Of a stretch of DNA of 64,000 nucleotides, positions 1 to 64,000 are shown piece by piece. Each line of letters starts with the position of its first letter. Within the stretch, counting starts at the first letter, position 1. Below the pieces are notes generated by a model. That model was not told the origin of the DNA and searched no databases. It saw only the letters and a list, made by a program, of their open reading frames with translations. Origin of the DNA: Candidatus Sumerlaeia bacterium (lineage in GTDB: Bacteria; Sumerlaeota; Sumerlaeia; MVZB01); assembly GCA_039683515.1 (NCBI GenBank), contig JBDKRG010000011.1:14328-78327 (forward strand). The letters run 5' to 3'. The position numbers and the translations under genes are program-made.

Positions 1-849
1 GTTCCCAGTAGCTCGGCCGCGAGCTGCCGCACAGGTGCAGCCGGGCCGAGTCGACGTGCGGGATCAGGTTCTCGAGGAGCGACAGCCGCCGCCGGCCGTA
101 GATCTTATATGAAATCGGCTCGTCCACGTCGGGGGGCGGCGACTGCAGGCGGATGATCGTGTCCCACGGCTCGACGTGCACGACGACGCGCTCGCCCGGC
201 TGGATGTCGAACACGACGCCGCGGCCGCGCATCCCCGGCGCCCGGCCTTTCACGGCGCGCAGGATGTTGAACAGGTCGGCCTTCGAAAGCGGAACGGTGA
301 CGGAAGCCTGAAGCAGCCCCGCGTGCAGCTCGCCGAACCCGCGCAGCCAGCCGTCGGGCAGGTCGATCTTTTTCTCGTGGTGGGTCTTTTTTCCCTGCTC
401 GAGCCGGACGCCCTCGGCCGACCCGATCCGCAGCCGCATGCGGCTGGCCGGCGCGATCGCGCGGAAGCATTTTTCGAGCTTGTCGGAGTAATCGATGCTC
501 GTGCAGCCGCCGCGGCGCACGTCGGGCTCCTCGAACACCGTGTTGGCGAAGTGCACCCAGCCCAGAGCCGACCCGTCCTGCGAAAACGCCTCGAACGAGA
601 CGCCGTCGGGATGGATCCCGACGACCGGGTCGAGCACACGCGCGCGCCACTCTTCCTTGTCGAGGACTTCGAAGTTGGAGTGCACGATGTCGCCCAGCGC
701 CAGCATGGCGACGCGGAAGATCTGGGGGCGCGCGATCATCGCCGAGAACGCCCCCGGGGCCGGCATGGCCAGCCCGGCCAGGTCGATTTCGGCGTCGGTC
801 GCGCGGGAAACGCCGTCGTAAGTCATCGTTAACTGAGGCATGGCGGCAC
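1..849 (-). CDS. Hypothetical protein, 3'-truncated by the window edge (start at 849, runs off at position 1); not present as a complete ORF in the track
   Basis: Manual translation of the reverse complement from the ATG (CAT at about 847-849) gives MPQLTMTYDGVSRATDAEIDLAGLAMPAPGAFSAMIARPQIFRVAMLALGDIVHSNFEVLDKEEWRARVLDP... with no stop before the window start. Codon usage is GC3-rich and protein-like. The listed 105..869(-) and 176..832(+) ORFs are other frames and are arginine-rich. Confidence 0.5.
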
Positions 850-931
850 CATTCCTTGCGGTCGATCAAAAAGAAAACGCACGGCGCGCGTGATGCATCA
901 CCACGAAGATTTTAAAAATATTCACCGGCAA

Positions 932-2677
932 TCAGGCCTGATGCTGGAAATCCTTCATTTCGATCTCGACGCTGGTGCGGCCGTTCCACGTGTTCAGGAT
1001 CGGCGTCCCCGCGATCCTGAGCGGACCGCCGGCGTCCAGTTCGCGGATCCGCTTGACCATGTTCCACCCCAGCGCGGCCATCGGTTTGCCGTCGGGCGCC
1101 GCGAGGAACAGCTTCAAATGCTTTTCCTTCATGATGCGCGGTTCCTCGACGAGGCGCAATCCCCCGATCGCGACGACCGGCTTGGGGTTCTCGATCCCGT
1201 GCGGCGCCATGACGGCGAGCTGCTCGACGACCTCCGGGGTCAGCTCGGCGGGCTCGGCCTCGGTGTCGATGTCGACCGCCGGCGTCAGGATGTCGTCCGT
1301 CAGAACCTGGCCGGCGTGGCGGTTGATCGCCTCGCGGAACCGGTCGATGCGGTCCGGGGCGAGCGACAGCCCGGCGGCCATCCGGTGGCCGCCATACTGC
1401 TCGAGGCAGTCGCCGCACTGGCAGAGGGCGTCGTAGAGATCGAAGCCGGCGATGGAGCGGCCGGACCCCTTGGCGACATCGCTGTCGACGCTGATCGCGA
1501 TCACCGGCCGGTAGAAGATCGACTGGATGCGCGAGGCGACGATCCCCAGCACGCCGTGGTGCCAACCGTCCTGCGCGACGACCAGGACCTGATCCTGCCG
1601 GTACGGCTCGATCAGTTTCATCGCCTCGGCGAGGGTCTCGGACTCGATCGCGCGCCGGTTTTCGTTGAACTGGTCGAGCTTGCCGGCCAGCTCCCTGGCG
1701 CGCTTCTCCTCGCGGGTCAGCAGCAGCTCGACGGCGAAGACGGCGTGCTCGGTGCGGCCGGCGGCGTTGAGCCTCGGCCCCAGAACGAAGCCGATGCTCC
1801 CGGTGTCGATTTTGGCCTTGGGCAGGCGCGCCACGTCGGCGAGCCGCGCGATGCCGAGCCGCGGGGCCTCGCGCATGCGCTCGAGCCCGGCGCTCACCAG
1901 GCAGCGGTTCTCGCCGACCAGCGGGACGACGTCGGCGACCGTCCCGAGCGTGACCAGGTCAAGGAGCGACTTGAGGAACTCGCGCGCGCGGTCCTGGTCG
2001 GGGTGGAAACTTTTGAGCAGCGCGTGGGCCAGCTTGAACGCGACGCCCGAGCCCGAGATCGCCTTGCACGGGTAATTGCAGCCGGGCTGCTTCGGGTTGA
2101 TGACCGCGGCGCAATCGGGCAGCTCGGTTCCGGGCTCGTGGTGGTCGGTGATGATCAGGTCGACGCCGAGCTTGCGCGCCAAGCGGGCCTCCGCCATCGC
2201 GCTGATGCCGCAGTCGACCGTGACGATGAGCGTCGCGCCCTCGCCCGCGAGCTGCTCCAGCGCCTGGGGGTTGAGGCCGTAGCCTTCGTTCACGCGATGC
2301 GGGATGTAGTAGTCGGCGGGGCAGCCCAGCTCCTGGATCGTCAGCATCAGGATCGCGGTGGCCGTGATGCCGTCGACGTCGTAGTCGCCCCAGATCCAGA
2401 CCTTTTCGCCGGAGCGGATCGCGCGGCCGATGCGCTCGACGGCCTGGTCCATCCCGAGCAGGTCGTATGGGCTGTGAATCTGCCTGAGCGATGGATTCAG
2501 AAACAGGCGGGCGGCGTCGGGATCGGAAAGGCCGCGGGCGTCGAGGATGCGCGCGACGATCGGCGCGACCCCCAATTCGCCGGCCAGCACGTCGCTCCGG
2601 CGCGAATCGACCGGCCTCAGTTGCCATCGCAGTGTTGACCGATTTTCCGAGCGATTGCGGGGGGTCGTGGTGGCCAC
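932..2677 (-). CDS. recJ: Single-stranded-DNA-specific exonuclease RecJ
   Basis: 581-aa product with DHH/DHHA1 hallmarks (DYDVDGITATAIL, ITDHHEPG, GGGHRMAAGLSL) and RecJ-length architecture. Confidence 0.95.
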   Translation of the reverse strand: MATTTPRNRSENRSTLRWQLRPVDSRRSDVLAGELGVAPIVARILDARGLSDPDAARLFLNPSLRQIHSPYDLLGMDQAVERIGRAIRSGEKVWIWGDYDVDGITATAILMLTIQELGCPADYYIPHRVNEGYGLNPQALEQLAGEGATLIVTVDCGISAMAEARLARKLGVDLIITDHHEPGTELPDCAAVINPKQPGCNYPCKAISGSGVAFKLAHALLKSFHPDQDRAREFLKSLLDLVTLGTVADVVPLVGENRCLVSAGLERMREAPRLGIARLADVARLPKAKIDTGSIGFVLGPRLNAAGRTEHAVFAVELLLTREEKRARELAGKLDQFNENRRAIESETLAEAMKLIEPYRQDQVLVVAQDGWHHGVLGIVASRIQSIFYRPVIAISVDSDVAKGSGRSIAGFDLYDALCQCGDCLEQYGGHRMAAGLSLAPDRIDRFREAINRHAGQVLTDDILTPAVDIDTEAEPAELTPEVVEQLAVMAPHGIENPKPVVAIGGLRLVEEPRIMKEKHLKLFLAAPDGKPMAALGWNMVKRIRELDAGGPLRIAGTPILNTWNGRTSVEIEMKDFQHQA

Positions 2678-2836
2678 GCGGAATGCCTCTGAAAATACGA
2701 CTGGCCTTTTGCGAAATATATCCGCTCAAGGTGTCACAATATCGGCCTTTGACACCTTTCTTGCAACTTTTTAATTTTTAGTGATGTCCGATGGCGCATG
2801 GATGTTTTAGCATCGGTCGCGGAAGGGTAACGGATT

Positions 2837-3199
2837 GTGAACGGGCAGACGGTTCCCACGCGCGTTGTTCTGATCGAGCTGGACGATCGCCCGGCCGCGG
2901 CCGAGCTGGCGTTGGGGCTCGCGCGCGCCGGCCATTCGATCGGCCTGGCGCACGGCACAAACGCCGAATCGGCCGCCGACGGGCTTCAAGTAAAGCTCGA
3001 ACGGGCGGGCGGGATCTCGTTGGCGATCAACCTGGACGAGGGCGGGATGGCGCGCGCCATCCGCCTGATGATCGACGTGTTCGGCCGCCTCGACGAGATC
3101 GCGTGCTTCACGCCGCCGGCGGCCGAGGCCGCCGCCGAGGCCGTCTCGACATTCCCCTCGCGCCGGCACCCACGGGTGCGCGTGATGGATCGCCGCTGA
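2837..3199 (+). pseudogene. Degenerate short-chain dehydrogenase/reductase N-terminal remnant (120 aa)
   Basis: TRVVLIELDDRPAAAELALGLARAGHSIGL... aligns with the SDR Rossmann start (VVLITGASSGIG...ARAGA), but the Gly motif is destroyed. FGRLDEIACF resembles the SDR 'FGrlDvLVN' motif. Too short for a functional SDR. Confidence 0.3.
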
Positions 3200-3228
3200 A
3201 TCCCCAGCCCGGTTTCCCCCAGGGTCTT

Positions 3229-3912
3229 TCACAAAAACCTCGTCTCCGGGTCGCTCACCGGCTCGATCAAATCCGGGCGGTCTTCGTCGGGCTTGTTCAC
3301 GCGCGCGCTCACGCGGCGGCGGTCCATCGCCTCGGCCGGGTAGGGGGCCAGAAGAGCCTTCACATCGGCCGCGGGGTCGAGCCACCGGCCGTAATGCTCC
3401 GGCCCGACGATCACCGGCATCCGGTCGTGGACCGGCGCGACGAGCGCGTTGGCGCCGGTCGTCAGGATCGTGAACGATTCGATCGTCTCGCCGCCCGGAT
3501 GGCGCCAGCGATCCCACAGGCCGGCCAGCGCAAACAGGGCGTGGCCTTTCAGAAAATAATAATACGGGACGCGCTCGGACGGGGTTTTCTCCCATTCGAA
3601 AAAGCCGTCGGCCGGGATCAGGCAGCGCCGCCGCCTGAACGGCTCGCGGAAGGCGGGCTTTTGGGCCGCCGTCTCGCACTTGGCATTGATCATCCTGGCG
3701 CCGACCGAGGCGTCCCGGGCCCAGCCCGGGATCAGCCCCCAGCGCAGCAGCGTCAGTTGCCGCTTCCCGCCCGGCTCCTGCGCGCGCACGGCGGCGACCC
3801 ACTGCGTCGGCGCGATATTGTAGCGCGCCTCGAGGCCGGCGGGGATTTCGCCGAGCCCGAAGGCCTCGGCCAGCGCCTGCGGCGACTGGGTCTGCGTGAA
3901 GCGTCCGCACAT
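3229..3912 (-). CDS. yedK: SOS-response-associated peptidase (SRAP/YedK, abasic-site processing protein)
   Basis: Starts MCGRF with the catalytic Cys2. 227 aa and SRAP/DUF159-like throughout (WNIAPTQ, HDRMPVIV). Confidence 0.9.
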   Translation of the reverse strand: MCGRFTQTQSPQALAEAFGLGEIPAGLEARYNIAPTQWVAAVRAQEPGGKRQLTLLRWGLIPGWARDASVGARMINAKCETAAQKPAFREPFRRRRCLIPADGFFEWEKTPSERVPYYYFLKGHALFALAGLWDRWRHPGGETIESFTILTTGANALVAPVHDRMPVIVGPEHYGRWLDPAADVKALLAPYPAEAMDRRRVSARVNKPDEDRPDLIEPVSDPETRFL

Positions 3913-4028
3913 GATTCGCGCCCTTCCCGATGGTCACGCCTCATCCTACCACATCCGCGCGGCCGCGGATATGCGCCGAAGGCTTTCAGGCAGGTTGAAA
4001 TGGGATGGTCCGCCCGGATGGAAGGACG

Positions 4029-6662
4029 TCACTTCACGGGCGTGTCGATGTCCAGGTCCGGGTCGAGGTCGTGATCGAGCCTGGCGGGCTCGAAATACTC
4101 CGTGCTGCGATTGAACTTCTTGCAGCCGCCGAGGTCGTCGAGCTGGCGGTTGCACTCGATGCGCAGCGCCTCGGCCGAGGCGAAACGGTCCTCGGGCCGC
4201 TTGGCGAGACATTTCATGATGATCTCGTTGGCGGTCTGCGGGACCTTGGCGTTGATGTCGCGCGGGGCGACCGGATTCTTGTGGACCTGCTGGTACGAGA
4301 TATCCCCCGACAGGAACGGGGGCGAGCCGATCAGCGCCTCGTAGAGGACGATGCCGACCGAGTAGAGGTCCGAGCGGCCGTCGATCTTGCCGCCGGTGAC
4401 CTGCTCGGGCGACATGTAGCGCGGCGTCCCGAGCATCGCGCCGGTCGGGGTCAGCGTGTTTTCCTCGATGTGGACGATGCCGAAGTCGGTGATCTTGACC
4501 TCGCCGAGCGAGTTGACCATGATGTTGTCGGGCTTGATGTCGCGGTGGATGATCCCCTTGCTGTGACTGGCCTGGAGCGCGTCGCACAGCTGGACGGCGT
4601 AGTAGAACATCTCGGCGATGTAGTCGATGTTGATGTCCATGCCGTCGCGGAACTGCAGGTCGATGATCTCGCGCATCGCCGGGCCGTCGACGTATTCCAT
4701 CACGATGAAGCTCTGGCCGCTCGTGTTGCTGATATTATAATCGAAAATATTGACGATGTTGTGGTGCGAGAGCGTGGCCGCGATGCGGGCCTCGCGGAAG
4801 AAGCGGTCGAGCGCCTTGGAGCTGCCCGACAGGCTGTCGCGCAGGATCTTCATCGCGACGGTCTGCTGGTTGCGCAGGTCGTAGACCTTGTAGACCACGC
4901 CCATGCCGCCCGAGCCGAGGCGCTCGAGGTACTGGTAGCGGCCGATCGCCATGTCGCCGATCAGCTCGCGCATCTTGGGGTCGACGTCGGTGGGCTTGCC
5001 GAGGCCGTCCTCGAGCAGGCGCAGTTTCTCCGACACGTCGCGCCAGCCGGGGTTGACGCGCGCGATCAGGTCCAGGGCCAGCAGCGCGTCGCGGTCGGAG
5101 TGTCGCGACATCATCTCCTCGTGGAGCTGGTAGATATTTTCGAAGTCCTCTTCCCTCGCCGGCTGGGCGCGGTAGCGGTCGAGGGCGTCGACCGGGCGAC
5201 CGGCCTTGAGCAGCGCCTCGGCGAGCATCCGGTTGGCCTTCTCGGCCACGGCCGGGCTCGATGCGGCCAGCCGCAACTGCTCGATGGCGGCTTCGTAGCG
5301 CTCCTGGTCCCGGTAGAGCTGCCCGAGTTCCATGCGCAGGTGGGGCAGGTCGGGATTGTGCGAGAGGATCTCGAGGTAAAGCGACTCGAGCTCCTGCTTG
5401 ATGTCCTCGTTGCCGGGCGCGATCGACAGCGCCTTCTGCAGGTAGTTGATCGCCTTGGGGTGATCCGCCTGCTGGCGGAAGTACATGCCGAGCCGGATCA
5501 GCGGCTCGCTGTCCAGGTCCTCGGCGAGCTCGATCAGCTCGTCGATGCGGTCCAGAATCTGGGGGTCGATCCCGGCCGAGTAATTCAGGGCCGAGACGTA
5601 TTTTTCCAGCGCCTCGTTGTAGCGGCCGTTCTTGATCTGCAGCTCGGCCATCGAGATCTCGGCCTCGCGGGCGAGTTCCTTCTCGTGCTTGTGCTGGGCC
5701 TCGCGCTCGAGCAGGGCGTTCTCGTTGAGGTAGCGCAGGATCTCGGCCGCCTTGTCGTAGTCGCCGCGCTGCTCGTAGGCCATGGCGATCCGGTCGATCA
5801 TGTCGCGGACCTCGCCGTCGACCGACAGCTGCTTGAGCGCGCGCAACGCCTCGTCCAGCTCGCCGCTGTCGAGCAGGTCCCGGGCGTGGTCGATGATGTA
5901 GCAGCCGACCTCCCAGCCCAGCAGCGCGACGCGGCGCGTCCACTTCTGGGTCAGTTCCGGCCCGCCGTGGTCGAGCAGCAGGACGAAGAACCGGTCGCGC
6001 GACCGCGCCGACATCTCGTTGGGGCGCTCGGGCGAAAACTTGCCCAGATACAGCTCGAGCAGGCCCGGGCCGACCGCCGCCTGGCCGGCGTCGTAGAAAT
6101 TCTCGAGCGTCGGGATGAGGCGCGCCTCGGGCAGGATCCTGCGGCAGAGCGCGATGAGCGCCTCGGCGCCGGCCGTGTTCAGCTTGCCGCGCCGGATGAG
6201 CAGCCCCAGCGCCGGCTCGAACGCCTCGTCGAGCTTGCCCACGCCGAGCCGCTCCAGCATCTTGATGCCTTCCTGGGCGTCGATCAGCCGGCCCATCAGC
6301 ACCTGGATCGTGGTCCACGCCGTCCACCCCTCGATGCATTCGTTGGAGCGGGTCAGGAACTCGGTCAGCTGCTCGCTGACGCGGTCGAGCTCCTCGTCGG
6401 GGGGGAGCGGCTCGCCCTTGCGCGACCTGGCGACCGCGTCGGTGGTCCAATGGATCAGCCGGCCGATCTCGCCGGCCTGCTTGAGCAGGGCGTTGTCGAC
6501 CTGGCGGTCAATGGCCTGGCGGCACAGCTCGAGCGTGCGCTCGTCGAAGCGGCCCATGCGGATGTAGACCTCGGCCAGCGCCGCCATCAGTTCGGTGCTG
6601 TTGGGGTTGTACCGCAGCGCGGCCTCGAGCGACTGCATGGTCTTGTTTAATATCGCGTTCAT
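4029..6662 (-). CDS. Serine/threonine protein kinase with an N-terminal TPR-repeat region (about 600 aa) and a C-terminal Hanks-type kinase domain
   Basis: The C-terminal region has YQYLERLGSGGMGVVYK, AMK, HRDIKPDNIM, DFG and SPE motifs. The N-terminal region has multiple TPR-like helical repeats (AxxYxxxG, NYLQKALSIAPGN). Confidence 0.9.
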   Translation of the reverse strand: MNAILNKTMQSLEAALRYNPNSTELMAALAEVYIRMGRFDERTLELCRQAIDRQVDNALLKQAGEIGRLIHWTTDAVARSRKGEPLPPDEELDRVSEQLTEFLTRSNECIEGWTAWTTIQVLMGRLIDAQEGIKMLERLGVGKLDEAFEPALGLLIRRGKLNTAGAEALIALCRRILPEARLIPTLENFYDAGQAAVGPGLLELYLGKFSPERPNEMSARSRDRFFVLLLDHGGPELTQKWTRRVALLGWEVGCYIIDHARDLLDSGELDEALRALKQLSVDGEVRDMIDRIAMAYEQRGDYDKAAEILRYLNENALLEREAQHKHEKELAREAEISMAELQIKNGRYNEALEKYVSALNYSAGIDPQILDRIDELIELAEDLDSEPLIRLGMYFRQQADHPKAINYLQKALSIAPGNEDIKQELESLYLEILSHNPDLPHLRMELGQLYRDQERYEAAIEQLRLAASSPAVAEKANRMLAEALLKAGRPVDALDRYRAQPAREEDFENIYQLHEEMMSRHSDRDALLALDLIARVNPGWRDVSEKLRLLEDGLGKPTDVDPKMRELIGDMAIGRYQYLERLGSGGMGVVYKVYDLRNQQTVAMKILRDSLSGSSKALDRFFREARIAATLSHHNIVNIFDYNISNTSGQSFIVMEYVDGPAMREIIDLQFRDGMDINIDYIAEMFYYAVQLCDALQASHSKGIIHRDIKPDNIMVNSLGEVKITDFGIVHIEENTLTPTGAMLGTPRYMSPEQVTGGKIDGRSDLYSVGIVLYEALIGSPPFLSGDISYQQVHKNPVAPRDINAKVPQTANEIIMKCLAKRPEDRFASAEALRIECNRQLDDLGGCKKFNRSTEYFEPARLDHDLDPDLDIDTPVK

Positions 6663-6810
6663 ATCAATGCACAGTTATCCCGCACGCATGGCGTCACGCG
6701 GACCCATGCCCGCTGCTCCACTTATCGGCCGGGACCTGAGTAAATCTTTAAGCCCAAATCACTTGGAACGATTCAAATTCGAGGGGGACAAGCGGAATCG
6801 CTCAGAATCG

Positions 6811-6837
6811 AAAAAAAAAGACCCGCCATCGGCGGGG
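6811..6837 (-). terminator. Rho-independent terminator of nadD (hairpin CCCGCC-atc-GGCGGG followed by a U9 run on the minus strand)
   Basis: The plus strand reads aaaaaaaaagaCCCGCCatcGGCGGGg immediately 3' of the nadD stop (6843). Confidence 0.6.
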
Positions 6838-6842
6838 AGGAA

Positions 6843-7427
6843 TCATGCGCCGGGCGTGTACAGTTTTTTGGCCTGTATCCAATCGAGAACACCGCCGGGA
6901 ACCAGGCCGGCCAGCCCCGAGGCGTTCCCTTTTCCCAGCTCCTCGCGGATGAACGTCGAGGACAGGTTCGGCAGCGCGAAGCCCGGCGCGGCCGCGCGGC
7001 CGGCGGCGCCCCCGTGGCCGCCGCGCGGGATCACGAGCGGCGGGGCCAGCTCCATCAGCCGGTCGTATTCGAGCCAGCGCTCGGCGTCGAGCAGCGTGTC
7101 GCTCCCCATGATCCAGCGCCAGCTGTTGCGCGGGTAGCGCCGCGCCAGGGCGCGCATGGTCTCGATCGAATAATGCACGCGCGGCTCGCGCTCGACGTCG
7201 AGGACGTCGACCAGGTCGCCGAAGCACGCGAACGCGCGGCGGGCCATCTCCATCCGGTCCTCGAACGGGGCGAGCTTCTTGCCGAACGGGTGGCCGCCGG
7301 TCGGGATCGCCCAGACGCGGTCGATCTCGCCGGTGCCGAGCGCCCAAGCCACGACCAGCACGTGCGCCATGTGCGGCGGGTTGAAACTGCCGCCGAAGAT
7401 GCCGATGCGCTGGGCGCCGTCCGTCAT
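6843..7427 (-). CDS. nadD: Nicotinate-nucleotide adenylyltransferase NadD
   Basis: The track ORF 6843..7646 has a junk N-terminal extension. The true start is at MTDGAQRIGIFGGSFNPPHMAHV (the (H/T)xGH NMNAT motif). It overlaps the queF stop by 4 nt. Confidence 0.9.
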   Translation of the reverse strand: MTDGAQRIGIFGGSFNPPHMAHVLVVAWALGTGEIDRVWAIPTGGHPFGKKLAPFEDRMEMARRAFACFGDLVDVLDVEREPRVHYSIETMRALARRYPRNSWRWIMGSDTLLDAERWLEYDRLMELAPPLVIPRGGHGGAAGRAAAPGFALPNLSSTFIREELGKGNASGLAGLVPGGVLDWIQAKKLYTPGA

Positions 7428-7885
7428 GACTTGCGGGCCCGCCTGCGCGCGCGCTGCTGCACGAACTGGGCGCGGATCGTGGTCTGCAGGCCGCCGCGGA
7501 CGGTCATCTCGGCCTCGACCTCGATCCACTTGGGGTCGAGGACGCGCACGAGGTCCTCGAGGATGCGGTTGGCCAGATGCTCGTAGAACACGCCGACGTT
7601 GCGGAACGAGAGGAGGTAATACTTGAGCGAGCGCAACTCCACGCACACCTTGTCCGGGATATACGTGATATTGAGGGTGCCGAAGTCGGGCAGCCCCGAG
7701 AACGGGCAGACCGACGTGAACTCGTCGGTCGTCGTCGAAATCTCGATGTCGCGGCCGGGATACTGGTACGGGAACGTCTCGAGGGCCGCGCTGTCGATCG
7801 CCTCGAGTCCCTTGAACTCGAGCTTCTTCCCCCGCGCCTCAAACCCCGCCGCCTCGTTCTTCTTCCTTGCCATTGTCATCCCCAT
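7424..7885 (-). CDS. queF: NADPH-dependent 7-cyano-7-deazaguanine reductase QueF (unimodular type)
   Basis: The Cys motif FTSVCPFSGLPDFGTL and the QueF signature KYYLLSFRNVGVFYE are present. 153 aa. Confidence 0.9.
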   Translation of the reverse strand: MGMTMARKKNEAAGFEARGKKLEFKGLEAIDSAALETFPYQYPGRDIEISTTTDEFTSVCPFSGLPDFGTLNITYIPDKVCVELRSLKYYLLSFRNVGVFYEHLANRILEDLVRVLDPKWIEVEAEMTVRGGLQTTIRAQFVQQRARRRARKS

Positions 7886-7977
7886 TTTCTTAATTGTTAT
7901 TGGAATTGAATATGATTATTTTCCGCTTTTTTTGTTTCGAATTTCTTTCGGATTCTTTCCGATTTTGTCCGATTTCT
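7886..7977 (-). repeat. Copy A of the dispersed AT-rich intergenic element (GAAATCGG...GAAATTCGAAACAAA...), direct with respect to the queC-queF transcript
   Basis: The reverse complement reads agaaatcggacaaaatcggaaagaatccgaaagaaattcgaaacaaaaaaagcggaaaataatcatattcaattcc..., matching the copies at 9325, 17091, 20071, 25041, 45631, 45756 and 59461. Confidence 0.7.
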
Positions 7978-8703
7978 TCACTTCGCGCCGTTGCCCAGGA
8001 TCGCGTCCCAGTCGATCGGGACCTGGTACGGAACGGGATCCCTCACCCCCGCCTCGCGGAACCCCTTGAGCCGCAGCCGGCAGGCGTCGCAACGGCCGCA
8101 GGCGATCCCGTCGGCCGAGGGGCTGTAGCACGAAAACGTCAGGCCGTAGTCGACGCCGAGCTCGAGGCCGCGCCGGATGATGCTCGCCTTGCTCAGCTTC
8201 ATGAGCGGGGCGTGAATGCGCAGCGTGCGGCCCTCGACGCCCGACTTGGTCGCGAGGGCCGCGACTTTCTCGAACGCGGCGATGAACTCCGGACGGCAGT
8301 CGGGATAGCCCGAGTAGTCGATCGCGTTGACCCCGATGAAGATGTCGCTCGAGCCCAGGACCTCGGCCCAGCCCATCGCCAGCGACAGAAAGACGGTGTT
8401 GCGCGCGGGGACGTAGGTCGGCGGGATGCCGTGGCTGATCTCGGCCATCGGGCGGTCGTGCGGGACGGCGATGTCGGCGGTCAGGGCCGAGCCGCCGATC
8501 ACGCGCAGGTCCACCGGCACCACGATATGCTGGGCGACATGGAAATGGTCCGAGACGCGCTTGGCGGCCTCGAGCTCATAGCGGTGGCGCTGGCCGTAGT
8601 CGAACGTGATCGTGTACGGGTCGAACCCCTCGGTCTTGGCGATCGCCAGAACCGTCGTCGAATCCAACCCGCCGCTCGAAAGAATGACAGCCTTGTGAGC
8701 CAT
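7978..8703 (-). CDS. queC: 7-cyano-7-deazaguanine synthase QueC
   Basis: The PP-loop SGGLDSTT is present, together with the C-terminal Zn-binding cysteines CxxC...CGxCxxC. Confidence 0.95.
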
Positions 8704-8883
8704 GCCTGCGCCTCTCCACCGGTCATTCGGACCAAAACCAGTGTAAAGGCAGCCCCCGCGATTCTCACGAAAAAAGTTTTTCTTCCCCGCTTGCCTGGGT
8801 CGACGCGCGCTTCAATGTCAACGGACCCGGAGCGAATGCGCGGCGGCATCTCACGGGGCGAGCCATGTCGCCACCATGCGCGA

Positions 8884-9312
8884 TCAGGCAGCCTGCGCGT
8901 TTCCCTTCGAATTTCTCAGGCTTTGTTCGATGATCTGGACGAGCTCGAGGTCGGGTTCGGATTCCACGACGATCTTGTCGATATATTGATGGAGGTCCAG
9001 GCGCGTGAAGGCCCAGTCCTTGAAGGTATGGTGCGCGATGATGTGGCCCTGGTCGTCCTTGCCCCAGTAGACGGCGTGCCAGTTGTGGCCGCCGTGGACG
9101 AACTCGAGCTTTTGACCGCGGCGCAGGGAATCGATCGAGGACGGATGATGGGCGATCGTGGCGGGGGTCGGAGCGGGGCGAACGGTTTCATCGCCGTGAT
9201 CGGCGTCGGGCTTTTTTTCGCCCGGGGGCTTGTGTTCGCGGCCGGCGTTGGCGTCCCATTCCTCCTTCAGCACGTCGTATCGCATCAACTTCTCGACATC
9301 GAAAGTATCCAT
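8884..9312 (-). CDS. Hypothetical protein (142 aa; His-rich C-terminal region)
   Basis: The track ORF 8884..9384 extends through a repeat element. The plausible start is MDTFDVEKLM, preceded by GGAGGTG. No recognisable family (HGGHNWHAVYWGKDDQGHIIAHHTF). Confidence 0.45.
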   Translation of the reverse strand: MDTFDVEKLMRYDVLKEEWDANAGREHKPPGEKKPDADHGDETVRPAPTPATIAHHPSSIDSLRRGQKLEFVHGGHNWHAVYWGKDDQGHIIAHHTFKDWAFTRLDLHQYIDKIVVESEPDLELVQIIEQSLRNSKGNAQAA

Positions 9313-9324
9313 GCAGTTCACCTC

Positions 9325-9360
9325 CGGTCGGCGGTTCGAATCCTCGGTTTTGTTTCCTTG
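9325..9360 (-). repeat. Copy H (partial) of the AT-rich intergenic element, immediately upstream of the 8884..9312 start codon
   Basis: The reverse complement reads ggaaacaaaaccgaggattcgaacc, matching the family core GAAACAAAACCGAGGA. Confidence 0.5.
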
Positions 9361-9539
9361 TGTTAAGTTGTAATTATAGCCCAATTCCCAATAATGTCCA
9401 TGACATTATTGTTATTAGTCATAATCTAAATAATTATCAAAAGAGCTAAAATGAATGAATATAGACCAGCCCGCGTCCATGTCCGATTATAATAAAGAGA
9501 GAGGATCGGTCATTAAGATTCTTTTGTCTTAAGATTTAT

Positions 9540-10082
9540 TCATTGACGTTTACCCGCATTTTGAGTTTGCAACCCTTTTTCCAGGTTATAGAGCATGCCG
9601 CCGGGCGGCGCGGAGGGATCCGTCACGCCGGGCCGAAGCAATACCGTCACCTTCCGGCCCGAAACCGACGCTACAGGTTGTTCGAGTCCCTCGTCCTTGG
9701 CGTCCAGGTATTCGACCGCAAGTCGGGTCGACGAATCCCATTTCAGGTTGGCTCCGTAAGCGCGCGAATTTCGGACCGCCGCATACAGGAACGCAACCTG
9801 GCTTCCCTTTGCCTTTTTGCCGTGCGGCACGATGAAGATTGCATAGCCGAACGACGTTGTCGCGCCACCGTTGGACTCGACAAGAACGGCATCCAAAACC
9901 CCATCGGGAGAAACAACGCGCGCGACCTCGTCATGACTGGGACCGTCCAAAATTAGAACCAAACAGAAGAGGGCGTACGGCAACAAGCTGACCACTGCCA
10001 AAATCGAAACGACTGCGGCAATCTTTATGATTGCCGGCATCAAGATTCGTTTCGCAGAAATTCTAGCCAGATATTTTCGCAT
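9540..10082 (-). CDS. Hypothetical membrane-anchored protein (N-terminal transmembrane segment, about 130-aa extracytoplasmic domain)
   Basis: A hydrophobic N-terminal helix (IIKIAAVVSILAVVSLLPYALFCLVLIL) is followed by a soluble domain. No family recognised. It lies next to a very AT-rich spacer (9360-9545). Confidence 0.45.
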   Translation of the reverse strand: MRKYLARISAKRILMPAIIKIAAVVSILAVVSLLPYALFCLVLILDGPSHDEVARVVSPDGVLDAVLVESNGGATTSFGYAIFIVPHGKKAKGSQVAFLYAAVRNSRAYGANLKWDSSTRLAVEYLDAKDEGLEQPVASVSGRKVTVLLRPGVTDPSAPPGGMLYNLEKGLQTQNAGKRQ

Positions 10083-10093
10083 TCAATCAGGGG

Positions 10094-10969
10094 TCAATCC
10101 TTCTCCGCCTGGTGCGGGTCGAGGGCGGCGCGGAGGGACTCGCCGAGCGTCTGGAACAGGAACATCGTCAGGCAGATCGAGATCGCGGGGAAGGCCAGCA
10201 CGTGCGGGTGCGACATGAGCGCGTCGCGGCCCTCGGCGGCGAGCGTCCCCCACGAGGCGTGCGGCGCGGTCACGCCCAGGCCGATGAAGCTCAGGAACGA
10301 CTCGGTGAAGATCGCCTGCGGGATCATGAACGTGGCGGTGACGACGACCACGCCGGTCGTGTTGGGCAATATGTGCCGCCTGAAAATCCGCCAGAAACCG
10401 GCGCCGAGCGCGCGGGCGGCCTCGACGAACTCGCGCGTGCGCAGCTCGGCCACGCGGACGCGCACGACGCGGGCCATCTGGAGCCAGTAGACCAGCCCGA
10501 GCGCGATGAAGATATTGGTCAGCCGCGGGCCGGTCACGACCATCAGCGCGATGACGACGAGCAGGAGCGGCACGGCGTAGAGGAAATCGACGAGGCGCAT
10601 GAGCGCGGCCTCGACCAGTCCGCCGCGCAGGCCGGCGACGCCGCCGACGGTGACGCCGATGAGGAGGCTCACGAGCGCGCCCATCGCGCCGACGGCGAGC
10701 GAGATGCGCCCGCCGTACAGGACGCGCGTCAGCAGGTCGCGGCCGAGCGCGTCGGTCCCCATCCAATGCGCGGCGCTCGGGCCGGCATAGGTGTGGTAGA
10801 GGTCCTGCTCGCTTTCGGCGTAGGGGCTCAGCAGCGGGCCGATCAGGACGGTCAGGATCATGAGCATTAACCCGGCCAGCGCAACCCGGAACGCCTTGTC
10901 GCGGCGCATGCGCAGCCACCAGCGCGGCGCGCCGGCGGTCGAGCGGACCTGGGCGGGAGCCATCGTCAT
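10094..10969 (-). CDS. dppC: ABC transporter permease, DppC/OppC family
   Basis: The real protein begins MTMAPAQVRS... (291 aa) and carries the EAA-like motif region EAARALGAGFWRIFRRHILPN. The longer track ORF 10094..11893 is an out-of-frame extension. There is an ATGA start/stop overlap with the upstream permease gene. Confidence 0.85.
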   Translation of the reverse strand: MTMAPAQVRSTAGAPRWWLRMRRDKAFRVALAGLMLMILTVLIGPLLSPYAESEQDLYHTYAGPSAAHWMGTDALGRDLLTRVLYGGRISLAVGAMGALVSLLIGVTVGGVAGLRGGLVEAALMRLVDFLYAVPLLLVVIALMVVTGPRLTNIFIALGLVYWLQMARVVRVRVAELRTREFVEAARALGAGFWRIFRRHILPNTTGVVVVTATFMIPQAIFTESFLSFIGLGVTAPHASWGTLAAEGRDALMSHPHVLAFPAISICLTMFLFQTLGESLRAALDPHQAEKD

Positions 10970-11886
10970 CGCACGCGCGTCCTCGGATCGATCCATTTGG
11001 CGGCGCCGTCGGCAAACAGGTTCAAGCTGACGAGCAGGACCGTGTAGAACACGGTCAGGCCCATGATCATCGGGTAATTGCGGTTGCTGATCGAGTTGAC
11101 GAAATCGCGGCCGAGGCCGGGGATGTCGAAGATCAATTCCACGACGAACGAGCCGGTCATGATCGCGGCGGCCTGCGGGCCGAGGAACGCCAGCACCGGC
11201 GCGAGGATGTGCCGCATGGCGTGGTAGACGACGATGCGCCACGGGGGGACGCCCTTGGCCCGGGCGGTGCGCAGGAAATCGCTGCGCAGGACTTCGGAGA
11301 GCTCGCTGCGCACGAGCCGCGCCAGGTAGGCGGTCGGCAGCGCGGCAAGCGATAGCGCCGGCAGGACGTAGCCGCCCGACGCGGGGAACAGCCGCAGCTT
11401 CAGGGCAAACACGTAGAGCAAAAGGGTGGCGAGGATGAACGAGGGGATGGCGACGCCCGCCGAGGCGACCGTGGCGTTGAGGTGGTCGGGCCAGCGGCCG
11501 GGGCGCAGCGCGGCGGCCACGCCGATCGGGAAGGCAAGGATGAGCGCGAACGCCAGCGCGACCAGGCCGAGCTTGGCCGAAACCGGAAACCGCTGAGAGA
11601 TCAGTTCGCCGACGGAGCGGCCGGGGTGATCGTAGGACGGACCGAACCGGCCGGTCGCGGCGTCGCCAAGATAACGGGCGTATTGCTTCCACGCCGGCTC
11701 GTCGAGGTGGTAGTGGCGCTCGATCGCCTGCTGGACGGCGGCCGGGAGCTTGCGGTCGCGGCTGAACGGCCCGCCGGGGACGACGCGCATGAGCAGGAAC
11801 GTGGTCGTCGCCACGGCCCACGCCACCATCAGCACGACGAGCGCCGAGCGCAGGACAAGCCAGGCAAACCGCAGCGGTGTCTTCAT
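10966..11886 (-). CDS. dppB: ABC transporter permease, DppB/OppB family
   Basis: MKTPLRFAWLVLRSALVVL... begins at M35 of the track ORF; residues 1-34 are translated tandem repeat. Typical OppB BPD_transp_1 core (LRTARAKGVPPWRIVVYHAMRHIL). Confidence 0.85.
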   Translation of the reverse strand: MKTPLRFAWLVLRSALVVLMVAWAVATTTFLLMRVVPGGPFSRDRKLPAAVQQAIERHYHLDEPAWKQYARYLGDAATGRFGPSYDHPGRSVGELISQRFPVSAKLGLVALAFALILAFPIGVAAALRPGRWPDHLNATVASAGVAIPSFILATLLLYVFALKLRLFPASGGYVLPALSLAALPTAYLARLVRSELSEVLRSDFLRTARAKGVPPWRIVVYHAMRHILAPVLAFLGPQAAAIMTGSFVVELIFDIPGLGRDFVNSISNRNYPMIMGLTVFYTVLLVSLNLFADGAAKWIDPRTRVR

Positions 11887-11906
11887 CGGGCAAGCAGGAC
11901 CTCGGG

Positions 11907-11967
11907 TCGAATGGACGAAACGGGCCGAATGGACCGAATGGACCGAATGGACCGATTTGAACGGACC
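11907..11967. repeat. Tandem decamer (GAATGGACC(G/A)) x about 5 in the dppB 5' leader
   Basis: tcgaatggacgaaacgggccgaatggaccgaatggaccgaatggaccgatttgaacggacc. Confidence 0.8.
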
Positions 11968-12170
11968 TTCGGTTTTTACGCCAGTCAAATTTCGCTCATA
12001 AGTGAATCTTCATTCCGCAATTTGCAATCAACACGATCCGAAATTCCCAAAATGGTTGACGTTGATGGGGAAATCACCTATCACATTAATCAGGGTCCAA
12101 ACCCACCATGACACCAACGTGCGAGAAGTCATGAGGGGCAGCGGTCTGCTTGAGGGTTTGACAGGAGTTT

Positions 12171-12413
12171 TTGTTTGAAATGGGATACCGCGACTACGAA
12201 ATACCGATGGAGCTGTTCACCCGCCTTTCCGAAACCGTCCATCTGAATGACGATCAATTGCGCCGCCAGATTCAGAAGGGCGCCGGCGAGCCGATCTACC
12301 GCATCGATCAGCTCGAGCGCCTTTACGGTGACATGGCCTTGGAGCCGCTGATCAAACTGGAATTCGACCGGTTCGACATCCCGCGCCGCAACGGGAAGCG
12401 GAACCGGCGCTAA
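12171..12413 (+). CDS. Small hypothetical protein (80 aa)
   Basis: Clean GC3-rich codon usage and no overlap with a better gene: MGYRDYEIPMELFTRLSETVHLNDDQLRRQIQKGAGEPIYRIDQLERLYGDMALEPLIKLEFDRFDIPRRNGKRNRR. Confidence 0.4.
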   Translation: MFEMGYRDYEIPMELFTRLSETVHLNDDQLRRQIQKGAGEPIYRIDQLERLYGDMALEPLIKLEFDRFDIPRRNGKRNRR

Positions 12414-12438
12414 ACAGGTTTTCCTACCGGGGCAACGC

Positions 12439-13059
12439 ATGCGTTCCAAACTGATGCTGGCCGTCGTCGTCGCCGCGCTGGCGTGGGCCGCGGCCGCGTT
12501 GTATCAGCAATCGAACTGGAAAATCGTGAACAACCCGCCGCCGGCCGGGCCGATCGTCGCGCTCGGCGACAGCCTGACGTTCGGGTTCGGCGCCGACAAA
12601 GGCGGGTCCTACCCCGAACAGCTCGGCAAGCTGATCGGCCGCGCCGTCGTCAACCGGGGCGTCAACGGCGACAAGATCGCCGACGCCGCGGCTCGGCTCG
12701 ACAAGGACGTCCTCGCGCTCAAGCCGTCGATCGTCATTATCCTGCTGGGCGGCAACGACATCCTCACGCAGCAGCCGATGGACCAGAGCTTCAAGACGCT
12801 CGAGGGGATCGTGCGGCGCGTGCAGGGGCGCGGGGCGATGGTCGTTCTCGTCGGCCTGCGCGTCATCGCGCCGGTCGGCGGGGTCGGGGCGCGCTACCAC
12901 AAGCTCGCGCGCCAGACCGGCTGCTTGTTTGTCGACGACATCCTCGACGACATCTACGGCCAGCGCTCGCTCATGTCCGACCAGATCCACCCCAATACGA
13001 AGGGCTACAAGATCATGGCCGAGCGGGTCGCCGGCAAGCTGAAACCGTATATTAAATAA
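12439..13059 (+). CDS. SGNH/GDSL hydrolase (TesA/arylesterase-like), secreted
   Basis: A signal peptide is followed by the GDSLT block (ALGDSLTFG), GGNDIL and DQIHPNTKGY (DxxH). Confidence 0.85.
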   Translation: MRSKLMLAVVVAALAWAAAALYQQSNWKIVNNPPPAGPIVALGDSLTFGFGADKGGSYPEQLGKLIGRAVVNRGVNGDKIADAAARLDKDVLALKPSIVIILLGGNDILTQQPMDQSFKTLEGIVRRVQGRGAMVVLVGLRVIAPVGGVGARYHKLARQTGCLFVDDILDDIYGQRSLMSDQIHPNTKGYKIMAERVAGKLKPYIK

Positions 13060-13155
13060 GCATGATTGCGACCATGGGACCTATACGGTCGGGCCACGCT
13101 TGCAAGTCGACTCTGCGGATTTTATGGTATCTCATCTGGTTAAGGGGTAAGTGAC

Positions 13156-14082
13156 ATGAATTCCGTGCGCGTTGCCGTTGTGCAGGCCGGGGCCGTTCCG
13201 TTCAACACCGAAGCGTGCGTCGAGAAGGCCGTCGGGCTCATTCGCGAGGGGGCGGCCACGGGCGCCAAGGTCCTGGTATTCCCCGAGGCGTTCATCGTCG
13301 GCTACCCGAAAGGGCTCAACTACGGCCTGGCCGTCGGGACTCGCGACGACGCCGGGCGCGAGGAATTCCGGCTCTACCTCGACGCGGCGATCCAGGTGCC
13401 CGGCCCGCAAACGCGGCGCATCGGCGAGGCCGCGGCGGCGCACGGCGTTTACGTGGTGATCGGCGCGATCGAGCGCGAGGGGGGGACGTGCTACTGCACG
13501 GTCCTGTTCTTCGGCCCCGACGGCGCGCTGCTCGGCAAGCACCGCAAGCTCATGCCGACGGCGATGGAGCGCCAGATCTGGGGGTTCGGCGACGGCTCGA
13601 CGCTGACGGTCGTCGACAGCCCGTACGGCAGGATCGGCGCGGTCGTGTGCTGGGAGAACTACATGCCGATGCTGCGCATGGCGATGTATGCCAAGGGGGT
13701 CGCGCTCTACTGCGCGCCGACGGCCGACGACCGCGAGACGTGGCTCCCCACGATGCGCCACATCGCGCTCGAGGGCCGCTGCTTCGTTCTGGCCGCCAAC
13801 CAGTTCTTGCGCAAAAAGGATTTCCCCGACACCGTGCGCGTGACGATCGGCGAGACGCCGGACGCCGTCCTCATGAAGGGGGGCAGCATGATCGTCAACC
13901 CCCTGGGCAAGGTCCTGGCCGGCCCGGATTTCTCCGGCGAGACGATCCTCACCGCCGACCTCGACCTGGACGACATCGGCCGCGGCAAGTTCGACTTCGA
14001 CGTCGCCGGCCACTTCGCCCGGCCCGACGTGTTCCAACTGATCGTCAACGAAAAGCAGGCTCAGCCCGTCGTGACAAAGTAA
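13156..14082 (+). CDS. Nitrilase/cyanide-hydratase family carbon-nitrogen hydrolase
   Basis: The catalytic triad is present: E in FPEAF, K in HRKLMPT, and C in VCWENYMP. 308 aa. Confidence 0.9.
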   Translation: MNSVRVAVVQAGAVPFNTEACVEKAVGLIREGAATGAKVLVFPEAFIVGYPKGLNYGLAVGTRDDAGREEFRLYLDAAIQVPGPQTRRIGEAAAAHGVYVVIGAIEREGGTCYCTVLFFGPDGALLGKHRKLMPTAMERQIWGFGDGSTLTVVDSPYGRIGAVVCWENYMPMLRMAMYAKGVALYCAPTADDRETWLPTMRHIALEGRCFVLAANQFLRKKDFPDTVRVTIGETPDAVLMKGGSMIVNPLGKVLAGPDFSGETILTADLDLDDIGRGKFDFDVAGHFARPDVFQLIVNEKQAQPVVTK

Positions 14083-14089
14083 CGAACCA

Positions 14090-15667
14090 TCATCGGTATA
14101 AAAACCACTCGCGAGCGGCAGTTTGATTGATCGTGAGGCATAGGCTCCACAAGTCGCTGTTGTACTCGTTGTCTGCGGGATTGAGCGTGGCGGGAAAATC
14201 CCCATATGGTTGCGCCACGGTGAATCCGGCGTTCCATTCGCTTCCCTCGGCATAACTCGCCACGTCGGATGTCGAGTCGGTCTGCCATGCGAGCCAGTAT
14301 GTGCCCGGGCTGAGCTTGGCCAGCATATTATTGTGCTTCGGCGGCGTGACAACCCACGTGTTCGAGGTCTCGACGTCGCTCGGAATCGATTGCCAGAGAA
14401 GCTGCCGCGGCGAACTGTCGTCGTAGATGGCCAGACGCACATGGCCTCCGCCGGCATGCGCATAAAACCTCATGTCCTTGACGGTTGCCGGTTGAGTCAG
14501 GGTGACTTTGCTGGCGTGGAGCGTGTTTTTGTGAGTGTAGGCGACCTTTGCCAATGTTTGAGTCGTGAATGTGTTAAAATTGCCCATAATCCCATACATA
14601 TAGCCGTTTTCACGGTCGAGCCAGGACGGGTACAGCGTCCGGTTATCGTCAGGCGAGACGAACTTGCCGGCGATCGTAAAGTCCGCCAGGCGCACCCTGA
14701 TGACGTATCCCTGATAAGTGCTTCGTGTCGCAAAATAACCATAGCCATTCGACGGATCGATCAATGCAGCGATGAAATGGTATCCATAATAAACTTGTAT
14801 AAATCCGGCATACGAAAAATCGGACAATCGAACCCTCGCAATGAGCGCGCTCCCCATGATGGTGTCCATGGCGAAATATGCATAGCCGCCGGCCGGGTCG
14901 ATCGCGGCGCATTCAAACCTGCTTGTGTTGTGCGGCAACGTCAGCGTTCCCACGCGCGTGAAGTCCGAGAGCCGGATCTTGACGACCTTTCCTGGAAAAG
15001 CGCCCACGCCAAAATACGCAAAACCGGCTGATTCATCGAGAACGGCACAAAGTGGGCTTTCGCCCGCCTCAAGCGGCATCGTCTGCACGCGCGTAAAATC
15101 GGAGCTTCGAATTTTAACGATTTTTCCGCTGGTCGAGCCGAGTCCGAAATAAATATGCCTGTCGGATGGGTCGAAAAGGGAACAAGAAATATTTTTTTCA
15201 CCGCTAAGCGTCATGGATGAGAGCCGGGTCAGATCGGCAAGCCGCACGCGAACGATGATGGCCGGATCGGTATAGGCTGCAAGATAAAGGGTCCCCGAGG
15301 TCGGGTCGATAACGCCGCTGGGGAACCTGGTTTCGCCCGGATTCAGCATGAGCTCCTTTTCAATCGCCATGTCGGCAAACCTGATCTTTTTTACGATTCC
15401 GGGCGAACCGCCGGTGAGGTAATACACGTATCCATCCAACGGGCCAAACAAATGGGTTCCGCTGGTTGATCGAAGATCCGACTCGCGAACGAGCTGCATG
15501 CCGGCGTTGGGGTATGCGGTTGTTCCGGGGGTTGTGCTGCCAGCCGTCGCGGCGCCAAACGACTGGATCTGGAGAAGGATATACAACACCAGGAAAATGA
15601 TATGTCTGGCATTCAACGTCAGAGGCTCCGTCTTTAGGCTCGTCCCACCGAACAGTTTATATATCAA
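14090..15667 (-). CDS. Secreted YVTN-type beta-propeller repeat protein with a C-terminal extra domain
   Basis: Signal peptide. About 6-7 repeats of approximately 45 aa (G.VVKIRLSDFTRV.TLTL...IDP..GYAYF). GC content is noticeably lower than the surrounding DNA. The true start may be an internal TTG (NARHIIFLVLYILLQ...). Confidence 0.6.
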   Translation of the reverse strand: MIYKLFGGTSLKTEPLTLNARHIIFLVLYILLQIQSFGAATAGSTTPGTTAYPNAGMQLVRESDLRSTSGTHLFGPLDGYVYYLTGGSPGIVKKIRFADMAIEKELMLNPGETRFPSGVIDPTSGTLYLAAYTDPAIIVRVRLADLTRLSSMTLSGEKNISCSLFDPSDRHIYFGLGSTSGKIVKIRSSDFTRVQTMPLEAGESPLCAVLDESAGFAYFGVGAFPGKVVKIRLSDFTRVGTLTLPHNTSRFECAAIDPAGGYAYFAMDTIMGSALIARVRLSDFSYAGFIQVYYGYHFIAALIDPSNGYGYFATRSTYQGYVIRVRLADFTIAGKFVSPDDNRTLYPSWLDRENGYMYGIMGNFNTFTTQTLAKVAYTHKNTLHASKVTLTQPATVKDMRFYAHAGGGHVRLAIYDDSSPRQLLWQSIPSDVETSNTWVVTPPKHNNMLAKLSPGTYWLAWQTDSTSDVASYAEGSEWNAGFTVAQPYGDFPATLNPADNEYNSDLWSLCLTINQTAAREWFLYR

Positions 15668-15806
15668 CCCATGTCGGTTGACAATCGCTAACCGGCGAGG
15701 ATTCTGGTTGCATGAGTGCCGGGTGGCGTTGTGAGGTGAATGGGTGTAACCTGAATGTGTAAGCGCTTTGCGACGGCGATAATGGATTTAAGGAAGGGCC
15801 CTGGAA

Positions 15807-17090
15807 TTGGAAGAGATCAAGGCAAATGCGGAGCGGCGGCAGCGGGCGTTGCTGATCGGGATCCACGCCGAGGGGACCTCGCGCGAGGAGGCCGAGGACC
15901 ACGTCGAGGAGCTGGCGAGCCTGACCGACACGATGGGGGCCGAGGTCGCCGGCATGGAAATCGTGCGGATGGGGCGGCCGACGCCGCATTTCTACCTGGG
16001 CAGCGGCAAGGCCGAGGAGATCAAGGCGATCGCCGAGGCCGAGGAGGCCGACGTGCTGATCTTCGACTTCGACCTGAGCCCGAGCCAGCAGCGCAACTGG
16101 GAAAAATTCACCGAGCGCGCCGTGATCGACCGGCAGGAGGTCATCCTCGACATCTTCGCGAGCCGCGCCCAGACGCGCGAGGCGCGGCTGCAGGTCGGCC
16201 TCGCGCGCATGGAATACAGCCTGCCCCGGCTGCGGCGCGCGTGGACGCACCTGGAGCGCCAGCGCGGCGGCGCGGGCCTGCGCGGCGGCCCCGGCGAACT
16301 CCAACTCGAAGTCGACCGCCGCGCCGCGATGGAGCGCATCGCGCGGTTCAAGCGCGAGCTCAAGCAGGTCCGCATGCAGCGCCAGGTGCAGCGCAAGAGC
16401 CGCTCGACGCGGCCGATCCCGTCGGCGGCGATCGTCGGCTACACCAACGCCGGCAAAAGCTCGCTGCTGCGGGCACTGACCGGCGCCGACGTGTTCATCG
16501 AGGACAAGCTGTTCGCGACGCTCGACCCGACGACGCGCCGCATTGAACTTTCCAACCGCCAGCCGCTGCTGCTGACCGACACCGTGGGGTTCATCCGCAA
16601 GCTGCCGCACGACCTCGTCGAGGCGTTCAAGGCGACGCTGGAAGAGGCCGCCATCGCCGACTTCATCGTCCACGTGCTCGACGTGAGCCACCCCAAGATC
16701 GAGGAGCATTACGCCGTCACGAACGAGGTCCTGAAAGATCTGCACGCCGTGCACAAGAAGACGATCCTCGTCCTGAACAAGGCCGACGTCGACCACGACC
16801 CGCTCATCCACGCGCGGATGGCCCGGCACAACCCGCTGTGCTACGAGGTCTCGACGCACACGGGCCAGGGTCTCGAGGTGCTGCGCGAGGCGATGGCGTC
16901 ACACTTCGTGCTGCCGATGGAACGGTTCAGGCTGCACATCCCGCATGGCCGGTTCGACGTGGTCGACCTCGTCCACCGCGAGGGCGAAGTCCTGACCCAG
17001 AAGCACGACGAAACCGGCGTGTGGCTCGAGGCGGACCTGCCGGTGAGGTTCAAGGCGCAGTTCGAGGAATTTATAAAAGAAAAATCCTAA
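15807..17090 (+). CDS. hflX: GTPase HflX
   Basis: An HflX N-domain is followed by a G-domain (GYTNAGKSSLL, DTVGF, NKAD). TTG start in the track. Confidence 0.9.
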   Translation: MEEIKANAERRQRALLIGIHAEGTSREEAEDHVEELASLTDTMGAEVAGMEIVRMGRPTPHFYLGSGKAEEIKAIAEAEEADVLIFDFDLSPSQQRNWEKFTERAVIDRQEVILDIFASRAQTREARLQVGLARMEYSLPRLRRAWTHLERQRGGAGLRGGPGELQLEVDRRAAMERIARFKRELKQVRMQRQVQRKSRSTRPIPSAAIVGYTNAGKSSLLRALTGADVFIEDKLFATLDPTTRRIELSNRQPLLLTDTVGFIRKLPHDLVEAFKATLEEAAIADFIVHVLDVSHPKIEEHYAVTNEVLKDLHAVHKKTILVLNKADVDHDPLIHARMARHNPLCYEVSTHTGQGLEVLREAMASHFVLPMERFRLHIPHGRFDVVDLVHREGEVLTQKHDETGVWLEADLPVRFKAQFEEFIKEKS

Positions 17091-17160
17091 ATTCGAATAT
17101 CGAAATCCGAATATCGAAATCCTAAACAAATCCGAATCTAGAAATTCAAATAATATTCTC
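17091..17160 (+). repeat. Copy B of the AT-rich intergenic element, directly after the hflX stop
   Basis: attcgaatatcgaaatccgaatatcgaaatcctaaacaaatccgaatctagaaattcaaataatattctc. Confidence 0.6.
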
Positions 17161-17455
17161 GTCGCAGAGGGGCAGAGATTGGCAGAGAGCGCGGAGAAGA
17201 ACATATTTTTCTTCTCTGCAAAACTCTGCGTTCTCTGCGACAAAATCTTGCTTTGAATATATTCCTGTCGCGGAGTGGCAGAGAGCGCAGAGAAAAACAT
17301 TTTTTCTTCTCTGCAAAACTCTGCGTTCTCTGCGACAAAATCTTGTTTTGAATATATTCCTGTCGCGAAGGGGCAGAGAGCGCGGAGAAAAAACATATTT
17401 TTCTTCTCCGCATCTCGGCAAAACTTCGCGTTCTCTGCGACAAAAGTTTTATTCA
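17159..17455. repeat. Tandem array of 3 units of approximately 95-107 bp, each an internal hairpin (GTCGCAGAG...CTCTGCGAC family)
   Basis: The units begin at about 17159, 17267 and 17360. The shared core is gcagagagcgc(g/a)gagaa(a/g)aacat(a)tttttcttctctgcaaaactctgcgttctctgcgacaaaatcttg(c/t)tttgaatatattcc. It lies between the convergent hflX and MFS genes. Confidence 0.85.
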
Positions 17456-18726
17456 ACCGGCGCGGCGACGAGATGCAGCTTTGCAAGGCGCAGGGCGAAA
17501 TACACGCCGCCCGCCATGCAGATGACGCCGCAGATGAGGAGCGTCGGCTGGACGCCGATGTGGCGGGCCATGAAGCCGGCCACCAGCGCGCCGAACGGGC
17601 TCACGCCCAGGAACGCCATCGTGAACAGGCTCATGATCCGGCCGCGGTGGGCGTCGCTGACAACGGTCTGAATCATCATGTTGCTCGAGCCGACCTGCAC
17701 GATGAAGCCGTAGCCGAGGCCGATCAGGGCCAGCGCCGACAGCCAGATCCAATGCGAAATCGAAAGGACGATCAGGCCGACGCTGAAGATCAGCGTGGCC
17801 GAGGCGACGGAGCGGTCGAGCCCGCCGATGCCGCGGCGCGAGGCCAGGAACAACGCCGCGCCGAACGTGCCGATGCCGGCGATCGCCGTCAGGTAGCCGA
17901 GCGTATGGCCGTTGCCGTGGAGGACTTTGTCGACGAGCATCGGCATGAGCGCGACGTAGGGCATCCCCACGATGGCGACAAGCGCAACCATGAGCAGAAG
18001 CGACCGGATCGGCGTCGAACGCATGGCGTATGCGAAGCCTTCGCCGATGTTGGTTATAAATTCGCGCAGCAACGAGTCCGATTTCGCGGGCCGGACATCC
18101 TGCGCGGGCAGGCCCCGCATGGCCAGGATCGCCCAAAGGGCGCCGACGTAACTGACGCCGTTGAGCAGGAAGCAGAAGCCGTCGCCCTTGGGAAGAAGCA
18201 GAAACAGCCCGGCGACCGACGGGCCGAGCATGCGCGCGCCGTTGGCCATGATCGAGTTCAGGGCGATGGCGTTGTTCAGGTCCTCCTTGCCGACCATGTG
18301 AACGTAAAACGACTGGCGCAGCGGCAGGTCGAACGCGTTCGCGGTGCCGAGCAGGACGGCCAGGGCCATGATCTGCCAGATGGCGATGTGATCGGTCAGG
18401 ACCAGCGCCGCGAGCGCAAGGGCCTGGAACATCAGGATCGATTGCGTGATGAGCAGGGTGCGCCGGCGGTCGAAGCGGTCCGCGACGAAGCCCGACGCCG
18501 GCCCGAGGAAAAAGACCGGCACCTGCGCGCAAAACACGACTGTGCCGTTCATGGCCGGGTTGTGCGTCAGGCGCCAGACGAGCCAGCCCATGGCGACCTG
18601 CTGCATCCAGGTGCCCATGAACGAAATCGTCTGGCCGATGAAAAACAGGCGGAAATTGCGATGTTCGAGGGCCCGCACCATGAACCACCAGCGTGGCCGG
18701 CGGGGACTGACTGACGAGGGATCCAT
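17449..18726 (-). CDS. MFS transporter (EntS/MFS_3-like, 12 transmembrane segments)
   Basis: 425 aa with multiple hydrophobic helices and an MFS signature region. Confidence 0.85.
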   Translation of the reverse strand: MDPSSVSPRRPRWWFMVRALEHRNFRLFFIGQTISFMGTWMQQVAMGWLVWRLTHNPAMNGTVVFCAQVPVFFLGPASGFVADRFDRRRTLLITQSILMFQALALAALVLTDHIAIWQIMALAVLLGTANAFDLPLRQSFYVHMVGKEDLNNAIALNSIMANGARMLGPSVAGLFLLLPKGDGFCFLLNGVSYVGALWAILAMRGLPAQDVRPAKSDSLLREFITNIGEGFAYAMRSTPIRSLLLMVALVAIVGMPYVALMPMLVDKVLHGNGHTLGYLTAIAGIGTFGAALFLASRRGIGGLDRSVASATLIFSVGLIVLSISHWIWLSALALIGLGYGFIVQVGSSNMMIQTVVSDAHRGRIMSLFTMAFLGVSPFGALVAGFMARHIGVQPTLLICGVICMAGGVYFALRLAKLHLVAAPVE

Positions 18727-18862
18727 GGATCACACCTGCAAAAAAACCTGAACAGAAAGAAGAGATGAGACATGAAAGATGAGAGATGAGATCGAAATCC
18801 CATCCCCCACACCTCAACCCCAACATAGTAGCATCGCGCGCGCGGAGGTTCGATGAATTTGA

Positions 18863-19411
18863 TCAGGCGCGGTTCTTGACGTAAATGACGGCGTCCTCGC
18901 GCGTGCCGTCGGGGCGGGGCTCGCCGCAAGGGATGACAAGCTCGCGGGTAAAACCGAGCCGCTCGGGAATTTTCCAGCTTTTCGTGTTCGATAGCGCGGC
19001 CCGAATGCGAATCTCTCCGGCGCCGAGTTGGTTGATCGCGTATTCGGCGACCGCCCCGACCGCTTCGGTCATGAAGCCGCTGCCGGATTTGCGTGTGTCC
19101 ATCCAGTAGCCGATCTCAAAGCTCGGGATCGCGAGGTCCTTGGGACGGATGCCGATGAAGCCGACAAAATCGCCTGTTCGATTTTCCCGGATGGTAAAAC
19201 GGAATTCGCGCATCGGGTCGTCGGACTCGAGCAGGCGCGCAATATTTTTTCGCGTGTCCTCGCCTGTCGGCACAGGGTTGACCCACGGCATATAGCGGCT
19301 CAGCGCGGGAAGGCTGGCGAGGATCGCCGCGTGGGCCGCCTCGGCATCGGCGGGCTCGGCCCGGCAAAGCGTCAGGCGCGGAGTACGGAGTACGGGGGAC
19401 GAGTCATGCAT
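18863..19411 (-). CDS. GNAT family N-acetyltransferase (RimJ/RimL-like)
   Basis: 182 aa with the RimJ/L-type LTLCRAEPADAE...FEIGYW acetyltransferase fold motifs. Confidence 0.8.
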   Translation of the reverse strand: MHDSSPVLRTPRLTLCRAEPADAEAAHAAILASLPALSRYMPWVNPVPTGEDTRKNIARLLESDDPMREFRFTIRENRTGDFVGFIGIRPKDLAIPSFEIGYWMDTRKSGSGFMTEAVGAVAEYAINQLGAGEIRIRAALSNTKSWKIPERLGFTRELVIPCGEPRPDGTREDAVIYVKNRA

Positions 19412-19421
19412 GGCCGGAAAC

Positions 19422-20066
19422 CTAAACGACGCGGTTGACCACCTGCTTGACGCCGCTCATGGACGAGAGATCCCTGAGCAGGCGCTGCGCCTTGGCGATC
19501 GAACCGGTGAACGAGACGTTGACGACCAGGTTGCCGTCCTTGTCCTGGCTGATTTTTGCGCCGCAGGCGTCGGCGCGCTCGATGAGGAATTTTTCCTGGA
19601 TGCGCTGGTAGATCCATTCGTCGTTCTGCGCGAGGATCCGGAATTGATGCTTGATGCGGCCGCGGACAATGATCCTGTTTTCGACATAGCCCATGGCGTG
19701 CAGGATGAGGAGGGCCAGCACCGTGCCGATGATCGCCAGCAGGTAATGCTGCGAGCCGGCGAACACGCCGAGCGCGGCGACGACCCAGACCGTCGCGGCC
19801 GAGGTCAGGCCGTGGATCGCCTCGTGACGGTCGCGGATGATCGTGCCCGCGCCGAGGAAGCCGATGCCCGTGACGATCTGCGCGGCGATTCGGCCGGGGT
19901 CCCCGCCGATCACGATTGACGCATACGTGAACATGGCCGAGCCGATGGCGATCAACATGTTCGTGCGCAGGCCGGCGGGCTTGTGCTGAAGCTCGCGCTC
20001 GAGCCCGAGCGCGGCGCCGCACAGCGCCGCGATCAGGAACGCGGGGATGAAGTGGAGATCGCTCAT
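19422..20066 (-). CDS. mgtC: MgtC/SapB family membrane protein
   Basis: An MgtC N-terminal 4-TM domain (ALCGAALGLERE, GIGFLGAGTI) is followed by an ACT-like C-terminal domain. Confidence 0.9.
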   Translation of the reverse strand: MSDLHFIPAFLIAALCGAALGLERELQHKPAGLRTNMLIAIGSAMFTYASIVIGGDPGRIAAQIVTGIGFLGAGTIIRDRHEAIHGLTSAATVWVVAALGVFAGSQHYLLAIIGTVLALLILHAMGYVENRIIVRGRIKHQFRILAQNDEWIYQRIQEKFLIERADACGAKISQDKDGNLVVNVSFTGSIAKAQRLLRDLSSMSGVKQVVNRVV

Positions 20067-20070
20067 GTGG

Positions 20071-20150
20071 ATTCCTTAAGCCCGAAATTCGAATATCGAA
20101 ACCCGAAACAAATTCTAATTTAGAAAATTCGAAATTCAAAAAAACTTTTA
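20071..20150 (+). repeat. Copy C of the AT-rich intergenic element, abutting the mgtC start codon (opposite orientation to the transcript)
   Basis: attccttaagcccgaaattcgaatatcgaaacccgaaacaaattctaatttagaaaattcgaaattcaaaaaaac. Confidence 0.6.
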
Positions 20151-20206
20151 TCACGAAATGCGTGGTACACACAAATTCCGCCTGAAGGCGTGACTCCGAA
20201 CAAAAA

Positions 20207-22243
20207 TTATCGATACAATTCGAGCTCGCCGGGGCGGGTCTCGATGGGGAGCAGGGTCGGGTGGAAATCGATGCCGCTCACGCCGGCGCCCCCCTCGACC
20301 GCCATCGGGATCGGCAGGCGCTTGAGGCGCGCGACTTTTTCGCGCGTCTCCTGGCCCATGGCGCCGCTCAGGAGCAGCCACCCGCGCAGGCGCTCGGGGA
20401 ACTGGTCGAGCGTCAGGTCGGCGCTGAAAATCCGCGTCTGCGTGGGATAGCGGACCGGGTAGCGCAGGTTGAAGCGGTCGGGCCGGCCGGGGTCGGGGCG
20501 CTCGATCGTGAGGCCCGCGTTCGTGATTTCGCCGTTGTCGGGCCTGCCGTCGAACCACTCGGGGGAGCCGGCCAGGCCCGCCGGCAGCGGCCGGCCGCTC
20601 CAGTCGGCGAGGGTCGACCAGTCGAGGAGCCACTTGTTCTGCTGGGGCCTGGGCTTTTGTTTCTTGAACTTGATCTTGACGTCGGGGTCGATGGCGCGGG
20701 CGCGCGCGGCGAGCGTTGCGCTCGACTCGGGCGTCGATTCGGCCATGCGGGCCAGGCGCCGCGACTCGGCCTTGTCGAGCTTGCGCCGGGCCTTGTCGTC
20801 GAGCAGGCCGGCGGCGGCGAGCCTTGCGCGCGCATCGCCGAAACGGCCGTCTCGGGCATCGGCCCTGGCCAGGGCTCGCGCCACGGCTCGGGCGTCCTCG
20901 GATTTGGGGTCGGGGACGTCGCCGAGCCATTCGGCCTGGGCGTCGCGGACTTCGTCGGCGGGGACGGGCGGCGCGATCGCGGACTGCACGCTGCGGCCGA
21001 TGACCTCGAAGACGAAGAACACGCCGATGTTCTGCATCGCCTCGTAGGTCTGGCTCGCCCACGACGCGGCCTTGTAGGTGCGGCGGCGCGGCGTGTCCGA
21101 GCCGATGAAAATGTAATGCATGAGCTGGCCGCGCCGGCGCGCGCGCGCCGCGTCGAGCCGGCGGTCGGGGTTTTGGCCGGGGTCGTCGACGATCGCGCCG
21201 GCCCAGCGGCGCATGTCCGCGGGGGCTTCGGGATTGCTTTCGAGCGCCGATTGCCACGCGCGCATCGACTCGGCCCGGCCGCGGTCGGGCGCCGGCGGCA
21301 GCGACGCGATCAGCTCCGAGCCGAGCCTGTTTTCGGCCGACGCGTTCGCGGTCTTCGCGGCGCCGCCGGCCAGGATCGCGCGGATGAGCTCGGGATCGGC
21401 GGGGCGGACGGGCGGGGTGCGGTCGGGGTAGCCGACCTGCGCCGAGGCCATGGCGCGGCGGCGAAGCGCGGCGCTTTCCTCGGCGGCCTGGACGCGCAGC
21501 TTTTCGGCGGCGCCCCAATCGGGCCGGTTGACGAGCGCCTGTTGCGCGTAGAACTCGGCGGCCTCGGGGTCGTCGTGGTCGAACGCAAACTGCGCGCGGT
21601 CGAGGTCCCCGGCCGCGAGGGCCCGGCCGACGCGGCGCTGGAGGCTCTCGAAGCGCGCCGGATCGCGCTTGCCGAGCGAGCCCGACTGCATCGCCATGTC
21701 GTAGGCGCGGCGTTCGAGCGGGTCGGCCTCGGCCGGCTGGATGAGGTCGTTCACGGCGTCGACGCCGAGCTGCGCGACGGCCTGGATGCGCCCCTGCAGC
21801 GTCTCCCCGACCGTGACCATCAGCCGATTGAACCAGTTCGCGTAATAACCGTAGCGCCGGATGAACTGCGCCTGGCGGCTACGGAAATCGGGATTCTCCG
21901 AAACCGTCTCGAGGATGATCCCGCGCAGGTAATACGAATCGGTGTGCCGGTAGAGGTCGCGCAGGGCCTGTTCGCGCTCGTCGGCCGACTGGACCGTCAG
22001 CGCCCACGCGTAGGCATTCCAGTCGGCCAGCTCGCTCGCCTTCGTGTTGGGAACGGGATGATTCGAGAGGCTGGCGCGCAGCAGGGCGGCGGCTTCCTGG
22101 TCGGCGGCGGCGAATGCTAAAGATGAAAATGCAAAGAGACAAATGAGAACGCTTGCTCGTATTCGGTGACGATTCCAGCCTTCGCCAAGGCTTCGGCCGG
22201 CAAGACGAGCACGAGCACGAACGATTCGAGGCGCGAAAATCAT
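20207..22243 (-). CDS. Hypothetical secreted/periplasmic protein (678 aa) translationally coupled to the upstream GT39
   Basis: The track ORF 20207..23716 is chimeric. Its arginine-rich N-terminal 490 aa is a shadow of the GT39 gene. The real start is MIFAPRIV..., followed by a signal-like LICLFAFSSLAFAAADQ. An ATGA overlap with the GT39 stop lies at 22240-22243. Confidence 0.6.
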   Translation of the reverse strand: MIFAPRIVRARARLAGRSLGEGWNRHRIRASVLICLFAFSSLAFAAADQEAAALLRASLSNHPVPNTKASELADWNAYAWALTVQSADEREQALRDLYRHTDSYYLRGIILETVSENPDFRSRQAQFIRRYGYYANWFNRLMVTVGETLQGRIQAVAQLGVDAVNDLIQPAEADPLERRAYDMAMQSGSLGKRDPARFESLQRRVGRALAAGDLDRAQFAFDHDDPEAAEFYAQQALVNRPDWGAAEKLRVQAAEESAALRRRAMASAQVGYPDRTPPVRPADPELIRAILAGGAAKTANASAENRLGSELIASLPPAPDRGRAESMRAWQSALESNPEAPADMRRWAGAIVDDPGQNPDRRLDAARARRRGQLMHYIFIGSDTPRRRTYKAASWASQTYEAMQNIGVFFVFEVIGRSVQSAIAPPVPADEVRDAQAEWLGDVPDPKSEDARAVARALARADARDGRFGDARARLAAAGLLDDKARRKLDKAESRRLARMAESTPESSATLAARARAIDPDVKIKFKKQKPRPQQNKWLLDWSTLADWSGRPLPAGLAGSPEWFDGRPDNGEITNAGLTIERPDPGRPDRFNLRYPVRYPTQTRIFSADLTLDQFPERLRGWLLLSGAMGQETREKVARLKRLPIPMAVEGGAGVSGIDFHPTLLPIETRPGELELYR

Positions 22244-23898
22244 TTCTTCTGATCCAGCTGCTTTTGCAACCGTTCCAATTTTTGAAGGCGCTGCCGGGAC
22301 TCGACGTCGGGGGTCGGCTGGGGCGGCGGCGCGAGTTCCACCTTGCCGCCGGCGACGGGCGCGCCCTCGACCTGCAGGACCACGGTCTCGAAATTCTGCG
22401 GCTGGTAACGGAAATTCATCGCCATCGGGTTCTGGTTGAGCCGGGGGACAAGATCGGGGAAGAGCGGCAGCGCGCTGGAGTGGAAATCGCCGACCAGGCG
22501 CAGCGGCATGGCCTGCATCTGCGCGTTGATGAAGTCGTGGAATTGCGCGAGCGGCAGCTGCGCGTACCAATTCGAGAAAATCACGACGTCGCCGGGCTGG
22601 AGGGTCGACCAGATGCTCTGCGGCAGGTACTTGACCGCGCGGCCCGACCAGAAGATCGCCTTGGGGGGGCCGACTTCCGCGTCCACCTTCTCGTTGTAGG
22701 ACTCGTTCGTGAAGACGCGGCCGATCGAGGCGGCGGGCATTTCGGCGACGCGCTCGGCGGCGAGCTTGAAATCCTCGAACGGCTGGGTCTGGCTCCACGC
22801 GACGACGCCGGCAAAGACCAGGGCGTAGGCGATCGCCGGCCCGGCAACCGCGGCGAAGCGCAGCCGATTGGACTCGCAACGGCGCTGCCACGTCGCGAAA
22901 CCGTGGCCGGCGAAGACGCAAACGAGCGGAACCAGCGGGAACAGGTAACGCTCCTGGTACGACATGAACGCCGACTGGAGGGCGAGGATCGCCAGCATCA
23001 GCGCGAGGCCGATCCAGCCCGCCCAGCGCAGCCGCCACGTCGACCAGTTGACGCGAAACAGGCCGTACAGGAAAAAGCCAAACAGCCCCCACGTCACGAA
23101 ATACGGCCCGCGCATGACGAATTCCTCGACCATCATCCAGTAGTCGATCGGCCGCGTCGCGCGATCCTCGATCTGGCGGAAATGCGTCAGGAGCGGCGTG
23201 ATCCCCTCGCGCGCGAGCCACAGCGGCACGGCAAGCCACGGGAGGATGGAGAGGCAGTCCTGAGTTCTGAGTCCTGAGTCCTGAGTCTTTTTCGCAAACA
23301 TGCGCCACGCCATCACGGCGGCGATCGGGATCAGGAGGAAAATGCCCTGGTAGCGGGTCAGCGTCGCCAGCGTGCCGAGGAGCGAGGCGATCAGCAGCCA
23401 GCGCGAGCCGGCCTTCGGGTCGGGCGCGATCGGCCGGCCCTCGCTGTGGATGAACTGGTCGGGGCGCCACGCCGCGACGGCGAGCGCCACCGAAGCCAGC
23501 GAGCCGCTCCACAGGGCGACCATCAGCGCGTCGGTCATCGGCTGAAGGCTCCAGCGCATCGGCATCGGGCTGACGATCCAGGCCACGGCGGCCCACCGCG
23601 CGGCGCGCCGGCCGAAGAGCGTTTTCGTCAGCGCCATGATCGGGATCACGGCCAGCGCGCCGGCAAGGAACGAAACCAGCCGGCCGGCGTTTTCGAGCCC
23701 GACGCCCGGGATCCACGCAAACAGCCGGGCGACGATGGCGTAAAACGGGGGCCAGTAACTCAGGCCGAAACGGAAGGTGTCGAGCGCGAGGACGCCGTCG
23801 GTGTAGGCGCCGTTGGCAAGCGGCAGGAAAAACCCGCGCCAGGCGAGCGCCGCTGCGACTGCGATCAAATCGTCACGGAGTTTGACGGGACGTGCCAT
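22240..23898 (-). CDS. Glycosyltransferase family 39 (PMT/ArnT-like polytopic membrane glycosyltransferase)
   Basis: 552 aa with about 12 transmembrane segments and a PMT_2-type N-terminus (LIAVAAALAWRGFFLP...YWPPFYAIVARLF). It contains the internal heptamer repeat GAGTCCT x4 (23256-23283), which encodes TQDSGLRTQD. Confidence 0.8.
   Translation of the reverse strand: MARPVKLRDDLIAVAAALAWRGFFLPLANGAYTDGVLALDTFRFGLSYWPPFYAIVARLFAWIPGVGLENAGRLVSFLAGALAVIPIMALTKTLFGRRAARWAAVAWIVSPMPMRWSLQPMTDALMVALWSGSLASVALAVAAWRPDQFIHSEGRPIAPDPKAGSRWLLIASLLGTLATLTRYQGIFLLIPIAAVMAWRMFAKKTQDSGLRTQDCLSILPWLAVPLWLAREGITPLLTHFRQIEDRATRPIDYWMMVEEFVMRGPYFVTWGLFGFFLYGLFRVNWSTWRLRWAGWIGLALMLAILALQSAFMSYQERYLFPLVPLVCVFAGHGFATWQRRCESNRLRFAAVAGPAIAYALVFAGVVAWSQTQPFEDFKLAAERVAEMPAASIGRVFTNESYNEKVDAEVGPPKAIFWSGRAVKYLPQSIWSTLQPGDVVIFSNWYAQLPLAQFHDFINAQMQAMPLRLVGDFHSSALPLFPDLVPRLNQNPMAMNFRYQPQNFETVVLQVEGAPVAGGKVELAPPPQPTPDVESRQRLQKLERLQKQLDQKK
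23256..23283. repeat. Heptanucleotide tandem repeat (A)GTCCTG x4 (one unit AGTTCTG) inside the GT39 coding sequence
   Basis: cagtcctgagttctgagtcctgagtcctgagtc. The same heptamer recurs at 48112-48153 and 48292-48308. Confidence 0.85.
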
Positions 23899-24063
23899 GC
23901 GACCTCATTCCACCGATGTATCCTCGATATCGCGGCGGGTCGCGTCAATAAAAACATCGTGAAATCGCAAGGAATCGGGCGGGTGCATTTTGTTTGCTCA
24001 TTCATCGGGGCTGGCCAATAATGGCCCGGATTTGCGCATTGAATATTCATCCGGAGGTTGGCG

Positions 24064-25038
24064 ATGGAATACACCCGACTCGGCCGCAGCGGCCTCGACG
24101 TCAGCCGCGTGACGCTCGGCACGATGAACTTCGGCAACGTCACGGGCGAGGCCGACGCCTTCAAGATCATGGACCGCGCCCTCGAGCTCGGGATCACGTT
24201 CTTCGACACCTCGAACAACTACGGGTTCGTGCCCAAGGGCCTCACCGAGCAGATCATCGGCCGCTGGCTGGCGCAGGGGGGCGACCGCCGCGACAGCATC
24301 GTGCTCGCCACCAAGTTCTACGCCGGGATGGGCAACAGCCCCACCCACCAGAAGGGCCTGACCGCGATCAAGATCCGCCGCGACATCGAGGACAGCCTCA
24401 GGCGCCTGCAGACCGATCACGTCGATTTGTACCAGATGCACCACGTCGACCGTCGCGTCGGGTGGGAAGAGCTGTGGCCGGCGCTCGAGCGGGTCGTCAA
24501 CGACGGCAAGACGATTTACGTCGGGTCGAGCAATTTCGGCGGGTGGCACATCGCGCAGGCGCAGGCGCTGGCCCGCGAGCGCCACTTCATGGGACTCATC
24601 AGCGAACAGCACCAGTATTCCTTGGTCTGCCGGCTGCCCGAGCTCGAGGTCCTGCCGTGCTGCAAGGCGCACGGGATCGGCGTCATCGTGTATTCGCCGC
24701 TCGGCGGGGGGCTCTTGAGCGGCCACGCGCTGAACCCCTCCAAGGGGACGCGCGCCGACAGCGACGAGGCCCGCGCCAGGATCGAGAAATGGCGGCCGGC
24801 GCTCGAGGCGTTCGGCGCGCTGTGCAAAAAGATCGGCCAGCGCGAAGCCGACGTGGCGCTCGCGTGGACGCGCCGGAACGACGCGATCACGTCGCTGATC
24901 CTCGGCCCGCGAAACGTCGAGCAACTCGAGCAACTCGTCGCCGGGTTGAGCTTGAAACTGGACGACGAGACGATGGCGGAACTGGACAAGATCTTCCCGG
25001 GCCCCGGAGGCCCCGCGCCGGAAGCTTACGCATGGTAA
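24064..25038 (+). CDS. Aldo/keto reductase
   Basis: MEYTRLGRSGLDVSRVTLGTMNFG start and AKR-typical length. The track ORF starts 2 codons earlier at a TTG. Confidence 0.9.
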   Translation: MEYTRLGRSGLDVSRVTLGTMNFGNVTGEADAFKIMDRALELGITFFDTSNNYGFVPKGLTEQIIGRWLAQGGDRRDSIVLATKFYAGMGNSPTHQKGLTAIKIRRDIEDSLRRLQTDHVDLYQMHHVDRRVGWEELWPALERVVNDGKTIYVGSSNFGGWHIAQAQALARERHFMGLISEQHQYSLVCRLPELEVLPCCKAHGIGVIVYSPLGGGLLSGHALNPSKGTRADSDEARARIEKWRPALEAFGALCKKIGQREADVALAWTRRNDAITSLILGPRNVEQLEQLVAGLSLKLDDETMAELDKIFPGPGGPAPEAYAW

Positions 25039-25040
25039 GA

Positions 25041-25130
25041 GGGAAATCAGTCAGAATCAGAAAGAATCGGAGAGAAATTCGAAACAAATCCGAGGAAATA
25101 TTAATAAAAATCATTCAATGAATTAAATGG
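25041..25130 (+). repeat. Copy D of the AT-rich intergenic element, directly after the AKR stop
   Basis: gggaaatcagtcagaatcagaaagaatcggagagaaattcgaaacaaatccgaggaaatattaataaaaatcattcaatgaattaaatgg. Confidence 0.7.
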
Positions 25131-25335
25131 AACGCGGATGACGCGGATCGGGCGGATGTGCACGGATCATTTTTGAACCGCCAAGACGCCCAGATCACCA
25201 GGACCCGAAATCTTTCATTCTATTGTTCTTTGCGCCCTTGGCGTCTTGACGGTTCGATTGCGCCCTTCAAACAAACATGTTTTTTGCGCTTTTTGCACTT
25301 TTGCGATTTCGCGTGATCAATCTGGATTGGCTGTT

Positions 25336-26421
25336 TTACCCCGCCAACACGCCAACCTGCTCTCCAACCGCAAGTCCGCTCAGGACCTCCCTCGCCCCTC
25401 CTCTTCTCGACTCCCCGAGCGTCACGAACCTTCTCTCGAATTCGCCGTTGCCCTTCTCGACCCACACATACGTCAATTGCCCCACTTGTAAGATAGCTTT
25501 CTCGGGCGCGTAGATGCGCTTTTCGCGGCCGGTCGGGATCAGCAGTCGGCCAAACATGCCGGGATAGATTTCGGCGCGTTCGGGGAGGGCGACCTTGACC
25601 AGCATCGAGCGCGAGCCGGGCTCGGCCTGCGGGACGATCTCCTCAACTCTGCCGGTAATCGTCGTTGAAAGCGCATCGATCGAAATGGTCAGCTCGGCGC
25701 CGGGTCGCAACCGGCCGGCGAGCGATTCGCGCACGTAGGCTTCGAGCCTCATCCGCGACGGATCGTAGAGCTTCAGGATCGGCGTGCCGGGCGTGGCGGT
25801 GTCGCCGGGGTCGGCGTATTTATCGACGATCCGGCCGGCGAAGGGGGCTTCGATCACGGCGTAGCTCGAGCCGGCCTGCGCCTCGCCGACGGACTGTTCG
25901 GCGCGCGCGACTTCGGCCTGGGCGGTCTTGTAGGCGGCCTCGGCGGTGTCGAACTGGGCGCGCGCGATGATCCCTTTATCGACGAGCTGCTTCATCCGGT
26001 TGTATTCCTTCTGGGCCTCGGACTGGCGCGCGCGGGCGGAGTTGAGCGACTGCTGGGCCTGCTGCTCGCGCGCGGCGAGGTCGCGGCTGTCGAGCCGCGC
26101 GAGGACCTGGCCGCGCTCGACGCGGTCGCCCGCGCCGACGTTGATCTCGCCGATCGTTGCCATGATGCGCGGCGAAATCATCGCCTCGCGGATGGCGGAA
26201 AGCGTCCCCGGCACGCGCTCGATGACGAGGTCGTCCGAGGCGATCACCGGCTCGACCGCCGCGAATTTCGGAGCCTGAGCTTCGGGCGCGGCCACCACGC
26301 CCGGCTCGACCTTGGTCTTGAAAACGCCGGCCAGCCAGGCAAGCAACAGGACCAGGGCGACCGTGCCCATCACCCACAAAATAACGCTGCGAAGGTTGTT
26401 CTTATTCATCTTTTTCCTCAT
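25336..26421 (-). CDS. RND efflux periplasmic adaptor (membrane fusion protein, HlyD/AcrA family)
   Basis: An N-terminal transmembrane anchor is followed by a coiled-coil region (QQAQQSLNSARARQSEAQKEYNRMKQL), a lipoyl-like domain and a beta-barrel domain. The likely start is MRKKMNKNN. Confidence 0.85.
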   Translation of the reverse strand: MRKKMNKNNLRSVILWVMGTVALVLLLAWLAGVFKTKVEPGVVAAPEAQAPKFAAVEPVIASDDLVIERVPGTLSAIREAMISPRIMATIGEINVGAGDRVERGQVLARLDSRDLAAREQQAQQSLNSARARQSEAQKEYNRMKQLVDKGIIARAQFDTAEAAYKTAQAEVARAEQSVGEAQAGSSYAVIEAPFAGRIVDKYADPGDTATPGTPILKLYDPSRMRLEAYVRESLAGRLRPGAELTISIDALSTTITGRVEEIVPQAEPGSRSMLVKVALPERAEIYPGMFGRLLIPTGREKRIYAPEKAILQVGQLTYVWVEKGNGEFERRFVTLGESRRGGAREVLSGLAVGEQVGVLAG

Positions 26422-29400
26422 GGTGCAGCCCGTGGCCGGGCTTGTTGGCATAAACCAGGTAATACACGACCGGGATGACGCCGAGCGTGAAGACCGTCGA
26501 GGCCGCCACGCCGAAGATCACCGACCAGGCAAGGCCCGAGAAGATCGGGTCGAGCGTGATGACGATGTTGCCGAGCAGCGCCGTGCCGGCCGTTAGAATA
26601 ATCGGCCGCGTGCGGATCGCGCCGGACTGGATGAGCGACTCCTCGAGCGTCAATCCGCGCCTTAATCCGCGGTGAATGAAATCGACGAGGATCACCGAGT
26701 TGCGCACGACGATCCCGGCCAGCGCGATCATCCCGATCATCGCCGTGGCCGTGAAGAAGATCGGATTGGGCAGGCCGGCCACCACGCGCTCGCCGAACAA
26801 TCCAAGGCACCAGAAGCCCGGCATGATACCGATCATGGTGAGCGGGATCGCGAGGATCATGATCGCGGCGATGAGCGCCGAGCCGGTCTGAAGCCAAAGA
26901 ATCAGGTAAATGCCGATGCACGCCGCGCCGAACGCGAGGCCCAGGTCGCGGAATGCGTCGACGGTGATCTTCCACTCCCCTTCCCCGAGCCAGTTGATCG
27001 ACGTGCCGGCGGGAAGGGTCCATGGGATCCCGCCGCCGGGGCGGATGTAGTTGCGGTCGTTGAGAGGTTTGGGGTCAGCCGTCCCTCCGGGACTTTGTTG
27101 CTGGCGTTGATCTTGACCCGCCACTGACGTGGCGGGCTGAAGGCGATCGTCCCTCCGGGACTCGGTTTTCAGCCGGTCGGCGCCGACGTCGAGGACCACG
27201 TCGGCTGGGGCGCGGCCGGCGGTTTCAGCGAAGACGTAGGCGACGCGGCGCAGGTTCTTGTGATAGATCGTCTGGTCGACTTTTGTGTTGCGGATGCGGC
27301 CGACTTCGCCGAGCGGGACCATCGGTTGCGGGGCGTCCTCGAGCTGCGTGCCGACGCGCCGCTTCGTGATCCCGGCGCGGCCCTTGATGTAAAGCGACGA
27401 GAGCGAGTCGGGGTCCGAGCGCATCGGCCGCGACAGGCGCAGGACGATCGGGAGCGGCTGGGCCTCGGTCGGGATGTTCAGATCAGTCGCGGTCTGGCCG
27501 TCGATCGCGAGCGCGAGGGTCTGCGCGACGTCCTCGGTGCCGACGCCCGAAAGCGCGGCCTTTTCCTTGTCGGTGTCGAACACGAGCTTGGTTTGATCGG
27601 CCTCGACCGAGCTGTCGACGTCGACGACGAGCGGCTCTTTCTTCAGGCGCTCCGCGGTGACCAACGCCGCCTTTTGCAATGTTTGATAAGGCGTCTGCGG
27701 GTCGCCGTAGATTTCGGCCGTGACGGTCGAGATCACCGGCGGGCCGGGCGGCACTTCGACGATCTTGATGTTCGCGCCGAACGGCCGCGCGATTTTCTCG
27801 AGGTCGCGGCGGATGCGCAGGATGAGCGCGTGCGACTGCTGCGCGCGCGTTTTTTTGCCGATGAGGCTCACGCGCAGGTCGGCGACGTTCCCGCCCTGGC
27901 GCATGTAGTAGTGGCGCACCATGCCGTTGAAATCCATCGGCGAGGACAAGCCGACGAAACCGGTAAAATTCACGACCTCGGGGACGGTGCGCAGATACTG
28001 GGCGAGCGCGCGCGTGGCGGCCTCGGTGCGCTCCAGCGTGGTGCCCTCGTCCATGTCGACGACGACCTGGAACTCGTTCTTGTTGTCGAACGGGAGCATC
28101 TTGAGCGGCACGAGCCGGAACGCGGGCAGCGCGATGGCCGCGACAAAAAGCAGTCCGATCGCGCCCAGGAACAGCCACGCCAGCGCGCGGCTGCGCAGCA
28201 TCGGGCCCAGCAGCGCGTTGTAGATCTTGTAGAGCGGCGTGCGCTTGACGTCATAGTCCTCGCGGCCGCCGTGGCCGTCGCGCTTGAGGATCACGCGCGC
28301 CAGGAACGGCGTCACGCAGAACGCGACGATGAGGCTCATGCCGATCGTGATCGGGACGTTGAGCGCCATCGGCCGCATGTAGGGGCCCATCATCCCGGTG
28401 ATGAAAAACATCGGGATGAACGAGATGATCACGGCGATGGTGGCGAGGATCAGGGCGGGGCGGATCTCCTGGACGGCCAGCAGGATCGCGCGGCGCGGCG
28501 ACCATTTGCGCATCCGGTAGAAACGCTCGATATTTTCGACGTCGGTGATCGGGTCGTCGACGAGCAATCCCAGGGCGAGAATGAGCGCGAAGAGCGTCAC
28601 GCGGTTGATCGTGTAGCCGGCGACGTAATTGATGAGCAGCGTCGCGCCGTAGCAGACCGGCACGGCGAGCGCGATCACCAGCGCCGCGCGCCAGCCCAGG
28701 ACGAGCCCGACGAAGATCACGACCGTCAGCACGGCGACGGCGAGCGCCTCGACGAGGTCGTTCACCTTTTCGTTGGCCGTCTCGCCGTAGTTGCGCGTGA
28801 TCGTGCAGTGGATGTCGGGCGGCAGGAGGCGCTGCGCGGCGAGCTCGAGGCGCCGCTCGGCGTCGCGGGCGACCCAGACGGCGTTCGTGCCGCGCTGCTT
28901 GGCGACGGCGATCGAGACCGCCGGGTAAAGCCGCGGTTCCTTGTCGGCGCCGGCCGGCCCGAACCCGACCCACGTATAGGTCGTGGCCTCGTCCGGGCCG
29001 TCGATGACGCGCGCGACGTCCTTCAGGTAGACCGGGATGCCGTCGACGACGTTGACGACGAGATTTTCGAGGTCGCGCACGCCGGCGATGAACGAGCCGG
29101 CCTCGATCTTGATGGAGGCGTCGGCCTTGTCGATCGACCCGGCCGGGAGCTGGACGTTGTGCACGCCGAGCGCCCACGCGACCTCGAGCGGGGTCGTGCG
29201 GCGGGCGGCGAGGGCGTCGGGCATGAGCTCGACGCGAACGGCGCGCGGCCGGCCGCCGACCACCGTCACGCGGTTGGTGTTCGGCACGCCCTGGAGCTCG
29301 ATGACGAGTTCCTCGGCGAGGCGGCGCAGCTCGTAGTCGTCGGAGCGCGTGGGGTTGTCGCTCCACAGCGTGGCGATCACGATCGGGACGTCGTCGATCT

Positions 29401-29869
29401 CGATCGGCTTGACGACCCAGAACTTGACGGAGGCCGGGACCTGGTCGATGCTCGACTGGATTTTGTTATAGATTTTGACGAGGCTGGCCTCGCGGTTCTC
29501 GCCGACGTAAAAGCGGACGGTCACGATCGAGGAGCCCTCGCGCGACATGGAGTAAACGTACTCGACCCCATCGATCTGCGAGAGGAGTTTTTCGAGCGGA
29601 GTGGAGACCTGGCGCTCGACCTGCTCGGCGGAGAGGCCGGGGGCGCTCACCAGCACGTCGGCCAGCGGGACGACAATCTGCGGCTCTTCCTCGCGGGGGG
29701 TGAGCCACAGCGCGACGAGGCCCGCCAGCAGCGTGCCGATGATGAACATGACCGGCAGCGGCCCCTGCAGGAATTTCGCGACGATCCTGGAGCTGATGCC
29801 CAGCTCCACAACTTCTTCGGGCTCGTTCGCCATCCGCGCTGTCCCCTTGACCGGAGATTTGTATATCAC
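26402..29869 (-). CDS. RND family efflux transporter permease (AcrB/CzcA superfamily)
   Basis: About 1150 aa with 12 transmembrane segments and two large periplasmic loops. The track start is GTG at 29869; an in-frame ATG (MANEPEE) lies at 29833. Confidence 0.95.
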   Translation of the reverse strand: MIYKSPVKGTARMANEPEEVVELGISSRIVAKFLQGPLPVMFIIGTLLAGLVALWLTPREEEPQIVVPLADVLVSAPGLSAEQVERQVSTPLEKLLSQIDGVEYVYSMSREGSSIVTVRFYVGENREASLVKIYNKIQSSIDQVPASVKFWVVKPIEIDDVPIVIATLWSDNPTRSDDYELRRLAEELVIELQGVPNTNRVTVVGGRPRAVRVELMPDALAARRTTPLEVAWALGVHNVQLPAGSIDKADASIKIEAGSFIAGVRDLENLVVNVVDGIPVYLKDVARVIDGPDEATTYTWVGFGPAGADKEPRLYPAVSIAVAKQRGTNAVWVARDAERRLELAAQRLLPPDIHCTITRNYGETANEKVNDLVEALAVAVLTVVIFVGLVLGWRAALVIALAVPVCYGATLLINYVAGYTINRVTLFALILALGLLVDDPITDVENIERFYRMRKWSPRRAILLAVQEIRPALILATIAVIISFIPMFFITGMMGPYMRPMALNVPITIGMSLIVAFCVTPFLARVILKRDGHGGREDYDVKRTPLYKIYNALLGPMLRSRALAWLFLGAIGLLFVAAIALPAFRLVPLKMLPFDNKNEFQVVVDMDEGTTLERTEAATRALAQYLRTVPEVVNFTGFVGLSSPMDFNGMVRHYYMRQGGNVADLRVSLIGKKTRAQQSHALILRIRRDLEKIARPFGANIKIVEVPPGPPVISTVTAEIYGDPQTPYQTLQKAALVTAERLKKEPLVVDVDSSVEADQTKLVFDTDKEKAALSGVGTEDVAQTLALAIDGQTATDLNIPTEAQPLPIVLRLSRPMRSDPDSLSSLYIKGRAGITKRRVGTQLEDAPQPMVPLGEVGRIRNTKVDQTIYHKNLRRVAYVFAETAGRAPADVVLDVGADRLKTESRRDDRLQPATSVAGQDQRQQQSPGGTADPKPLNDRNYIRPGGGIPWTLPAGTSINWLGEGEWKITVDAFRDLGLAFGAACIGIYLILWLQTGSALIAAIMILAIPLTMIGIMPGFWCLGLFGERVVAGLPNPIFFTATAMIGMIALAGIVVRNSVILVDFIHRGLRRGLTLEESLIQSGAIRTRPIILTAGTALLGNIVITLDPIFSGLAWSVIFGVAASTVFTLGVIPVVYYLVYANKPGHGLHHEEKDE

Positions 29870-30111
29870 TCAACCATTCTCGCCGAAGCATCGGCGAATT
29901 TGCAAGGTTCGTCGGAGGGAAAATGGAAAACCTGACAAAAAAATTGAAAGCAGCAATGCGAACAGAAATACAAACACGAAATTCACGAAAGAAGAGCACG
30001 AAAATGCACGAAAATGTCTACATGCCAAGGATCATTCTTATTTCGTGGGAATTCGTGGTCTTTTTTTCGTGGATTTTCGTGTTTGAATTCGCGTCGGGTC
30101 GAAGACCCGAC

Positions 30112-31170
30112 CTACCATTTGCGGATCAGCTCGGCGTTGCCGACCCACATGACGAAAAAGGGATGTTTTGAAGCGCGGTTCTTGACGTAAATCAGGAACG
30201 GGCGGTTCGCAACAAAATAGGTCGTGGTCATGATGCCTGCACAGGCGGCCACCATCACGGCGGCGGCATCGACGAAGGCGCCGTTCCTGTCGAGCTGGAA
30301 TCGGATCCCCTCGAGTGCGGTCTTGATATACGGCCGATCGAACCGCGTTCCGAGCAGGTTCGCCCCTTCCAGGTCGCTGAAGCTGTGGACGATGCCGAAC
30401 GCGATCTCCGGGACCTGTAGAATATCGAGGTAGTCGAATTCCTTCGCATTGCGGCCCCGTTTGATTTTCTCCTCGACGCCGCCCAACGTGCCCGCGAGCG
30501 TTGAACCCGGAGCCACGCACGCGATCACGATCTGGCACGGGGCCGAGTCGGCGAACAGGTCGACGATAAATTCCCTCGCATGACGCTGATGATTCTGCAC
30601 GGGCATGTAATCGGCATACAAAAGGCGAGGCTGCGCGCGGAGCTCTTCGATTTTCTCAATGTTTTTGTCCCAAAGACCAAATGACCGCACCGGGGCGGAT
30701 TTGCCGGGGCCGTCCTGGAACTCGAGTGGGCGCTCGAAATCGAGATAGGGCAGGGCGAACGGCACCCACGCCTTCATGACGGCGTATGCAAGGAGCGAGT
30801 TGGGCTCGATCGGAACCGACGGCAGCAAATACCCGGCAAGGGCCTCGTCCAGCTCCGCCTGGATTTCAGCGACGTTATGGGCGTCGACGTAATGCGCGGC
30901 GGATCGGCTCTCTTCGGGAAGCATGTCGTCGGGCAGCGGCGGCGCGTGGCGCAGGGCGTCATGGGTCACCCCGCCTCTGTCGAGCCGGATCGGGCCGCCG
31001 ATCACGTCGGTTTCGAGTTTGCGCCAGGCGGTCTCGAACGCGGCCGCCCAGATCGTGTTGCGCTTCCAATTGAGCGGCGCGTTCAATGCCGCGACGACAT
31101 CGGTGCCGGCGAGTTCACAGGAATCGCCATTGAACACCGGCTCGGCGAGGAACGCGTGCTGATCGGCCAT
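30112..31170 (-). CDS. Hypothetical protein with a serpin-like C-terminal region (possible bacterial serpin)
   Basis: The C-terminus NGAFVDAAAVMVAACAGIM...FVANRPFLIYVKNRASKHPFFVMWVGNAELI aligns with the serpin hinge/s1C-s4B-s5B consensus (GTEAAA...F.A.+PF.F.I......LF.G+V). The N-terminal part is less convincing. Confidence 0.4.
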   Translation of the reverse strand: MADQHAFLAEPVFNGDSCELAGTDVVAALNAPLNWKRNTIWAAAFETAWRKLETDVIGGPIRLDRGGVTHDALRHAPPLPDDMLPEESRSAAHYVDAHNVAEIQAELDEALAGYLLPSVPIEPNSLLAYAVMKAWVPFALPYLDFERPLEFQDGPGKSAPVRSFGLWDKNIEKIEELRAQPRLLYADYMPVQNHQRHAREFIVDLFADSAPCQIVIACVAPGSTLAGTLGGVEEKIKRGRNAKEFDYLDILQVPEIAFGIVHSFSDLEGANLLGTRFDRPYIKTALEGIRFQLDRNGAFVDAAAVMVAACAGIMTTTYFVANRPFLIYVKNRASKHPFFVMWVGNAELIRKW

Positions 31171-31282
31171 GATCGATTCCTTTTCTCAAGTAGTTCGGAA
31201 ACAACTCCATACATACGCCAAGACGCCAAGAACGCCAAGTCGAATCCTGGCGTTCTTGGCGTCTTGGCGTAAAAAAAGGCTC

Positions 31283-32110
31283 TTACTTGATCCGGCGCTT
31301 GGCGGCGGCCTGGGCGCGCTTCTGCATGCGGACGTAGCGCTCTTCCTTTTTCGAATACTGGTTGATGATGTCGCGGACCTCGATCGGCGAGTCGGTAACG
31401 TGGAACAGGTTCATGTCGACCTGGCTGATCTTGCCCTCGACGAGCATCCGGTTGCGCAGCCACTCGACCATCCCCTTCCAGTACGCCGAGCCGAACAGGA
31501 TGATCGGGAAGTTGTGCATCTTGTTGGTCTGGACGAGCGTGAGCGCCTCGAACAGCTCGTCGAGCGTGCCGAACCCGCCGGGGAAAATCACGAACCCGCA
31601 GGCGTATTTGACGAACATCATCTTGCGGATGAAGAAATAGTGGAAGTGGATCGCGACGTCGCAATAGGGGTTCAGGCCCTGTTCGAACGGCAGCTCGATG
31701 TTGAGGCCGACCGAGTTGACGCCGGCCTCGCGCGCGCCGCGGTTGGCGGCCTCCATCATGCCCGGGCCGCCGCCGGTGACGATCGACCAGCCGTCCTCGC
31801 CCAGGAGGCGCGCGGTCTCGACGGCCTTCTGGTAGATCATGTCCTCGGGGGTCACGCGCGCCGAGCCGAATATCGTGATGGCCGGCCCGAGCGTCGCGAG
31901 CACCTCGAAACCCTCGACGAACTCGCCCATGATGCGGAACACGCGCCAGGTGTCGGTCTCGGTGAACGGCACGGCGCCGTCGCCGGTGGTGAGCAGTTGT
32001 TCGTCGGCGGTCTGCTGCGTGTGCCGGACCGGCTTCTGGTCGGCGGTTTTCTTGTCGCGGGCGGTTTTCCTGGTGACCATCTGTCTTACCTCATTCAACC
32101 GAAGTGACAT
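31283..32110 (-). CDS. LOG family protein (cytokinin riboside 5'-monophosphate phosphoribohydrolase-like; TIGR00730)
   Basis: GGGPGMMEAANRGA and PGGFGTLDELFE motifs. Confidence 0.85.
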   Translation of the reverse strand: MSLRLNEVRQMVTRKTARDKKTADQKPVRHTQQTADEQLLTTGDGAVPFTETDTWRVFRIMGEFVEGFEVLATLGPAITIFGSARVTPEDMIYQKAVETARLLGEDGWSIVTGGGPGMMEAANRGAREAGVNSVGLNIELPFEQGLNPYCDVAIHFHYFFIRKMMFVKYACGFVIFPGGFGTLDELFEALTLVQTNKMHNFPIILFGSAYWKGMVEWLRNRMLVEGKISQVDMNLFHVTDSPIEVRDIINQYSKKEERYVRMQKRAQAAAKRRIK

Positions 32111-32168
32111 TTTTAGCGATGAGATTTTTCGAATAATTTCTCATCTCTCATCTCTCAAATCTCATCTC

Positions 32169-33005
32169 TTAGTTCTGGCGGGCATCGACGCTGTGGCAGC
32201 TGTGCGTGCTCTCCCAGTAGAGCGAGATGCCGGTTTCGTGCTCGGTGAGGGCGCGCTTGCGGAACCGCAGCAGGCGGCGCTCGACGGAGAACGGGCCGGC
32301 CTTGGCCTTGCAGATCGTGCCGGGCTGGACGCGCTGCTCGATCAGCTCCATGCCGAACCAGCGCAACGTCGTCTCGAGGCCGCGGCGATTGTAGAACGTG
32401 CACGAGGTGTGCTCGTAGGGGCTGTTTTCAACGGGACAGTATATCAGCTCGCTCGTCTCGGTCTCGGCCGTGTCGATCAGCATGCCGGACTCGATGAGCA
32501 GCTCACCGCCCATGGCGAGGCAGTCGACCAGCCGCCGCAGCCCGAGCGCCGGGTAGCGCAGGTGATAGAGGACGCCGAAGAACATGATGACGTCGTAGGG
32601 GGTCTGCTCGGTGGGATTGAGCTGGTAGAGGTTCAGCTTGCGCATCTTGACGCGCGAGTTGAAGTGCGGGATGAGCAGCTCGACGGCGCCTGCGGAGAGG
32701 TCGTTGTCGATGCCGTCGATCTCGGAAGCGCCGCGGCGCTCGGCCTCGAAGCTGAACATGCCGTCGCGGCAGCCGACGTCGAGGACGCGCTTGCCGGCGA
32801 AGTCGACGTTGGCCAGCGCGGCCTTGATGAACGCCCAGCTGTCGTGGTAGCCGCCGAACTCGGACTTGGTGCGCACGCCGGGCTCGAGCTCGAGCTCGTG
32901 GTACCACACGTACTGGTCGACGCGCTCCTGGAGCCGTTTCTGTTCCTCGGTCAGGGCTCCGGCGGCGTTCTTTTTGCCTCGGTTCTTAAACAGCCAGTTG
33001 AGCAT
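32169..33005 (-). CDS. Class I SAM-dependent methyltransferase (CmoB/TIGR04290-like)
   Basis: WYHELELEPGVRT is followed by the SAM motif I VLDVGCRDGMFS. The real start is MLNWLFKNRGKK; the track N-terminal extension is not coding-like. Confidence 0.8.
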   Translation of the reverse strand: MLNWLFKNRGKKNAAGALTEEQKRLQERVDQYVWYHELELEPGVRTKSEFGGYHDSWAFIKAALANVDFAGKRVLDVGCRDGMFSFEAERRGASEIDGIDNDLSAGAVELLIPHFNSRVKMRKLNLYQLNPTEQTPYDVIMFFGVLYHLRYPALGLRRLVDCLAMGGELLIESGMLIDTAETETSELIYCPVENSPYEHTSCTFYNRRGLETTLRWFGMELIEQRVQPGTICKAKAGPFSVERRLLRFRKRALTEHETGISLYWESTHSCHSVDARQN

Positions 33006-33176
33006 TCGATCGCCTTCCTTGCCAGATCGGCGGGATCCGCCCCGCGCAAGCCCATTATCGGCACTGCGGGGGGTTGTGGCAAGAGGCGCGTTGGGCTTGA
33101 ATGGGTCGCATCGGCCCCACTCCTTGCTGGACACGCCCGAAAAAGGGCTGATACCATTGATTCAGGGATCAACAGC

Positions 33177-34532
33177 ATGGCCGTCAATGCCTCATCGACC
33201 GGCGCGAACGAGCGGGCGGAAACTCCGCAATCCGCAATCCGCAATCCGCAATCGGCTTCGCCGGAGCGCGACTACCATGTCGCGTTCTTCACGAACACCT
33301 ACCGGCCGTTCGTGGGCGGGGTGGCGCTGTCGGTCGAGCTGTTCCAGCGCTACCTGACGGCGCTCGGGGACCACGTCACGGTCTACGCGCCGCATTTCGA
33401 CGGCGAGGCCGCCGCCGAGGACGAGCCCAACGTCCAGCGCCTGCCGGCCATCAAGCATTTCAACGACACCGACTTCAGCCTGCCGCTGCCCGTCTCGTTC
33501 CAGATGCTCCAGGATTTCCACGACATCCCGTTCGACGTCGTGCACGTGCATCACCCGTTTTTATTGGGTGAAATGGGGATGCACCTGGCCCGCCAGAGGC
33601 GGCTGCCGCTGGCCTTCACCTACCACACGCAGTACGAAAGCTACACGCACTACGTGCCGATGAACCGCGAGCAGGCCGAGCGCACCATCCTGCGCCACAC
33701 GCACGAGTTCTGCGACCTGTGCGACCTCGTGATCGCGCCGACCTACGACATCAAGCGTGCGCTGGTCGAGCGCGGCGTCAAGACGTGGATCGAGGTCCTG
33801 CCGACCGGCGTCGAGCTGGGCCGCTTCGAGGAGATCGACGCCGCCGGGGCGCGCCGCCGGCTCGGGATCGAGCCCGGCGACCCGGTCCTGCTGCACGTGG
33901 GCCGGCTGGCGGCCGAGAAAAACCTCGAATACCTGCTGCGCGCGGCCACGATCGTCCTGCGCGACAACCCGACGGCGCACCTCGTTATCGCGGGCGAAGG
34001 CAAGCTCCAGGACCAGCTGCACAAGATGGCCGCCGAGGCGCCCGGCGCCGGGATCCCGGACCGGATCCATTTCGCCGGGCTGCTCACCGGCAAGCCGCTC
34101 GACGAAATCTATGCCGCCGCCGACCTGTTCGTGTTCTCCTCGCAGACGGAAACGCAGGGGATGGTGGTCGCCGAGGCGCTGGCGGCCGGGACGCCGGTCG
34201 TGGCGCTCGACGCCAACGGCGTGCGCGACCTCGTGCGCGACGACGAGAACGGGCGGCTGCTCGCGGCCGACGCGGACGAGGCGGCGTTCGCGCGCGCCGT
34301 GAGCGAATCGCTCGCCGACCGCCCGCGGCTCGACGAGTGGCGCCACGAGGCGCTCCGGACCGCGCGCATGCTCGGCATGGACATCCAGGCCCGGCGCCTG
34401 CACGAAATCTACGGCCAGCTCAAAATGATCCCCAACCACCGCCTCAAGCAGGAAACGGTGAGCTTCGGCCTCATCCGCAACTACTTCGAGACGGTGTGGG
34501 AAGACCTGGGGAAATGGTTTGAGAGAATCTAA
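33177..34532 (+). CDS. GT4 family glycosyltransferase (RfaB-like) with a heptamer repeat in its 5' coding region
   Basis: GT-B fold markers are present (FTNTYRPFVGGVALSV; E-x7-E region FSSQTETQGMVVAEALAAGTPVV). The ATG at 33177 is the only in-frame start. The track ORF 31839..34532 is a fused upstream extension. Confidence 0.85.
   Translation: MAVNASSTGANERAETPQSAIRNPQSASPERDYHVAFFTNTYRPFVGGVALSVELFQRYLTALGDHVTVYAPHFDGEAAAEDEPNVQRLPAIKHFNDTDFSLPLPVSFQMLQDFHDIPFDVVHVHHPFLLGEMGMHLARQRRLPLAFTYHTQYESYTHYVPMNREQAERTILRHTHEFCDLCDLVIAPTYDIKRALVERGVKTWIEVLPTGVELGRFEEIDAAGARRRLGIEPGDPVLLHVGRLAAEKNLEYLLRAATIVLRDNPTAHLVIAGEGKLQDQLHKMAAEAPGAGIPDRIHFAGLLTGKPLDEIYAAADLFVFSSQTETQGMVVAEALAAGTPVVALDANGVRDLVRDDENGRLLAADADEAAFARAVSESLADRPRLDEWRHEALRTARMLGMDIQARRLHEIYGQLKMIPNHRLKQETVSFGLIRNYFETVWEDLGKWFERI
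33225..33252 (+). repeat. Heptanucleotide tandem repeat CCGCAAT x4 within codons about 17-25 of the GT4 gene
   Basis: ctCCGCAATCCGCAATCCGCAATCCGCAATcggc. The unit length is not a multiple of 3. The same heptamer (reverse complement ATTGCGG) recurs at 36961-36987. Confidence 0.9.
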
Positions 34533-34540
34533 AAGAATGA

Positions 34541-34625
34541 TGAATGATGAGTGATGAATGATGAAAAAAAATAAGGAATGACGATTTCACTCATCATTCC
34601 TCATTCATCATTCATCATTGAATTC
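34541..34625. repeat. GAATGATGA-family inverted repeat/hairpin between the convergent GT4 and PA-rich protein genes (bidirectional terminator candidate)
   Basis: The left arm is gaatgatgaatgatgagtgatgaatgatga. The loop is aaaaaaaataaggaatgacgatttcac. The right arm is tcatcattcctcattcatcattcatcatt. Confidence 0.6.
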
Positions 34626-34628
34626 TGA

Positions 34629-36482
34629 TTATTCTTCCGTTTCCTTGCGGCGCTTGCGCGCTTCGCGCAGCTTTTCCTTCACCTCGACCGCCGACGGACG
34701 GAGCGCCGCCGCGATCGACAGGTGATGGACCGCGCCGGCCCAGTTGGAAATCACGAAATCGCTCATCCCCTTGTGATACTCGCGGCTGAACAGGTCGTCG
34801 CTGCCGCCGGAGCCGTTCTCGGGGCTTCCGCCGTCGACCGGGAGCGACGGCGAAATCGCCGTGGACTGGTCGATCATGGTCTCCGCGTCGTCGAGGACGA
34901 GCGTCTCGTCCTCATGGACGGCGACGGTCGGGGTGACGTCGACCGCGGGCAGGTCCATGGCCGTCGAGGTCTCGTCGAACGCCGTCGACGAGGCCGTCGG
35001 GTTGTCGACGAACCCGCGCGTGGCGGCGTATTCGGGCTGCATGCCCGAGGGCGGCTCCATGATCTCGGGGACGATCGGCTTCAGCATCTCGTCGACATCG
35101 GCGACCGGCTCATCGACCTTGGTTTCCTCCTCGAAGCTCGGCAGGTCGGCAAACTCGATCCGGGTGGTCTGCATTTCCTCGGCGGGTTCCGGCGCGGAGG
35201 CCGCCACGGGCTCGGCTTGCGGTTTGGAGAAGAACGGGTCCTCGGCGGGAACGTCGATGCTGATCGGCGCGATCTCTTCGGCCGGGGCCGAATCGAGCGA
35301 GATCGGGGCCACCGACACGGGCTCGAATTCCGGAATCGTGATCGGACCGGATTCGACCGGGGCCGGCTCGGCGTTGACCGAAGGCAGCTCGATCGGGGCG
35401 TCGTCGAGCTTGATGGGGGCGCTGGCCGTCACCTCGGTCCTGGGCTCGGACTCGGTCTTGAAGAATGAGTCGAGCGAGTCCTGGACCGACGGCTCGGCCT
35501 GCGGCGCGGAGACCCGGGTCGGGTCGGACGCCGAGGCGAACAATGCATCGAGGTTGTCGATTGAGGTCTTGGGCTCCTCGGCCTGGGGCGCGGGCTCGGC
35601 CGGCTTGAAAAGCGAATCCATGTCGCCGAGCGCGGCGGGCTGCGCGGCGGGCTGCGGCTCGAAAGCGTCGAGCGCGGTCTCGGGCTGCGCCGCGGCGGGC
35701 TCGGGCCGGGCCTTGGCGGCGCCCTTGCGGCGCATGATCACGGCGCCGGCGATGGCCAGGACGACCACGCCGATGGCGCCGTACAGGACGGCCGGGCTGG
35801 CGACGAGGTTCTTGATTTTATCCATGGCCGAAGCGCGGCGGACCGGCGGCGGGGGCGGCGGGGCCTGTTCCTCGGCGTCGGCCTTTTCCACGGCGGGCTT
35901 GGCCTGGCCCGCGGGCTTGGCGGAGTCGGCCGGGGCGACGGCAACGGGGCCGGGCTTTTCGGATCCGGAATCGGCCGGGACCGCGGTGGCCGCCACGGCG
36001 CTGGCGGTCGTCTGGCCGACGGACTTCATGATCGACTGGATACTCTCGTTGCGGCGCTTGTCGCGCAGGCGCCGGAACGCCGGCGAGTGTTCGGAGGCGT
36101 CGTCGGTCGGCCTGAGCATGCTCTCGGCGCGCTTGACGTAAAACTCGAAGGCCTGCTCCTCGGGGAACTGCACGGCGGCCGCGCGGCTCAACTCGAGGAC
36201 GGCGTCATACTGGCGGAGCAGGTAGGCGCGCCGGATTTTTTCGCGGGCCTCATTGACGGACTTGAACGTGACCGACGGCGGCGCGGGCGTGGCGGCCGCC
36301 GGCTGGACCTGGTCCGGGCTGATCACCGGCGTGGGTGACGAAGGCGTCTCGTTCTCGACGGCCGGCAACTGAACGACGCCGCCCGGTGAGGGTGAGGCGG
36401 CCGTGGTCGCCGCGCGCGCCGACAGCGGCAACGCCGCCGCCAACGCGAAAATCATCAAGAGAGACAGGGACTTCCTTATCAT
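34629..36482 (-). CDS. Hypothetical Pro/Ala/Glu-rich protein with a signal peptide, a central transmembrane helix and a conserved C-terminal about 55 aa
   Basis: The likely start is MIRKSLSLLMIFALAAALPLSARA. The sequence is mostly low complexity. The transmembrane helix is VLYGAIGVVVLAIAGAVIM. The C-terminus reads LFSREYHKGMSDFVISNWAGAVHHLSIAAAL. Confidence 0.5.
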   Translation of the reverse strand: MIRKSLSLLMIFALAAALPLSARAATTAASPSPGGVVQLPAVENETPSSPTPVISPDQVQPAAATPAPPSVTFKSVNEAREKIRRAYLLRQYDAVLELSRAAAVQFPEEQAFEFYVKRAESMLRPTDDASEHSPAFRRLRDKRRNESIQSIMKSVGQTTASAVAATAVPADSGSEKPGPVAVAPADSAKPAGQAKPAVEKADAEEQAPPPPPPVRRASAMDKIKNLVASPAVLYGAIGVVVLAIAGAVIMRRKGAAKARPEPAAAQPETALDAFEPQPAAQPAALGDMDSLFKPAEPAPQAEEPKTSIDNLDALFASASDPTRVSAPQAEPSVQDSLDSFFKTESEPRTEVTASAPIKLDDAPIELPSVNAEPAPVESGPITIPEFEPVSVAPISLDSAPAEEIAPISIDVPAEDPFFSKPQAEPVAASAPEPAEEMQTTRIEFADLPSFEEETKVDEPVADVDEMLKPIVPEIMEPPSGMQPEYAATRGFVDNPTASSTAFDETSTAMDLPAVDVTPTVAVHEDETLVLDDAETMIDQSTAISPSLPVDGGSPENGSGGSDDLFSREYHKGMSDFVISNWAGAVHHLSIAAALRPSAVEVKEKLREARKRRKETEE

Positions 36483-36869
36483 CGAACGCCACCCTCTCGG
36501 GAATGGATACAATCGACATGACGGCATGGCAAAGACACGCCACTTTCGGCGGGGCCGCCGCGGACAGCTCACTTTTAGCAATCCGGCGGCCGGAGGTCCA
36601 CAGAAAAGGCTCGATCAATCGAAGATTGATGATTGTCGATGGCCGATTTGGGTCTCCGCCCCAAGATGACACCAAGCCGCTTAGAACCGGGACGGCACAC
36701 CCGCGCGAAGACTGAAAGAGTGTTACAGATTATATGACGATCCCGGGAACGCCACTCTCCCGAGTGGCTTTGTCGATTGATTCCTGCCGATCGGGCGATC
36801 GGCGTTCCCAGGGAATTTCATAATGCTTGAACCCAAACCCCGGCCTGCTATCATGATCGGGCATACGGT

Positions 36870-36955
36870 GCCGGGATGGCGGAACTGGCAGACGCAAGGG
36901 ACTTAAAATCCCTCGCCCACAAGGCGTGCGGGTTCGATTCCCGCTCCCGGCACCA
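36870..36955 (+). tRNA. tRNA-Leu (anticodon UAA), 86 nt including CCA
   Basis: GCCGGGATGGCGGAACTGGCAGACGCAAGGGACTTAAAATCCCTCGCCCACAAGGCGTGCGGGTTCGATTCCCGCTCCCGGCACCA. The acceptor stem is 7 bp, the anticodon loop is CTTAAAA, and the T-arm GGTTCGATTCC follows a long variable arm. Confidence 0.9.
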
Positions 36956-37111
36956 ATTTTATTGCGGATTTCGGATTGCGGATTGAAGCCGAGGCCGTTT
37001 GCCGCGGCGCGCAAAAACCCAATGCGCAAATGCGCAGGTTCACTTCAGCGACATGTGAGATTCAAAATTCGTCTCATCTCTCATGTCTCATCTTTCATCT
37101 CTCATTGAATT

Positions 37112-38152
37112 TCAGCTTCTCAGCAGGCGGCCGACTTCGGTGAGGAGGCACTCGACGAAGTGGGCGCGCGCGGCCGGGGTGTAGAAGTAGGGGGCCTCGG
37201 CGCTGGCGGCGTGGAGGCGGTCGGCGGACTCGAGCAGCCCCTCGGCCGAGCGGCCGTCGGCCAGCGCGCGCAACTCGGGCTCCAAATCGCGGTTGAGCAG
37301 CCCCGTGCCGCCGGTCTTGATCACCAGCGCGTCGCGCAGGAGCGTGACGGCCATCAGCAGGTCGGCCGCGCTATCGGCGCCGGCGAACGCGTCGGCGGCG
37401 CGAAAAATCGACGCAAACCCGTGGTCGAGCAGGAGTTTCAGCGCGTCCAGGATCTTCTTGCGCCGCTGTAGCGTGTCTTCGTCGCACAGCGACAGCGCCA
37501 GGCCGGGGCGCCCCTCGGCAAGGCCCGCGATCAGGTTGGACTGGTCCTCGCCCACGCCGCGCTTCTCGCGCAGCCATTTCGCGAGCATCTCGCCCGGAAC
37601 CGGCTCCAGCGGCATCTCGCTCGAGCGCGAGCGGATCGTGCCCAGCATCCGGCTCGGCTCGGAGCTGATCAGGATGAACTGGACGTGGCCGGGCGGCTCC
37701 TCGAGGATTTTCAGCAGGCAGTTGGCGGCCGACTCGTTCATCCGGTCGGCGGGCTCGATGAGGACGATCTTGCGCGGCGACTCGAGCGGGCCGGTGGCGA
37801 CGCGGTCCTCGAGCGAACGGACGTCGTCGACGCGGATCATCCCCGAGGCCGAGTTCGGGCTGACTTCAATGATGTCGGGGTGGACCGCGCGGGCGACCTT
37901 GATGGCGCGCGCGTGGGTCGCCGGGTCGCCGCCGTCGGCGACGATTTCGCGCGCCAGGGCGAACGCCATCGTCGTCTTGCCGATCCCGGCCGGGCCGCTC
38001 AGCAGGAGCGCCTGCGGCAGGCGCCGGTCGCGCCACGCCCGCCGCAAAAACGCCTTCACCGGCTCGTTGCCGAGGATCTGGTCGAGTGTCAGGCCGCGCG
38101 CCGGATCAAGCGGAGGGGGTTCGGGGACAGCGATGGTTTTTCTGGGCGGCAT
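37112..38152 (-). CDS. holB: DNA polymerase III subunit delta' (HolB)
   Basis: AAA+ clamp-loader fold with Walker A LLLSGPAGIGKTT and the delta'-type arrangement. Confidence 0.85.
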   Translation of the reverse strand: MPPRKTIAVPEPPPLDPARGLTLDQILGNEPVKAFLRRAWRDRRLPQALLLSGPAGIGKTTMAFALAREIVADGGDPATHARAIKVARAVHPDIIEVSPNSASGMIRVDDVRSLEDRVATGPLESPRKIVLIEPADRMNESAANCLLKILEEPPGHVQFILISSEPSRMLGTIRSRSSEMPLEPVPGEMLAKWLREKRGVGEDQSNLIAGLAEGRPGLALSLCDEDTLQRRKKILDALKLLLDHGFASIFRAADAFAGADSAADLLMAVTLLRDALVIKTGGTGLLNRDLEPELRALADGRSAEGLLESADRLHAASAEAPYFYTPAARAHFVECLLTEVGRLLRS

Positions 38153-38188
38153 GGGTCGTATGGGTCCCTTCGAGTCCGATGGGACCCG

Positions 38189-38836
38189 TTAAAAACCGGC
38201 TTCGCGGAGGGTGTCGAGGGTCAATCCGCCCCTGGGCTGCCGGCCCTGAGCTTCCAGGGCGCGCTGGACGTAGCGGGCGAGCATGTCGGCCTCGAGGTTG
38301 ACGCGCACGCCCGGCGCGGCGGCGTTCAGGTTGGTCTGGCCGGCCGTGTGCGGGATGACCGCCACGCTGAACGTCTCCCCGGTCAGCTCCGTGATCGTCA
38401 GGCTGATCCCGTCGACCGCGACCGATCCCTTGACGGCCAGCAGCGACGCCAGTTCCGGCGGGTACGAGCACTCGAGGCGCCACGCCTCGCCGCGCATTTC
38501 CCAGCGGCGGATCGTGCCGATGCCGTCGACGTGCCCCATGACGAGGTGTCCGCCGAGCCGGTCGCCGGCCATCAGCGAACGTTCAAGATTCACCTTGTGG
38601 CCCTTGTCCAGACCGCCGAGCGTCGTCCGCCCGATCGTTTCGCCGGACATGAAAAAAACGAGACGGTCGGGCCTCGAGGGAGGCTCGACCGTCAGGCAAA
38701 CGCCGTTGATGGCGATCGATTCGCCGACGCGCAGGTCCGAAACCGCGGGCGCGGTGGAGATTTCCAGGCGCGCGCCGCCCGGCGCGGCCGCGCGCCCGAG
38801 CACGGTCCCGATGCGCTCGATGATTCCGGTGAACAT
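38189..38836 (-). CDS. ribE: Riboflavin synthase (alpha subunit)
   Basis: MFTGIIE start and duplicated lumazine-binding halves (NGVCLTV / DGISLTI). Confidence 0.9.
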   Translation of the reverse strand: MFTGIIERIGTVLGRAAAPGGARLEISTAPAVSDLRVGESIAINGVCLTVEPPSRPDRLVFFMSGETIGRTTLGGLDKGHKVNLERSLMAGDRLGGHLVMGHVDGIGTIRRWEMRGEAWRLECSYPPELASLLAVKGSVAVDGISLTITELTGETFSVAVIPHTAGQTNLNAAAPGVRVNLEADMLARYVQRALEAQGRQPRGGLTLDTLREAGF

Positions 38837-38839
38837 AAC

Positions 38840-39751
38840 TTACTGGGCGACGCTGGTGGTCGCGGTCGTCACGGTCGTCGAAACCGCCGGCGCCGCGAGG
38901 CTCGCCTTGGCTTCCAGCCGCTCGAGGCGAAGCTTGGCGGTCGCGGCGAAGCTGAGCTGGCTTTCGCGCTCGTTCAGCATCTGGCGCAGCATGTCGACGA
39001 ACCGGTTCTGGGCGGCGTCGGTCCCTTCCTCGGCGGGGGTGGCCGCCGGGGTCGGCGCGGCCCGGTCCTTGAGGATCTGCTGGTAGAGCGCGACCGCCTT
39101 GTCGTTGGCGCCGGTCAGCTCGTTGATGCGGGCCTCACCGAGCAACGCGTAGTAGTAAAGATACGGGTTCTGGCCGTTGGCCGCGTTCTTGGCGGTCTGG
39201 TACTGGGCCAGCGCCTGGTCGAGGAGGCCGCGCTGGGTCAGCGTGCCGCTCGTCGGGAAGAACGACTGGTTCTCATAGGAGTAAGCCAGGGCGATCTGGC
39301 CGCGGGCGCGTTCCTCGTTGCCGCCGGCCTGCTGGATGTACTGCTTGTAGGCCTCCTGCGCCTGCGGGAACTGGTCGAGCGAATAATACGTGAGGCCCTT
39401 GAGGAAGACCAGTTCGCGGGCGAGTTGGGAGCCCGTGCCGAACTTGCCGATGTCGGAATTGATGTCGTTGAGCAGGGACTTGTAGGCATCGGCGCGGGCC
39501 TTGGGGTCGGCCTGGCGGTCGCCCATCTCGTACTGGCCCATCCGGAGGGAGACCGCCTCGTTGATCTGGCTCTGGACGTTCTCGGTGTGCGCGACGTAGG
39601 CGCGGATGCCGATGATCAGCAGAATCAAAACCAGGATGCCCATCATGATGGACGTGCGGTTTCTATGGAGCATCTCGACGGTCTGCATGAAGCCGTCGGC
39701 GATCTCATCGCGTTCGAGCTGTTCACGGTTCGGTTTGGGTTGTTTGGCCAT
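38840..39751 (-). CDS. Membrane-anchored TPR protein (YfgM-like architecture)
   Basis: A short cytoplasmic N-terminus, one transmembrane helix (MMGILVLILLIIGI) and a periplasmic TPR-like domain. Confidence 0.6.
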   Translation of the reverse strand: MAKQPKPNREQLERDEIADGFMQTVEMLHRNRTSIMMGILVLILLIIGIRAYVAHTENVQSQINEAVSLRMGQYEMGDRQADPKARADAYKSLLNDINSDIGKFGTGSQLARELVFLKGLTYYSLDQFPQAQEAYKQYIQQAGGNEERARGQIALAYSYENQSFFPTSGTLTQRGLLDQALAQYQTAKNAANGQNPYLYYYALLGEARINELTGANDKAVALYQQILKDRAAPTPAATPAEEGTDAAQNRFVDMLRQMLNERESQLSFAATAKLRLERLEAKASLAAPAVSTTVTTATTSVAQ

Positions 39752-39897
39752 GATTACTGGTTCATGTCTCCACCTATGTTCATGGCGACCGGGACGATTC
39801 GGTCCGGGCGCCCGTCAGCCGCGCGAGGCCAACATCAAACCACCTATTTAGCGATGCGTGCCCCATAAATGCAAGGCGAAAGTAGGCCGCGCGCGCC

Positions 39898-41565
39898 TTA
39901 CTTGTAGAGCTGCCGGATCCGGACGTCGTGGAAGTAATGGCCGAGGATCTGGCGGTAGTTGTAGCCCTTGGCCGCCATGACCCGCGCCCCATTCTGGCAC
40001 ATCCCGACGCCGTGACCCCAGCCGGCGCCGTAGATCGTGATGCTGCCCAGGCAGCCGTCGGGGCCGGCGGTCTTGGTAAATGTAAACAGGGTCGAATAAA
40101 CCTCGCCCATCGCCTCGCGGATCTCGAGTTCGCGGCGGATCGAGACCTGGCGCCGCTCGCCAATGATCCGCATCCGCGAGACGCGGCCCGACGCCGTGCG
40201 CTTGTCGACGACCACGTCCTTGACCCGGCCGGTCCCATACATCCGGTCGGCCATGTCGGAGAACGAGGAGCCGCTGAAGGTTTTGCTCCAGCGGTAGGAC
40301 TTGTCGTAGCTCGGGACGCCGGCGTTGCGCGGGCTGCACAGGGTCGGGTGGTTGCCGCTCGTGAACTCGTAGGCGGCCTGCCAGCTGTCCAGGTCGGGCG
40401 CCCCGGCCTCGAGCGTGTCGTACTGGTTGCGGGACCAGCCGGCGTTGGTCGAGCCCCACACGTCCGACGCCGTCGAGATCGTGCCGCCGCAGGAGTTGCT
40501 GTAGACGGCGTCGACGCACTCGCCGTGGTAGACGAGGATCTCGCCGCGGGTGGCGTCGACCGCCTGCCGGCCGGCGACGCATTCGGCCCCCTTGCCCTTG
40601 TAGACCTGGGCCATCGCCGTGTCGTAGAAATCGAAGAACGAGCTGGAGACGATGCCCATCTGGATCTTGGCGACGGCCTCGCTGCGGGCGGCGACGGCCT
40701 GGCTCTTCATCGACTCGAGCGGCGCCTCGTCGCCGATCTCGGCCGGGACGACCGAATAGATGTAGTACTCGACCCACAGGTCGTTGACCGCGGTCAGCGT
40801 CCCCTGCTCGTTGATGACGAGGTCGATCTCGCCGCGGTAGTGGCGCGCCTTGGAGACGTCGCGCGACGACCACTTGTTGGCCTTGACCTCAAAGAGGGCG
40901 ATCGAGGATTCGCTGCCGCCGAGCGGGACGAGGCGCAGCCGCTGCGGGTCGTTGGCCAGGATCGACCCCTTTTCGCCGAGGAGGCGGACCTGGCCCTCGC
41001 GCGCCACGGCCTTGTCCTCGTAGATCGAACCGATCGCGGCCTCGGTGAACTTGCGGGCGCGGTCCTGGGCCTCCTGCGCCGAGCCGTATTCGCCGATCGT
41101 GACGAGGATGCGGGTGGCGTCGGCCGTCCGCCCGGGCAGGCGCATGACCTTGACCGGCAGCTTGTACTTGTCGCGCGCTTCCATGCCGAGCCGGATCGCG
41201 TCGCGGTCCATGTGGCCGTCGAGTTCGTGGAGGACGAGCCGGTAGACGCGGCTGCCCGGCCGGCCGCGCGTGATCTGCACGAAATACGGCTTGCCGCCGA
41301 GGACCGTGCCGAGCGGTTTGCCCTCGGAGGAGAGGATCTGGTAGCTGGCGTCGCCCTGGACGGCAAGCTGATCGATGTCCTCCTTGACGCAGATCCGCAC
41401 CCGGTAATTGCGGTCGCGGAAGATCTGCTGGGCGAAGACTGCCGAAACTGAGCAACCCAGGACGAGAACGAATGCAAACGCTCGGCGGATGTGGGAATTG
41501 TCAAAATGGATCAAGCGCACAAGCACGTTCCTGCCAGATACCCTGGCCGTCACAGTATCGGGCAA
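39898..41565 (-). CDS. SpoIID/LytB domain protein
   Basis: The C-terminal SpoIID/LytB domain includes YHGECVDAVYSNSCGGTISTASDVWGS and GAGWGHGVGMCQNGARVMAAKGYNYRQILGHYF. Confidence 0.85.
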   Translation of the reverse strand: MPDTVTARVSGRNVLVRLIHFDNSHIRRAFAFVLVLGCSVSAVFAQQIFRDRNYRVRICVKEDIDQLAVQGDASYQILSSEGKPLGTVLGGKPYFVQITRGRPGSRVYRLVLHELDGHMDRDAIRLGMEARDKYKLPVKVMRLPGRTADATRILVTIGEYGSAQEAQDRARKFTEAAIGSIYEDKAVAREGQVRLLGEKGSILANDPQRLRLVPLGGSESSIALFEVKANKWSSRDVSKARHYRGEIDLVINEQGTLTAVNDLWVEYYIYSVVPAEIGDEAPLESMKSQAVAARSEAVAKIQMGIVSSSFFDFYDTAMAQVYKGKGAECVAGRQAVDATRGEILVYHGECVDAVYSNSCGGTISTASDVWGSTNAGWSRNQYDTLEAGAPDLDSWQAAYEFTSGNHPTLCSPRNAGVPSYDKSYRWSKTFSGSSFSDMADRMYGTGRVKDVVVDKRTASGRVSRMRIIGERRQVSIRRELEIREAMGEVYSTLFTFTKTAGPDGCLGSITIYGAGWGHGVGMCQNGARVMAAKGYNYRQILGHYFHDVRIRQLYK

Positions 41566-41675
41566 TCATGAAACCCCTGTCAAGGTCAGTAGGTCGCTTC
41601 GGCTCGAAGCGACCTGCGGACAAAAAAGGCGGCGCGCCATTTAGCGCGCCGCCCTCGTCTCTTATCAACGTTCCA

Positions 41676-44630
41676 TTACTGGGCGAAGTAAATCTCGTCC
41701 GACAGCTTCTGCATGTCCTGGAACCACTCGTTCACGGTCGGGCCGAACGAGAAGCGGCGGCCGCGGATCCAGTCGCCCTGAGTGTAGTAGGTGACCGGCT
41801 TGCCGGCTTCGGCCTTGACCACCGCCATGTGCGATGACGCCGTCTCGGCCGTGCGGACCAACTGATCGGCGGGGAAGATCAGCCCCAAGCCGATCCAGCC
41901 GATTTCGGGCCCCTCGAAGCCGCGCGACGCCATGACGCCCTTGCGGGTGTCGAGCAGGAACTCGTCCTTGGGCAAGCGGGTCATCTCGAGGCCGATCTCG
42001 ATCTTGTCGCCGGGCCGGCCGCCGGTGACGGTGATCTCGTTGGTCGACTCGCGCCGGCCGCCGTTGGCGGTCAGGCGCCAGGTGACGGTGTAGGCCTTCT
42101 TGGGCCCGACGCCCTCGCCCTTGTATTCGAGCGTGACCGAGTCCGAGGTGATCTCGGCGAGGCTGGCGGTGAAGTGGATGTCGCCGGGCTTCTCGACTTC
42201 GGACGGGTTGCGCACCGGGTAGGGCTGGTCGTTGACGAACAGGGTCACGCCGCCCAGGCCGGCCGTGCCGCCCAGCAGGAAGATGTCCATCCCCCACGGC
42301 TGCTCGCGGTGGTAGTTGCCCCAGTTGCCGAGCCGGGTGATGAGCTGGTCCTTGAGCTTGTAGTAGAGGTCGAACTGGCCGTTATAGACGCGATAGGCGT
42401 TCTGTTCGGATTCCCAGCACGCGTTGCCCCGCTCGTTGAGGAACTTGTAGGAGACGGTCTGGGCCTTGATGGCCGAGCGCAGCCTGCCGGTCCATTCGGC
42501 GTAGAGCTTCTCGGGCGCCTCGGAGGCCTTGCCGTTGTAGCTGACCAGCGCCTGGAGCATGCCGGCCAGGTCGCCGCGGGAGCGTGCCCCGTCGAAGTCC
42601 TTCCAGAACGAGCGGCTCTTGAGGCTCTTGCGCAGCTCGACGATGCGGCGGTCCTTGAGGACGTCGAGCCAGTAGCGCAGGCCCTCGTCGCTGTTCACGT
42701 ATTTCCTCGCGAGGGCGTCCGGGATGCAGGGGGCGCGCATCGCGTTCTCGAGCTGGGCGGCCAGGGGGTCCTTCGGCGCGCCCGGGTTGGTCTTGGCGAT
42801 CGCCTTCTCCAGCTGCAGGTTGATGGCGTAGAGCATCTGGGGGACGGCCGGGATGACGGCCTTCATTTGCGAGCTGACGTCGAGCCACCGGTACGGCATG
42901 AACGTGATCGCCGTGCCGCGCTTCATCTTCCATGTGTCGTCGGCCTTGCCGTCGTTGTCGACGTCGACGCTCCAGGTGTCGATCACGCCGTCGCGGTTGG
43001 TGTCCTTCAGCTCGTAGCCCATGTCCTTCCGGCCGTCGCGGTCGAAGTCGACGTCGAGCCACGACTTGTCGGCGCCGACGATGTGGATGCGCTGGTCGAC
43101 GGGCTGGTAATACATCGCGACCGGCTGGCTGGGGTCCAGGATCAGTTCAAAGCGGCGGTTGAAATCGCCGCACTCGGGCGAGCCGACGCGCGGGAAGATC
43201 GAGTTCTCGCGCTTGTAGAAGCTTCCCTTGAGCGGCTGGCCCTTCTTGTGGCCGGGCTTTTCCAGGTCGTTGGCGTTGCCCTTCTCGTTGGCCGCGGCCT
43301 CGATCTTTTCCTGTTCGGGGGTCAGGACGCGCCGGGTGATGACGCCTTCCCAGCGCTCGTTGAAGTTCTTGTCGGCCGGGTCGCAGTTCTGGCCGTCCTC
43401 GACCCACGTGAGCATCGTGCGGGCCCAGATGACGTTGTCGCCGATGGCGCGGACCTTGTCCCACTGGACGGTCGGCTGGGTCGGGACGCCGCGCAGCTGC
43501 ATCGCTTCGCAGTATTTTGGGTTGAACCGCAGATTCGATGCGCCGCGCCGCACGGCGCCGTTGGTGTCCCACTGGCAGCCGGGCGTGACCGCCGAGATCG
43601 AGCAGTCGTAATGATGGATCGTGCCGTCGGCCGGCGCCGCGCCGACCGCGTCGAAGCTGTGGCGGTACGAGTCGATCATCCCCTCGCCGCCGCTGAAGCG
43701 GATCGCCTCGTCGGGCGCGCCGTCGTGGTTCAGGTCATAAAACGCGAACGGATTTTCCCAGTAGGTCACCCAGAGGTTCCGGTCGGGCTCGAAGACGAAC
43801 GAATGGAAGACCTGGTCCGGACCGAACGGCGTGCGCCACTGGCATTCTTCCTGGGCGTACTTGTAGCCGAAGAGCTGGAGCAGCTTGTGCGTATCGCTGT
43901 AGTCGGTATAGACAAGGGCGCGCATGCGCTCGCCGGAGAAGTAACCCAGGGTCGGGCCGACCCAGTACATCGTCTCGCGCTCGGCGGCGCGGTCGCCGTC
44001 GAGGTCCTGGAACTCGATCACCGAGTCGACGATGCCGTCGGCGTGCCAGTCGACGACCCACAGGTCGTTGACCTGGTCGGGCTCGCCGCCCTGGACCAGG
44101 TCGCCGCCCTCGTCGATCACGCGGACGAGGATCGGCTGGGCGGCCGCCGGGGCGTAGCGCGACGTGTCGAGGAACCAGACTTCCTCGGGCCGGCCGTCGT
44201 TGTTGGTGTCGTAGTAGAAACGCTGCTGCTGGCGGTCGATGATGCTGCGGCCCTCGGTCGCGGGCGCGCCGCCGAAGGGGGTCTTCACCGGAGCCGGGCG
44301 GGGGGTCGGCCGGACGCCGGGCTGGGCCTGAGCACCGTCTCCCCGGCGCGAAAGGCGCGGTCTCTGGCCGACGGCGGGCTCACCCCGGCCGAGGTTGTAT
44401 TTCTTGCCGTTGTCGAGGATCTCCTTGATCCTGGCGGGGTCGAGCCGCGCGTAATCGCCGAAGACCTTCTCGAACAGCATCTGGGCATTGGCCATGTCGA
44501 CCGGGTCGTTGGGGTTGATTTTCTTGGCTGGGGGATTTGAAGCCGGCTTGGCATCGGGAGCCGCGGCCTGGGTCGACACCGCCCCCACCCAGAGGCAGAT
44601 GACGACAACAGCGCTGAGCACGAATCGCAT
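41676..44630 (-). CDS. Large secreted protein with EF-hand/FG-GAP-like DxDxDG calcium-binding motifs
   Basis: Signal peptide MRFVLSAVVVICLWVGAVSTQAAAP. Repeated DTNNDGRPEE, DLNHDGAPDE, DFDRDGRKD, DTNRDGVID and DVDNDGKADD loops. No catalytic motif recognised. The first 27 codons of the track ORF overlap coaX and are not used. Confidence 0.6.
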   Translation of the reverse strand: MRFVLSAVVVICLWVGAVSTQAAAPDAKPASNPPAKKINPNDPVDMANAQMLFEKVFGDYARLDPARIKEILDNGKKYNLGRGEPAVGQRPRLSRRGDGAQAQPGVRPTPRPAPVKTPFGGAPATEGRSIIDRQQQRFYYDTNNDGRPEEVWFLDTSRYAPAAAQPILVRVIDEGGDLVQGGEPDQVNDLWVVDWHADGIVDSVIEFQDLDGDRAAERETMYWVGPTLGYFSGERMRALVYTDYSDTHKLLQLFGYKYAQEECQWRTPFGPDQVFHSFVFEPDRNLWVTYWENPFAFYDLNHDGAPDEAIRFSGGEGMIDSYRHSFDAVGAAPADGTIHHYDCSISAVTPGCQWDTNGAVRRGASNLRFNPKYCEAMQLRGVPTQPTVQWDKVRAIGDNVIWARTMLTWVEDGQNCDPADKNFNERWEGVITRRVLTPEQEKIEAAANEKGNANDLEKPGHKKGQPLKGSFYKRENSIFPRVGSPECGDFNRRFELILDPSQPVAMYYQPVDQRIHIVGADKSWLDVDFDRDGRKDMGYELKDTNRDGVIDTWSVDVDNDGKADDTWKMKRGTAITFMPYRWLDVSSQMKAVIPAVPQMLYAINLQLEKAIAKTNPGAPKDPLAAQLENAMRAPCIPDALARKYVNSDEGLRYWLDVLKDRRIVELRKSLKSRSFWKDFDGARSRGDLAGMLQALVSYNGKASEAPEKLYAEWTGRLRSAIKAQTVSYKFLNERGNACWESEQNAYRVYNGQFDLYYKLKDQLITRLGNWGNYHREQPWGMDIFLLGGTAGLGGVTLFVNDQPYPVRNPSEVEKPGDIHFTASLAEITSDSVTLEYKGEGVGPKKAYTVTWRLTANGGRRESTNEITVTGGRPGDKIEIGLEMTRLPKDEFLLDTRKGVMASRGFEGPEIGWIGLGLIFPADQLVRTAETASSHMAVVKAEAGKPVTYYTQGDWIRGRRFSFGPTVNEWFQDMQKLSDEIYFAQ

Positions 44631-44670
44631 GAACGAACCCTCCATCACGAACGGGATGTTATATACGCCC

Positions 44671-45474
44671 CTAACGTCGAGGCGGTAGCGGACAGTTGAA
44701 GTTGAGGCCATAGATCTGGCGAAGGCCGTAGAGCGTCAGGTCGGGCTCGACGGCGCGCAGGAAAGGCAGGTGCCGGCGCAGGTTGAGGGCGTCGCCGCCG
44801 GTGGCGATCACGTCGCACGCCTGGCCGATCTCCTCCTTGGAGCGCTCGACGAGCGTGTTGATCGCGCCGTAGTAGCCGTGCAGCAGGCCGGCCTGGATCG
44901 ACTCCGCCGTCGTGCGGCCGATGACGTGCTCGGGCTCGGTGAGCGGGACTTGCGGCAGGCGCGCGGTTCCCTTGGCCAGGGCCTGCGCGGCCATCTCGAT
45001 CCCCGGCATGATCGCCCCGCCCATGTAAACCGGCATCGCCCCCTCGTTCTTGGGGGGCGCGACGTAGTCGAGCGTGATCGCCGTCCCGAAGTCGAGAATC
45101 AGCAGCGGGGCGCCGTACATGTAAAAACCGCCGGCGGCGTTGGCGAGGCGGTCCATGCCGACCTCGGCCGGGTGGCGGTAGCCGTTGACGATCCCGATCG
45201 GCGTCTTCTCGCTCAGGATCAGCGGCATCGCCTTGTATTCCTGCTCGATGGCGCGCGCGATCGGCAGCTCGAGCGACGGGACGACCGAGGAGACGATCGC
45301 CCCCTGCAGCGGCATGCTTTCGCCGACGAGCCCGCGCATCAGCAGGGCGTATTCGTCGGACGTGCGCTGGGGGGTCGACGCGATCGACCAGGTCTTGCGC
45401 AGCGCCCCGCGGATGAACAGTCCCAGATGGATGTGGGTGTTGCCAATGTCGACGGTCAGGATCATGCCAGCCAA
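44671..45474 (-). CDS. coaX: Type III pantothenate kinase
   Basis: ILTVDIGNTHIHLGL (ASKHA fold phosphate 1) and DFGTAITLDY. Confidence 0.9.
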   Translation of the reverse strand: MAGMILTVDIGNTHIHLGLFIRGALRKTWSIASTPQRTSDEYALLMRGLVGESMPLQGAIVSSVVPSLELPIARAIEQEYKAMPLILSEKTPIGIVNGYRHPAEVGMDRLANAAGGFYMYGAPLLILDFGTAITLDYVAPPKNEGAMPVYMGGAIMPGIEMAAQALAKGTARLPQVPLTEPEHVIGRTTAESIQAGLLHGYYGAINTLVERSKEEIGQACDVIATGGDALNLRRHLPFLRAVEPDLTLYGLRQIYGLNFNCPLPPRR

Positions 45475-45630
45475 CCTCGATCGAGTTGATCAGAATCGGT
45501 TCGGGAAAATCCCCCATGAGACAGCATACGATCCTAGGCCAACCGCCCCGAAGTCGCAAGGATTGCGTGAACCCGCCCGCCCATCAAACGCGCCTCCGAA
45601 CCTGAGCCCATGGATTCCGCGCCCACCGGG

Positions 45631-45718
45631 ATCAATCGGAAAGAATCGATCGGAATCGGAAACAAATTCGAAACAAAACCGAGGAAAAAGACGGGAAATA
45701 TTCATAAATAACCATTCC
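45631..45718 (+). repeat. Copy E of the AT-rich intergenic element
   Basis: atcaatcggaaagaatcgatcggaatcggaaacaaattcgaaacaaaaccgaggaaaaagacgggaaatattcataaataaccattcc. Confidence 0.7.
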
Positions 45719-45755
45719 AACAGCGGACTTGAGCTTGAAACCCAAATGTAGCTGT

Positions 45756-45837
45756 CGGAATGATTATTTCTTTCTCGGTAATCTTTTTTTCGATTTTTGT
45801 TTCGGATTTGTGAATGATTCCGCCTGATTCTGGATGA
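45756..45837 (-). repeat. Copy F of the AT-rich element, inverted relative to E and starting at the yicC stop codon
   Basis: The reverse complement reads ...ggaatcattcacaaatccgaaacaaaaatcgaaaaaaagattaccgagaaagaaataatcattcc. E and F are arranged tail-to-tail around about 40 bp. Confidence 0.6.
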
Positions 45838-46743
45838 TTATTGAATATTCTGTATCTGTTCGCGGATCTTTTCCAGGATCGACTTCATTTCGAGGCCGAG
45901 GCCGGTCAGGGTGGTGTCGCGCGACTTGGACATGATCGTGTTGACCTCGCGCCCCATCTCCTGAAGCAGGAAGTCCAGCGCGCGGCCGGCCGAGTCGTCG
46001 CCGCCGCCGGCGAGCAGATCGTCGTAGCGGTCCAGGTGCGCCAGCATGCGGACGATCTCCTCGCTGATGTCGGCGCGGTCGGCGTAGAGCGCCACTTCCA
46101 TCTCGAGCCGGCCCGGCTCGAGGCGGGTCTTGATCTGCTCCTCGAGCTCGGCGAGGCGCTGGCCGAGCCGCTCGCGGTAGAGCGTCACGACCTCGTCCTT
46201 GCGCAGGGCGATGCCGGCGAGGCGCTCGCGAAGCTGGTTGCCGAGGTCGGAAAGCTGCTGGCCGAGGGCGCCCCCCTCGCGCGCGCGGTCGCGGTCGAAC
46301 GCCGCAAAGGCTTCGTCCAGCGCGTCCAGCAGCGCCGCCCACTGCGTGTTTTCGTCGATCTCGGCCGGAACGACTTCCAACACCCCGGGAAGGCCCGCGA
46401 CCAGTTCCAGCGGGACCTCGCTGGCGGCGACGGCGTGGCGCAGCTCGTTGAGCCGCTCGATATACGAATGCGCCAGCGGCAGGTTGAGCTGGACTTCGGG
46501 CCGGGCCTGCTCGGCGAACAGGCAGCGGACGCGGCAGTCGATCTTGCCGCGCGCGATGCGCCCCTTGAGCAGCCCGCGCACCTTCATTTCGAGCCCCGCC
46601 AGCTCGCGCGGCAGCGAGACCGAGGCGTCGTGGAACCGGTTGTTGACCGAGCGGAGCTCGACCGTGAACTGCCCCAGCGCGGTCTCCGTGCGAACCCGGC
46701 TGAACCCGGTCATGCTGCGCAGATTGATTTCCCGATTGCCCAT
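45838..46743 (-). CDS. yicC: YicC family stress-induced protein
   Basis: MTGFSR...FTVELRSVNNRFHD N-terminal signature and a DUF1732-like C-terminus. Confidence 0.85.
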   Translation of the reverse strand: MGNREINLRSMTGFSRVRTETALGQFTVELRSVNNRFHDASVSLPRELAGLEMKVRGLLKGRIARGKIDCRVRCLFAEQARPEVQLNLPLAHSYIERLNELRHAVAASEVPLELVAGLPGVLEVVPAEIDENTQWAALLDALDEAFAAFDRDRAREGGALGQQLSDLGNQLRERLAGIALRKDEVVTLYRERLGQRLAELEEQIKTRLEPGRLEMEVALYADRADISEEIVRMLAHLDRYDDLLAGGGDDSAGRALDFLLQEMGREVNTIMSKSRDTTLTGLGLEMKSILEKIREQIQNIQ

Positions 46744-46766
46744 GATCTATCGCTCCCCGCCTGTTC

Positions 46767-46945
46767 GTGCGTCGTGCGTCGTAATCGTAATCGAGATTCG
46801 ATCACCCGTCACCGACTGTAATGCAACTCACTCGTTGGCCGAAAGTGTTTTGTCGAAGAATGGGTCCTATGGGACCGATGGGACCGATGGGACCTATGGG
46901 TTCATAGGATTCGATCAATTCGATTACGATTACGACGCACGACGC
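46767..46945. repeat. Long inverted repeat (arms about 29 bp, CGTGCGTCGTGCGTCGTAATCGTAATCGA) enclosing a loop that contains the 9-mer tandem ATGGGACCG x4
   Basis: The left arm is at 46767-46795 and the right arm at 46917-46945. The loop includes gggtcctatgggaccgatgggaccgatgggacctatggg. Confidence 0.8.
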
Positions 46946-46966
46946 ACGAGCACGAGCACGAATGCG

Positions 46967-48106
46967 CTACTTCTTGTCTTTCCAGAACAGCTCGACCCAC
47001 GCGACCTTCACCACCGCGGCGATCGGGACGGCCACGATCATCCCGCCGATGCCCCCCTGCGCGCCGATCACCAGCGCGGCCATGACCATCAGCGGATGCA
47101 GGCTGGCGTGCTTGCCGACGATGTACGGCTGCAGGATGAACCCCTCATTGGCCTGGATGGCCATGTTGCCGAGCAGGAGAACGCCGAGATAGGCGCCGCG
47201 CGCATTCCAGTCCGGATACTGGCTGCTGAACAGGATCCATAACACGCCCGGAATAAATCCGGCCAGCGGCCCCAGGTACGGGATGAAGTTGAGCAGGCCC
47301 GCGACAAACCCGATCAGGACGGCATACTGCCGCATCCCGATGACCGCCAGCAGGAGCGCCATCAGGCAGCCGTTGATGGCGCAGACGGTCAACTGGCCGC
47401 GCAGGAAGCCGCCGACCGCGCGATCGGCCTGGACCATCACTTTCCAGATCCGCTCGCGGTCGCCCGCCGGCAACAGCTTTTTCAGGATCGGCGGGATGTG
47501 GTCGAAATCGACAAGCAGGTAAAACGCGATAATGCCGACGATCGACAGCGACCCGGCGAGGCCGATGATCGACGCGATGCTGATCGCGAGGCCGCCCGCG
47601 ACGCTTTTCATCGCCGTCACCGAACCGGTGGCAACGGTGCGGCCCGGGGCGTTGCCGCCCGAGAACCGCCTGAGGAGGTCTTCGATCTGGCCGAGGTCGC
47701 CGCTCAGCGAATCCTTGATCGCCGAGCGCGTCGGCTCGTCGAGCCAGGCCGCCCCCCACTTGTCAACCATCACCGTCAGCCATGCGAGCAGCTCATGGAC
47801 GCCCGCGGAAAGCTGCTGGTACAAGACCGGGATGAGCCACAGCATCAGGCCGATCAGCACGGCCACGACGAGGCCCGCCAGGACAAAGATGCCCGCGACG
47901 CGCCCGAGCCTGAGCCGGCGCTGAACGAACAACACGACGGGATGGAAGACGTAAGCGAGGATGAGCGCCAGCAGGAACGGCCCGATCACGTCCATGATCG
48001 TCGTCAGGATCGGCCCGACCTGCCGCAGGATGAAAACGGCCAGCGCAACGATCGCGAACGCCGCGAGCGTCTTGCGCCATGCGAGGGGAAGAGAGTTTTC
48101 CGTCAT
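46967..48106 (-). CDS. AI-2E family transporter (PerM/YdiK, UPF0118)
   Basis: The real start is MTENSLPLAWRKTLAAFAIV... The upstream 62 codons of the track ORF are a translated heptamer array. About 8 transmembrane helices. Confidence 0.85.
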   Translation of the reverse strand: MTENSLPLAWRKTLAAFAIVALAVFILRQVGPILTTIMDVIGPFLLALILAYVFHPVVLFVQRRLRLGRVAGIFVLAGLVVAVLIGLMLWLIPVLYQQLSAGVHELLAWLTVMVDKWGAAWLDEPTRSAIKDSLSGDLGQIEDLLRRFSGGNAPGRTVATGSVTAMKSVAGGLAISIASIIGLAGSLSIVGIIAFYLLVDFDHIPPILKKLLPAGDRERIWKVMVQADRAVGGFLRGQLTVCAINGCLMALLLAVIGMRQYAVLIGFVAGLLNFIPYLGPLAGFIPGVLWILFSSQYPDWNARGAYLGVLLLGNMAIQANEGFILQPYIVGKHASLHPLMVMAALVIGAQGGIGGMIVAVPIAAVVKVAWVELFWKDKK

Positions 48107-48111
48107 GAAAA

Positions 48112-48153
48112 GAGTCCTGAGTCCTGGGTCCTGGGTCCTGGGTCCTGGGTCCT
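48112..48153. repeat. Heptamer array GAGTCCT x2 + GGGTCCT x4 immediately upstream (6-48 nt) of the AI-2E transporter start
   Basis: gagtcctgagtcctgggtcctgggtcctgggtcctgggtcct. On the coding strand this is AGGACYC x6, each unit containing the SD-like core AGGA. Confidence 0.9.
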
Positions 48154-48240
48154 GAGGACGAAGTTTGTTGGCTCGGGCGGAATTAGTCAAGTCCCTGCTT
48201 AGCGGTGCGTGTCCGTGCCCCGTCCGTGTTTGTCCGTGTA

Positions 48241-48270
48241 CAACAAAAATCCCAGGGCGTTGACCCTGGG
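48241..48270 (-). terminator. Rho-independent terminator of the IclR regulator gene
   Basis: Minus strand: CCCAGGG-tcaacg-CCCTGGG followed by ATTTTTGTTG. Confidence 0.7.
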
Positions 48271-48314
48271 ATTGAATTGTTTCCCTCAGCACTCAGGACT
48301 CAGGACGATTCTTC

Positions 48315-49121
48315 TCACTTCGCGATCGGAACGACGTTGCTTTCGGTGAGGCCGAAGTGTTCGCGCGAGAGTTCCTGGGTGACGCTGCGGAGGAACGTGC
48401 CGATTTCGATGAGCTTGGCCGGGGTGTTGCGGGCGGTCGGGCCCGTGACGCTCATGCCGGCCAGGCAGCGGCCCTGGCCGTTGAGGATCGGCGCGGCCAC
48501 GCAGCTGACGCCGATGATGTTTTCCTCGTGGTCCTCGCTGAAGCCGCGCAGGCGGATCGAATCGAGCTCCTCCATGAGGCGGGCCTTGTCGGTGATCGTG
48601 TTGGCCGTCAGGGGCTTCAGCTCGACCTTGTCGAGCATCTCCTCGCGCTGCTCGTCGGTCATGTAGGCCAGGATGACCTTGCCGACGCCCGAGCAGTAGA
48701 TCGCCTGCTGGCGGTTGGGGATCTCGAACAGGCGCAGCGGGTGCCACCCCTCCATGATGGACAGGTAAACCAGTTCCTTGCCCTGGATGCGGGCCAGGTT
48801 CACGGTCTCTCCGAACTGCGAGAGCACACGCTCCATATATGGATGCGCAATGCGCACGACATCCTGCCGTGCCTCGGTGATGCGCCCCAGCTCGATGAAC
48901 TTGGTTCCCAATTCATACCGGTTGGTCCGCTCGTCCTTGCGCAGGTAGCCGAGCTTGTCCAACGAGCACAGGATGCGGTACAACGACACGCGCGAGATGC
49001 GCGGGTACCGCTCGACGAGCTCCATGTAGGTTAACCCACGCGGCCGCTCGCGGAAGACCTCCAGAACCTCGAAGGTCTTCATGATCATCGGAACGAGGTT
49101 TTTCTCAAGTCTCTGATTCAT
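48315..49121 (-). CDS. IclR family transcriptional regulator
   Basis: An N-terminal wHTH is followed by an IclR effector domain (GVSCVAAPILNGQGRCLAGMSVTGP). Confidence 0.85.
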   Translation of the reverse strand: MNQRLEKNLVPMIMKTFEVLEVFRERPRGLTYMELVERYPRISRVSLYRILCSLDKLGYLRKDERTNRYELGTKFIELGRITEARQDVVRIAHPYMERVLSQFGETVNLARIQGKELVYLSIMEGWHPLRLFEIPNRQQAIYCSGVGKVILAYMTDEQREEMLDKVELKPLTANTITDKARLMEELDSIRLRGFSEDHEENIIGVSCVAAPILNGQGRCLAGMSVTGPTARNTPAKLIEIGTFLRSVTQELSREHFGLTESNVVPIAK

Positions 49122-49314
49122 AGTCCCGACCCAACTTCGATGGAATTGTAAACGAATTCCCCAAATGAAAACTGTGACTATAGTGCATCTTCAGATCCGG
49201 AGTGTAAAGTCAAAATATGCAAAAAAAGATTAAAATATATAGCGCTGAGCGGTGGCCATTTGCTTGACTTTTCAGAGATAAAGGTTTTTAATCCGGTGGT
49301 CATGACTTTCGTGG

Positions 49315-50043
49315 GTGAAAGTGCATATTCAATATACTCAGGAAGGCAACACAGCCATGGTTGAACCCAAACGAACCCTCGCCGGCGTCGATGAACTGGA
49401 GGCTTTCAAGAAAATCTCCGCGACGCTCTATGCGGGCGCAATTTCCGACATTATGGATGAGATGGGCTTCCGCCACCAGGCGATCGACCCGACGCTGGGC
49501 ATCCGGGCCCTGCATCCGTCGATGGTGGCCATCGGCCGCGCCTTGACGTTCCAGAACGGGCTCTCCACGCGCATGGATGAACCCTACGAAAAGGCGATCG
49601 AGGGGCTCGACAGCATGCAGCCGGGCCAGCTCACCATCGCCGGCGGCTACGCCCCGGTCGAGGGGATCATGGGCGAGCTGAGCGCCACGGCCATCCGCAA
49701 GCGCGGCGGCGTGGGGGCGGTGGTCAATGGTTTCACCCGCGACGGCCGCAAGCTGCTCGACATGAAGTTCCCGGTCTTCGCCAAGGGGATCTCGCCGATC
49801 GACACGACCGGCCGGATCCGGGTGGTCGACTACAACGTCCCGCTCCAGTTCGGCCACATCGCGATCAAGCCGGGCCAGATCGTTTTCGCCGACTACGACG
49901 GGATCCTGGTCATCCCGACCGAGGCCGAGGACGAGATCATCGCCAAGGCGCTGGAGCGCGCCGAGGTCGAGACGAAGGTCCGCGAGGCCCTCGCCGCCGG
50001 CGAGAGCATGGATACAGTGTGGAAACGTTACCACGTTCTTTGA
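49315..50043 (+). CDS. RraA family protein (RraA-like/4-hydroxy-4-methyl-2-oxoglutarate aldolase family)
   Basis: GDVLV-like core and GAVVNGFTRDGRKL. The start may be the internal MVEPKRT. Confidence 0.8.
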   Translation: MKVHIQYTQEGNTAMVEPKRTLAGVDELEAFKKISATLYAGAISDIMDEMGFRHQAIDPTLGIRALHPSMVAIGRALTFQNGLSTRMDEPYEKAIEGLDSMQPGQLTIAGGYAPVEGIMGELSATAIRKRGGVGAVVNGFTRDGRKLLDMKFPVFAKGISPIDTTGRIRVVDYNVPLQFGHIAIKPGQIVFADYDGILVIPTEAEDEIIAKALERAEVETKVREALAAGESMDTVWKRYHVL

Positions 50044-50105
50044 TATGATCGGGCAGCGGCTATTCCGAGGCGAATGACCGAAACGTCCGACAGGAGTTAA
50101 AACAG

Positions 50106-51440
50106 ATGAAAGCTACGATGCAGGAATTGACGCGGAAGACCGCAGTGCCGGGCCCGCGTTCGAAGGCACTCCTTGACGAGTGGAAGAAGTGGGAATCCCA
50201 GGTCACGGGTTTCCAGGCCCCCGTGGTTCTCGATCACGGCAAAGGCGTCATCCTGACCGACGTCGACGGCAACGAGTATTGGGACTGGACCAGCGGCGTG
50301 CTGGTGGCCAATCTCGGCCATAGCCATCCCGATCACGTCGCCGCGATCCAGGCACAGGCCGCGCGCCTCCTGAACTGCTACGATGTTCCGACGGCCGAGC
50401 GCATCAACGCCGCCAAGGCCCTCTGCGGCGTCACGCCGCAGAACCTTGACAAGGCGTTCTTCATGACGACCGGCGCCGAAGCCGTCGAGGCGTGCATCCG
50501 CGTCGCCCGCCGCGCCACCGGCAACTTCGAGATCATCTCCTTCCAGGGCGGCTTCCACGGCCGCACCTACGCGTCGATGAGCGTCGGCGGCCTTTCCGGC
50601 GTCAAAAAGCAGTATGGCCCGCTGATGGCCGGCGTCATCAACGTCCCATACCCGAACCCGTACCGCCCGTTCTGCGGCATCACGAGCGACGAAGCCCTGG
50701 TCGACGCCACGTTCGAGCTGATGGAAAACCAGATCCGCGCCCAGTCCACCGGTTCGCTGGCGGCCGTTCTGATCGAGCCCTACCAGGGCGCCGGCGGCTT
50801 CCTGTTCCCGCCCGAGGGCTTCCTGCCGCGGCTCGAGAAGTGGGCCCGCGACAAGGGCCTGATCTTCATTATCGACGAAGTCCAGGCCAGCTTCGGCCGC
50901 ACGGGCAAGTGGTTCTGCTCGGAGTGGGAAGGCCTCACGCCGCACCTCATGTCGATCGGCAAGGGGATCGGCTCGGGCGTCCCGACCAGCGCCATGGCGG
51001 CCGAGTCGGGCGTCATGGAGTGCATGCACAAGGGCGAGATGAGCTCGACGTGCGGCGGCAACCCGCTCTCCTCGGCGGCCTGCATCGCCGCGATCGACAT
51101 CATCAAGCGCGAAAACCTCGTCGAAAACGCCCGCAAGGTCGGCGAAGTCCTCAAGAGCCGCCTGAAGGGGATCCAGGAAAACAGCAAGTACCTGGGCGAC
51201 GTCCGCGGCCGCGGCCTCGTCATCGGCCTCGAGATCGTCAAGGATCGCAAGACCAAGGAGCCGTCGGCCGACCTGACCAAGAAGATCATCCTGACGGCGG
51301 CCTCGAAGGGCCTGCTGATGGGCCCCGTCGGCGTGTTCGGCAACGTCATCCGCGTCGCCCCGCCGCTGGTCGTCACCGAGGACCAGGCCCACGCCATGGC
51401 GGACATCTTCGCCGACGCGCTGGCCGAGGTCGAGAAGTAG
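50106..51440 (+). CDS. Class III (omega-type) PLP-dependent aminotransferase
   Basis: GGFHGRT, DEVQASFGRTGKWF and the PLP lysine region SIGKGIGSG. Confidence 0.9.
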   Translation: MKATMQELTRKTAVPGPRSKALLDEWKKWESQVTGFQAPVVLDHGKGVILTDVDGNEYWDWTSGVLVANLGHSHPDHVAAIQAQAARLLNCYDVPTAERINAAKALCGVTPQNLDKAFFMTTGAEAVEACIRVARRATGNFEIISFQGGFHGRTYASMSVGGLSGVKKQYGPLMAGVINVPYPNPYRPFCGITSDEALVDATFELMENQIRAQSTGSLAAVLIEPYQGAGGFLFPPEGFLPRLEKWARDKGLIFIIDEVQASFGRTGKWFCSEWEGLTPHLMSIGKGIGSGVPTSAMAAESGVMECMHKGEMSSTCGGNPLSSAACIAAIDIIKRENLVENARKVGEVLKSRLKGIQENSKYLGDVRGRGLVIGLEIVKDRKTKEPSADLTKKIILTAASKGLLMGPVGVFGNVIRVAPPLVVTEDQAHAMADIFADALAEVEK

Positions 51441-51621
51441 TTCGCAGTCCCGCCTTCGGGCGGAATCTGAACATGAAATCAGGCCCGAACGGCCCCCGGG
51501 TCGTCCGGGCCTGATTCGTTCAGACCATTTTCAAAGTGGATGATGCGTTCGATTACGATTACGATTACGAGCACGAGCACGAGCACGACGCTCTACATAC
51601 ATACAGGAGATATCCCTCACC

Positions 51622-52863
51622 ATGACTGTCGACCGCGCGTTGATTCACAAGATCGCCGCCGAAGAGCTTGAGGCCGGCGCCAAATTCCTGATGGACATGA
51701 TCCGCTACCCGTCGACCCCGGGCCAGGAAAACGAGCTGATGCACTTCATCGAGAAGGAAATCAAGCCGCTGGCCGACAAGGTCGAACGCGTCGGGTTCCC
51801 GGCCGATTTCCGCAACGACCCCGAATACTCGTTCCCGATCGAGGGGATCGACTACGAGGGGCGCTTCAACCTGCGCGTGGTCATCGGCGACGACAGCGTC
51901 AAGTCCCCCTCGCTCATCTTCAACGCGCACACCGACGTCGTCCCGGCGTCCGAAAACCAGCCGCGGGCGTTCGACCCCGAGCGCAAGGACGGCGTCATTT
52001 ACGGCCGCGGCGCGTGCGACGACAAAGGGAGCGTGGCCACGCTCTACATGCTGGCGCGCATCCTCAAGCGCCTGCCGGCCAAGCCCAAGGCCAAGATCGT
52101 CCTGCACCTGGTCAACGAGGAGGAAAACGGCGGCAACGGCACGCTCAACATGATCCGCACGGGCGAGAAGGCCGACGCATTCGTCGTCATGGAGCCCACG
52201 CGCGGCCGCCTGATGCCGTCGGTGCGCGGGGCGGTCTGGTTCCGCGTGAAATTCCGCGGCCTCGCCGGCCACGTCGGCAGCGCCGGCAAGACCGTCAGCG
52301 CGCTCAAGCTCGCCGTGGAGGCGATCGAGCTGCTCGAGCAGTTCCACGCCGAGACGCTCGCCGCCAGCCGCGGCATCCAGTTCTTCGACGACTACCCCAA
52401 CCCGATGCCGATCAACTTCGGCCGCCTCAACGCGGGCGTGTGGCCGGCCTCGGCCCCCAACGCGGCCGTCCTCGAGGGCGTCATGGGCCTGCTGCCCAAC
52501 CTCACGCGCGAGCAGATCATGGAGGGCATGGAGCGCACGCTGCGCGAGCGCGGCTCGGAAAAGCTGCGCGACAACTTCAGCTTCGAGTTCATGTACCGCC
52601 ACGACTCGCACGTGACCGACCCGGGCCACAAGGTCGTCAAGACCCTCCAGAAGGCCGTCCAGAACGCCGGCATGTCGGGCGAGCTGACCGGCATGGTCGC
52701 CTCGTGCGACTCCAACTACTACTCGAACTTCCTCAAGATGCCGGGCGTGGTCTTCGGCCCCGGCGACCTGATCGTGGCCCACGGCGCCGACGAGCAGATC
52801 GAAGTCGCCCAGCTGGCGCAGGCCGCCTCGGCCATGGCGCAGCTCGCCTGCGAATGGGAATGA
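51622..52863 (+). CDS. M20 family metallopeptidase/deacylase (ArgE/DapE-like)
   Basis: HTDVV, GACDDKG and NEEENGG metal-binding motifs. Confidence 0.85.
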   Translation: MTVDRALIHKIAAEELEAGAKFLMDMIRYPSTPGQENELMHFIEKEIKPLADKVERVGFPADFRNDPEYSFPIEGIDYEGRFNLRVVIGDDSVKSPSLIFNAHTDVVPASENQPRAFDPERKDGVIYGRGACDDKGSVATLYMLARILKRLPAKPKAKIVLHLVNEEENGGNGTLNMIRTGEKADAFVVMEPTRGRLMPSVRGAVWFRVKFRGLAGHVGSAGKTVSALKLAVEAIELLEQFHAETLAASRGIQFFDDYPNPMPINFGRLNAGVWPASAPNAAVLEGVMGLLPNLTREQIMEGMERTLRERGSEKLRDNFSFEFMYRHDSHVTDPGHKVVKTLQKAVQNAGMSGELTGMVASCDSNYYSNFLKMPGVVFGPGDLIVAHGADEQIEVAQLAQAASAMAQLACEWE

Positions 52864-52898
52864 TGAAAGATGAATGATGAATGATGAATGATGAAAAC

Positions 52899-52925
52899 GG
52901 CCGGGGAAGACCTCCCCGGCTTTTT
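52899..52925 (+). terminator. Rho-independent terminator after the M20 gene
   Basis: GGCCGGGGAagacCTCCCCGGC followed by TTTTT. It is embedded in a GAATGATGA-family repeat. Confidence 0.85.
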
Positions 52926-53001
52926 AAATTTCCTCATTCACCCTTGATTGATCCCCCCGCATCCGATTTAATCGTCCCTAACATGCTAGGGATGGCTGTA
53001 A

Positions 53002-54153
53002 ATGGTTCGTTTGATCGGATTTGCGCACCTTATTCTCCTTCTCGTCGCGCCCGCGATCGCCGCCGGCGCCGCTCCGCAACGCGTTAAAACCAAGCTCGAC
53101 GAAGTCGCGCCTTATCGGCGGTTCGTGTGGGTCACGCGCTGGGATTTCCGCAACGCCGAGGACGTCAAGAAAATCTGCTACAACGCCGCCTCGGCGCGGT
53201 TCACCGACATCCTGTTCCAGGTCCGCGGCGAAGGGACGGTTTTCTACAACAGCTCGCTCGAGCCGTGGGCGTGGGAACTGACCGGCAGCGACGCGTCCTC
53301 CACCGGCGCGGACCCGGGCTGGGATCCGCTCGCCACGGCGATCCGCGAAGGTCACCGCTGGGGTCTGCGCGTCCACGCCTATGTGAACGTCCTGCCCGGC
53401 TGGGCGCAGAAAACCAACCCGCCGCGCTCGAGCGGCCAGCTCATCGTCAAGCACCCGGGCTGGTTCATGGTCGACGCCGACGGCGACCCGATGAGCGCCG
53501 GCTGGTATCGCTTCCTCGACCCGGGCCTGCCCGATGTGCGCGCCCACATCGCCGCGCTCGCGGGCGAAATCGCGCGCAATTATGCCGTCGACGGCATCCA
53601 CCTCGACTACATCCGCTACCCGTTCGAGAAGGGCGAATACTCGTATCGCAAGCCGGTCGTGAATCAATTCAAGAAAACCTACGGCGGCACGCCCGGCCGC
53701 AACCCGTCGAGCTGGAACGAATTCCGGCGGGCGCAGGTCACCGAGACCGTGCGCATGATCTCGGCCGCGGCGCGCAAGGCCCACCCCGGCATCGAGATTT
53801 CCGCCTCGGTCGTCGCCGACCCCGACGACGCGCAGGCGGCCTGCCAGCAGCCCGAACTGTGGCTCGGCAAGGGCTACATCGACGCGGCGGTGCCGATGGC
53901 CTACACCGACGACATGGACCGCTTCAACCGCCTGGCCGGGCGCTTTATTCAAAACGGCAACGCCAAGCACACCTGGGTCGGCATCATCGCCACCCCCGAC
54001 AAGAACAGCCACGTCGCCGAGCAGATCCGCCGCCTGAGCCGGCTCAACGTCGGCGGCATCGCGCTCTTCTGCTACAGCGACCTGTTCTACGACCATCGCC
54101 CGACGACGCGCGCCCGCGCCGTCTACGACATCTTCGTGAGCAAGCGAACGTGA
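53002..54153 (+). CDS. Secreted glycoside-hydrolase-like family 10 protein (GHL10/DUF187, YngK-like)
   Basis: Signal peptide. The DGIHLDYIRYP motif is typical of DUF187. Confidence 0.75.
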   Translation: MVRLIGFAHLILLLVAPAIAAGAAPQRVKTKLDEVAPYRRFVWVTRWDFRNAEDVKKICYNAASARFTDILFQVRGEGTVFYNSSLEPWAWELTGSDASSTGADPGWDPLATAIREGHRWGLRVHAYVNVLPGWAQKTNPPRSSGQLIVKHPGWFMVDADGDPMSAGWYRFLDPGLPDVRAHIAALAGEIARNYAVDGIHLDYIRYPFEKGEYSYRKPVVNQFKKTYGGTPGRNPSSWNEFRRAQVTETVRMISAAARKAHPGIEISASVVADPDDAQAACQQPELWLGKGYIDAAVPMAYTDDMDRFNRLAGRFIQNGNAKHTWVGIIATPDKNSHVAEQIRRLSRLNVGGIALFCYSDLFYDHRPTTRARAVYDIFVSKRT

Positions 54154-55709
54154 CCTATCACCCGGCGGAAAGCTTCTGGGAGTGGCGCGAGCGCATCAAG
54201 CGATTGATGGCCGGCGGCGCGGCGTCGGAGAAAACCGCCGAGAGAAAAAACGATTACCTGCCCGCCCTGGGCGTCGCCCCGCTCAACGAAAAACTCATCC
54301 AGACGATCTGGGCGCAGCAGCTGATCCAGGGCTCCGGCCTGCGCCTCGCCGACGGCCGACCGCTGCGCGTCCTCGACCCGGGCCGCGCCAGCGGCGACGG
54401 GCCGGACTTCCAGGGCGCGCGCCTGCTCGTCGATGACCAATCGGTCGAGGGCGACATCGAAATCCACATCGACGCATCCGGCTGGCAGGCGCACGGCCAC
54501 CACCGCGACCTCGATTACAACCGCGTCGCGCTGCACGTGGTTCTGCATATCGACGACGGCGCGGCGTTCGACCTGGCGCACAACGGCTCGAAAATCCCGC
54601 GCCTCGAAATCGAAAAATACATCTTCCCGGACCTCGACACGCTGCGCCGCTCGCTCACCCCCGACGATTTCGCCTACGCCCAGCCGGCCGAGGCCGGCCG
54701 CTGCCAGACCGTCCTCATGAGCCTGGACCACCTCGTGTTGGCCGACTTCCTCGACCGCGCCGGCGACGAGCGGCTCGTGGCCAAGATGCAGCGGCTTCAG
54801 GAGCAGGCCGCGCAGACCGACATCGAACAGGTGTTCTACCAATCGATGATGATGTCGCTCGGGGGATCGGGATCGGCGAAGACGCTCTATTACCTGCTCG
54901 CCAAACGCACTCCCCTCGCCGAGTTGTCCGATTTCGCCGCCGAGCTGCCCGAGCAGGAGCGCCCGACGGCGATCGAGGCGCTGCTGCTGGCCGTCGCCGG
55001 GCTGCTGCCGAACGCCTTGGAGATGGTCGACGCGCCGGCCGAGTCGATCGAGAGGCGCGACAAGCTCGCCGGATACTGGGAGAAATGGCACTCCTACTGG
55101 TGCGACCGGCTCATCCCGGCCAATCGGCGCTGGTTCCAGGGAATGCGCCCGGTGAATTTCCCGACGCGGCGGCTGGCCGGCGTCGCGGTGATTCTTTCGC
55201 GCGCGATCAATCGCAAGAAATTTCCGCTGGCCGATTTGCTCGGCCACATTCGCGCCGGCCAGGGCGCGCTGGAAGCCTCCGGCCCGCGCAAGAAGCGCCA
55301 CCCGGTCGTCGAGGATCTGGTCGAGTGGTTCCGCGTCGGCGGCGAGGGGCATTTCTGGGGCAATCACTACTCGTTCACGGCCAAGCCGGCCGGCCGCACG
55401 ATGGACCTGATCGGCGAAGGCGCCGCGCTGTCGCTGGTCCTGAACGCGCTCGCCCCGGCGGCGCTCCTTGCGGCGAGAAGAGCGAACGACGAACAGCTCG
55501 AGTCGGCCGTCTGCCGGCTCTACGCGCTGATCCCGCCGCTGCAAAGCAACCACATCACCGAGTTCATGACGAAACGCCTGTTCGGCGACGCCGACTGGGC
55601 GCGCGGCCTGATCAACACCGAGCGCCGCCGCCAGGCCCTTTTCCAAATCTTCCACACCTGCTGCAACGCCGAAGAACGCAACTGCGAGGCGTGCTATTTC
55701 CGGAAGTAG
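54150..55709 (+). CDS. DUF2851-like hypothetical protein (519 aa) with a C-terminal Cys cluster
   Basis: GTG start overlapping the GHL10 stop (GTGA). The track ORF 53127..55709 is an out-of-frame 5' extension. The C-terminus is CCNAEERNCEACYF. Confidence 0.5.
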   Translation: MTYHPAESFWEWRERIKRLMAGGAASEKTAERKNDYLPALGVAPLNEKLIQTIWAQQLIQGSGLRLADGRPLRVLDPGRASGDGPDFQGARLLVDDQSVEGDIEIHIDASGWQAHGHHRDLDYNRVALHVVLHIDDGAAFDLAHNGSKIPRLEIEKYIFPDLDTLRRSLTPDDFAYAQPAEAGRCQTVLMSLDHLVLADFLDRAGDERLVAKMQRLQEQAAQTDIEQVFYQSMMMSLGGSGSAKTLYYLLAKRTPLAELSDFAAELPEQERPTAIEALLLAVAGLLPNALEMVDAPAESIERRDKLAGYWEKWHSYWCDRLIPANRRWFQGMRPVNFPTRRLAGVAVILSRAINRKKFPLADLLGHIRAGQGALEASGPRKKRHPVVEDLVEWFRVGGEGHFWGNHYSFTAKPAGRTMDLIGEGAALSLVLNALAPAALLAARRANDEQLESAVCRLYALIPPLQSNHITEFMTKRLFGDADWARGLINTERRRQALFQIFHTCCNAEERNCEACYFRK

Positions 55710-55718
55710 GTCGCTTCA

Positions 55719-55847
55719 ATGCAGTAGCCCGAGCGTCAGCGAGGGACTCGGCCGATACGCAATCAGAACCGCAAGTTGAAATTCGAAATCTGAACGAATT
55801 GAATTCCACTAAGGCGAAGTCCCTCGCTGACGCTCGGGCTACTGCAT
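55719..55847. mobile_element. MITE-like palindromic element: perfect 30-bp terminal inverted repeats flanking a 69-nt AT-richer loop
   Basis: The left arm is ATGCAGTAGCCCGAGCGTCAGCGAGGGACT (55719-55748). The right arm is its exact reverse complement (55818-55847). The loop contains gaaattcgaaatctgaacgaattgaattcc, related to the AT-rich element family. Confidence 0.7.
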
Positions 55848-55922
55848 GAGTCGGCTCAGAGAGCCGACCTACCAGTTGTGCCCGCCTGCCCCTCATGCTA
55901 GCCTGATCCGGGGAGTGCGTCG

Positions 55923-57164
55923 ATGCTGCATGGGTGGCAATACCTGCGTCCGGAGGATCTCGAGACGATCGCGCGCGGGATCGCCGACGGCGAAGTCCAC
56001 GGCGGGCCGTTCCACATCGAGCTGGACTGGGTCGACGCCTGCAATGCCAAGTGCTTCTTCTGCGCCAGCTCGGCCGTGCACTCGGACAAAACCCTGAGCT
56101 GGGCGCGCGCCCACGAAATTCTCGAGGAGGCGCGCCGCGGCGGCCTGCGCAGCATCCGCCTCGCCGGCGGCGGCGAGCCGCTGCTGCACCCGAACCTCCC
56201 CGACCTGGCCGACTGGCTCGCCGCCAACGACATCGTCCTCGACCAGGTCAACACCAACGGGATCGCGCTGAACGACTCGCGCATCGCCGCGCTCATGGTC
56301 CCGCGGATCGGCGAGGTCCACGTGAGCCTCAACTACAGCGACGCCGAGTCCTACGCCGAGGGGATGCGCCTCCCGGCCCAGGTTTTCGACAAGGTTTGCG
56401 AGGGCATTTCCCGTCTCGACGAGGCGCGGCGGCGCGAAGGCTCGCGGCTCGGCCGGCTCAGCGTCCAGTTCTTCGTCTACAAGCGCACGCTGGGCCAGAT
56501 CGGCCGGATGTATGAGCTCGGCCGCCGGCTCGGCACCGACCGGATCAGTTTCATGGAGCTCTACGGCATCGACCCGGCGCTGCAATATTGCGAGTCGGAC
56601 GTCCCCGCGATCGCCGCGCAAATGCGCGAGATCATGCAGGACGACAACGAAGGGCGAATCGAAAGCCTGCTGTGGTCGCGCGGAGCCGGCCCGGCAATCA
56701 AGGCGATCGAGCGCGAGCTCCGGCCGCAGAAGCGCGAGGAAACGATCGACTTCAACACGCGCTTCTGCTTCATCGCGTGGTATTCGATGACGGTGATCGG
56801 GAGCGAGGCGGTCTACCCGTGCTGCTTCTTCTTCGACGAGCCGAAGGGGCTGGACGACCTGAACGGCAAATCGCTGGACGAGGTCTGGCGCGGGCCGCAT
56901 TACCGGCGGATGCGCGAGGAATTCCGGCGGTGGTTCCTGACCGGGATCCGCGTCCCGATGTTCAGCCGCCGCCACCGGCACATGAAGCTCGCCTGCGCCA
57001 GCCACAGCGCCTGCCCGCTGACGATCTCCCTGGCCGACGAATCGTTTTACGCCATGGTGAACGAACGGCTTGAAAAAGAGCGCGGAAAAATCGGCACGCG
57101 GATCAAGGTTATCCCCGAAAAGCTCGGCCGGACGATCCTCGACGCCCTCCGCCGCGGGAAATAA
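55923..57164 (+). CDS. Radical SAM/SPASM-domain protein (maturase-like), substrate unknown
   Basis: The N-terminal CX3CX2C is DACNAKCFFC. A C-terminal Cys-rich SPASM-like region is present (YPCCFFFDEP...CASHSACP). Confidence 0.85.
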   Translation: MLHGWQYLRPEDLETIARGIADGEVHGGPFHIELDWVDACNAKCFFCASSAVHSDKTLSWARAHEILEEARRGGLRSIRLAGGGEPLLHPNLPDLADWLAANDIVLDQVNTNGIALNDSRIAALMVPRIGEVHVSLNYSDAESYAEGMRLPAQVFDKVCEGISRLDEARRREGSRLGRLSVQFFVYKRTLGQIGRMYELGRRLGTDRISFMELYGIDPALQYCESDVPAIAAQMREIMQDDNEGRIESLLWSRGAGPAIKAIERELRPQKREETIDFNTRFCFIAWYSMTVIGSEAVYPCCFFFDEPKGLDDLNGKSLDEVWRGPHYRRMREEFRRWFLTGIRVPMFSRRHRHMKLACASHSACPLTISLADESFYAMVNERLEKERGKIGTRIKVIPEKLGRTILDALRRGK

Positions 57165-57179
57165 CGGCTCCATTCGATC

Positions 57180-57295
57180 TCGCGCAGCGATCGCAGAGAA
57201 ACAGAGACCATCGAATTTTGCTATCTGTTTATTCCTGTCTTCAAAAATTCCTCAGCATCTCTGCCTAACTCTGCTCCTCTGCGGCAAGAATCAGT
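57180..57295. repeat. Solo copy of the GCAGAG...CTCTGC hairpin family, directly after the radical SAM gene
   Basis: gcgatcgcagagaaacagagaccatcgaattttgctatctgtttattcctgtcttcaaaaattcctcagcatctctgcctaactctgctcctctgcggc. Compare the units at 17159-17455. Confidence 0.6.
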
Positions 57296-57331
57296 TTGTG
57301 GCTGCCGCTCCGAGCCGAAGCGGCCTGCCGG

Positions 57332-57679
57332 CTATGCGCAGCGTTCGGCGTCGACCGGCTGCAGGTTCATCATGTATTCGAGTTCCTCGACCGCCACGCG
57401 GAACTGAACGAGGCGGTTCCAGCGCCGGCCGTGCGGCGTGGCGTCGATCGTGACGCTCAAGTCGGCCAGCCGAGGGAACAGCCCGCGCAACCGGCGGCCC
57501 AGCTCGGCCGTCTCGTCATGGAAATATTGGCCGAGGCGGCGATGCCGGCGCAGGCCGATCCAGTGGAACGACAGGATGACCTGCCCCCCCTCCTCGCGCA
57601 CGGACAAGTTCGAAATGACGATTTTCTGGCGGTGCAAGGCGGCGGTTACGATGTATTCCTGGTCACATGGATTTTCCAT
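57332..57679 (-). CDS. Hypothetical protein (115 aa) co-transcribed with the stand-alone response regulator
   Basis: Start at MENPCDQEYIV. The upstream part of the track ORF is an Arg/Pro-rich shadow. No family recognised. Confidence 0.4.
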   Translation of the reverse strand: MENPCDQEYIVTAALHRQKIVISNLSVREEGGQVILSFHWIGLRRHRRLGQYFHDETAELGRRLRGLFPRLADLSVTIDATPHGRRWNRLVQFRVAVEELEYMMNLQPVDAERCA

Positions 57680-57711
57680 GTCACGCTCCTGTTGGCTTGA
57701 ATTTGGAACGG

Positions 57712-58107
57712 TCACTGTACGGCTTGCAACGAATCGGACGGATACATTGCCAGGTCGAGGGCATGTTTGATTTCGCACGGCGTCGCCGTCTTGCTGATCA
57801 GGTCCACGACCCCTTCGTTCAGGTAGTCGACCCACGTCCTCAGGTTCGGCATGTCCGACATGACGATCAGCTGGCTTTGGCGGCGATGGTCGCGCAGCCA
57901 TTCCAGGCAACACTTGGGCCGGCTGTTGAGGAGATCCTCGTCGAGCATGACGATGTCGAACGGCTCGGTTTCCAACAGGCCCTGGGCCCCTTCCCACGAT
58001 TGCGCCCACTGGGCCTTGAGGCCGAAATGCCGGATCACATCGCTCATGCCGCGATACGTCGGGTAGTCGTTCACGATCAAGAGCGCTGATAATCTTTTAT
58101 TTGCCAT
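57712..58107 (-). CDS. Single-domain response regulator (CheY-like receiver)
   Basis: The acidic pocket is in LIVNDYP. The phospho-acceptor is in DIVMLDEDL. The T/S is in LIVMSD and the K in DLISKTATP. Confidence 0.8.
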   Translation of the reverse strand: MANKRLSALLIVNDYPTYRGMSDVIRHFGLKAQWAQSWEGAQGLLETEPFDIVMLDEDLLNSRPKCCLEWLRDHRRQSQLIVMSDMPNLRTWVDYLNEGVVDLISKTATPCEIKHALDLAMYPSDSLQAVQ

Positions 58108-58245
58108 TTAACCTGTTCTCCCCGCCGACAGCCGTCCATCGTTTGTCCGAGCTGATACCACCGAGTCTCCACAAACCCCGTTCGAAGCGCTATCGGGGCA
58201 AGTCCTATTTTCCGGTCGGGGTTGAAACTATTTCATGGCTGATCC

Positions 58246-59460
58246 ATGATGGCTGCCTGGACGCGAACCCGACCGAATCCGGAACCGAGGAAATTCATGC
58301 GCGGACCGAATCACGAGAGTTTTCCGCGAACGCGGGCGCAACTCGAAGAGATCGAGGATTTCACCCTTGCCCCGTACGCGATCCGCGCCGGCCGCAGCCA
58401 CGGCCGCGACGTCGAGGAGCAGCCGGCCGCCATGCGCACCGAATTCCAGCGCGACCGCGACCGCATCCTGCACTGCGCCGCGTTCCGCCGGCTCGAATAC
58501 AAGACCCAGGTCTTCGTCACGCACGAGGGGGACTACTTCCGCACGCGCCTGACCCACACGCTCGAAGTGGCGCAGATCGCCCGCAGCATCGCGCGCACCC
58601 TCGGGCTGAATTCGGATCTGATCGAGGCCATTTCGCTTGCCCACGACCTCGGACACACGCCGTTCGGCCACACCGGCGAGTCGGTCCTGAACGAGCTTCT
58701 CGCCGGCGAAGGGGGCTTCGAGCACAACGCCCAGAGCCTGCGCGTCGTCGAGGTCCTCGAGGAGCGATTCTGCGACAGGCCCGGCCTCAACCTGACGTGG
58801 GAAGTGCGCGAGGGGATCGCCCGCCACTCCAAATCCAACACGCCGGCCGTCACGCGATACGTCAACGGCAACCAGCCCTCGCTCGAGGCGCAGGTCGCCG
58901 ACCTCGCCGACGAGATCGCCTACAACCACCACGACCTCGACGACGCGCTCGGGATGGGGCTCCTCCCCGTCGATGCGCTGCGCGACGTCGGCTGGCTGTG
59001 GGAGATCTGGCGGACCGAGGCCGAGCGCTTCCCGGATTCCAGCCCGCGCCACCGCCAGAACCGGTTCCTCGGCGCGCTGATCGAAACCATGATCGACGAC
59101 ACGATCGAGGCGACCGCCGACGAGCTCAACCGAAACGGGATCGACTCGCCCGAGGCGGTGCTGGCGTTCCCCAGGCGGCTCGCGGTCTTCAGCCCGGCCG
59201 TGCGCGTTCATCAGGACGGCCTGCGCAAGTTCCTGCTCGAGCGCGTCTACCACCACCCCAGGACGCTCAAGATGCAGTACAAGGCGGCCGGGTTCTTCAA
59301 GAAGCTGTTCGAGCTCTACCGCGAGCAGCCCGACCTGCTCCCCGTCGAATGCCAGGCCATGATCGGGAAATGGGGGCTCATGCGCGTCCTGACCGATTAC
59401 CTCTCGGGGATGACCGACCGGATGTGCATGGAGCAGTATAAGGAACATTTTGAATCGTAA
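58246..59460 (+). CDS. dGTPase-family HD-domain phosphohydrolase
   Basis: RDRDRILHCAAFRRLEYKTQVF...THTLEVAQIARSIA...HDLGHTPFGH. The probable start is the internal MRGPNHESF. Confidence 0.9.
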   Translation: MMAAWTRTRPNPEPRKFMRGPNHESFPRTRAQLEEIEDFTLAPYAIRAGRSHGRDVEEQPAAMRTEFQRDRDRILHCAAFRRLEYKTQVFVTHEGDYFRTRLTHTLEVAQIARSIARTLGLNSDLIEAISLAHDLGHTPFGHTGESVLNELLAGEGGFEHNAQSLRVVEVLEERFCDRPGLNLTWEVREGIARHSKSNTPAVTRYVNGNQPSLEAQVADLADEIAYNHHDLDDALGMGLLPVDALRDVGWLWEIWRTEAERFPDSSPRHRQNRFLGALIETMIDDTIEATADELNRNGIDSPEAVLAFPRRLAVFSPAVRVHQDGLRKFLLERVYHHPRTLKMQYKAAGFFKKLFELYREQPDLLPVECQAMIGKWGLMRVLTDYLSGMTDRMCMEQYKEHFES

Positions 59461-59550
59461 TCGGTTAGAATCGGAAAGAATCGGCCGGAAATTCGAACCA
59501 AAAATTGAGGAAAAAGAAAAAACCAAATTAAGATAATGATTCAAAAGGAG
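59461..59550 (+). repeat. Copy G of the AT-rich intergenic element, spanning from the dGTPase stop to the SD of the CE7 esterase gene
   Basis: tcggttagaatcggaaagaatcggccggaaattcgaaccaaaaattgaggaaaaagaaaaaaccaaattaagataatgattcaaaaggag. Confidence 0.7.
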
Positions 59551-59558
59551 CGCGTTGG

Positions 59559-60869
59559 ATGATCGCCGAAACGACCAGGCTCGCCCGAAATGCCGCGCTG
59601 ATTTGCCTGCTCATGTTCGTGCTCGCGGCGGCCCACGCGGCCCCGCCGATCGACGTCAACGTCGACAAGAGCGACGGCGTCTACAAATGCGGCGAGAAGG
59701 CGGTCTTTACGGTCAGGCCCACGGCGGCGCTGCCGACGGATGGCCTCCGCGTCCGCTACGTTTTCATCCGCGACGGGATCACCACCGAAAGCGCCGGCCG
59801 GTTCACGATCCAATCCGAGCCGGTCGCGTTCGAGCGCACGATGTTCGGCCCCGGCCAGCTGATGGTCCGGCTGCGCTGGGACGGCCCGACGACCGGCACC
59901 GTCATGGCCGGCGCGATCTTCAGCCCTTACAAGATCATGCCGTCCATGGACGAGCCGGCCGACTTCGACGCCTTCTGGGCCAGGCAAAAAGCCACGCTCG
60001 CCGGCGACTACACGGCCGAGATCGTCCCCGCGCAGTCCGTCCAGCCCGGCTATGAAGTCTTCCACGTGAAGATCCCGATGCCCGACGGGCCGCCGGTGCA
60101 GGGCTACATGACCAGGCCGGTTGGCGCGGCCCCGCGCAGCCTCGGCGCGATCGCCTTCACGCACGGCGCCTACATGCCGCCGCGCTCCTCGAACGTCATG
60201 CCCGGCCGCCCCGGGATGATCGTCTTCGACTTCAACGCCCACGGCCACGCCGACGGCATGCCGGCGGATTTCTACAGGAGGCTCGGCCGCAACGAGCTGC
60301 GCCAATACTGGCTGCGCGGCTGGGAAAGCCGCGACACGGTCTACTTCCTGCGCATGTACAAGCGCCTGATGCGCGCGATCGATTTCCTGACGCGCCGGCC
60401 CGAGTGGGACGGCAAAACCCTTGCCGTTTTCGGCGGCAGCCAGGGGGGCGCGCAGGCGATCGCCGCCGCCGGGCTCGACCCGCGCGTCAGCGTCATCGTC
60501 GCCGGGATCCCGGCCATGTGCGACCTGACCGGCTACGCCGCCGGCCGCGTCGACGGCTGGCCGCACGTCATCAAGCTCGGCGCCGGCGGCAGGCCGCTGC
60601 ATCCCGACTACGTCGAGACGGCCCGCTATTTCGACAGCGTGAATTTCGCCCGGCGCATCAAGTGCCCGTCGTTCTTCGCCACGGGCCTGATCGACCTCAC
60701 CTGCCCGCCGTGCACGGTCATGGCCGCCTACAACGCCCTCGGCTCGAAGGACAAGCAGATCCTGATCATGCCCAAAAAAGCGCACGAATTCTCGACGGAT
60801 TTGGCGCAGAGAAAAATCGGCGAAGATTTTATCAAGCGAGTCATTCGGGAACAGAACGAATCCAAGTAA
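59559..60869 (+). CDS. Secreted acetyl-xylan esterase/cephalosporin-C deacetylase family (CE7) hydrolase
   Basis: Signal peptide, the GxSQG nucleophile motif (VFGGSQGG), and a C-terminal His region. Confidence 0.8.
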   Translation: MIAETTRLARNAALICLLMFVLAAAHAAPPIDVNVDKSDGVYKCGEKAVFTVRPTAALPTDGLRVRYVFIRDGITTESAGRFTIQSEPVAFERTMFGPGQLMVRLRWDGPTTGTVMAGAIFSPYKIMPSMDEPADFDAFWARQKATLAGDYTAEIVPAQSVQPGYEVFHVKIPMPDGPPVQGYMTRPVGAAPRSLGAIAFTHGAYMPPRSSNVMPGRPGMIVFDFNAHGHADGMPADFYRRLGRNELRQYWLRGWESRDTVYFLRMYKRLMRAIDFLTRRPEWDGKTLAVFGGSQGGAQAIAAAGLDPRVSVIVAGIPAMCDLTGYAAGRVDGWPHVIKLGAGGRPLHPDYVETARYFDSVNFARRIKCPSFFATGLIDLTCPPCTVMAAYNALGSKDKQILIMPKKAHEFSTDLAQRKIGEDFIKRVIREQNESK

Positions 60870-61006
60870 TAAACCAGTCGCAAAGACGCAAAGGCGCCAG
60901 AAACATCAAATTTTAATTCTGGATTCTTCTTTGCGGATTGGCGGCTTTGAGTGTGATCCGATTTGGAATCGATCTCTCTGCGGCCTCTGCGGTTCGATTC
61001 TCCGGA

Positions 61007-62821
61007 TTAATCCAGTTCGAACTGCGCGCGGTATTCCTCGGCGCCGGCCATGGGGGGCTGGTCTTTCTTGAGCAGGACATGGTGGCCCAGCACCAGCGCG
61101 TCCATGTGCGTCAGCATGAAGCAGCGGTAGGCTTCCTCGGGCCGGCAGACGATCGGCTCGCCGCGGATGTTGAAGCTGGTGTTGATGATCACCGGGCAGC
61201 CGGTCTTGGCCTCGAACTGTTTCATGACGTCGTAGAGGAGGCCGTGGCGCTCGCGGTCGACGGTCTGGACGCGCGCCGAATAGTCGACGTGCGTGATGGC
61301 CGGGACGTCCGAGCGGACTTCCTTGACGCGGTCGAGGCCCGTTTTGTGGCCTTCGTCGCCGCGGCGATGCCCGGGGCGGACCGGGGCGACGAGAAGCATG
61401 TAGGGGCTCTCGCGGTCGATCTCGAACCAGTCGCTCGCGCGTTCTTTCAGAACGCACGGGGCGAACGGGCGGAACGATTCGCGGAACTTGATCTTGAGGT
61501 TCATCGTCGACTGCATGCTGGTCGAGCGGGCGTCCCCCAAAATCGAGCGGCTGCCGAGGGCGCGCGGGCCGAACTCCATGCGGCCCTGCACCCAGCCGAC
61601 GACGTTCTCGGAGGCGATCAAGTCGGAGACGACCGAGGCCAGTTCCTCGTCGCTGTAGGTCGTGCATTTGGCGCCGAAAGGCTCAAGCAGCTTTTTGATC
61701 TCGTCGTCGCTGAACTCGGGCCCCAGCCGCGAGCCGTGCATCGAGTCGCCGGGGTTGGCGGTGCGCGGATTGCCGAAGAAATTGTGCCAGACGTCGAGCG
61801 CCGCGCCGAGCGCGCCGCCCGCGTCGCCGGCCGCGGGCTGGATCCAGAAGCCGTCGACGATCCCCGAGCGGAGGATCTCGCCGTTGCCGACGCAGTTCAG
61901 GGCGACGCCGCCGGCCATGCACAGGTTCTTGCTGCCGGCGCGCTCGCAGGCGCGGCGGGCAAGCTTGAGCATGATCTCCTCGGTGACGACCTGGACCGAG
62001 GCGGCCATGTCCATCTCGCGCTTGCCGATCGGGGTCTCGGGCGTGCGCGCGGGACCGCCGAACAGCTCGGCGAACGGCCGGCTCGTCATCGTCAGGCCGC
62101 GCGTGAAATGGAAATAATCCATGTTGAGCTTGAACGAGCCGTCGGCGGCGACGCTGATCAGCTTGTCGCGGATCAGGCCGGCGTAGACCGGCTCGCCGAA
62201 CGGGGCGAGGCCCATGAGCTTGTATTCGCCGCTATTGACCTTGAACCCGCAGAAGTAGGTAAAGGCCGAGTAGAGCATGCCGATCGAGTGCGGGAAATGG
62301 ATCTCCTCGAGGATCTGGATCTGGTTGCCGGAGCCCTTGGCGAGCGTCGTGGTCGCCCACTCGCCCACCCCGTCGATGGTGAGGATGGCGGCGTCTTCGA
62401 AGGGGGACGGATAAAAGGCGCTGGCGGCGTGCGAGCGGTGGTGCTCGGTGAAGAGGATCTTGCCCTTGAAGTCGGGGCCCATCTCGTCGCGCATCGTGCG
62501 GCGGATCTGGAGGCGGTCGCGGCTCCACAGCGAGATGGCGCGGAAATACTGGCCGATGCCGTGGGGGGCCATCGCCAGCAGGGTCTCGAGGATCCGGTCG
62601 AGCTTGATGAACGGCTTTTCGTAGAAGACGATCGCGTCGACCTGGCCGCAGTCGAGCCCGGCTTCATCCAGGACGTATTGGATCGCGCCCTTGGGCCAGC
62701 GTTCGTCGTGCTTGCGGCGGCTGAAGCGTTCCTCCTGGGCGGCGGCGACGATCTCGCCGTCGCGCACGAGCGCGGCGGCCGAATCGTGATACAAAGCCGA
62801 AATTCCCAGGATGGACGTCAT
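61007..62821 (-). CDS. Carbamoyltransferase (NodU/CmcH family)
   Basis: The N-terminus ILGISALYHDSAAALVRDGEIVAAAQEERFSRRKHD and the 604-aa length are typical. Confidence 0.9.
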   Translation of the reverse strand: MTSILGISALYHDSAAALVRDGEIVAAAQEERFSRRKHDERWPKGAIQYVLDEAGLDCGQVDAIVFYEKPFIKLDRILETLLAMAPHGIGQYFRAISLWSRDRLQIRRTMRDEMGPDFKGKILFTEHHRSHAASAFYPSPFEDAAILTIDGVGEWATTTLAKGSGNQIQILEEIHFPHSIGMLYSAFTYFCGFKVNSGEYKLMGLAPFGEPVYAGLIRDKLISVAADGSFKLNMDYFHFTRGLTMTSRPFAELFGGPARTPETPIGKREMDMAASVQVVTEEIMLKLARRACERAGSKNLCMAGGVALNCVGNGEILRSGIVDGFWIQPAAGDAGGALGAALDVWHNFFGNPRTANPGDSMHGSRLGPEFSDDEIKKLLEPFGAKCTTYSDEELASVVSDLIASENVVGWVQGRMEFGPRALGSRSILGDARSTSMQSTMNLKIKFRESFRPFAPCVLKERASDWFEIDRESPYMLLVAPVRPGHRRGDEGHKTGLDRVKEVRSDVPAITHVDYSARVQTVDRERHGLLYDVMKQFEAKTGCPVIINTSFNIRGEPIVCRPEEAYRCFMLTHMDALVLGHHVLLKKDQPPMAGAEEYRAQFELD

Positions 62822-62830
62822 GAAACAACC

Positions 62831-63046
62831 TTAGAATAATGGATACAGAACCGCCATCAGCGACCCATATTGGACCATCAACACGGCCATGAGGCTCAGC
62901 ACGACGATCAGCACGATCATCGGGATGAGCCACCATTTCTTGTTTTCGCGCAGGAACCAGACGAATTCCACGGCGAGCGAAACATCCTCCGGATCGTCCG
63001 CCCCCTGCTCAACCGCGGCCGCGGATTGTTCCTGGCGCATGCTCAT
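62831..63046 (-). CDS. DUF5989/SxtK-like small membrane protein (71 aa), paralogue 1
   Basis: EFVWFLRENKKWWLIPMIVLIVVLSLMAVL...VLYPLF. Single transmembrane helix. Confidence 0.7.
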   Translation of the reverse strand: MSMRQEQSAAAVEQGADDPEDVSLAVEFVWFLRENKKWWLIPMIVLIVVLSLMAVLMVQYGSLMAVLYPLF

Positions 63047-63050
63047 CCTC

Positions 63051-63278
63051 CTACAGCACCGGGTAGATGAACGGCATCAGCGGGCCGAGGTGGATCGTGA
63101 GGAACGCAAGGAGGCCCAGGACGACGACCAGCACGATCAGCGGGATCAGCCACCACTTCTTGTTTTCCTTGAGGAACCAGACGAACTCGGTGACCAGAGA
63201 GGGGTTTTCGTTTTCATCCGGTTCGGTCGGATTGGTGGGATTCATGGTGGGTTGATCGGCCATGGTAACGCGCCTCAT
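63051..63278 (-). CDS. DUF5989/SxtK-like small membrane protein (75 aa), paralogue 2
   Basis: EFVWFLKENKKWWLIPLIVLVVVLGLLAFL...FIYPVL. Tandem paralogue of the preceding gene. Confidence 0.7.
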   Translation of the reverse strand: MRRVTMADQPTMNPTNPTEPDENENPSLVTEFVWFLKENKKWWLIPLIVLVVVLGLLAFLTIHLGPLMPFIYPVL

Positions 63279-63334
63279 CGGGTTTGGTGCCTCGCGCCGG
63301 AGGCTGGATTTACCATACAGGAGAATCGGGGATG

Positions 63335-63450
63335 ATGAAAGACGAATTGAATGATGAATGATGAGTGATGAGTGATGAAAGATGAAAGGAAAACCGAATC
63401 GGGCGGTTGGCGATCCGGGCCTTTTTCATCATTCATCACTCATCATTCAT
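63335..63450. repeat. GAATGATGA-family inverted repeat in the divergent intergenic region between the sxtK-like operon and the PP2C gene
   Basis: gatgaatgatgagtgatgagtgatgaaagatgaaagg ... cgggcggttggcgatccgggcctttt ... tcatcattcatcactcatcattcatcattcc. Confidence 0.6.
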
Positions 63451-63516
63451 CATTCCTCCTCATTCTCATTTCAAGGTTGCCGATCGTGGCCCACTATGTT
63501 GTAATCTTTACCGACA

Positions 63517-64000
63517 ATGCAGGCCCTCGCGGCGTGGTACATAGGCCTGGAGCCCTATTGGAATTGGGTTTTTGTGAGCGATCTCGCCAACCATCGAACG
63601 ACTCCCCGAATTCAGCTGGCAGCGCACGGCATCACTGATTGCGGCCGGAAACGCCCGCATAATGAAGACAGCATCCTCGTGGCCGAGGAACTGAGGCTGT
63701 TCCTGGTGGCCGACGGGATGGGTGGGCACGCCGCCGGCGAAGTCGCCAGCCGCACCGCCGTCGAGTCGGTCAAGGAATTCATCGCGCAGGCCCAGCGCGA
63801 CCACGATTTCACGTGGCCGTTCGGCATGGACGAGCAGTACAGCATGTCCGAGAACATGCTGCTGACGGGTTTCTTCATCGCCAACCGGCGGGTCGGGCGC
63901 ATGGCCGAGGAAAACGCCCATTACGCCGGGATGGGGACGACGATGGCGGCGATCTACGCCCCCGACCATCAGATCCACATCGCCCACGTCGGCGACTCGC
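63517..64000 (+). CDS. PP2C-family Ser/Thr protein phosphatase (5' portion; continues beyond the window)
   Basis: Manual translation gives MQALAAWYIGLEPYWNWVFVSDLANHRTTPRIQLAAHGITDCGRKRPHNEDSILVAEELRLFLVADGMGGHAAGEVAS... (PP2C motifs 1-2). Not in the track because there is no stop in the window. Confidence 0.8.
   Translation, partial: MQALAAWYIGLEPYWNWVFVSDLANHRTTPRIQLAAHGITDCGRKRPHNEDSILVAEELRLFLVADGMGGHAAGEVASRTAVESVKEFIAQAQRDHDFTWPFGMDEQYSMSENMLLTGFFIANRRVGRMAEENAHYAGMGTTMAAIYAPDHQIHIAHVGDS

Follow-up and report, generated by a model that had tools for sequence, protein, structure and literature searches.

MITEs and ERIC/Correia-type repeats are short, non-coding, multi-copy sequences with inverted ends and hairpin potential that lie in spacers, are co-transcribed with their neighbours and show insertion polymorphism between relatives; as a rule, a MITE family stays within one genus. 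Cyanobacterial STRRs are intergenic direct repeats of heptamers. Intergenic direct repeats of the heptamer TAACTGA occur in Beggiatoaceae, cyanobacteria and Bacteroidetes, with a patchy cross-phylum distribution that suggests horizontal spread, and no link to PF05635 was reported in that study (PMC4679880). REP/REPIN elements are mobilised by RAYT transposases (PMC3116915, PMC3733652). The intervening sequences (IVSs) of 23S rRNA that carry an S23p ORF, as in Coxiella burnetii and Leptospira, are regarded as selfish and horizontally spread, and the Coxiella IVS has RNase III-cut terminal inverted repeats as well as heptamers repeated in tandem immediately upstream of the ATG of that ORF (PMC4990558). 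Finally, Avd, an accessory protein of diversity-generating retroelements (DGRs), is described as a five-subunit barrel with positive charge, "similar to S23 ribosomal proteins" and binds stem-loop RNA via flipped-out bases with which all five protomers make contact (bioRxiv 10.1101/2023.10.23.563531).

Here we describe AT-rich modules in the spacers of a 64-kb stretch of DNA (the window) and their relatives in metagenomes. On balance, it is probable that these modules, whether solo, paired or diverged, are copies of the inverted repeat that ends a small cassette present in multiple bacterial phyla.

Repeat copies in the window

The original prediction described a nine-copy family with a common core. 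AT-rich modules do lie at the positions in Table 1 and share a core by alignment, but the family is heterogeneous, falling into two sets, and amounts to 7 copies and a single fragment over the 64 kb. The module at 9325–9360 is the fragment, and the "related core" proposed in the loop of the 55719–55847 palindrome (the 55750 copy) is not supported, having given no profile match. The window's GC content was measured at 64.4%, not the 68% given for the surroundings. That the resemblance goes beyond AT-richness is clear from the core GAAATTCGAAACAAA, which with at most 2 mismatches was observed 7 times against 0.11 expected in 3.4 kb of AT-rich spacer, under a null drawn solely from the window's low-GC islands (reached in 0/1000). 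Relative to a whole-window shuffle, GAATC..GAAATTCGAAACAAA-type matches numbered 13 vs 1.0 and 4 vs 0.08.

Table 1. Copies of the repeat in the window, with gene context and the z-score of the predicted RNA fold
Feature	Position	Strand	Match	Gene context	Fold z
Variant solo arm	7886–7977	−	Variant HMM, E=1.1e-14	Occupies entire spacer from queC (stop 7978) to queF (start 7885/7873); sense to both	−0.37
Arm fragment	9325–9360	−	GAAACAAAACCGAGGA, 16-nt exact match to copy 45631	Immediately upstream of SD and start of 8884–9312 gene	
Canonical solo arm	17091–17160	+	Heptamers CGAATAT/CGAAATC ... AAACAAATCCG in order; metagenome-arm profile, 17100–17150, E=1.1e-7	Begins directly past hflX stop (17088–17090); next gene convergent	+0.39
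Canonical solo arm	20071–20150	+	Metagenome-arm profile, 20078–20139, E=3.9e-5	Between mgtC start (20066, minus) and stop (20207) of upstream minus-strand gene; antisense to both	
Variant solo arm	25041–25130	+	Variant HMM, E=5e-15; core matches canonical profile, E=3.7e-4	Directly past aldo/keto reductase (AKR) stop (25036–25038); next gene convergent	+1.5
Variant arm, left half of pair	45631–45718	+	Variant HMM, E=6.3e-17		
Variant arm, right half of pair	45756–45837	−	Variant HMM, E=2.3e-13	Starts directly past yicC stop (45838–45840, minus strand)	
Variant solo arm	59461–59550	+	Variant HMM, E=7.3e-17	Fills spacer from HD-domain (dGTPase-like) stop (59458–59460) to SD and start (59559) of AXE1 esterase	+1.8

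The two canonical copies share 86% identity over a 44-nt stretch and match a 66-nt arm of ordered, degenerate heptamers (CGAAnnn); the metagenome-arm profile of Table 1 was built from 115 arms. TRF reports a period of 7/14 at 17089–17145 and 20083–20141, with just 66–80% matches. The five variant copies, which occur in both orientations, align without gaps over ~88 nt, and among the sequences compared with the variant HMM they were found only in this window. Their 5′ halves (AATCGGAAAG, period ~10) are unlike the canonical heptamers. We nevertheless lean towards seeing these five copies as a lineage-specific variant of the cassette arm, the proposed homology being based on a 15–20-nt core, the shared architecture and an orthologous queC–queF site.

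As anticipated, copies abut the stop codons of hflX, the AKR gene, the HD-domain gene and yicC, and extend as far as the SD or start codon of queF, the 8884–9312 gene and the AXE1 esterase gene. (The 8884–9312 gene call was taken from an identical Logan contig, L001, and the strand of the gene at 20207–~22100 from its codon-position GC pattern.) Six window copies are solo arms, and those given a z-score in Table 1 are predicted to be unstructured as RNA. The only pair is 45631–45718 with 45756–45837, where a tail-to-tail palindrome had been predicted and an inverted repeat was indeed found: it forms a ~190-nt imperfect hairpin in which 50 nt are 72% complementary, and the RNA fold of 45631–45837 has a predicted energy of −78.7 kcal/mol (z=−7.3). 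The window's spacers are also rich in other, unrelated short tandem arrays, and the orthologous spacer in relatives holds different arrays.

The canonical arm and the full-length cassette

The canonical arm is ~66 nt long and reads AAATyCG AAATyCG AATATCG AAATTCG AAACAAATCCG AAwTTCA AATGACC AAAAyTC AAAAC. Its 19-mer AAATTCGAAACAAAWCCGA has matches in at least 120 metagenome contigs with GC contents of 0.34–0.69; the flanks of the match are conserved and the 5′ edge is sharp. The element is present in four or more phyla of very different GC content, and the metagenome-arm profile also matches the queC–queF spacer of the relatives L012 and L013 (E=7.3e-7). Across this wider family the number and order of the heptamers are fixed, and the heptamers themselves are non-identical. 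TAACTGA and STRR repeats share the 7-nt periodicity, the intergenic location near start codons and the patchy cross-phylum distribution, but they repeat one heptamer almost perfectly in tandem, variable in number and mostly in one orientation, whereas the present heptamers are degenerate and arranged in fixed order within a unit of fixed length that usually has an inverted partner.

The usual layout is a plus arm followed by a minus arm, filling the spacer between co-directional genes, operon interiors included: canonical copies were located within the nuo, proBA and mcsAB operons. Arms measure 66–95 nt and pairs 125–200 nt, and inverted pairs fold as long hairpins. Apart from a slight preference for T/A at position −22, the bases flanking the arms are not conserved. 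This arrangement recalls REPINs, in that two inverted units with a short spacer between them occur in many intergenic copies; compared with the 20–40-nt palindromic REP unit, the present arm is 66 nt of CGAAnnn heptamers rather than a short palindrome, solo arms do not fold, and the GTAG/CGTC tag is absent. Nor was a RAYT gene noticed in the 64 kb of this genome covered here.

In nine of about 130 arm-bearing loci, representing six distinct insertion sites in Deltaproteobacteria, Nitrospirae, Gammaproteobacteria and unassigned metagenome contigs, the inverted pair encloses a gene for a 121-aa four-helix-bundle protein. This full cassette (arm, ORF, inverted arm; ~475 nt) lies between proB and proA on a Deltaproteobacteria chromosome, between nuoK and nuoL in a Gammaproteobacteria MAG, and also in a Nitrospirae MAG, and it shares both arm types with the ORF-less pairs. 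The between-arm ORFs of L023, L049 and L131 match PF05635 (3.5e-12), TIGR02436 (2.8e-18) and PDB 2RLD (3.5e-20). Proteins of PF05635, a family named "23S rRNA intervening sequence protein", are the ones that 23S rRNA IVSs encode; the family's member here is the sole ORF of the long form and is not a known transposase. The earlier statement that the copies contain no conserved ORF is therefore true within the window but not of the full-length relatives. With no PF05635 gene in the 64-kb window, the link between the window copies and the cassette comes from arm sequence homology.

The likeness to 23S IVSs extends beyond the protein family. In the predicted fold of the L140 cassette the terminal inverted repeats pair, so that the stem encloses the ORF (−128 kcal/mol, z=−3.1). 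As in the IVSs, tandem heptamers lie directly upstream of the ORF's ATG and an SD is poor or absent: the arm continues straight into the ATG, and its inner end contains this codon and the first codons of the protein. The heptamer is CGAAnnn here and GACAGAT in the 23S IVS. Other differences are that the IVSs sit in helix 25 or 45 of 23S rRNA whereas the present elements lie between protein-coding genes (no rRNA was found in the window or the Rfam-scanned loci), that the arms are far longer (~66 nt, as opposed to a 28-bp stem), and that the elements are mostly ORF-less and of high copy number.

Presence, absence and selection

Empty sites had been proposed as something to seek in relatives, and they were found. 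The queC–queF spacer is filled in the window and, with a canonical-type arm, in L012 and L013; in L011 it is empty (18 nt), although this could be a deletion. In Omnitrophota, L124 has two filled sites, ABC|aminotransferase and mcsA|mcsB, both of which are empty in L137, and in L139 one is empty and the other has a different heptamer palindrome. At some empty orthologous sites in close relatives, the flanking genes simply overlap. Because neither a target-site duplication nor a transposase was found with the elements, we infer mobility from presence and absence.

Such polymorphism is one of several MITE-like features. By description, not sequence, the elements resemble MITEs and ERIC/Correia repeats in being short, non-coding and multi-copy, and terminal inverted repeats are present in the window pair and in 56 pairs among the metagenome loci examined, the solo window copies standing apart. 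Unlike those families, their long relative encodes a four-helix-bundle protein instead of a transposase. No target-site duplication was detected, the filled and empty sites compared being too diverged to show one. The arm sequence is moreover conserved across phyla, unlike that of a MITE.

The cassette ORF has a dN/dS of ~0.1, with synonymous sites saturated. Arms are 0.54–0.97 identical, compared with 0.39–0.70 at the ORF's third codon positions (ATG-side L023 pairs were left out, since the L023 ORF starts ~55 nt inside the arm). The arms are thus more conserved than the gene's synonymous sites, which is nucleotide-level selection. Within an element, the two arms also differ systematically: at variable columns they are less alike than random partners (0.320 vs 0.389; lower in 1000/1000 shuffles), and GAATATCG-type arms are paired with GAAGCACG-type arms in 25 cases, against 12.2 expected.

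Alternative explanations and the preferred reading

Strong conservation of the arms at the nucleotide level could also reflect host function. The modules might be host cis-acting RNAs, unstructured A-rich, G-poor leaders or trailers in which a YC dinucleotide recurs at 7-nt intervals. They would then serve the downstream gene, either enhancing translation independently of an SD or offering a standby site to ribosomes (through S1 binding), or else load Rho after the upstream gene. Shuffled sequences have more structure than the solo copies (z up to +1.8), 5 of the 6 solo copies in the window have the same sense as the gene on their upstream or downstream side and adjoin stop or start codons, the arm of the full cassette meets its ATG without an SD, and a translational role has been proposed for the TAACTGA heptamers found just upstream of starts in Beggiatoaceae (PMC4679880). 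We consider this unlikely all the same: across the metagenome loci 15 solo arms are sense and 11 antisense, their site types match the background of intergenic types, and both copy 20071 and the L012 copy at 2273–2425 are antisense; host genes downstream of arms retain their own SD, the commonest form is a palindrome and not a single-stranded tract, and relatives whose genes simply overlap do without the element. The UP-element or standby-site role originally suggested leaves the antisense copies, those between convergent genes and the empty sites unexplained. It is quite improbable, too, that the repeats are a binding array, conserved through a protein of the host that binds DNA or RNA (a global regulator or nucleoid-associated protein reading CGAA every 7 nt) and not through mobility. 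Ordered heptamers conserved across phyla beyond neutral expectation would suit such an array, as would the many other short-unit arrays in this genome's spacers, but it comes without a candidate protein, the same element occurs in phyla of very different GC, the sites are dispensable and the gene functions unrelated, and a discrete fixed-length unit with one small ORF suits an element better than a regulon.

We give very little credence to the modules being genes for small RNAs or being transcribed as units of their own, a role that had also been suggested and that the intergenic, conserved and repeated nature of the modules might recommend. The copies lack a sigma-70-like promoter, and no intrinsic terminator (G+C-rich stem-loop plus T run) was found on the transcribed strand at any of them. 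An Rfam scan of the window and 13 loci returned only tRNA and Acido-Lenti-1, both elsewhere, so that no family matched the modules at gathering score; matches far below threshold were to generic long-hairpin miRNA models only. Solo copies are without structure, and both orientations are present. Separate origins of the modules as a convergent by-product of AT-rich spacer composition and replication slippage, which the abundance of unrelated arrays in the window and in the relatives' orthologous spacer could evoke, are already contradicted and extremely unlikely: the AT-rich-spacer null gives 0.11 where 7 were observed, heptamer order, sharp ends and the exact 19-nt core recur in those 120 or more contigs over their whole GC range, and a search of 2.9 million viral contigs gave zero matches.

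Of the three roles originally proposed, the selfish element alone is supported, by the inverted pairs, sharp ends, presence and absence, cross-phylum spread and lack of orientation bias. The "REP/MITE-like" label needs amending: the sequence is not REP-like, and since its long form codes for a four-helix-bundle protein and not for a transposase, the element does not count as a classical MITE. Our best reading is that the modules are MITE-like derivatives of an IVS-like cassette, presumably selfish and probably subject to folding and cleavage at the RNA level. Most copies would have lost the ORF, leaving an arm, a short loop and an inverted arm, and others would be single arms. The copies would be transcribed together with the flanking genes, and paired ones would form a long stem, rich in A:U and with mismatches that are conserved, as a putative site of RNase III processing by analogy with the homologous 23S rRNA IVSs. 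The solo arms of the window would be tolerated leftovers, a few of them perhaps taken over as A-rich leaders that lack structure.

Unlike in Avd systems, no reverse transcriptase or template/variable repeats adjoin the cassettes seen here, and a PDB search with the cassette protein gave no sequence-level match to Avd; the structure model, with a pLDDT of 54, was too poor for a structural comparison. By analogy, Avd may suggest how a hairpin bearing periodic features and mismatches could be recognised by a PF05635 protein.

Repeat copies in the window

The window has a G+C content of 64.4% and contains 28 short low-GC islands, mostly intergenic. The original prediction described nine copies of one AT-rich family here. 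The modules were found at the positions it listed, with the contacts to stop and start codons that it described, and the family is real, but it comprises seven copies plus one fragment and falls into two subtypes (table). A related core assigned to the loop of the 55719-55847 palindrome gave no significant match in profile searches. The five variant copies align without gaps over ~88 nt and follow the common pattern AATCGG..GAATCGG..GAAATTCGAAACAAA(W)CCGAGGAAA..AATCATTC; in the alignment of variant with canonical copies, only the central AAAT(T/C)C(G/T)AAACAAAT is shared. Core counts were 13 versus 1.0 and 4 versus 0.08 in comparisons with whole-window shuffles. The modules form a genuine repeat family.

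Each copy corresponds to an "arm", the end-repeat of a small cassette; in its canonical type the arm is ~66 nt of ordered degenerate CGAAnnn heptamers. One arm pair lies in the window, 45631/45756 in the yicC–coaX spacer; its fold is a long hairpin (-78.7 kcal/mol, z = -7.3). The other six arms are solo and probably remnants. The solo copies show no structure above shuffles (z from -0.9 to +1.8). The window contains only degenerate, ORF-less copies.

Positions of arm copies, cassettes and other features (window coordinates unless a locus or genome is named)
Feature	Position	Strand	Remarks
Variant-type copy	7886-7977	-	
Variant-type copy	25041-25130	+	
Variant-type copy	45631-45718	+	
Variant-type copy	45756-45837	-	
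Variant-type copy	59461-59550	+	
Canonical-type copy	17091-17160	+	86% identical to 20071 copy over 44 nt
Canonical-type copy	20071-20150	+	
Arm fragment	9325-9360		16-nt exact match to copy 45631
Cassette	chromosome CP070660.1		between proB and proA
Cassette	Nitrospirae MAG		
Cassette	Gammaproteobacteria MAG		between nuoK and nuoL; ORF-less pair also at nuoH-nuoI
GAATGAT heptamer arrays	34521-34640; 52858-52896; 63332-63470		
GAGATGA/TCTCATC heptamer arrays	18753-18791; 32139-32169; 37072-37105	+; -; -	three separate spacers; 87% complementary pairs
GCAGAGA/TCTCTGC arrays	17160-17412; 57180-57290; 60960-61000		
AGTCCTG/GTCCTGG heptamers	23256-23287; 48114-48154 with 48285-48306		
TCCGCAA/TTGCGGA heptamers	33224-33253; 36961-36985; 25130-25170		100% matches at 33224-33253
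Further short-unit palindromes	46762-46961; 51550-51588; 29965-30090; 31215-31270		
Divergent spacer, 77-aa gene/permease	window 11908-11955; L012 7150-7190; L011 3875-3915		
Acido-Lenti-1 RNA motif	27117-27162	+	RF01687, 48 bits vs gathering score 37
GC-rich palindrome	55719-55847		35-nt arms, 94% complementary; 59-nt AT-richer loop; outside arm family
Two tandem small DUF5989 genes (PF19451)	62831-63278		same DNA forms a direct repeat (128 nt, 75% identical)

The wider arm family and the PF05635 cassette

At least 120 stretches of JGI metagenome contigs contain AAATTCGAAACAAAWCCGA (~15 would be expected by chance, by rough arithmetic), and the GC of these contigs ranges from 0.34 to 0.69. 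The flanks of AAATTCGAAACAAAWCCGA are also conserved, with a sharp 5′ edge 21 nt upstream followed by ordered degenerate heptamers; the arm consensus is AAATyCG AAATyCG AATATCG AAATTCG AAACAAATCCG AAwTTCA AATGACC AAAAyTC AAAAC. A canonical profile built from 115 metagenome arms matched the window at 17100-17150 (E = 1.1e-7), at 20078-20139 (3.9e-5) and at the 25041 core (3.7e-4), as well as the queC–queF spacer of L012 and L013, two relatives with synteny there (7.3e-7). These matches make the 17091 and 20071 copies regular members of a family that is very widespread; the five variant copies are a local variant retaining the family's most conserved segment. The usual form is an arm, a short loop and an inverted arm (125-170 nt in all). 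Such pairs fill spacers between two genes, often co-directional, and the flanking gene-pair types at arm sites are those of the background of all spacers.

Searches of IMG/VR with AAATTCGAAACAAAWCCGA gave zero matches, and plasmid and phage searches were likewise without a match. A scan of GTDB genomes with GAATCN6AAATTCGAAACAAA, a pattern derived from the window variant that misses the canonical GAATATCG arm, returned just 9 single chance matches in unrelated AT-rich taxa. The core sequence was found in no searchable paper, and nothing specific was found in the literature on Planctomycetes or Omnitrophica repeats.

At three metagenome loci (L023, L049 and L131), the arms lie 350-430 nt apart with a 121-aa ORF between them, which matches PF05635 ("23S rRNA-intervening sequence protein", 3.5e-12) and TIGR02436 ("four helix bundle protein", 2.8e-18). 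The ATG and first codons of this ORF (MTK.QNSK.YDLEDR) are inside the arm's inner part (...AATGACCAAAA...), and folding of the full cassette pairs its terminal arms around the ORF. A search at E <= 1e-20 gave at least 7,951 relatives for this protein subfamily; among the matches listed, those 75-86% identical come from MAGs named Desulfobacterales, Nitrospirae, and Gamma- and Deltaproteobacteria. We examined three loci of such relatives, and the same arms flank the ORF in all three. The family occurs as full cassettes, as ORF-less pairs and as solo arms. By sequence, the window modules have their homologue in the inverted end-repeat of a cassette with a PF05635 gene, which occurs in several phyla. 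PHROGs and PADLOC searches with the 121-aa protein gave no meaningful match.

One further locus, L086, carries a second, distant PF05635 gene (6528-6929, 40% identical to the canonical one), preceded by a heptamer palindrome of AATGnnn units (6380-6550; TCATTTC... / ...AATGCTAAATGTAAATGACAA). This hints that each PF05635 protein subfamily has its own heptamer.

Arms are constrained, asymmetric, and gained and lost between relatives

In comparisons among cassette ORFs, synonymous sites were saturated (pS 0.45-1.0, with pN 0.06-0.26), and dN/dS was ~0.1 where computable. Identity between cassettes was 0.54-0.97 for the arms versus 0.39-0.70 for third codon positions, leaving out the ATG-side comparisons of L023, whose ORF starts ~55 nt inside the arm. 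That the arms are the more identical implies that arm sequence itself is under selection. The two ends also differ. Across 56 paired elements, variable-column likeness was 0.320 for arms of the same element versus 0.389 +/- 0.016 for randomly paired arms; pairs with one GAATATCG and one GAAGCACG arm numbered 25 (12.2 expected), and like-with-like pairs were depleted (3 observed, 12.2 expected). The left and right ends of the element therefore differ, and its stem has a 3-nt mismatch that is conserved. Both end types are retained in ORF-less pairs, as expected if these were derived from cassettes by internal deletion.

A Logan contig found via queC (SRR15035646_20849) is identical to window positions 1-16619, and QueC homologues led to three syntenic relatives. 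The queC–queF spacer is 92 nt in the window, with a variant arm, and 105 nt in L012 and L013, with a related module (...AAATTCGAATATTCTAAATTCGAAACAAATCCGAAAGAATTC...), but just 18 nt in the third relative, L011. By QueC identity, L011 is a sister of L012 (90%) and the window is more distant (83-84% to each), which leaves either a loss in L011 or two separate fillings of the site. A second comparison involves L124, a Candidatus Omnitrophota locus by its LysRS (90-95% identity to named proteins); ORF-less pairs lie in its ABC ATPase–aminotransferase and mcsA–mcsB spacers. Both sites are empty in L137 (LysRS 91% identical), where the genes overlap or lie 11 nt apart, and the ABC ATPase–aminotransferase site is also empty in L139 (79% identical). 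Arm sites are gained and lost between relatives.

In L139 (Ca. Gorgyraea atricola), the mcsA–mcsB spacer has a different heptamer palindrome, with CCAATGA/CCAATTA units (14715-14835), at the site of the CGAAnnn element of L124. This unit is the complement of TTGGTCA, the STRR heptamer of cyanobacteria.

Interpretation, and other arrays of the window

The window modules are best read as ends of cassettes resembling 23S rRNA intervening sequences (IVSs), a variation on a known kind of system and not a categorically new one; the earlier suggestion of a "MITE-like selfish element" is supported in spirit, but the identity is more specific. The Coxiella burnetii IVS has been described as a selfish element with a stem, formed by its terminal inverted repeats, that RNase III cuts; its S23p ORF has a poor SD, tandem GACAGAT heptamers in variable number directly precede the ATG, and the IVS ORFs of Leptospira, Xanthomonas and Brucella are homologous to this ORF (PMC4990558). 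Intergenic TAACTGA heptamer repeats near start codons in Beggiatoaceae, cyanobacteria and Bacteroidetes are suspected of horizontal spread, "but no mechanism is evident" (PMC4679880), and a PF05635 link is absent from that paper. Our elements appear to be selfish and mobile; neither a transposase nor a target duplication was found. Lying inside operons without terminator features, they are presumably transcribed with their neighbours, and paired copies would then form a long A:U-rich duplex that should be cut by RNase III, as in the rRNA IVS.

Other explanations appear less likely. Against a null made only from the window's AT-rich islands, the core count was 7 versus 0.11 (0/1000), well above the chance level; purely compositional similarity is rejected, and composition plus slippage is a less likely source. 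Three solo arms are in sense and stand directly before start codons (queF, the AXE1 esterase and the 8884 gene); they could have been co-opted as unstructured leaders. The host genes downstream of them retain their own SD, solo arms between co-directional genes in the wider family were 15 sense versus 11 antisense, and we consider a host translation or Rho module the less likely account, as we do a host protein-binding array. Promoter and terminator scans found no sigma-70 promoter or terminator consensus at the copies and no Rfam family covers the element, so the less likely sRNA reading was rejected; the terminator reading was rejected given the position of copies inside operons.

Beyond the identification as cassette ends, a broader reading is possible, although we regard it, taken whole, as doubtful. 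The heptamer arms and the PF05635 protein may be an unrecognised kind of mobile cassette, spread over many phyla, that leaves ORF-less palindromes and solo arms across genomes and from which the ORF-bearing IVSs of 23S rRNA derive. A pentameric protein would read its own folded arm pair, in the manner of Avd, via the 7-nt register and the conserved GAATATCG/GAAGCACG mismatch, and would be the element's mobility or maintenance factor; the window's many other heptamer palindromes, and perhaps the STRR/TAACTGA repeats of other genomes, would belong to sister families, each with a PF05635 partner of its own. Avd, the accessory protein of diversity-generating retroelements, has been described as a barrel-shaped pentamer "similar to S23 ribosomal proteins" that holds a stem-loop via flipped-out bases touched by all five protomers (bioRxiv 10.1101/2023.10.23.563531). 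Because the predicted structure of the 121-aa protein (pLDDT 54) was too poor for a fold search, the link to Avd comes from the literature; a PDB profile search matched 2RLD only, and not Avd.

If true, this reading would bring three old puzzles together on one testable object: the origin and movement of 23S rRNA IVSs, the role of the "four helix bundle / S23p" proteins, which are very abundant, and the reason why heptamer repeats are scattered between genes in unrelated bacteria. With this element the 121-aa protein can be tested on a short RNA/DNA ligand that is under selection, and natural filled and empty sites in essential operons (nuo, proBA, mcsAB) offer a gauge of its effect on polycistronic mRNA. 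For the annotation of GC-rich MAGs, the arms account for many of the AT-rich "islands", of the contig breaks and of the small ORFs that are spurious.

Nearly all spacers of this genome carry some short-unit array family in inverted pairs. The GAATGAT arrays are a second dispersed family with no sequence relation to the arms; two are palindromes of array and inverted array, and the third adjoins a GC hairpin and T run (52899-52921). The 17091 arm is followed immediately by tandem repeats (x2.4, 92% matches) of a 95-nt palindromic unit, at 17180-17412. The array at 48114 (5.9 copies, 97% matches) and its inverted partner lie 130 nt apart with a GC hairpin between them (48248-48273). From this, the ORF called at 46967-48292 seems too long, its real start being near 48107. 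The 23256 array is within a PMT_2 glycosyltransferase reading frame, one TCCGCAA/TTGCGGA set directly follows tRNA-Leu (36870-36955), and the Acido-Lenti-1 motif lies inside the span of a minus-strand ORF (26402-29869). The further palindromes include CGATTA/CGAGCA/ACGACGC arms with a (ATGGGACCG)x4.6 loop, CACGAAA arms and a ACGCCAAG hairpin. Between the 77-aa gene and the permease, the arrays differ in each relative ((CGAATGGAC)x5.3, CTCCGTG units and ATAGGTC-type units), and arrays turn over quickly at this fixed "slot".

Follow-up and report, generated by a model that had tools for sequence, protein, structure and literature searches.

Tandem arrays in the intergenic DNA of the window

The 64-kb stretch of DNA from a Candidatus Sumerlaeia MAG that was analysed here (the window) carries genes for, among others, a DppB/OppB-like permease, HflX, PMT_2/GT39 and GT4 glycosyltransferases, an AI-2E transporter and an M20 peptidase; an exact look-up of three of the window proteins returned no match. 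Within the 7.0 kb of intergenic DNA, using Tandem Repeats Finder (TRF) together with direct reading of the sequence, we recovered every array position given in the original prediction (Table 1). Arrays with at least three near-perfect copies numbered 14, as against 0.47 +/- 0.67 (maximum 3) in 200 dinucleotide-preserving shuffles, which bears out the claim that the motif repeats are real and rules out an artefact of chance or composition. For periods 6-9 alone, 13 such arrays were found, with about zero in the shuffles. An assembly artefact was likewise ruled out, since the same arrays turn up when this genome, or a strain 97% identical to it, is taken from independent Logan assemblies. Short-read contigs of this genome terminate inside arrays at 48118, 51575 and 33253, which lends indirect support to the genome-wide habit that the original prediction proposed.

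Period 7 is the dominant intergenic period (14 of 38 intergenic TRF rows versus 3 of 52 coding rows), while coding DNA for the most part yields periods 6, 9 and 12. The main units are 7 nt (GAATGAT, GAGATGA, ACTCAGG, TCCGCAA) or 6 nt (CGATTA, ACGAGC) long. The units had been described as 7-10-nt oligonucleotides; their tandem nature stands, but the supposed 9-mers GAATGATGA and GAGATGAGA are 7-mers, and CGATTACGA and GCACGAG are really 6-mers. At least ten unrelated unit families occur in the 64 kb, several of the units having a common GGAC/AGGA core.

The arrays are hugely over-represented and nearly confined to non-coding DNA. The intergenic location first ascribed to them holds for most, with the exception of two heptamer arrays that lie within intact ORFs (23256-23287 and 33224-33253), the first of which translates to a variable loop, TQDSGLRTQD.

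Table 1 Repeat arrays and related elements of the window; 200/200 marks folds better than all shuffles of that region.
Positions	Strand	Array or element	Context	Evidence
7886-7977	-	AT-rich element, ~60-90 nt, 10-mer base AATCGGAAAG	begins 3 nt past stop codon, sense	
25039-25110	+	sister copy of AATCGGAAAG element		
45770-45839	-	sister copy of AATCGGAAAG element	inverted partner 45642-45691	
59459-59540	+	sister copy of AATCGGAAAG element		
11908-11955	+	CGAATGGAC x5.3 (9-mer)	divergent intergenic region, 21 nt from DppB/OppB-like permease gene start	TRF
17089-17145	+	AAATCCGAATATCG x4.3 (14-mer, 7-nt sub-period)	begins at HflX stop codon	TRF
18760-18826	-	GAGATGA array (18761-18791), hairpin		reading; fold z -2.6
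20083-20141	+	degenerate CGAAATT-type array x8.7		TRF
23256-23287	-	ACTCAGG x4.6	inside PMT_2/GT39 glycosyltransferase ORF	reading
25173-25256	.	second ACGCCAAG-motif inverted pair (CCGCCAAGACGCC ... GGCGTCTTGACGG)		fold z -2.9
29960-30095	-	CACGAAA/TTTCGTG inverted clusters	long imperfect hairpin	TRF; RNA fold 29960-30095, z -5.1, 200/200
31214-31271	.	ACGCCAAG(A) x3 and perfect inverted copy	31214-31237 and 31248-31271: 24 nt, 100% complementary; stem 24-26 bp, loop 10 nt	TRF; RNA fold 31205-31285, dG -53.5 kcal/mol, z -10.9, 200/200
32118-32169	-	GAGATGA x4.4 (32139-32169), one-unit inverted partner	begins at methyltransferase stop codon, sense	TRF, reading; fold z -2.3
33224-33253	+	TCCGCAA x4.3 (30 nt)	N-terminal tail of GT4 glycosyltransferase ORF	reading
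34535-34619	.	GAATGAT x4.4 (34535-34565), 21-nt A-rich spacer, ATCATTC x4.7 (34587-34619)	between convergent genes: GT4 glycosyltransferase end 34532, minus-strand gene end 34629	TRF, reading; RNA fold 34530-34640, dG -39.5 kcal/mol, z -6.3, 200/200
36961-36985	+	ATTGCGG x3.6 (TCCGCAA family, opposite strand)	6 nt past tRNA-Leu	TRF
37047-37105	-	GAGATGA x4.9 (37072-37105), short partner	6 nt past stop of DNA polymerase III delta'-like gene, sense	TRF, reading; fold z -1.3, not significant against shuffles
46762-46961	.	composite arms (TCGTGCG)2(TCGTAA)2 and (CGATTA)2(CGACGCA)2(CGAGCA)2	arms 46762-46794 and 46920-46952: 33 nt, 97% complementary, 125 nt between; right arm stops 5 nt from AI-2E transporter gene stop	TRF, reading
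48112-48306	-	GTCCTGR x5.9 (48114-48154) and CTCAGGA x3.1 (48285-48306), inverted pair	7 nt from AI-2E gene start; 8 nt past IclR stop; encloses canonical minus-strand terminator (48273-48248)	TRF, reading, fold
51550-51588	+	single composite (CGATTA)3.5(ACGAGC)3.7	33 nt upstream of M20 peptidase ATG; missing from relative's orthologous site	TRF, reading
52858-52940	+	GAATGAT x5.4 (52858-52895) and terminator hairpin	array overlaps TGA stop of M20 peptidase; 3' of it a canonical GC-rich hairpin with T-run (52899-52921) and degenerate inverted unit CCTCATTCACCC	TRF, reading; RNA fold 52855-52945, z -4.6, 200/200
60879-60935	+	CGCAAAGA x2.4 and inverted partner TCTTTGCGG	9 nt past stop codon	TRF, fold
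63332-63469	.	GAATGAT-family array x8, 36-44-nt GC-rich spacer, inverted array	divergent intergenic region; 63332-63386 pairs with 63425-63455; stem ~35 bp; 9-codon mini-ORF with Shine-Dalgarno site runs into array	TRF, reading; RNA fold 63330-63475, dG -67.8 kcal/mol, z -8.2, 200/200

Stop-codon anchoring and RNA folding

The strongest regularity of the arrays is their anchoring at stop codons: of the 28 intergenic arrays, 13 have one no more than 10 nt away, compared with 3.7 +/- 1.7 under random placement (a value reached in none of 5,000 trials). Only one of the 28 lies equally close to a start codon. For units with stops in all frames, proximity to a stop is in part built in. Two arrays had been taken for tandems in gene leaders. 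The neighbour of the first (11907-11967) is indeed a DppB/OppB-type permease gene, to which the array runs antisense; the second, ATGGGACCG x4.6 (46860-46900), is instead part of the loop that separates the arms of the 46762-46952 hairpin.

The original prediction saw the arrays as building blocks of intergenic hairpins. Inverted pairs are present at 34535-34619, 63332-63455, 46762-46952 and 31214-31271, some pairs are predicted to fold, and five array regions beat all 200 shuffles in RNA folding (z -4.6 to -10.9). However, many arrays are single, and anchoring at stops is a stronger regularity than hairpin building: the three GAGATGA arrays (z -1.3 to -2.6), 51550-51588 and 52858-52895, all listed as pairs, are single arrays with at most a short or degenerate partner.

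Folding was also compared between strands. In co-directional spacers the sense-strand RNA folds better than the antisense in 16 of 23 cases (p = 0.025), and the antisense RNA folds better in three array-bearing spacers. The element at 18760-18826 reads, on the minus (transcribed) strand, as a G-rich purine arm, a UUCG loop and (TCTCATC)n, and four G.U pairs in the stem mean that it pairs well only as minus-strand RNA; the 97% strain differs from the window here by G<->A differences opposite U. Across 37 loci, an enrichment in convergent or 3'-end-containing spacers was not significant (p = 0.24), these orientation counts being rough because the heuristic gene caller mis-called several window genes.

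The stems are A/U-rich and most array hairpins are missing a T-run, and are therefore not canonical intrinsic terminators. In the parts of the window that were scanned for terminators, a canonical GC-rich stem with a U-tract was found only in the inner hairpins 52899-52921 and 48273-48248. At gathering score, Rfam 15 matched only tRNA-Leu and Acido-Lenti-1, neither of them at an array.

Among 120 metagenome loci, inverted GAATGAT pairs have the purine arm before the pyrimidine arm in a ratio of 37:1 by TRF, or 21:2 by a strict count; the 5' arm is almost always the one with TGA in all three frames, and of the 15 GAATGAT arrays with a stop codon no more than 15 nt upstream, every one is oriented so that its sense strand carries the stops. 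Arm lengths match, and loops and flanks are unrelated between loci; on contig L107, two GAATGNT/ATCATTC hairpins have a common flank and loop. The biggest GAATGAT hairpin in the window (63332-63469) lies between divergently transcribed genes, which counts against a 3'-end role. Pairs of other families do not bear out a wider rule that puts the stop-containing arm first: of 12, two have that arm first, three have it second and seven are uninformative.

Family recurrence and distribution among relatives

Identical families recur at distant sites in eight pairs of loci, compared with 0.07 expected (0 of 20,000 simulations). The nearest relative (~84% nucleotide identity) has the same families as the window, with rapid turnover. 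Of seven orthologous spacers, two keep the family with a changed copy number or one arm only, one (the HflX 3' end) carries another family in its place, and in four the array is present in the window but missing from the relative (upstream of the M20 peptidase, downstream of its stop codon, and in the GNAT-MFS and DUF4861-protein-yicC spacers). An identical 31-nt composite, (CGATTA)3-CGAGCACGA, occupies non-orthologous sites in the window and the relative, with a third copy in L165. Between 97% identical strains no copy-number change was seen in the two arrays that could be compared.

The original prediction invoked a lineage-specific process that makes or spreads such arrays. A process of this kind is backed by the recurrence of families, the shared composite, the in-ORF arrays and the strength of the habit in this genome and its nearest relative. 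Its restriction to one lineage is not borne out: arrays are enriched in the lineage, being strong in these two genomes, weak in other or more distant Sumerlaeia and almost absent from GC-matched Lentisphaerae, Verrucomicrobia and Victivallaceae loci (non-planctomycete PVC), but the same kind, inverted pairs included, occurs in Planctomycetota loci and on 120 metagenome contigs whose GC content spans 32-69%, and belongs to a published class. A search for orthologous pairs among the 120 metagenome loci turned up only one.

Comparison with known repeat classes

The class is already known from cyanobacteria, Xanthomonas and Beggiatoa, and a slippage origin has been suggested for it (PMC4679880, PMC4692102, PMC4060949); what we have here is a lineage-enriched example in Candidatus Sumerlaeia. 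LSSR5-11, long simple-sequence repeats whose units measure 5-11 nt (Mrazek, Guo & Shah 2007), are summarised in PMC4679880 and PMC4692102, and the described cases include neither Sumerlaeota nor Planctomycetota. The window arrays resemble them as over-represented intergenic tandems of 6-10-nt units with slippage as the proposed origin: units of 5-11 nt run head to tail over lengths above chance (by the shuffles and the TRF table), heptanucleotides are commonest and, apart from the two in-ORF heptamer arrays, non-multiples of three are kept out of coding DNA. They differ in often forming inverted pairs, in being stop-anchored and in falling into recurring families. The host here is an environmental, non-pathogenic MAG with a GC-rich genome; LSSR5-11 are reportedly typical of non-pathogens and opportunists with large genomes. 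In the library searched, no paper on repeats of this kind from Planctomycetes or Sumerlaeota was found.

As with the heptanucleotide repeats (STRR) of Calothrix and Nostoc, including the Nostoc GGGGA(T/C)T repeats (PMC4692102), a few heptamer families are dispersed in tandem, on either strand, over many intergenic loci of one genome. Those hosts belong to another phylum, however, the window units are not G-quadruplex-prone, and the window has zero tandem CCCCAGT, TTGGTCA, CAACAGT or Nostoc-type GGGGATT. The Xanthomonas GGGAATC arrays are also intergenic heptamers, variable in length and sequence between close species and in some cases inverted pairs between convergent genes (PMC4692102), but they form one G-rich family, whereas the window, in which no tandem GGGAATC was found, has at least ten families, most of them rich in A/T and in purines. 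The TAACTGA repeats of Beggiatoaceae (PMC4679880) resemble the window arrays as heptamers with stops in all three frames of one orientation that overlap the stop codons of upstream genes and in a few cases lie within ORFs; unlike the window arrays, which cluster at stops and often form hairpins, they point mainly toward start codons and are inverted in 1 of 170 sets (PMC4679880).

REP/BIME elements are likewise dispersed extragenic repeats that form hairpins at the 3' ends of genes or in co-directional spacers (PMC3733652), and the two may act on mRNA 3' ends in a comparable way. Nevertheless, a REP is a single 20-40-nt palindrome that follows a conserved consensus and is served by its own RAYT transposase (PMC3733652), whereas the window arms are tandem arrays of variable copy number with no GTAG/CGTC tag, and no RAYT was seen among the ~30 window genes scanned. 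MITEs have terminal inverted repeats about a conserved core, with target-site duplications on either side; window cores vary between copies, and the sole repeat resembling a target-site duplication lies inside one hairpin loop whose core is unique.

Origin and possible role of the arrays

On balance we lean, by a little, towards reading the arrays as LSSR5-11/STRR-type repeats that arise by slippage, are copied to other sites, also as inverted copies, and persist at the 3' ends of genes, where they form RNA hairpins. Replication slippage would give birth to the units and resize the arrays, a mutational origin for which the in-ORF arrays, one in a variable loop and the other in an N-terminal tail, also argue. 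Simple slippage leaves identical families and composites at unrelated loci unexplained, and recombination or template switching may copy arrays to these. Arrays would pile up just past stop codons because the intergenic DNA there is presumably the least constrained. Many arrays are followed by an inverted copy of themselves, which lets the transcript fold into a stem of 15-35 bp, in some cases around a canonical terminator; judging from sequence and predicted folds, such a hairpin at the 3' end may serve the RNA, or at any rate do it no harm, and would act in termination, in processing of the RNase III type or as a shield against exonucleases. A purine arm could halt ribosomes in any frame ahead of the stem.

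A stronger version of this proposal, which we think unlikely, would make the stop-anchored hairpin a distinct module, widespread in uncultured bacteria, that acts as a translation-insulated signal for RNA processing or termination and goes beyond a passive simple-sequence repeat, its purine-rich 5' arm of heptamers with TGA in all three frames and its complementary 3' arm being set in an order that is selected or directed by the copying.

It is similarly doubtful that a transposase encoded elsewhere moves the arrays as small non-autonomous elements of the REP/BIME or MITE kind. Such elements would account for 3'-end siting, the family recurrence and the 31-nt composite at non-orthologous sites; also in their favour are the L107 hairpins, the contigs broken inside arrays and a 10-nt direct repeat, GATTCGATCA, that bounds a 105-nt insert in the 46762-46952 hairpin loop. 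But GAATGAT loops and flanks are unrelated and copy numbers differ, and neither conserved termini nor target duplications are seen at the array borders. The ~30 window genes scanned include no transposase, RAYT or reverse transcriptase, and a second copy of the 125-nt core from the 46762-46952 hairpin is missing from every sequence fetched.

A purely neutral origin, in which slippage and template switching leave functionless arrays that lie at stops only because intergenic DNA is free to vary there, would fit the rapid turnover, the arrays tolerated in ORF loops, the non-significant spacer bias and the mixed strand asymmetry. We nonetheless hold this to be improbable, as the 37:1 arm order with matching arm lengths is hard to obtain in the absence of selection or a directional mechanism, pairing at 18760-18826 depends on G.U pairs available only on the transcribed strand, and the HflX 3' end retains an array despite the change of family.

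There is little to recommend the idea that the arrays are multivalent sites for RNA- or DNA-binding proteins, one per 7-nt unit (cold-shock-domain-like), in a post-transcriptional network. The unit families are defined, GAATGAT is strictly oriented relative to transcription, several units have the GGAC/AGGA core, and the idea has been proposed for TAACTGA repeats (PMC4679880); against this, ten or more unrelated families in 64 kb would demand many binders, orthologous spacers change family or drop the array within ~16% nucleotide divergence, and the neighbouring genes have no common function.

Least probable of all are contingency (phase-variation) loci, in which 7-nt steps would retune the spacing of promoter or ribosome-binding site of the downstream gene: for all that 48114-48154 and 51550-51588 lie near starts and 11908-11955 is in a divergent promoter region, start-proximal arrays are far outnumbered by stop-proximal ones, the two arrays compared between 97% identical strains have no indel, and a free-living environmental GC-rich MAG fits the LSSR5-11 pattern rather than that of pathogen contingency loci.

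In practical terms, short-read assemblies break at the arrays, which can also mislead the calling of starts and stops in GC-rich MAGs. More broadly, the abundance of heptanucleotide arrays in some bacteria has been little studied since the Calothrix repeats (STRR) and the 2007 SSR survey of Mrazek et al.; this genome and the metagenome loci add three testable regularities, namely stop anchoring, family recurrence and a near-fixed arm order, and with a compact set of loci they direct the search for function to gene 3' ends and RNA hairpins.

Short tandem arrays are concentrated in intergenic DNA

A gene map of the window (64% G+C) was built from codon-usage log-odds, using Pfam-supported ORFs as the training set, and left 7.0 kb (11% of the window) as intergenic DNA. 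Pfam names could be assigned to about 30 of the genes, all of them ordinary chromosomal genes with no transposase among them. TRF and direct reading recovered every array listed in the original prediction, and TRF found further arrays that it had not listed (see table). The repeat units had, however, been wrongly sized: GAATGATGA and GAGATGAGA are the 7-mers GAATGAT and GAGATGA, while CGATTACGA and GCACGAG are in fact the 6-mers CGATTA and ACGAGC. When arrays were defined strictly (at least three near-perfect copies, period 4-12), intergenic DNA was found to contain 14, against 0.47 ± 0.67 in 200 dinucleotide-preserving shuffles. Periods of 6-9 accounted for 13, with approximately none in the shuffles. 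Coding DNA contained 5 strict arrays, with 4.8 expected. A period of 7 predominates outside genes and multiples of 3 predominate inside.

Some arrays do lie within genes. ACTCAGG x4.6 is found in frame within a GT39/PMT_2 glycosyltransferase, where it encodes a loop that is variable across homologues. A homologue at 64-66% identity has SGLRTQDS, which is what this array translates to; in a GT4 enzyme, TCCGCAA x4.3 (30 nt) lies within the N-terminal tail. Because arrays occur inside ORFs, the generating process therefore acts on DNA generally, with selection deciding where arrays persist.

Positions of arrays, hairpins and other features in the window
Feature	Position (strand)	Remarks
AGTCCTG array	23256-23287	TRF; newly listed
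GTCCTGG array	48114-48154	TRF; newly listed; forms a further inverted pair with CTCAGGA
CTCAGGA array	48285-48306	TRF; newly listed; goes with GTCCTGG
TCCGCAA array	33224-33253	TRF; newly listed
ATTGCGG array (x3.6)	36961-36985	TRF; newly listed; begins 6 nt beyond tRNA-Leu(TAA)
14-mer array	17089-17145	TRF; newly listed
10-mer arrays of AATCGGAAAG type		TRF; newly listed
Predicted inverted pairs, recovered	34535-34619; 63332-63469; 31214-31271; 29960-30095; 46762-46794 with 46920-46952	
CGATTA/ACGAGC-type array	51550-51588	essentially single
Second ACGCCAAG inverted pair	~25173-25256	
Canonical GC-rich terminators with T-run	52899-52921; 48273-48248	each enclosed by an inverted pair
Direct repeat GATTCGATCA (10 nt)	46794-46803; 46908-46917	around the ~105-nt inter-arm segment of the 46762-46952 hairpin
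Non-tandem inverted repeat	55719-55847	35-nt arms, 94% complementary; 59-nt loop; downstream of DUF2851 gene
HflX gene	15807-17090	
95-nt unit x2.4 (92% match)	17180-17412	internal palindromes in each; between convergent HflX and MFS genes
CTCTGCG clusters	~57250-57290; 60970-61000	motif of the 95-nt repeat
GNAT acetyltransferase gene	18863-19411 (-)	
CGGAGTA x2.4 heptamer repeat	19379-19395	5' end of GNAT gene
Shine-Dalgarno-like site and mini-ORF	63310-63361 (+)	upstream of PP2C phosphatase gene
tRNA-Leu(TAA)	36870-36985	stretch covers the tRNA and the ATTGCGG array after it; in the longest spacer of the window (743 nt)
AT-rich element copies	7886-7977 (-); 25039-25110 (+); 59459-59540 (+); 45770-45839 (-); 45642-45691 (+)	
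AT-rich element, relatives	17091-17170; 20067-20150	
Acido-Lenti-1 RNA (Rfam)	27117-27162 (+)	48 bits, gathering score 37; full length; opposite strand within AcrB-family transporter gene
AT-rich spacer (31-38% G+C)	9300-9600	adjoins 180-aa ORF without Pfam match
525-aa ORF	14090-15667	only ~55% G+C; without Pfam match
Small membrane-protein genes (71, 75 aa)	62831-63278 (-)	tandem paralogues; adjoin carbamoyltransferase gene
ARAGORN tRNA-Thr call	1838-1928 (-)	within RecJ coding sequence

Many arrays have inverted partners and are predicted to form hairpins

Folded as RNA, the tandem-array hairpins gave z-scores of -4.6 to -10.9, which no shuffle equalled, and no array element matched an Rfam family. 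Not all of the proposed inverted pairs survived inspection. The three GAGATGA arrays (z -1.3 to -2.6) and the array at 51550-51588 are essentially single, with weak partners or none.

The strongest hairpin in the window, the non-tandem inverted repeat (RNA dG -81 kcal/mol, z -11.5), does not consist of short repeats. The GATTCGATCA direct repeat looks like a target-site duplication from an insertion into a hairpin loop; at the counterpart of this hairpin, the comparison locus L001 has one arm only and a 35-nt spacer.

Array families are dispersed and turn over rapidly

The 13 independent period-7 loci comprise three each of GAATGAT and GAGATGA, two each of ACTCAGG and TCCGCAA, and three singletons. 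This gives 8 identical-family locus pairs where 0.07 are expected, a number matched in 0 of 20,000 simulations. Two copies of a composite, (CGATTA)n(ACGAGC)n, are present in the window; the nearest relative also has two, at sites that are not orthologous, and 31 nt are identical between the genomes. Two short-read contigs of run SRR15035646 match the window at 100% identity, and contigs from the same genome end at 48118, 51575 and 33253, each within an array, the effect on assembly expected of genome-dispersed repeats.

L001 and L165, loci of the relative GCA_021372575.1 (~84% nucleotide identity, HflX 89%), show the same array habit, with several families in common. Across seven orthologous spacers, the family was retained in two, with a different copy number or a single arm; one had an array in the corresponding position, directly after the HflX stop, but from another family; and in four the array was confined to the window (upstream of the M20 peptidase, after its stop, GNAT-MFS and DUF4861-protein-yicC). 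In L162, a strain at 97% identity, no indels were found across two arrays. The GAGATGA hairpin of L162 carries G<->A changes opposite U, such that pairing is kept only in minus-strand RNA. The same strain has one unit fewer of the 95-nt repeat and, through a ~400-nt indel, is missing the GNAT gene, which is present in the window, L165 and the further comparison locus L166.

In Sumerlaeia with HflX identities of 85%, 80% and 73%, stretches of 16-21 kb contain 0-1 arrays. When loci were retrieved by way of the M20 peptidase, such arrays were found in 7 of 15 labelled Planctomycetota, compared with 1 of 17 from Lentisphaerae/Verrucomicrobia/Victivallaceae of similar G+C (p = 0.013). In some metagenome/MAG contigs the spacers are almost entirely concatenated arrays of different heptamer families (L097, 1-3164; L019, 13086-16337). 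Contig L097 holds 18 arrays within 3.2 kb, and the Phycisphaeraceae locus L019 holds 11 within 21 kb.

Arrays are anchored at stop codons and GAATGAT arms are ordered

Of 28 intergenic arrays, 13 are no more than 10 nt from a stop codon, against 3.7 ± 1.7 for random placement within the same spacer (0 of 5000 trials reached 13); only one lies within 10 nt of a start codon. Stop anchoring is in part built in for units that bear stops in every frame, but it is also seen for the stop-free units AATCGGAAAG, AAATCCGAATATCG, ACGACGC and CGCAAAGA. The arrays are not confined to 3' ends: the largest GAATGAT hairpin sits between divergent genes, and spacer type was not a significant predictor of arrays over 37 loci. 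At 63310-63361, a strong Shine-Dalgarno-like site (ACAGGAGAA) lies 7 nt 5' of an ATG that starts the 9-codon mini-ORF MMKDELNDE*, ending within a GAATGAT array; this could be a leader peptide in an attenuator-like arrangement.

An exact scan of metagenomes for (GAATGAT)3 returned at least 120 contigs of 32-69% G+C, and many of the matches listed also contain a number of other heptamer families next to one another. Among these listed matches, the purine arm, which has TGA in all three frames, came first in 37 of 38 inverted GAATGAT pairs when TRF was used and in 21 of 23 under a strict count; arm copy numbers are often equal, T-runs are usually missing, and loops of 10-144 nt are unrelated from locus to locus. 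In co-directional spacers of the same matches, every one of the 15 arrays located no more than 15 nt from the upstream stop has the sense, stop-containing orientation. Because a hairpin by itself needs no such order, some selection or directional mechanism is at work in GAATGAT arm order. The rule was not upheld among the few pairs found for other families.

Other elements in the window

A dispersed AT-rich element of ~60-90 nt consists of (A)GAATCGGAAA repeats, after which comes GAAATTCGAAACAAA..GAGGAAAAA. Four of the copies are in sense orientation and begin immediately at a stop codon; the element itself has neither stops nor a strong fold. The AT-rich spacer at 9300-9600 and the 525-aa ORF may be foreign DNA. 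The two small membrane proteins have the motif EFVWFL(R/K)ENKKWWLIP in common. The tRNA-Thr call, without Rfam confirmation, is probably a false positive.

Interpretation

The repeat class itself is already known. Mazel et al. in 1990 reportedly named the Calothrix repeats STRR and gave three unit sequences. Tandem heptanucleotide repeats in Calothrix are also cited in PMC4692102. According to the summaries of Mrazek 2007 given in PMC4679880 and PMC4692102, long SSRs in many bacteria are most often built of heptanucleotide units, and slippage has been proposed as their cause. In Xanthomonas and Nostoc, closely related species differ in their arrays, which sometimes occur as inverted pairs (PMC4692102), and TAACTGA arrays overlap with stop codons (PMC4679880). 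Our literature search found no report of such repeats in Sumerlaeota or Planctomycetota. The original prediction of a lineage-specific process is partly supported: for spreading and for enrichment in the lineage, but not for uniqueness to it.

On the favoured account, arrays arise by slippage, move to other loci, also in inverted orientation, through recombination or template switching, and persist immediately downstream of stop codons; the RNA stem there would act, or be tolerated, as a 3'-end structure. Rival explanations, each less likely, are phase variation, protein-binding arrays, a REP/MITE-like mobile element and pure neutrality. Of 23 co-directional spacers, 16 give a better fold as sense-strand than as antisense RNA (p = 0.025). 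Three array-bearing spacers show the opposite trend, and we therefore only infer a role at the RNA level. Follow-up is best directed at the anchoring to stop codons and at the arm-order rule.

Follow-up and report, generated by a model that had tools for sequence, protein, structure and literature searches.

Is a heptamer repeat in the 5' coding region of a glycosyltransferase gene, out of register with the codons, a phase-variation switch? The question is raised by four copies of CCGCAAT near the start of a GT4 glycosyltransferase gene of a Candidatus Sumerlaeia bacterium. The gene lies in a stretch of 64,000 nucleotides (contig JBDKRG010000011.1, positions 14,328 to 78,327), which as a whole is called the window here. 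A genuine switch at this site would give Sumerlaeota, a phylum still uncultured, its first sign of contingency-type phase variation. What was found places the tract in a poorly understood class of four-unit heptamer repeats instead. Probably, it is a stop-free heptamer SSR array that is tolerated in a hypervariable N-terminal extension, and not an evolved switch. The features involved are listed in Table 1.

Table 1 Features of the window around the GT4 tract and the heptamer arrays discussed in the text.
Feature	Position	Strand	Remarks
GT4 glycosyltransferase CDS	33177..34532	+	451 aa; identical to MEN6625544.1, Candidatus Sumerlaeia MAG
Promoter-like block	33128..33157	+	TGGACA, 18 nt, TACCAT; conserved in orthologous loci L001, L047
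Perfect period-7 run, T-CCGCAATx4-C	33224..33253	+	GT4 codons 17-26, peptide PQSAIRNPQS
ATTGCGG x3.6 imperfect array, reverse complement of CCGCAAT	36961..36985	+	TRF; 6 nt after tRNA-Leu(taa)
tRNA-Leu(taa)	36870-36955		tRNA scan
Inverted pair GAATGAT x4.4 + TCATTCA x4.7	34535..34619	.	Between convergent stops of GT4 and a 617-aa gene
(ACTCAGG)x4.4 array, one mismatch	23256..23287	-	In frame in GT39/PMT_2 gene 22240-23898 (TRF)
TCTCATC x4.4 array	32139..32169	+	Between methyltransferase stop and LOG-family gene start
Perfect intergenic heptamer arrays	48121-48154; 52869-52895		

TRF describes the tract as period 7 with 4.3 copies, 100% matches and 0 indels, and a direct periodicity scan returns the same positions as a perfect 30-nt run, TCCGCAATCCGCAATCCGCAATCCGCAATC. 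The flanks on either side are unique (GGCGGAAACT ... CGGCTTCGCC). A perfect period-7 run of this length is not expected by chance, and among the perfect heptamer runs of the window it ranks second in length. A sequence-only reading had placed four in-frame units at 33225-33252, encoding a QSAIRNP-like stretch ahead of the GT4 fold. TRF, the run scan and translation all agree with this, and the first domain of the fold, Glyco_transf_4, starts only at residue 46.

The tract begins 47 nt downstream of the GT4 start. This start, ATG 33177, holds up: two orthologous loci, L001 and L047 (73% protein identity to the GT4 of the window), share with it the ATG, an SD-like stretch and the first ~15 codons (MAVNA..G.NERAE). 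Upstream lies a putative promoter of the common form TGGACA-18-TAmCAT, in which both relatives read TAACAT. It is followed by the purine-rich SD-like stretch and then the conserved ATG. The earliest in-frame ATG, GTG or TTG 3' of the tract is the GTG at codon 46. This codon sits within the conserved block DYHVAFFTNTYRPFVGGV, so no plausible start lies downstream of the tract, as had been claimed. Both relatives lack the heptamer tract. Over 25 GT4 orthologues, the N-terminal extension upstream of DYxVAFFTNTY varies from 4 to 31 aa, so it is hypervariable, and it is probably disordered as well.

The frame logic that was read from the unit length is confirmed by alleles made in silico. With 1, 4 or 7 units the product has 444, 451 or 458 aa, and these are the only in-frame states. 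With 2, 3, 5, 6 or 8 units it is cut to 57-140 aa. The locus has two marks of a phase-variable gene: a non-triplet repeat within the translated region after a conserved start, and a one-unit change that leads to a premature stop, with the frame restored by a further change.

What kind of gene is this? A protein search matches its product to MEN6625544.1 at 100%. The Pfam domains Glyco_transf_4 (residues 46-215) and Glycos_transf_1 (residues 226-392) score 107 and 127 bits, above their gathering cut-offs of 28.5 and 26.4. The top full-length NCBIfam match is alpha-monoglucosyl-diacylglycerol synthase (NF049988, an equivalog). The identity as a glycolipid synthase is a functional lead only, because the score of 144.5 bits is under the curated cut-off of 400. 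Orthologues with 50-73% identity are spread over Sumerlaeota and Hydrogenedentota, and they keep the neighbours LOG, holB, a Lum_binding (ribE-like) gene and SpoIID. Neither this spread and synteny nor the glycolipid synthase match is what marks an accessory surface-variation gene. By these comparisons, GT4 is a conserved syntenic core orthologue, and not a member of a variable glycan cluster.

The tract is also far from alone. Period-7 arrays with 3 or more copies number 15 in the window (2.3 per 10 kb), versus 0-2 in 30 composition-preserving shuffles of the window (mean ~0.3). As a control, 46 unrelated loci of 0.46 Mb in total hold 6 period-7 arrays (0.13 per 10 kb). Period 7 predominates over the other periods in the range 5-12, and 4.x copies are found in 8 of 17 period-7 arrays of the window. 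Thirteen of the 15 lie between genes, no further than ~35 nt from the start or stop of an ORF. There are many distinct unit families, among them CCGCAAT, GATGAGA/GAATGAT, CAGGACY and TCGTGCG. The TCTCATC array at 32139, for example, shares its family with those at 18761 and 37072. Inverted pairs also occur, at 34535/34587, 46765/46932, 48114/48285 and 63332/63425.

The claim that CCGCAAT recurs in reverse complement right after tRNA-Leu stands as far as the presence of an array goes, at 36961-36985. This array is imperfect however (ATTGCGG, ATTTCGG, ATTGCGG, ATTG; 88% matches). Pairing with a degenerate partner near 37019-37038 is possible, in a fold that is no better than those of shuffles (z = -0.7).

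The remaining two of the 15 arrays are intragenic, and both fall in the sole two glycosyltransferase genes among the ~50 window ORFs scanned. The second one is read in frame within a loop, KKTQDSGLRTQD, of a GT39/PMT_2 membrane glycosyltransferase. Intragenic arrays that are confined to glycosyltransferases are what a contingency model predicts, here with n = 2 and post hoc.

Among the long SSRs of many bacteria, heptamers outnumber all other unit lengths (Mrazek et al. 2007, as cited in PMC4679880 and PMC4692102). The arrays GGGAATC of Xanthomonas and GGGGAYT of Nostoc prefer four units; ~90% are intergenic, within ~50 bp of ORF ends, 7-11% are intragenic, and the study that describes them considered phase variation improbable (Rehm et al. 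2015, PMC4692102). The window has the same period-7 excess, preference for about four units and mostly intergenic positions near ORF ends that mark this class of heptameric long SSRs. Its arrays are likewise dispersed chromosome-wide, form inverted pairs, include an intragenic minority, keep their positions between related genomes and are not limited to surface genes. By its sequence, the GT4 tract looks like a member of this already described class. There are differences: the window units are not G-rich, many unit families coexist, and the host is a Sumerlaeia MAG, with the CCGCAAT family also found in metagenome contigs of 41-72% GC. Since the units are not G-rich, the G-quadruplex explanation for four units does not apply here. 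More broadly, a four-unit preference for non-G-rich units weakens that explanation, as does translation through arrays that sit in linker segments of essential proteins (IspDF, MutL).

Two other systems are comparable in part. The TAACTGA direct repeats of marine Beggiatoaceae, cyanobacteria and Bacteroidetes come in 2-6 copies just 5' of start codons (MacGregor 2015, PMC4679880). They share occasional ORF-internal copies and a phylogenetically scattered distribution with CCGCAAT. Unlike it, they have a single dominant unit, which holds stop codons when read in the forward orientation. The cyanobacterial STRR heptanucleotide repeats of Calothrix PCC 7601, as cited in PMC4692102, similarly comprise several different tandem heptamers dispersed in one genome. 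They belong to another lineage and have other unit sequences, and no membership is claimed.

CCGCAAT was proposed to be a dispersed genomic repeat, and this is amply the case. Exact (CCGCAAT)x4 is present in at least 120 metagenome contigs, a number that is a lower bound. Run lengths in these contigs peak sharply at 31-33 nt, with phased ends, and 12 of 89 metagenomic arrays have 5 units or more. The flanks carry ~0 bits at each position from -20 to +20, and on this ground a larger mobile element around the arrays was rejected. Heptamer families that were not picked by the search also have their mode at 4.x copies, while periods 6, 8 and 9 fall off from 2 copies. All 19 close inverted pairs have the polarity ATTGCGG-loop-CCGCAAT, with gaps of 0-134 nt. 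In-frame arrays of 4-5 units occur in linkers of IspDF, MutL, HrpB, 2 peptidase U32 orthologues, 2 PSCyt/PSD1 proteins and ABC ATPases. In every one of these the sense strand reads CCGCAAT (peptide PQSAIRN). CCGCAAT is able to reside in coding sequence because it is stop-free in all six frames. A literature search for CCGCAAT and ATTGCGG repeat strings found no publication.

The copy number of related arrays is unchanged over 5-20% sequence divergence. In strain L050, with 95.4% nucleotide identity over 7 kb, the PMT_2 array and three intergenic arrays have the same copy number as in the window. The contigs of L050 and L055 end before the GT4 5' end, and inform on other arrays only. In L050 the PMT_2 array is moreover identical, and orthologues at 64-66% still show traces of the peptide that it encodes. 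Its position appears to be ancient, and to evolve like ordinary coding sequence. Two ABC-ATPase orthologues that are 79% identical in DNA have each retained a perfect x4 array, and its register is unchanged.

For the GT4 tract itself, other alleles were searched for. Among 5.8 billion proteins no second GT4 allele was found (the source protein at 100%, the next match at 73%), and a flank-anchored scan of JGI metagenome contigs, allowing 1-5 units, gave 0 matches to the tract locus. Four Logan contigs of the source sample SRR15035646 are 100% identical to the window. One of these stops exactly at the tract end, 33253, with the GT4 body on an unrecovered fragment. In a k=31 graph simulation, this break was reproduced only if a CCGCAAT run of more than 30 nt co-occurs in the reads. 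Further Logan contig ends lie at the arrays at 34540, 48118 and 51575, the first of which is caused by a paralogue within the window. The break at 33253 fits a longer allele or a paralogous array alike, so that heterogeneity can't be concluded from it, and the break was rejected as a sign of allelic heterogeneity.

The preferred reading, that the array is tolerated, covers what the analysis shows: where the tract lies, how it keeps the frame, which class it belongs to and that related arrays are stable. The tract belongs to a dispersed class of heptamer arrays that are short, with ~4 units (~30 nt) and many unit families, and that the Sumerlaeia lineage bears at nearly every gene boundary. It probably arose, or grew from a single CCGCAAT, within the GT4 N-terminal extension. 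The ribosome would read through it, adding ~7 residues before the GT4 fold. Tolerance is explained by three properties: CCGCAAT is free of stop codons whatever the frame, its sense strand encodes a hydrophilic peptide (PQSAIRN), and four units share their frame with the one-unit state (+21 nt). We infer that the array in GT4 plays no part in regulation and originated in situ. A one-unit slip would inactivate GT4. As the evidence points to low mutability, the tract is best described as a latent liability, and not as an evolved switch. On the other hand, being perfect and absent from the nearest relatives, it is young, and more slippage-prone than the imperfect arrays of proven stability. Perfect x4 arrays that are kept in diverged orthologues, together with the sharp length peak, also fit a selected element better than passive tolerance.

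Such an element might be a cis-acting one. A DNA- or RNA-binding protein could dock on the ~31-nt array, with one protomer on each heptamer, or the array could be some other functional element. This is possible but improbable, and so is the corresponding role in GT4, in which an array near the mRNA 5' end modulates expression and coding read-through is incidental. The length peak with its phased ends, the mode of four copies in heptamers only and the single polarity of the inverted pairs argue for it. So do the perfect arrays in the ABC-ATPase orthologues, and the clustering within tens of nt of starts and stops. Binding of a post-transcriptional regulator has been proposed for the TAACTGA repeats, and CspB binds heptamer repeats (MacGregor 2015, PMC4679880). 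Against this, no protein is known to bind the arrays and no phenotype has been tied to them, many different units occur side by side in a single genome, and Rfam has no family at any window array. The tract starts past the initiation footprint, RNA folding of its region is no better than that of shuffles (z = -1.3), and the orthologous GT4 genes do without the array.

In a wider form, the ~31-nt four-unit arrays of CCGCAAT and its sister families could be a discrete widespread element, with a dedicated maintenance or generation mechanism or a bound protein. We consider this, too, unlikely. Length peak, phased ends, one polarity and retention at 20% DNA divergence could point to it, and so could the presence of the arrays in bacteria of 41-72% GC, both at the borders of genes and in protein linkers. 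If it were true, the array in GT4 would count as a functional insertion, acting either in regulation or as a mutational fuse built into the gene.

This leaves the contingency locus, in which slipped-strand mispairing would reversibly switch a glycolipid or glycan modification, with 1, 4 or 7 units ON and all others OFF. Like SSR contingency genes, the tract has a non-triplet unit in the 5' coding region of a glycosyltransferase, perfect and close behind a conserved start, where a one-unit change frameshifts. The CAAACAA tract of Neisseria pglE is an SSR-mediated phase-variable example. Heptanucleotide phase variation is also known in H. influenzae, with tracts at hmw1A/hmw2A and a TonB-dependent receptor (PMC2651432). 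The verified frame logic, the two glycosyltransferase arrays and the run of more than 30 nt that the Logan break requires can be added to this. Documented switches however show inter-strain copy-number polymorphism, usually with 6-38 units (mostly so in the heptanucleotide switches of PMC2651432), versus 4 units (4.3 perfect) here, and four is the generic array size in non-coding and housekeeping contexts. They are found in accessory or surface loci of host-adapted bacteria; GT4 is a core gene, beside LOG, holB and ribE-like genes, with stable related arrays. The PMT_2 array behaves as ordinary coding sequence, paralogous longer arrays equally explain the break, and no other allele turned up in the proteins or JGI contigs.

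The 'classical architecture' of a phase-variable surface-glycan gene, which had been claimed for this locus, is not supported by these comparisons. The tract is 1 of 15 arrays, 13 of them intergenic; four units are standard for the array class, which is also found in frame in IspDF, MutL and HrpB; related arrays are stable; and GT4 is core, syntenic and nearest to a glycolipid synthase. The data hint only faintly at phase variation of GT4. A contingency locus here is rather unlikely, and equally so its suggested purpose, for example escape from phage or predators. A caution follows: in array-rich genomes, an out-of-register repeat in the 5' coding region is by itself no evidence of phase variation.

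That the 33224 CCGCAAT and 36961 ATTGCGG arrays, reverse complements 3.7 kb apart, recombine and flip the segment between them, which would part the promoter and codons 1-16 of GT4 from the rest of the gene, is highly improbable and was rejected: the 36961 array is imperfect, with perfect matches of just 7-11 nt, there is no recombinase among the ~50 window ORFs scanned, CCGCAAT-family arrays are simply common, the 19 close metagenomic inverted pairs all have the opposite polarity, which with their gaps makes them hairpins and not invertons, and the orientation is the same in the MAG contig and in the Logan contigs.

One inverted pair of the window does fold well. The pair directly downstream of GT4 (34535..34619) forms a hairpin with a stem of ~28 bp (dG -40.1 kcal/mol, z = -6.1), and is a likely bidirectional terminator.

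The heptamer tract lies inside the coding region of the GT4 glycosyltransferase gene, as the sequence-only reading had claimed; TRF, a direct scan (a perfect periodic run of 30 nt) and translation confirm this. Counted from the ATG at 33177, it spans codons 17-26 and encodes PQSAIRNPQS, in an ORF with Glyco_transf_4 and Glycos_transf_1 domains. The ATG with the first ~15 codons (MAVNA/MAVPA...G..E) and a purine-rich SD-like stretch are common to the window and two orthologous loci, L001 and L047, whose proteins share 73% identity with that of the window. The repeat is absent from the GT4 genes of both, which have IPVPKTIGQPS and NAAARPACPPPH at the tract site, where the window has TPQSAIRNPQSASPE. 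As far as sequence can show, the tract is translated. The next in-frame start codon 3' of it is a GTG at codon 46, within the conserved DYHVAFFTNTYRPFVGGV block, so there is no plausible downstream start. In silico, 1, 4 or 7 units yield proteins of 444, 451 and 458 aa, and any other unit number leads to a stop after 57-140 aa. Gain or loss of one unit would thus indeed frameshift the enzyme.

The tract is probably a stop-free heptamer SSR array that is tolerated in a hypervariable N-terminal extension. Among GT4 orthologues (50-73% identity, across Sumerlaeota-like and Hydrogenedentota MAGs), the extension ahead of the first beta-strand ranges from 4 to 31 aa, the window's being the longest, and the C-terminal tail is strongly conserved. 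The tract is also one of many. The window holds 15 period-7 arrays of three or more copies (2.3 per 10 kb), against 6 in 46 unrelated loci (0.46 Mb in total) and 0-2 in each of 30 shuffles of the window. Thirteen of the 15 are intergenic, at most ~35 nt from a start or stop codon, and only the GT4 and PMT_2 arrays are intragenic. The unit families of these two are free of stop codons whichever frame is read; TGA occurs in the GATGAGA and GAATGAT families. The heptamer does recur after tRNA-Leu, as had been noted, but only in imperfect form. A role of such heptamer arrays as functional cis-elements is rather unlikely, and an inversion between the arrays at 33224 and 36961 is very improbable.

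Heptamer arrays, related features and in-frame CCGCAAT arrays of metagenome contigs
Feature	Position or contig	Strand	Remarks
Unit family TCTCATC/GATGAGA	18761, 32139, 37072
Unit family GAATGAT	34535, 34587, 52858, 63332, 63425
Unit family CAGGACY	23256, 48114, 48285
Unit family CCGCAAT	33224, 36961
Unit family TCGTGCG	46765, 46932		shorter arrays
GT4 tract	33224-33253		TRF: period 7, 4.3 copies, 100% matches, no indels
CCGCAAT x4	33225-33252
Block upstream of GT4	33128-33157		TGGACA, 18 nt, TA(A/C)CAT; also in L001, L047
Reverse-complement array after tRNA-Leu(taa)	36961-36985		3.6 copies, 88% matches
PMT_2 array, (ACTCAGG)x4.4	23256-23287 (gene 22240-23898)	-	in frame, loop of GT39/PMT_2 membrane glycosyltransferase
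Class I SAM methyltransferase gene	32169-33005	-	between LOG-family gene and GT4
IspDF, in frame	L086		between IspD and IspF domains
MutL, in frame	L111		linker
HrpB, in frame	L119
Peptidase U32, in frame	L087, L121		same site in two orthologues
PSCyt/PSD1, in frame			two proteins
ABC ATPases, in frame	L069, L103, L106

In many bacterial genomes the commonest long SSRs are heptamers (Mrazek et al. 2007, as cited in PMC4679880 and PMC4692102). Repeats of TAACTGA that directly precede start codons are described by MacGregor (PMC4679880). The repeats studied by Rehm et al. (PMC4692102), GGGAATC in Xanthomonas and GGGGAYT in Nostoc, prefer four units; about 90% of them are intergenic and within 50 bp of ORFs and 7-11% intragenic, with inverted pairs and with positions kept between species. 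These authors judged phase variation unlikely. The window arrays agree with this class in each feature, except that their units are not G-rich.

The exact (CCGCAAT)x4 sequence is found in at least 120 JGI metagenome contigs, 80 of which were analysed (425 kb, GC 41-72%). These hold 221 period-7 arrays at a density of 5.2 per 10 kb: 118 of the CCGCAAT family and about 100 of other heptamers. Perfect CCGCAAT arrays have 4 units in 77 cases, 5 in 7, 6 in 3, and 7 and 10 in one each; the periodic runs are most often 31-33 nt long, their ends are phased and their flanks are not conserved. Heptamer families outside the search query also have their mode at 4.x copies, and for periods 6, 8 and 9 the numbers fall off from 2 copies onwards. 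G-quadruplex formation is ruled out as the source of the four-unit preference, since the window units are not G-rich. All 19 close inverted pairs in these contigs have the polarity ATTGCGG-loop-CCGCAAT. CCGCAAT is the sense strand in every in-frame protein case, and the copies in IspDF, MutL, HrpB, peptidase U32 and the ABC ATPases sit in linkers. In two ABC-ATPase orthologues (79% DNA identity), codons 3-17 of both hold a perfect x4 array, and its register is the same. Three pairs of orthologous arrays have flanks that are 75-85% identical; the unit number is 4 on both sides in two of them and 5 versus 4 in the third.

Inverted array pairs also occur in the window, at 34535-34619, 63332-63455, 46765-46961 and 48114-48306, where some make long hairpins and others enclose entire ~130-150-nt intergenic spacers of co-directional genes. 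The pair just 3' of the GT4 stop (34535-34619) forms a ~28-bp stem (dG -40 kcal/mol, z = -6.1). Such pairs could be terminators or RNA-processing structures. Short non-heptamer tandem arrays lie near the heptamers at 46860-46900, 46921-46961 and 51550-51588 (ATGGGACCG x4.6; CGATTA and ACGAGC hexamers); the last two blocks are alike, and a Logan contig ends at 51575.

An evolved contingency switch is unlikely. In its favour, both intragenic arrays (n=2) are in GT4 and GT39/PMT_2, the only glycosyltransferases among about 50 ORFs scanned in the window. The phase-variation mechanism proposed in the sequence-only reading is physically possible, but poorly supported in view of the 15-array class, the stability of related arrays and the core type of the GT4. 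In H. influenzae, documented phase-variable tracts of heptanucleotides usually carry 6-38 units and differ from strain to strain (PMC2651432). No other allele of the GT4 tract was found in the protein collection or the JGI contigs searched.

Stability was judged from L050, a Logan contig from another sample that matches window 16.4-24.1 kb at 95.4% identity. It has the same copy number and internal mismatch in the PMT_2 array, and unchanged lengths of three intergenic arrays at 17089, 18761 and 20083, although these arrays are imperfect (perfect runs 19-21 nt) and by their nature slip less readily than the GT4 tract with its perfect 30 nt. L050 and the window do differ in ordinary indels and in a 95-nt repeat. 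The PMT_2 array is old and evolves like ordinary coding sequence, since remnants of its peptide (SGLRTQDS, TQDSGPGTQ) occur in the same loop of orthologues at 64-66% identity.

Between L050 and the window, copy number varies at the 95-nt tandem repeat (17180-17412; 2.4 copies, 92% identity), where L050 lacks 192 nt, about two units, and not at the heptamer arrays. L050 is also without most of a GNAT acetyltransferase gene (18863-19411, minus strand), with about 400 nt of gaps at 18873-19383.

Logan contigs of SRR15035646, the source sample, are 100% identical to the window, and one ends exactly at 33253. Logan has a k value of 31. In a k=31 de Bruijn simulation the window alone gives no branch at 33253, shorter alleles produce a break at 33239 or 33246, and a CCGCAAT run above 30 nt, in a longer allele or at any other locus, breaks it exactly at 33253. 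CCGCAAT arrays of more than 4 units are common (12 of 89 in the 80 contigs), and further Logan contigs end at arrays, one demonstrably due to an in-window paralogue, so the break is uninformative on phase variation. As a sign of it, the contig end was rejected, being equally explained by a long run elsewhere.

The GT4 looks like a core membrane-glycolipid-type enzyme, not a member of a variable glycan cluster. Its top NCBIfam model is alpha-monoglucosyl-diacylglycerol synthase, aligned over the full length at 144 bits, far below the cut-off of 400; some sources name its homologues 1,2-diacylglycerol 3-alpha-glucosyltransferase. The window's GT4 is the same protein as MEN6625544.1, which comes from a 158,658 bp contig of a Candidatus Sumerlaeia MAG. 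L047 keeps the synteny of LOG-family gene, GT4, ~600-aa secreted protein, holB, lumazine-binding protein and SpoIID; the window has an extra methyltransferase gene inserted between LOG and GT4. This gene is missing there in L001 and L047 (73% relatives), where LOG is the immediate, divergent neighbour of GT4, and is found in another relative, L055, whose LOG protein is 91% identical to the window's.

Between methyltransferase stop and LOG start (window 32110-32169), L055 has a different short repeat, ATCCGACC-like, at 665-718. Arrays in this spacer were swapped in place over about 10% divergence.

ARAGORN calls a 91-nt tRNA-Thr(ggt) at 1838-1928, inside the RecJ ORF (932-2677); the Rfam tRNA model reports nothing at 1838-1928, so the call is probably a false positive. 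An Rfam match to the Acido-Lenti-1 sRNA (48 bits, gathering score 37) lies at 27117-27162 on the plus strand, inside an AcrB-family gene on the minus strand (26402-29869).
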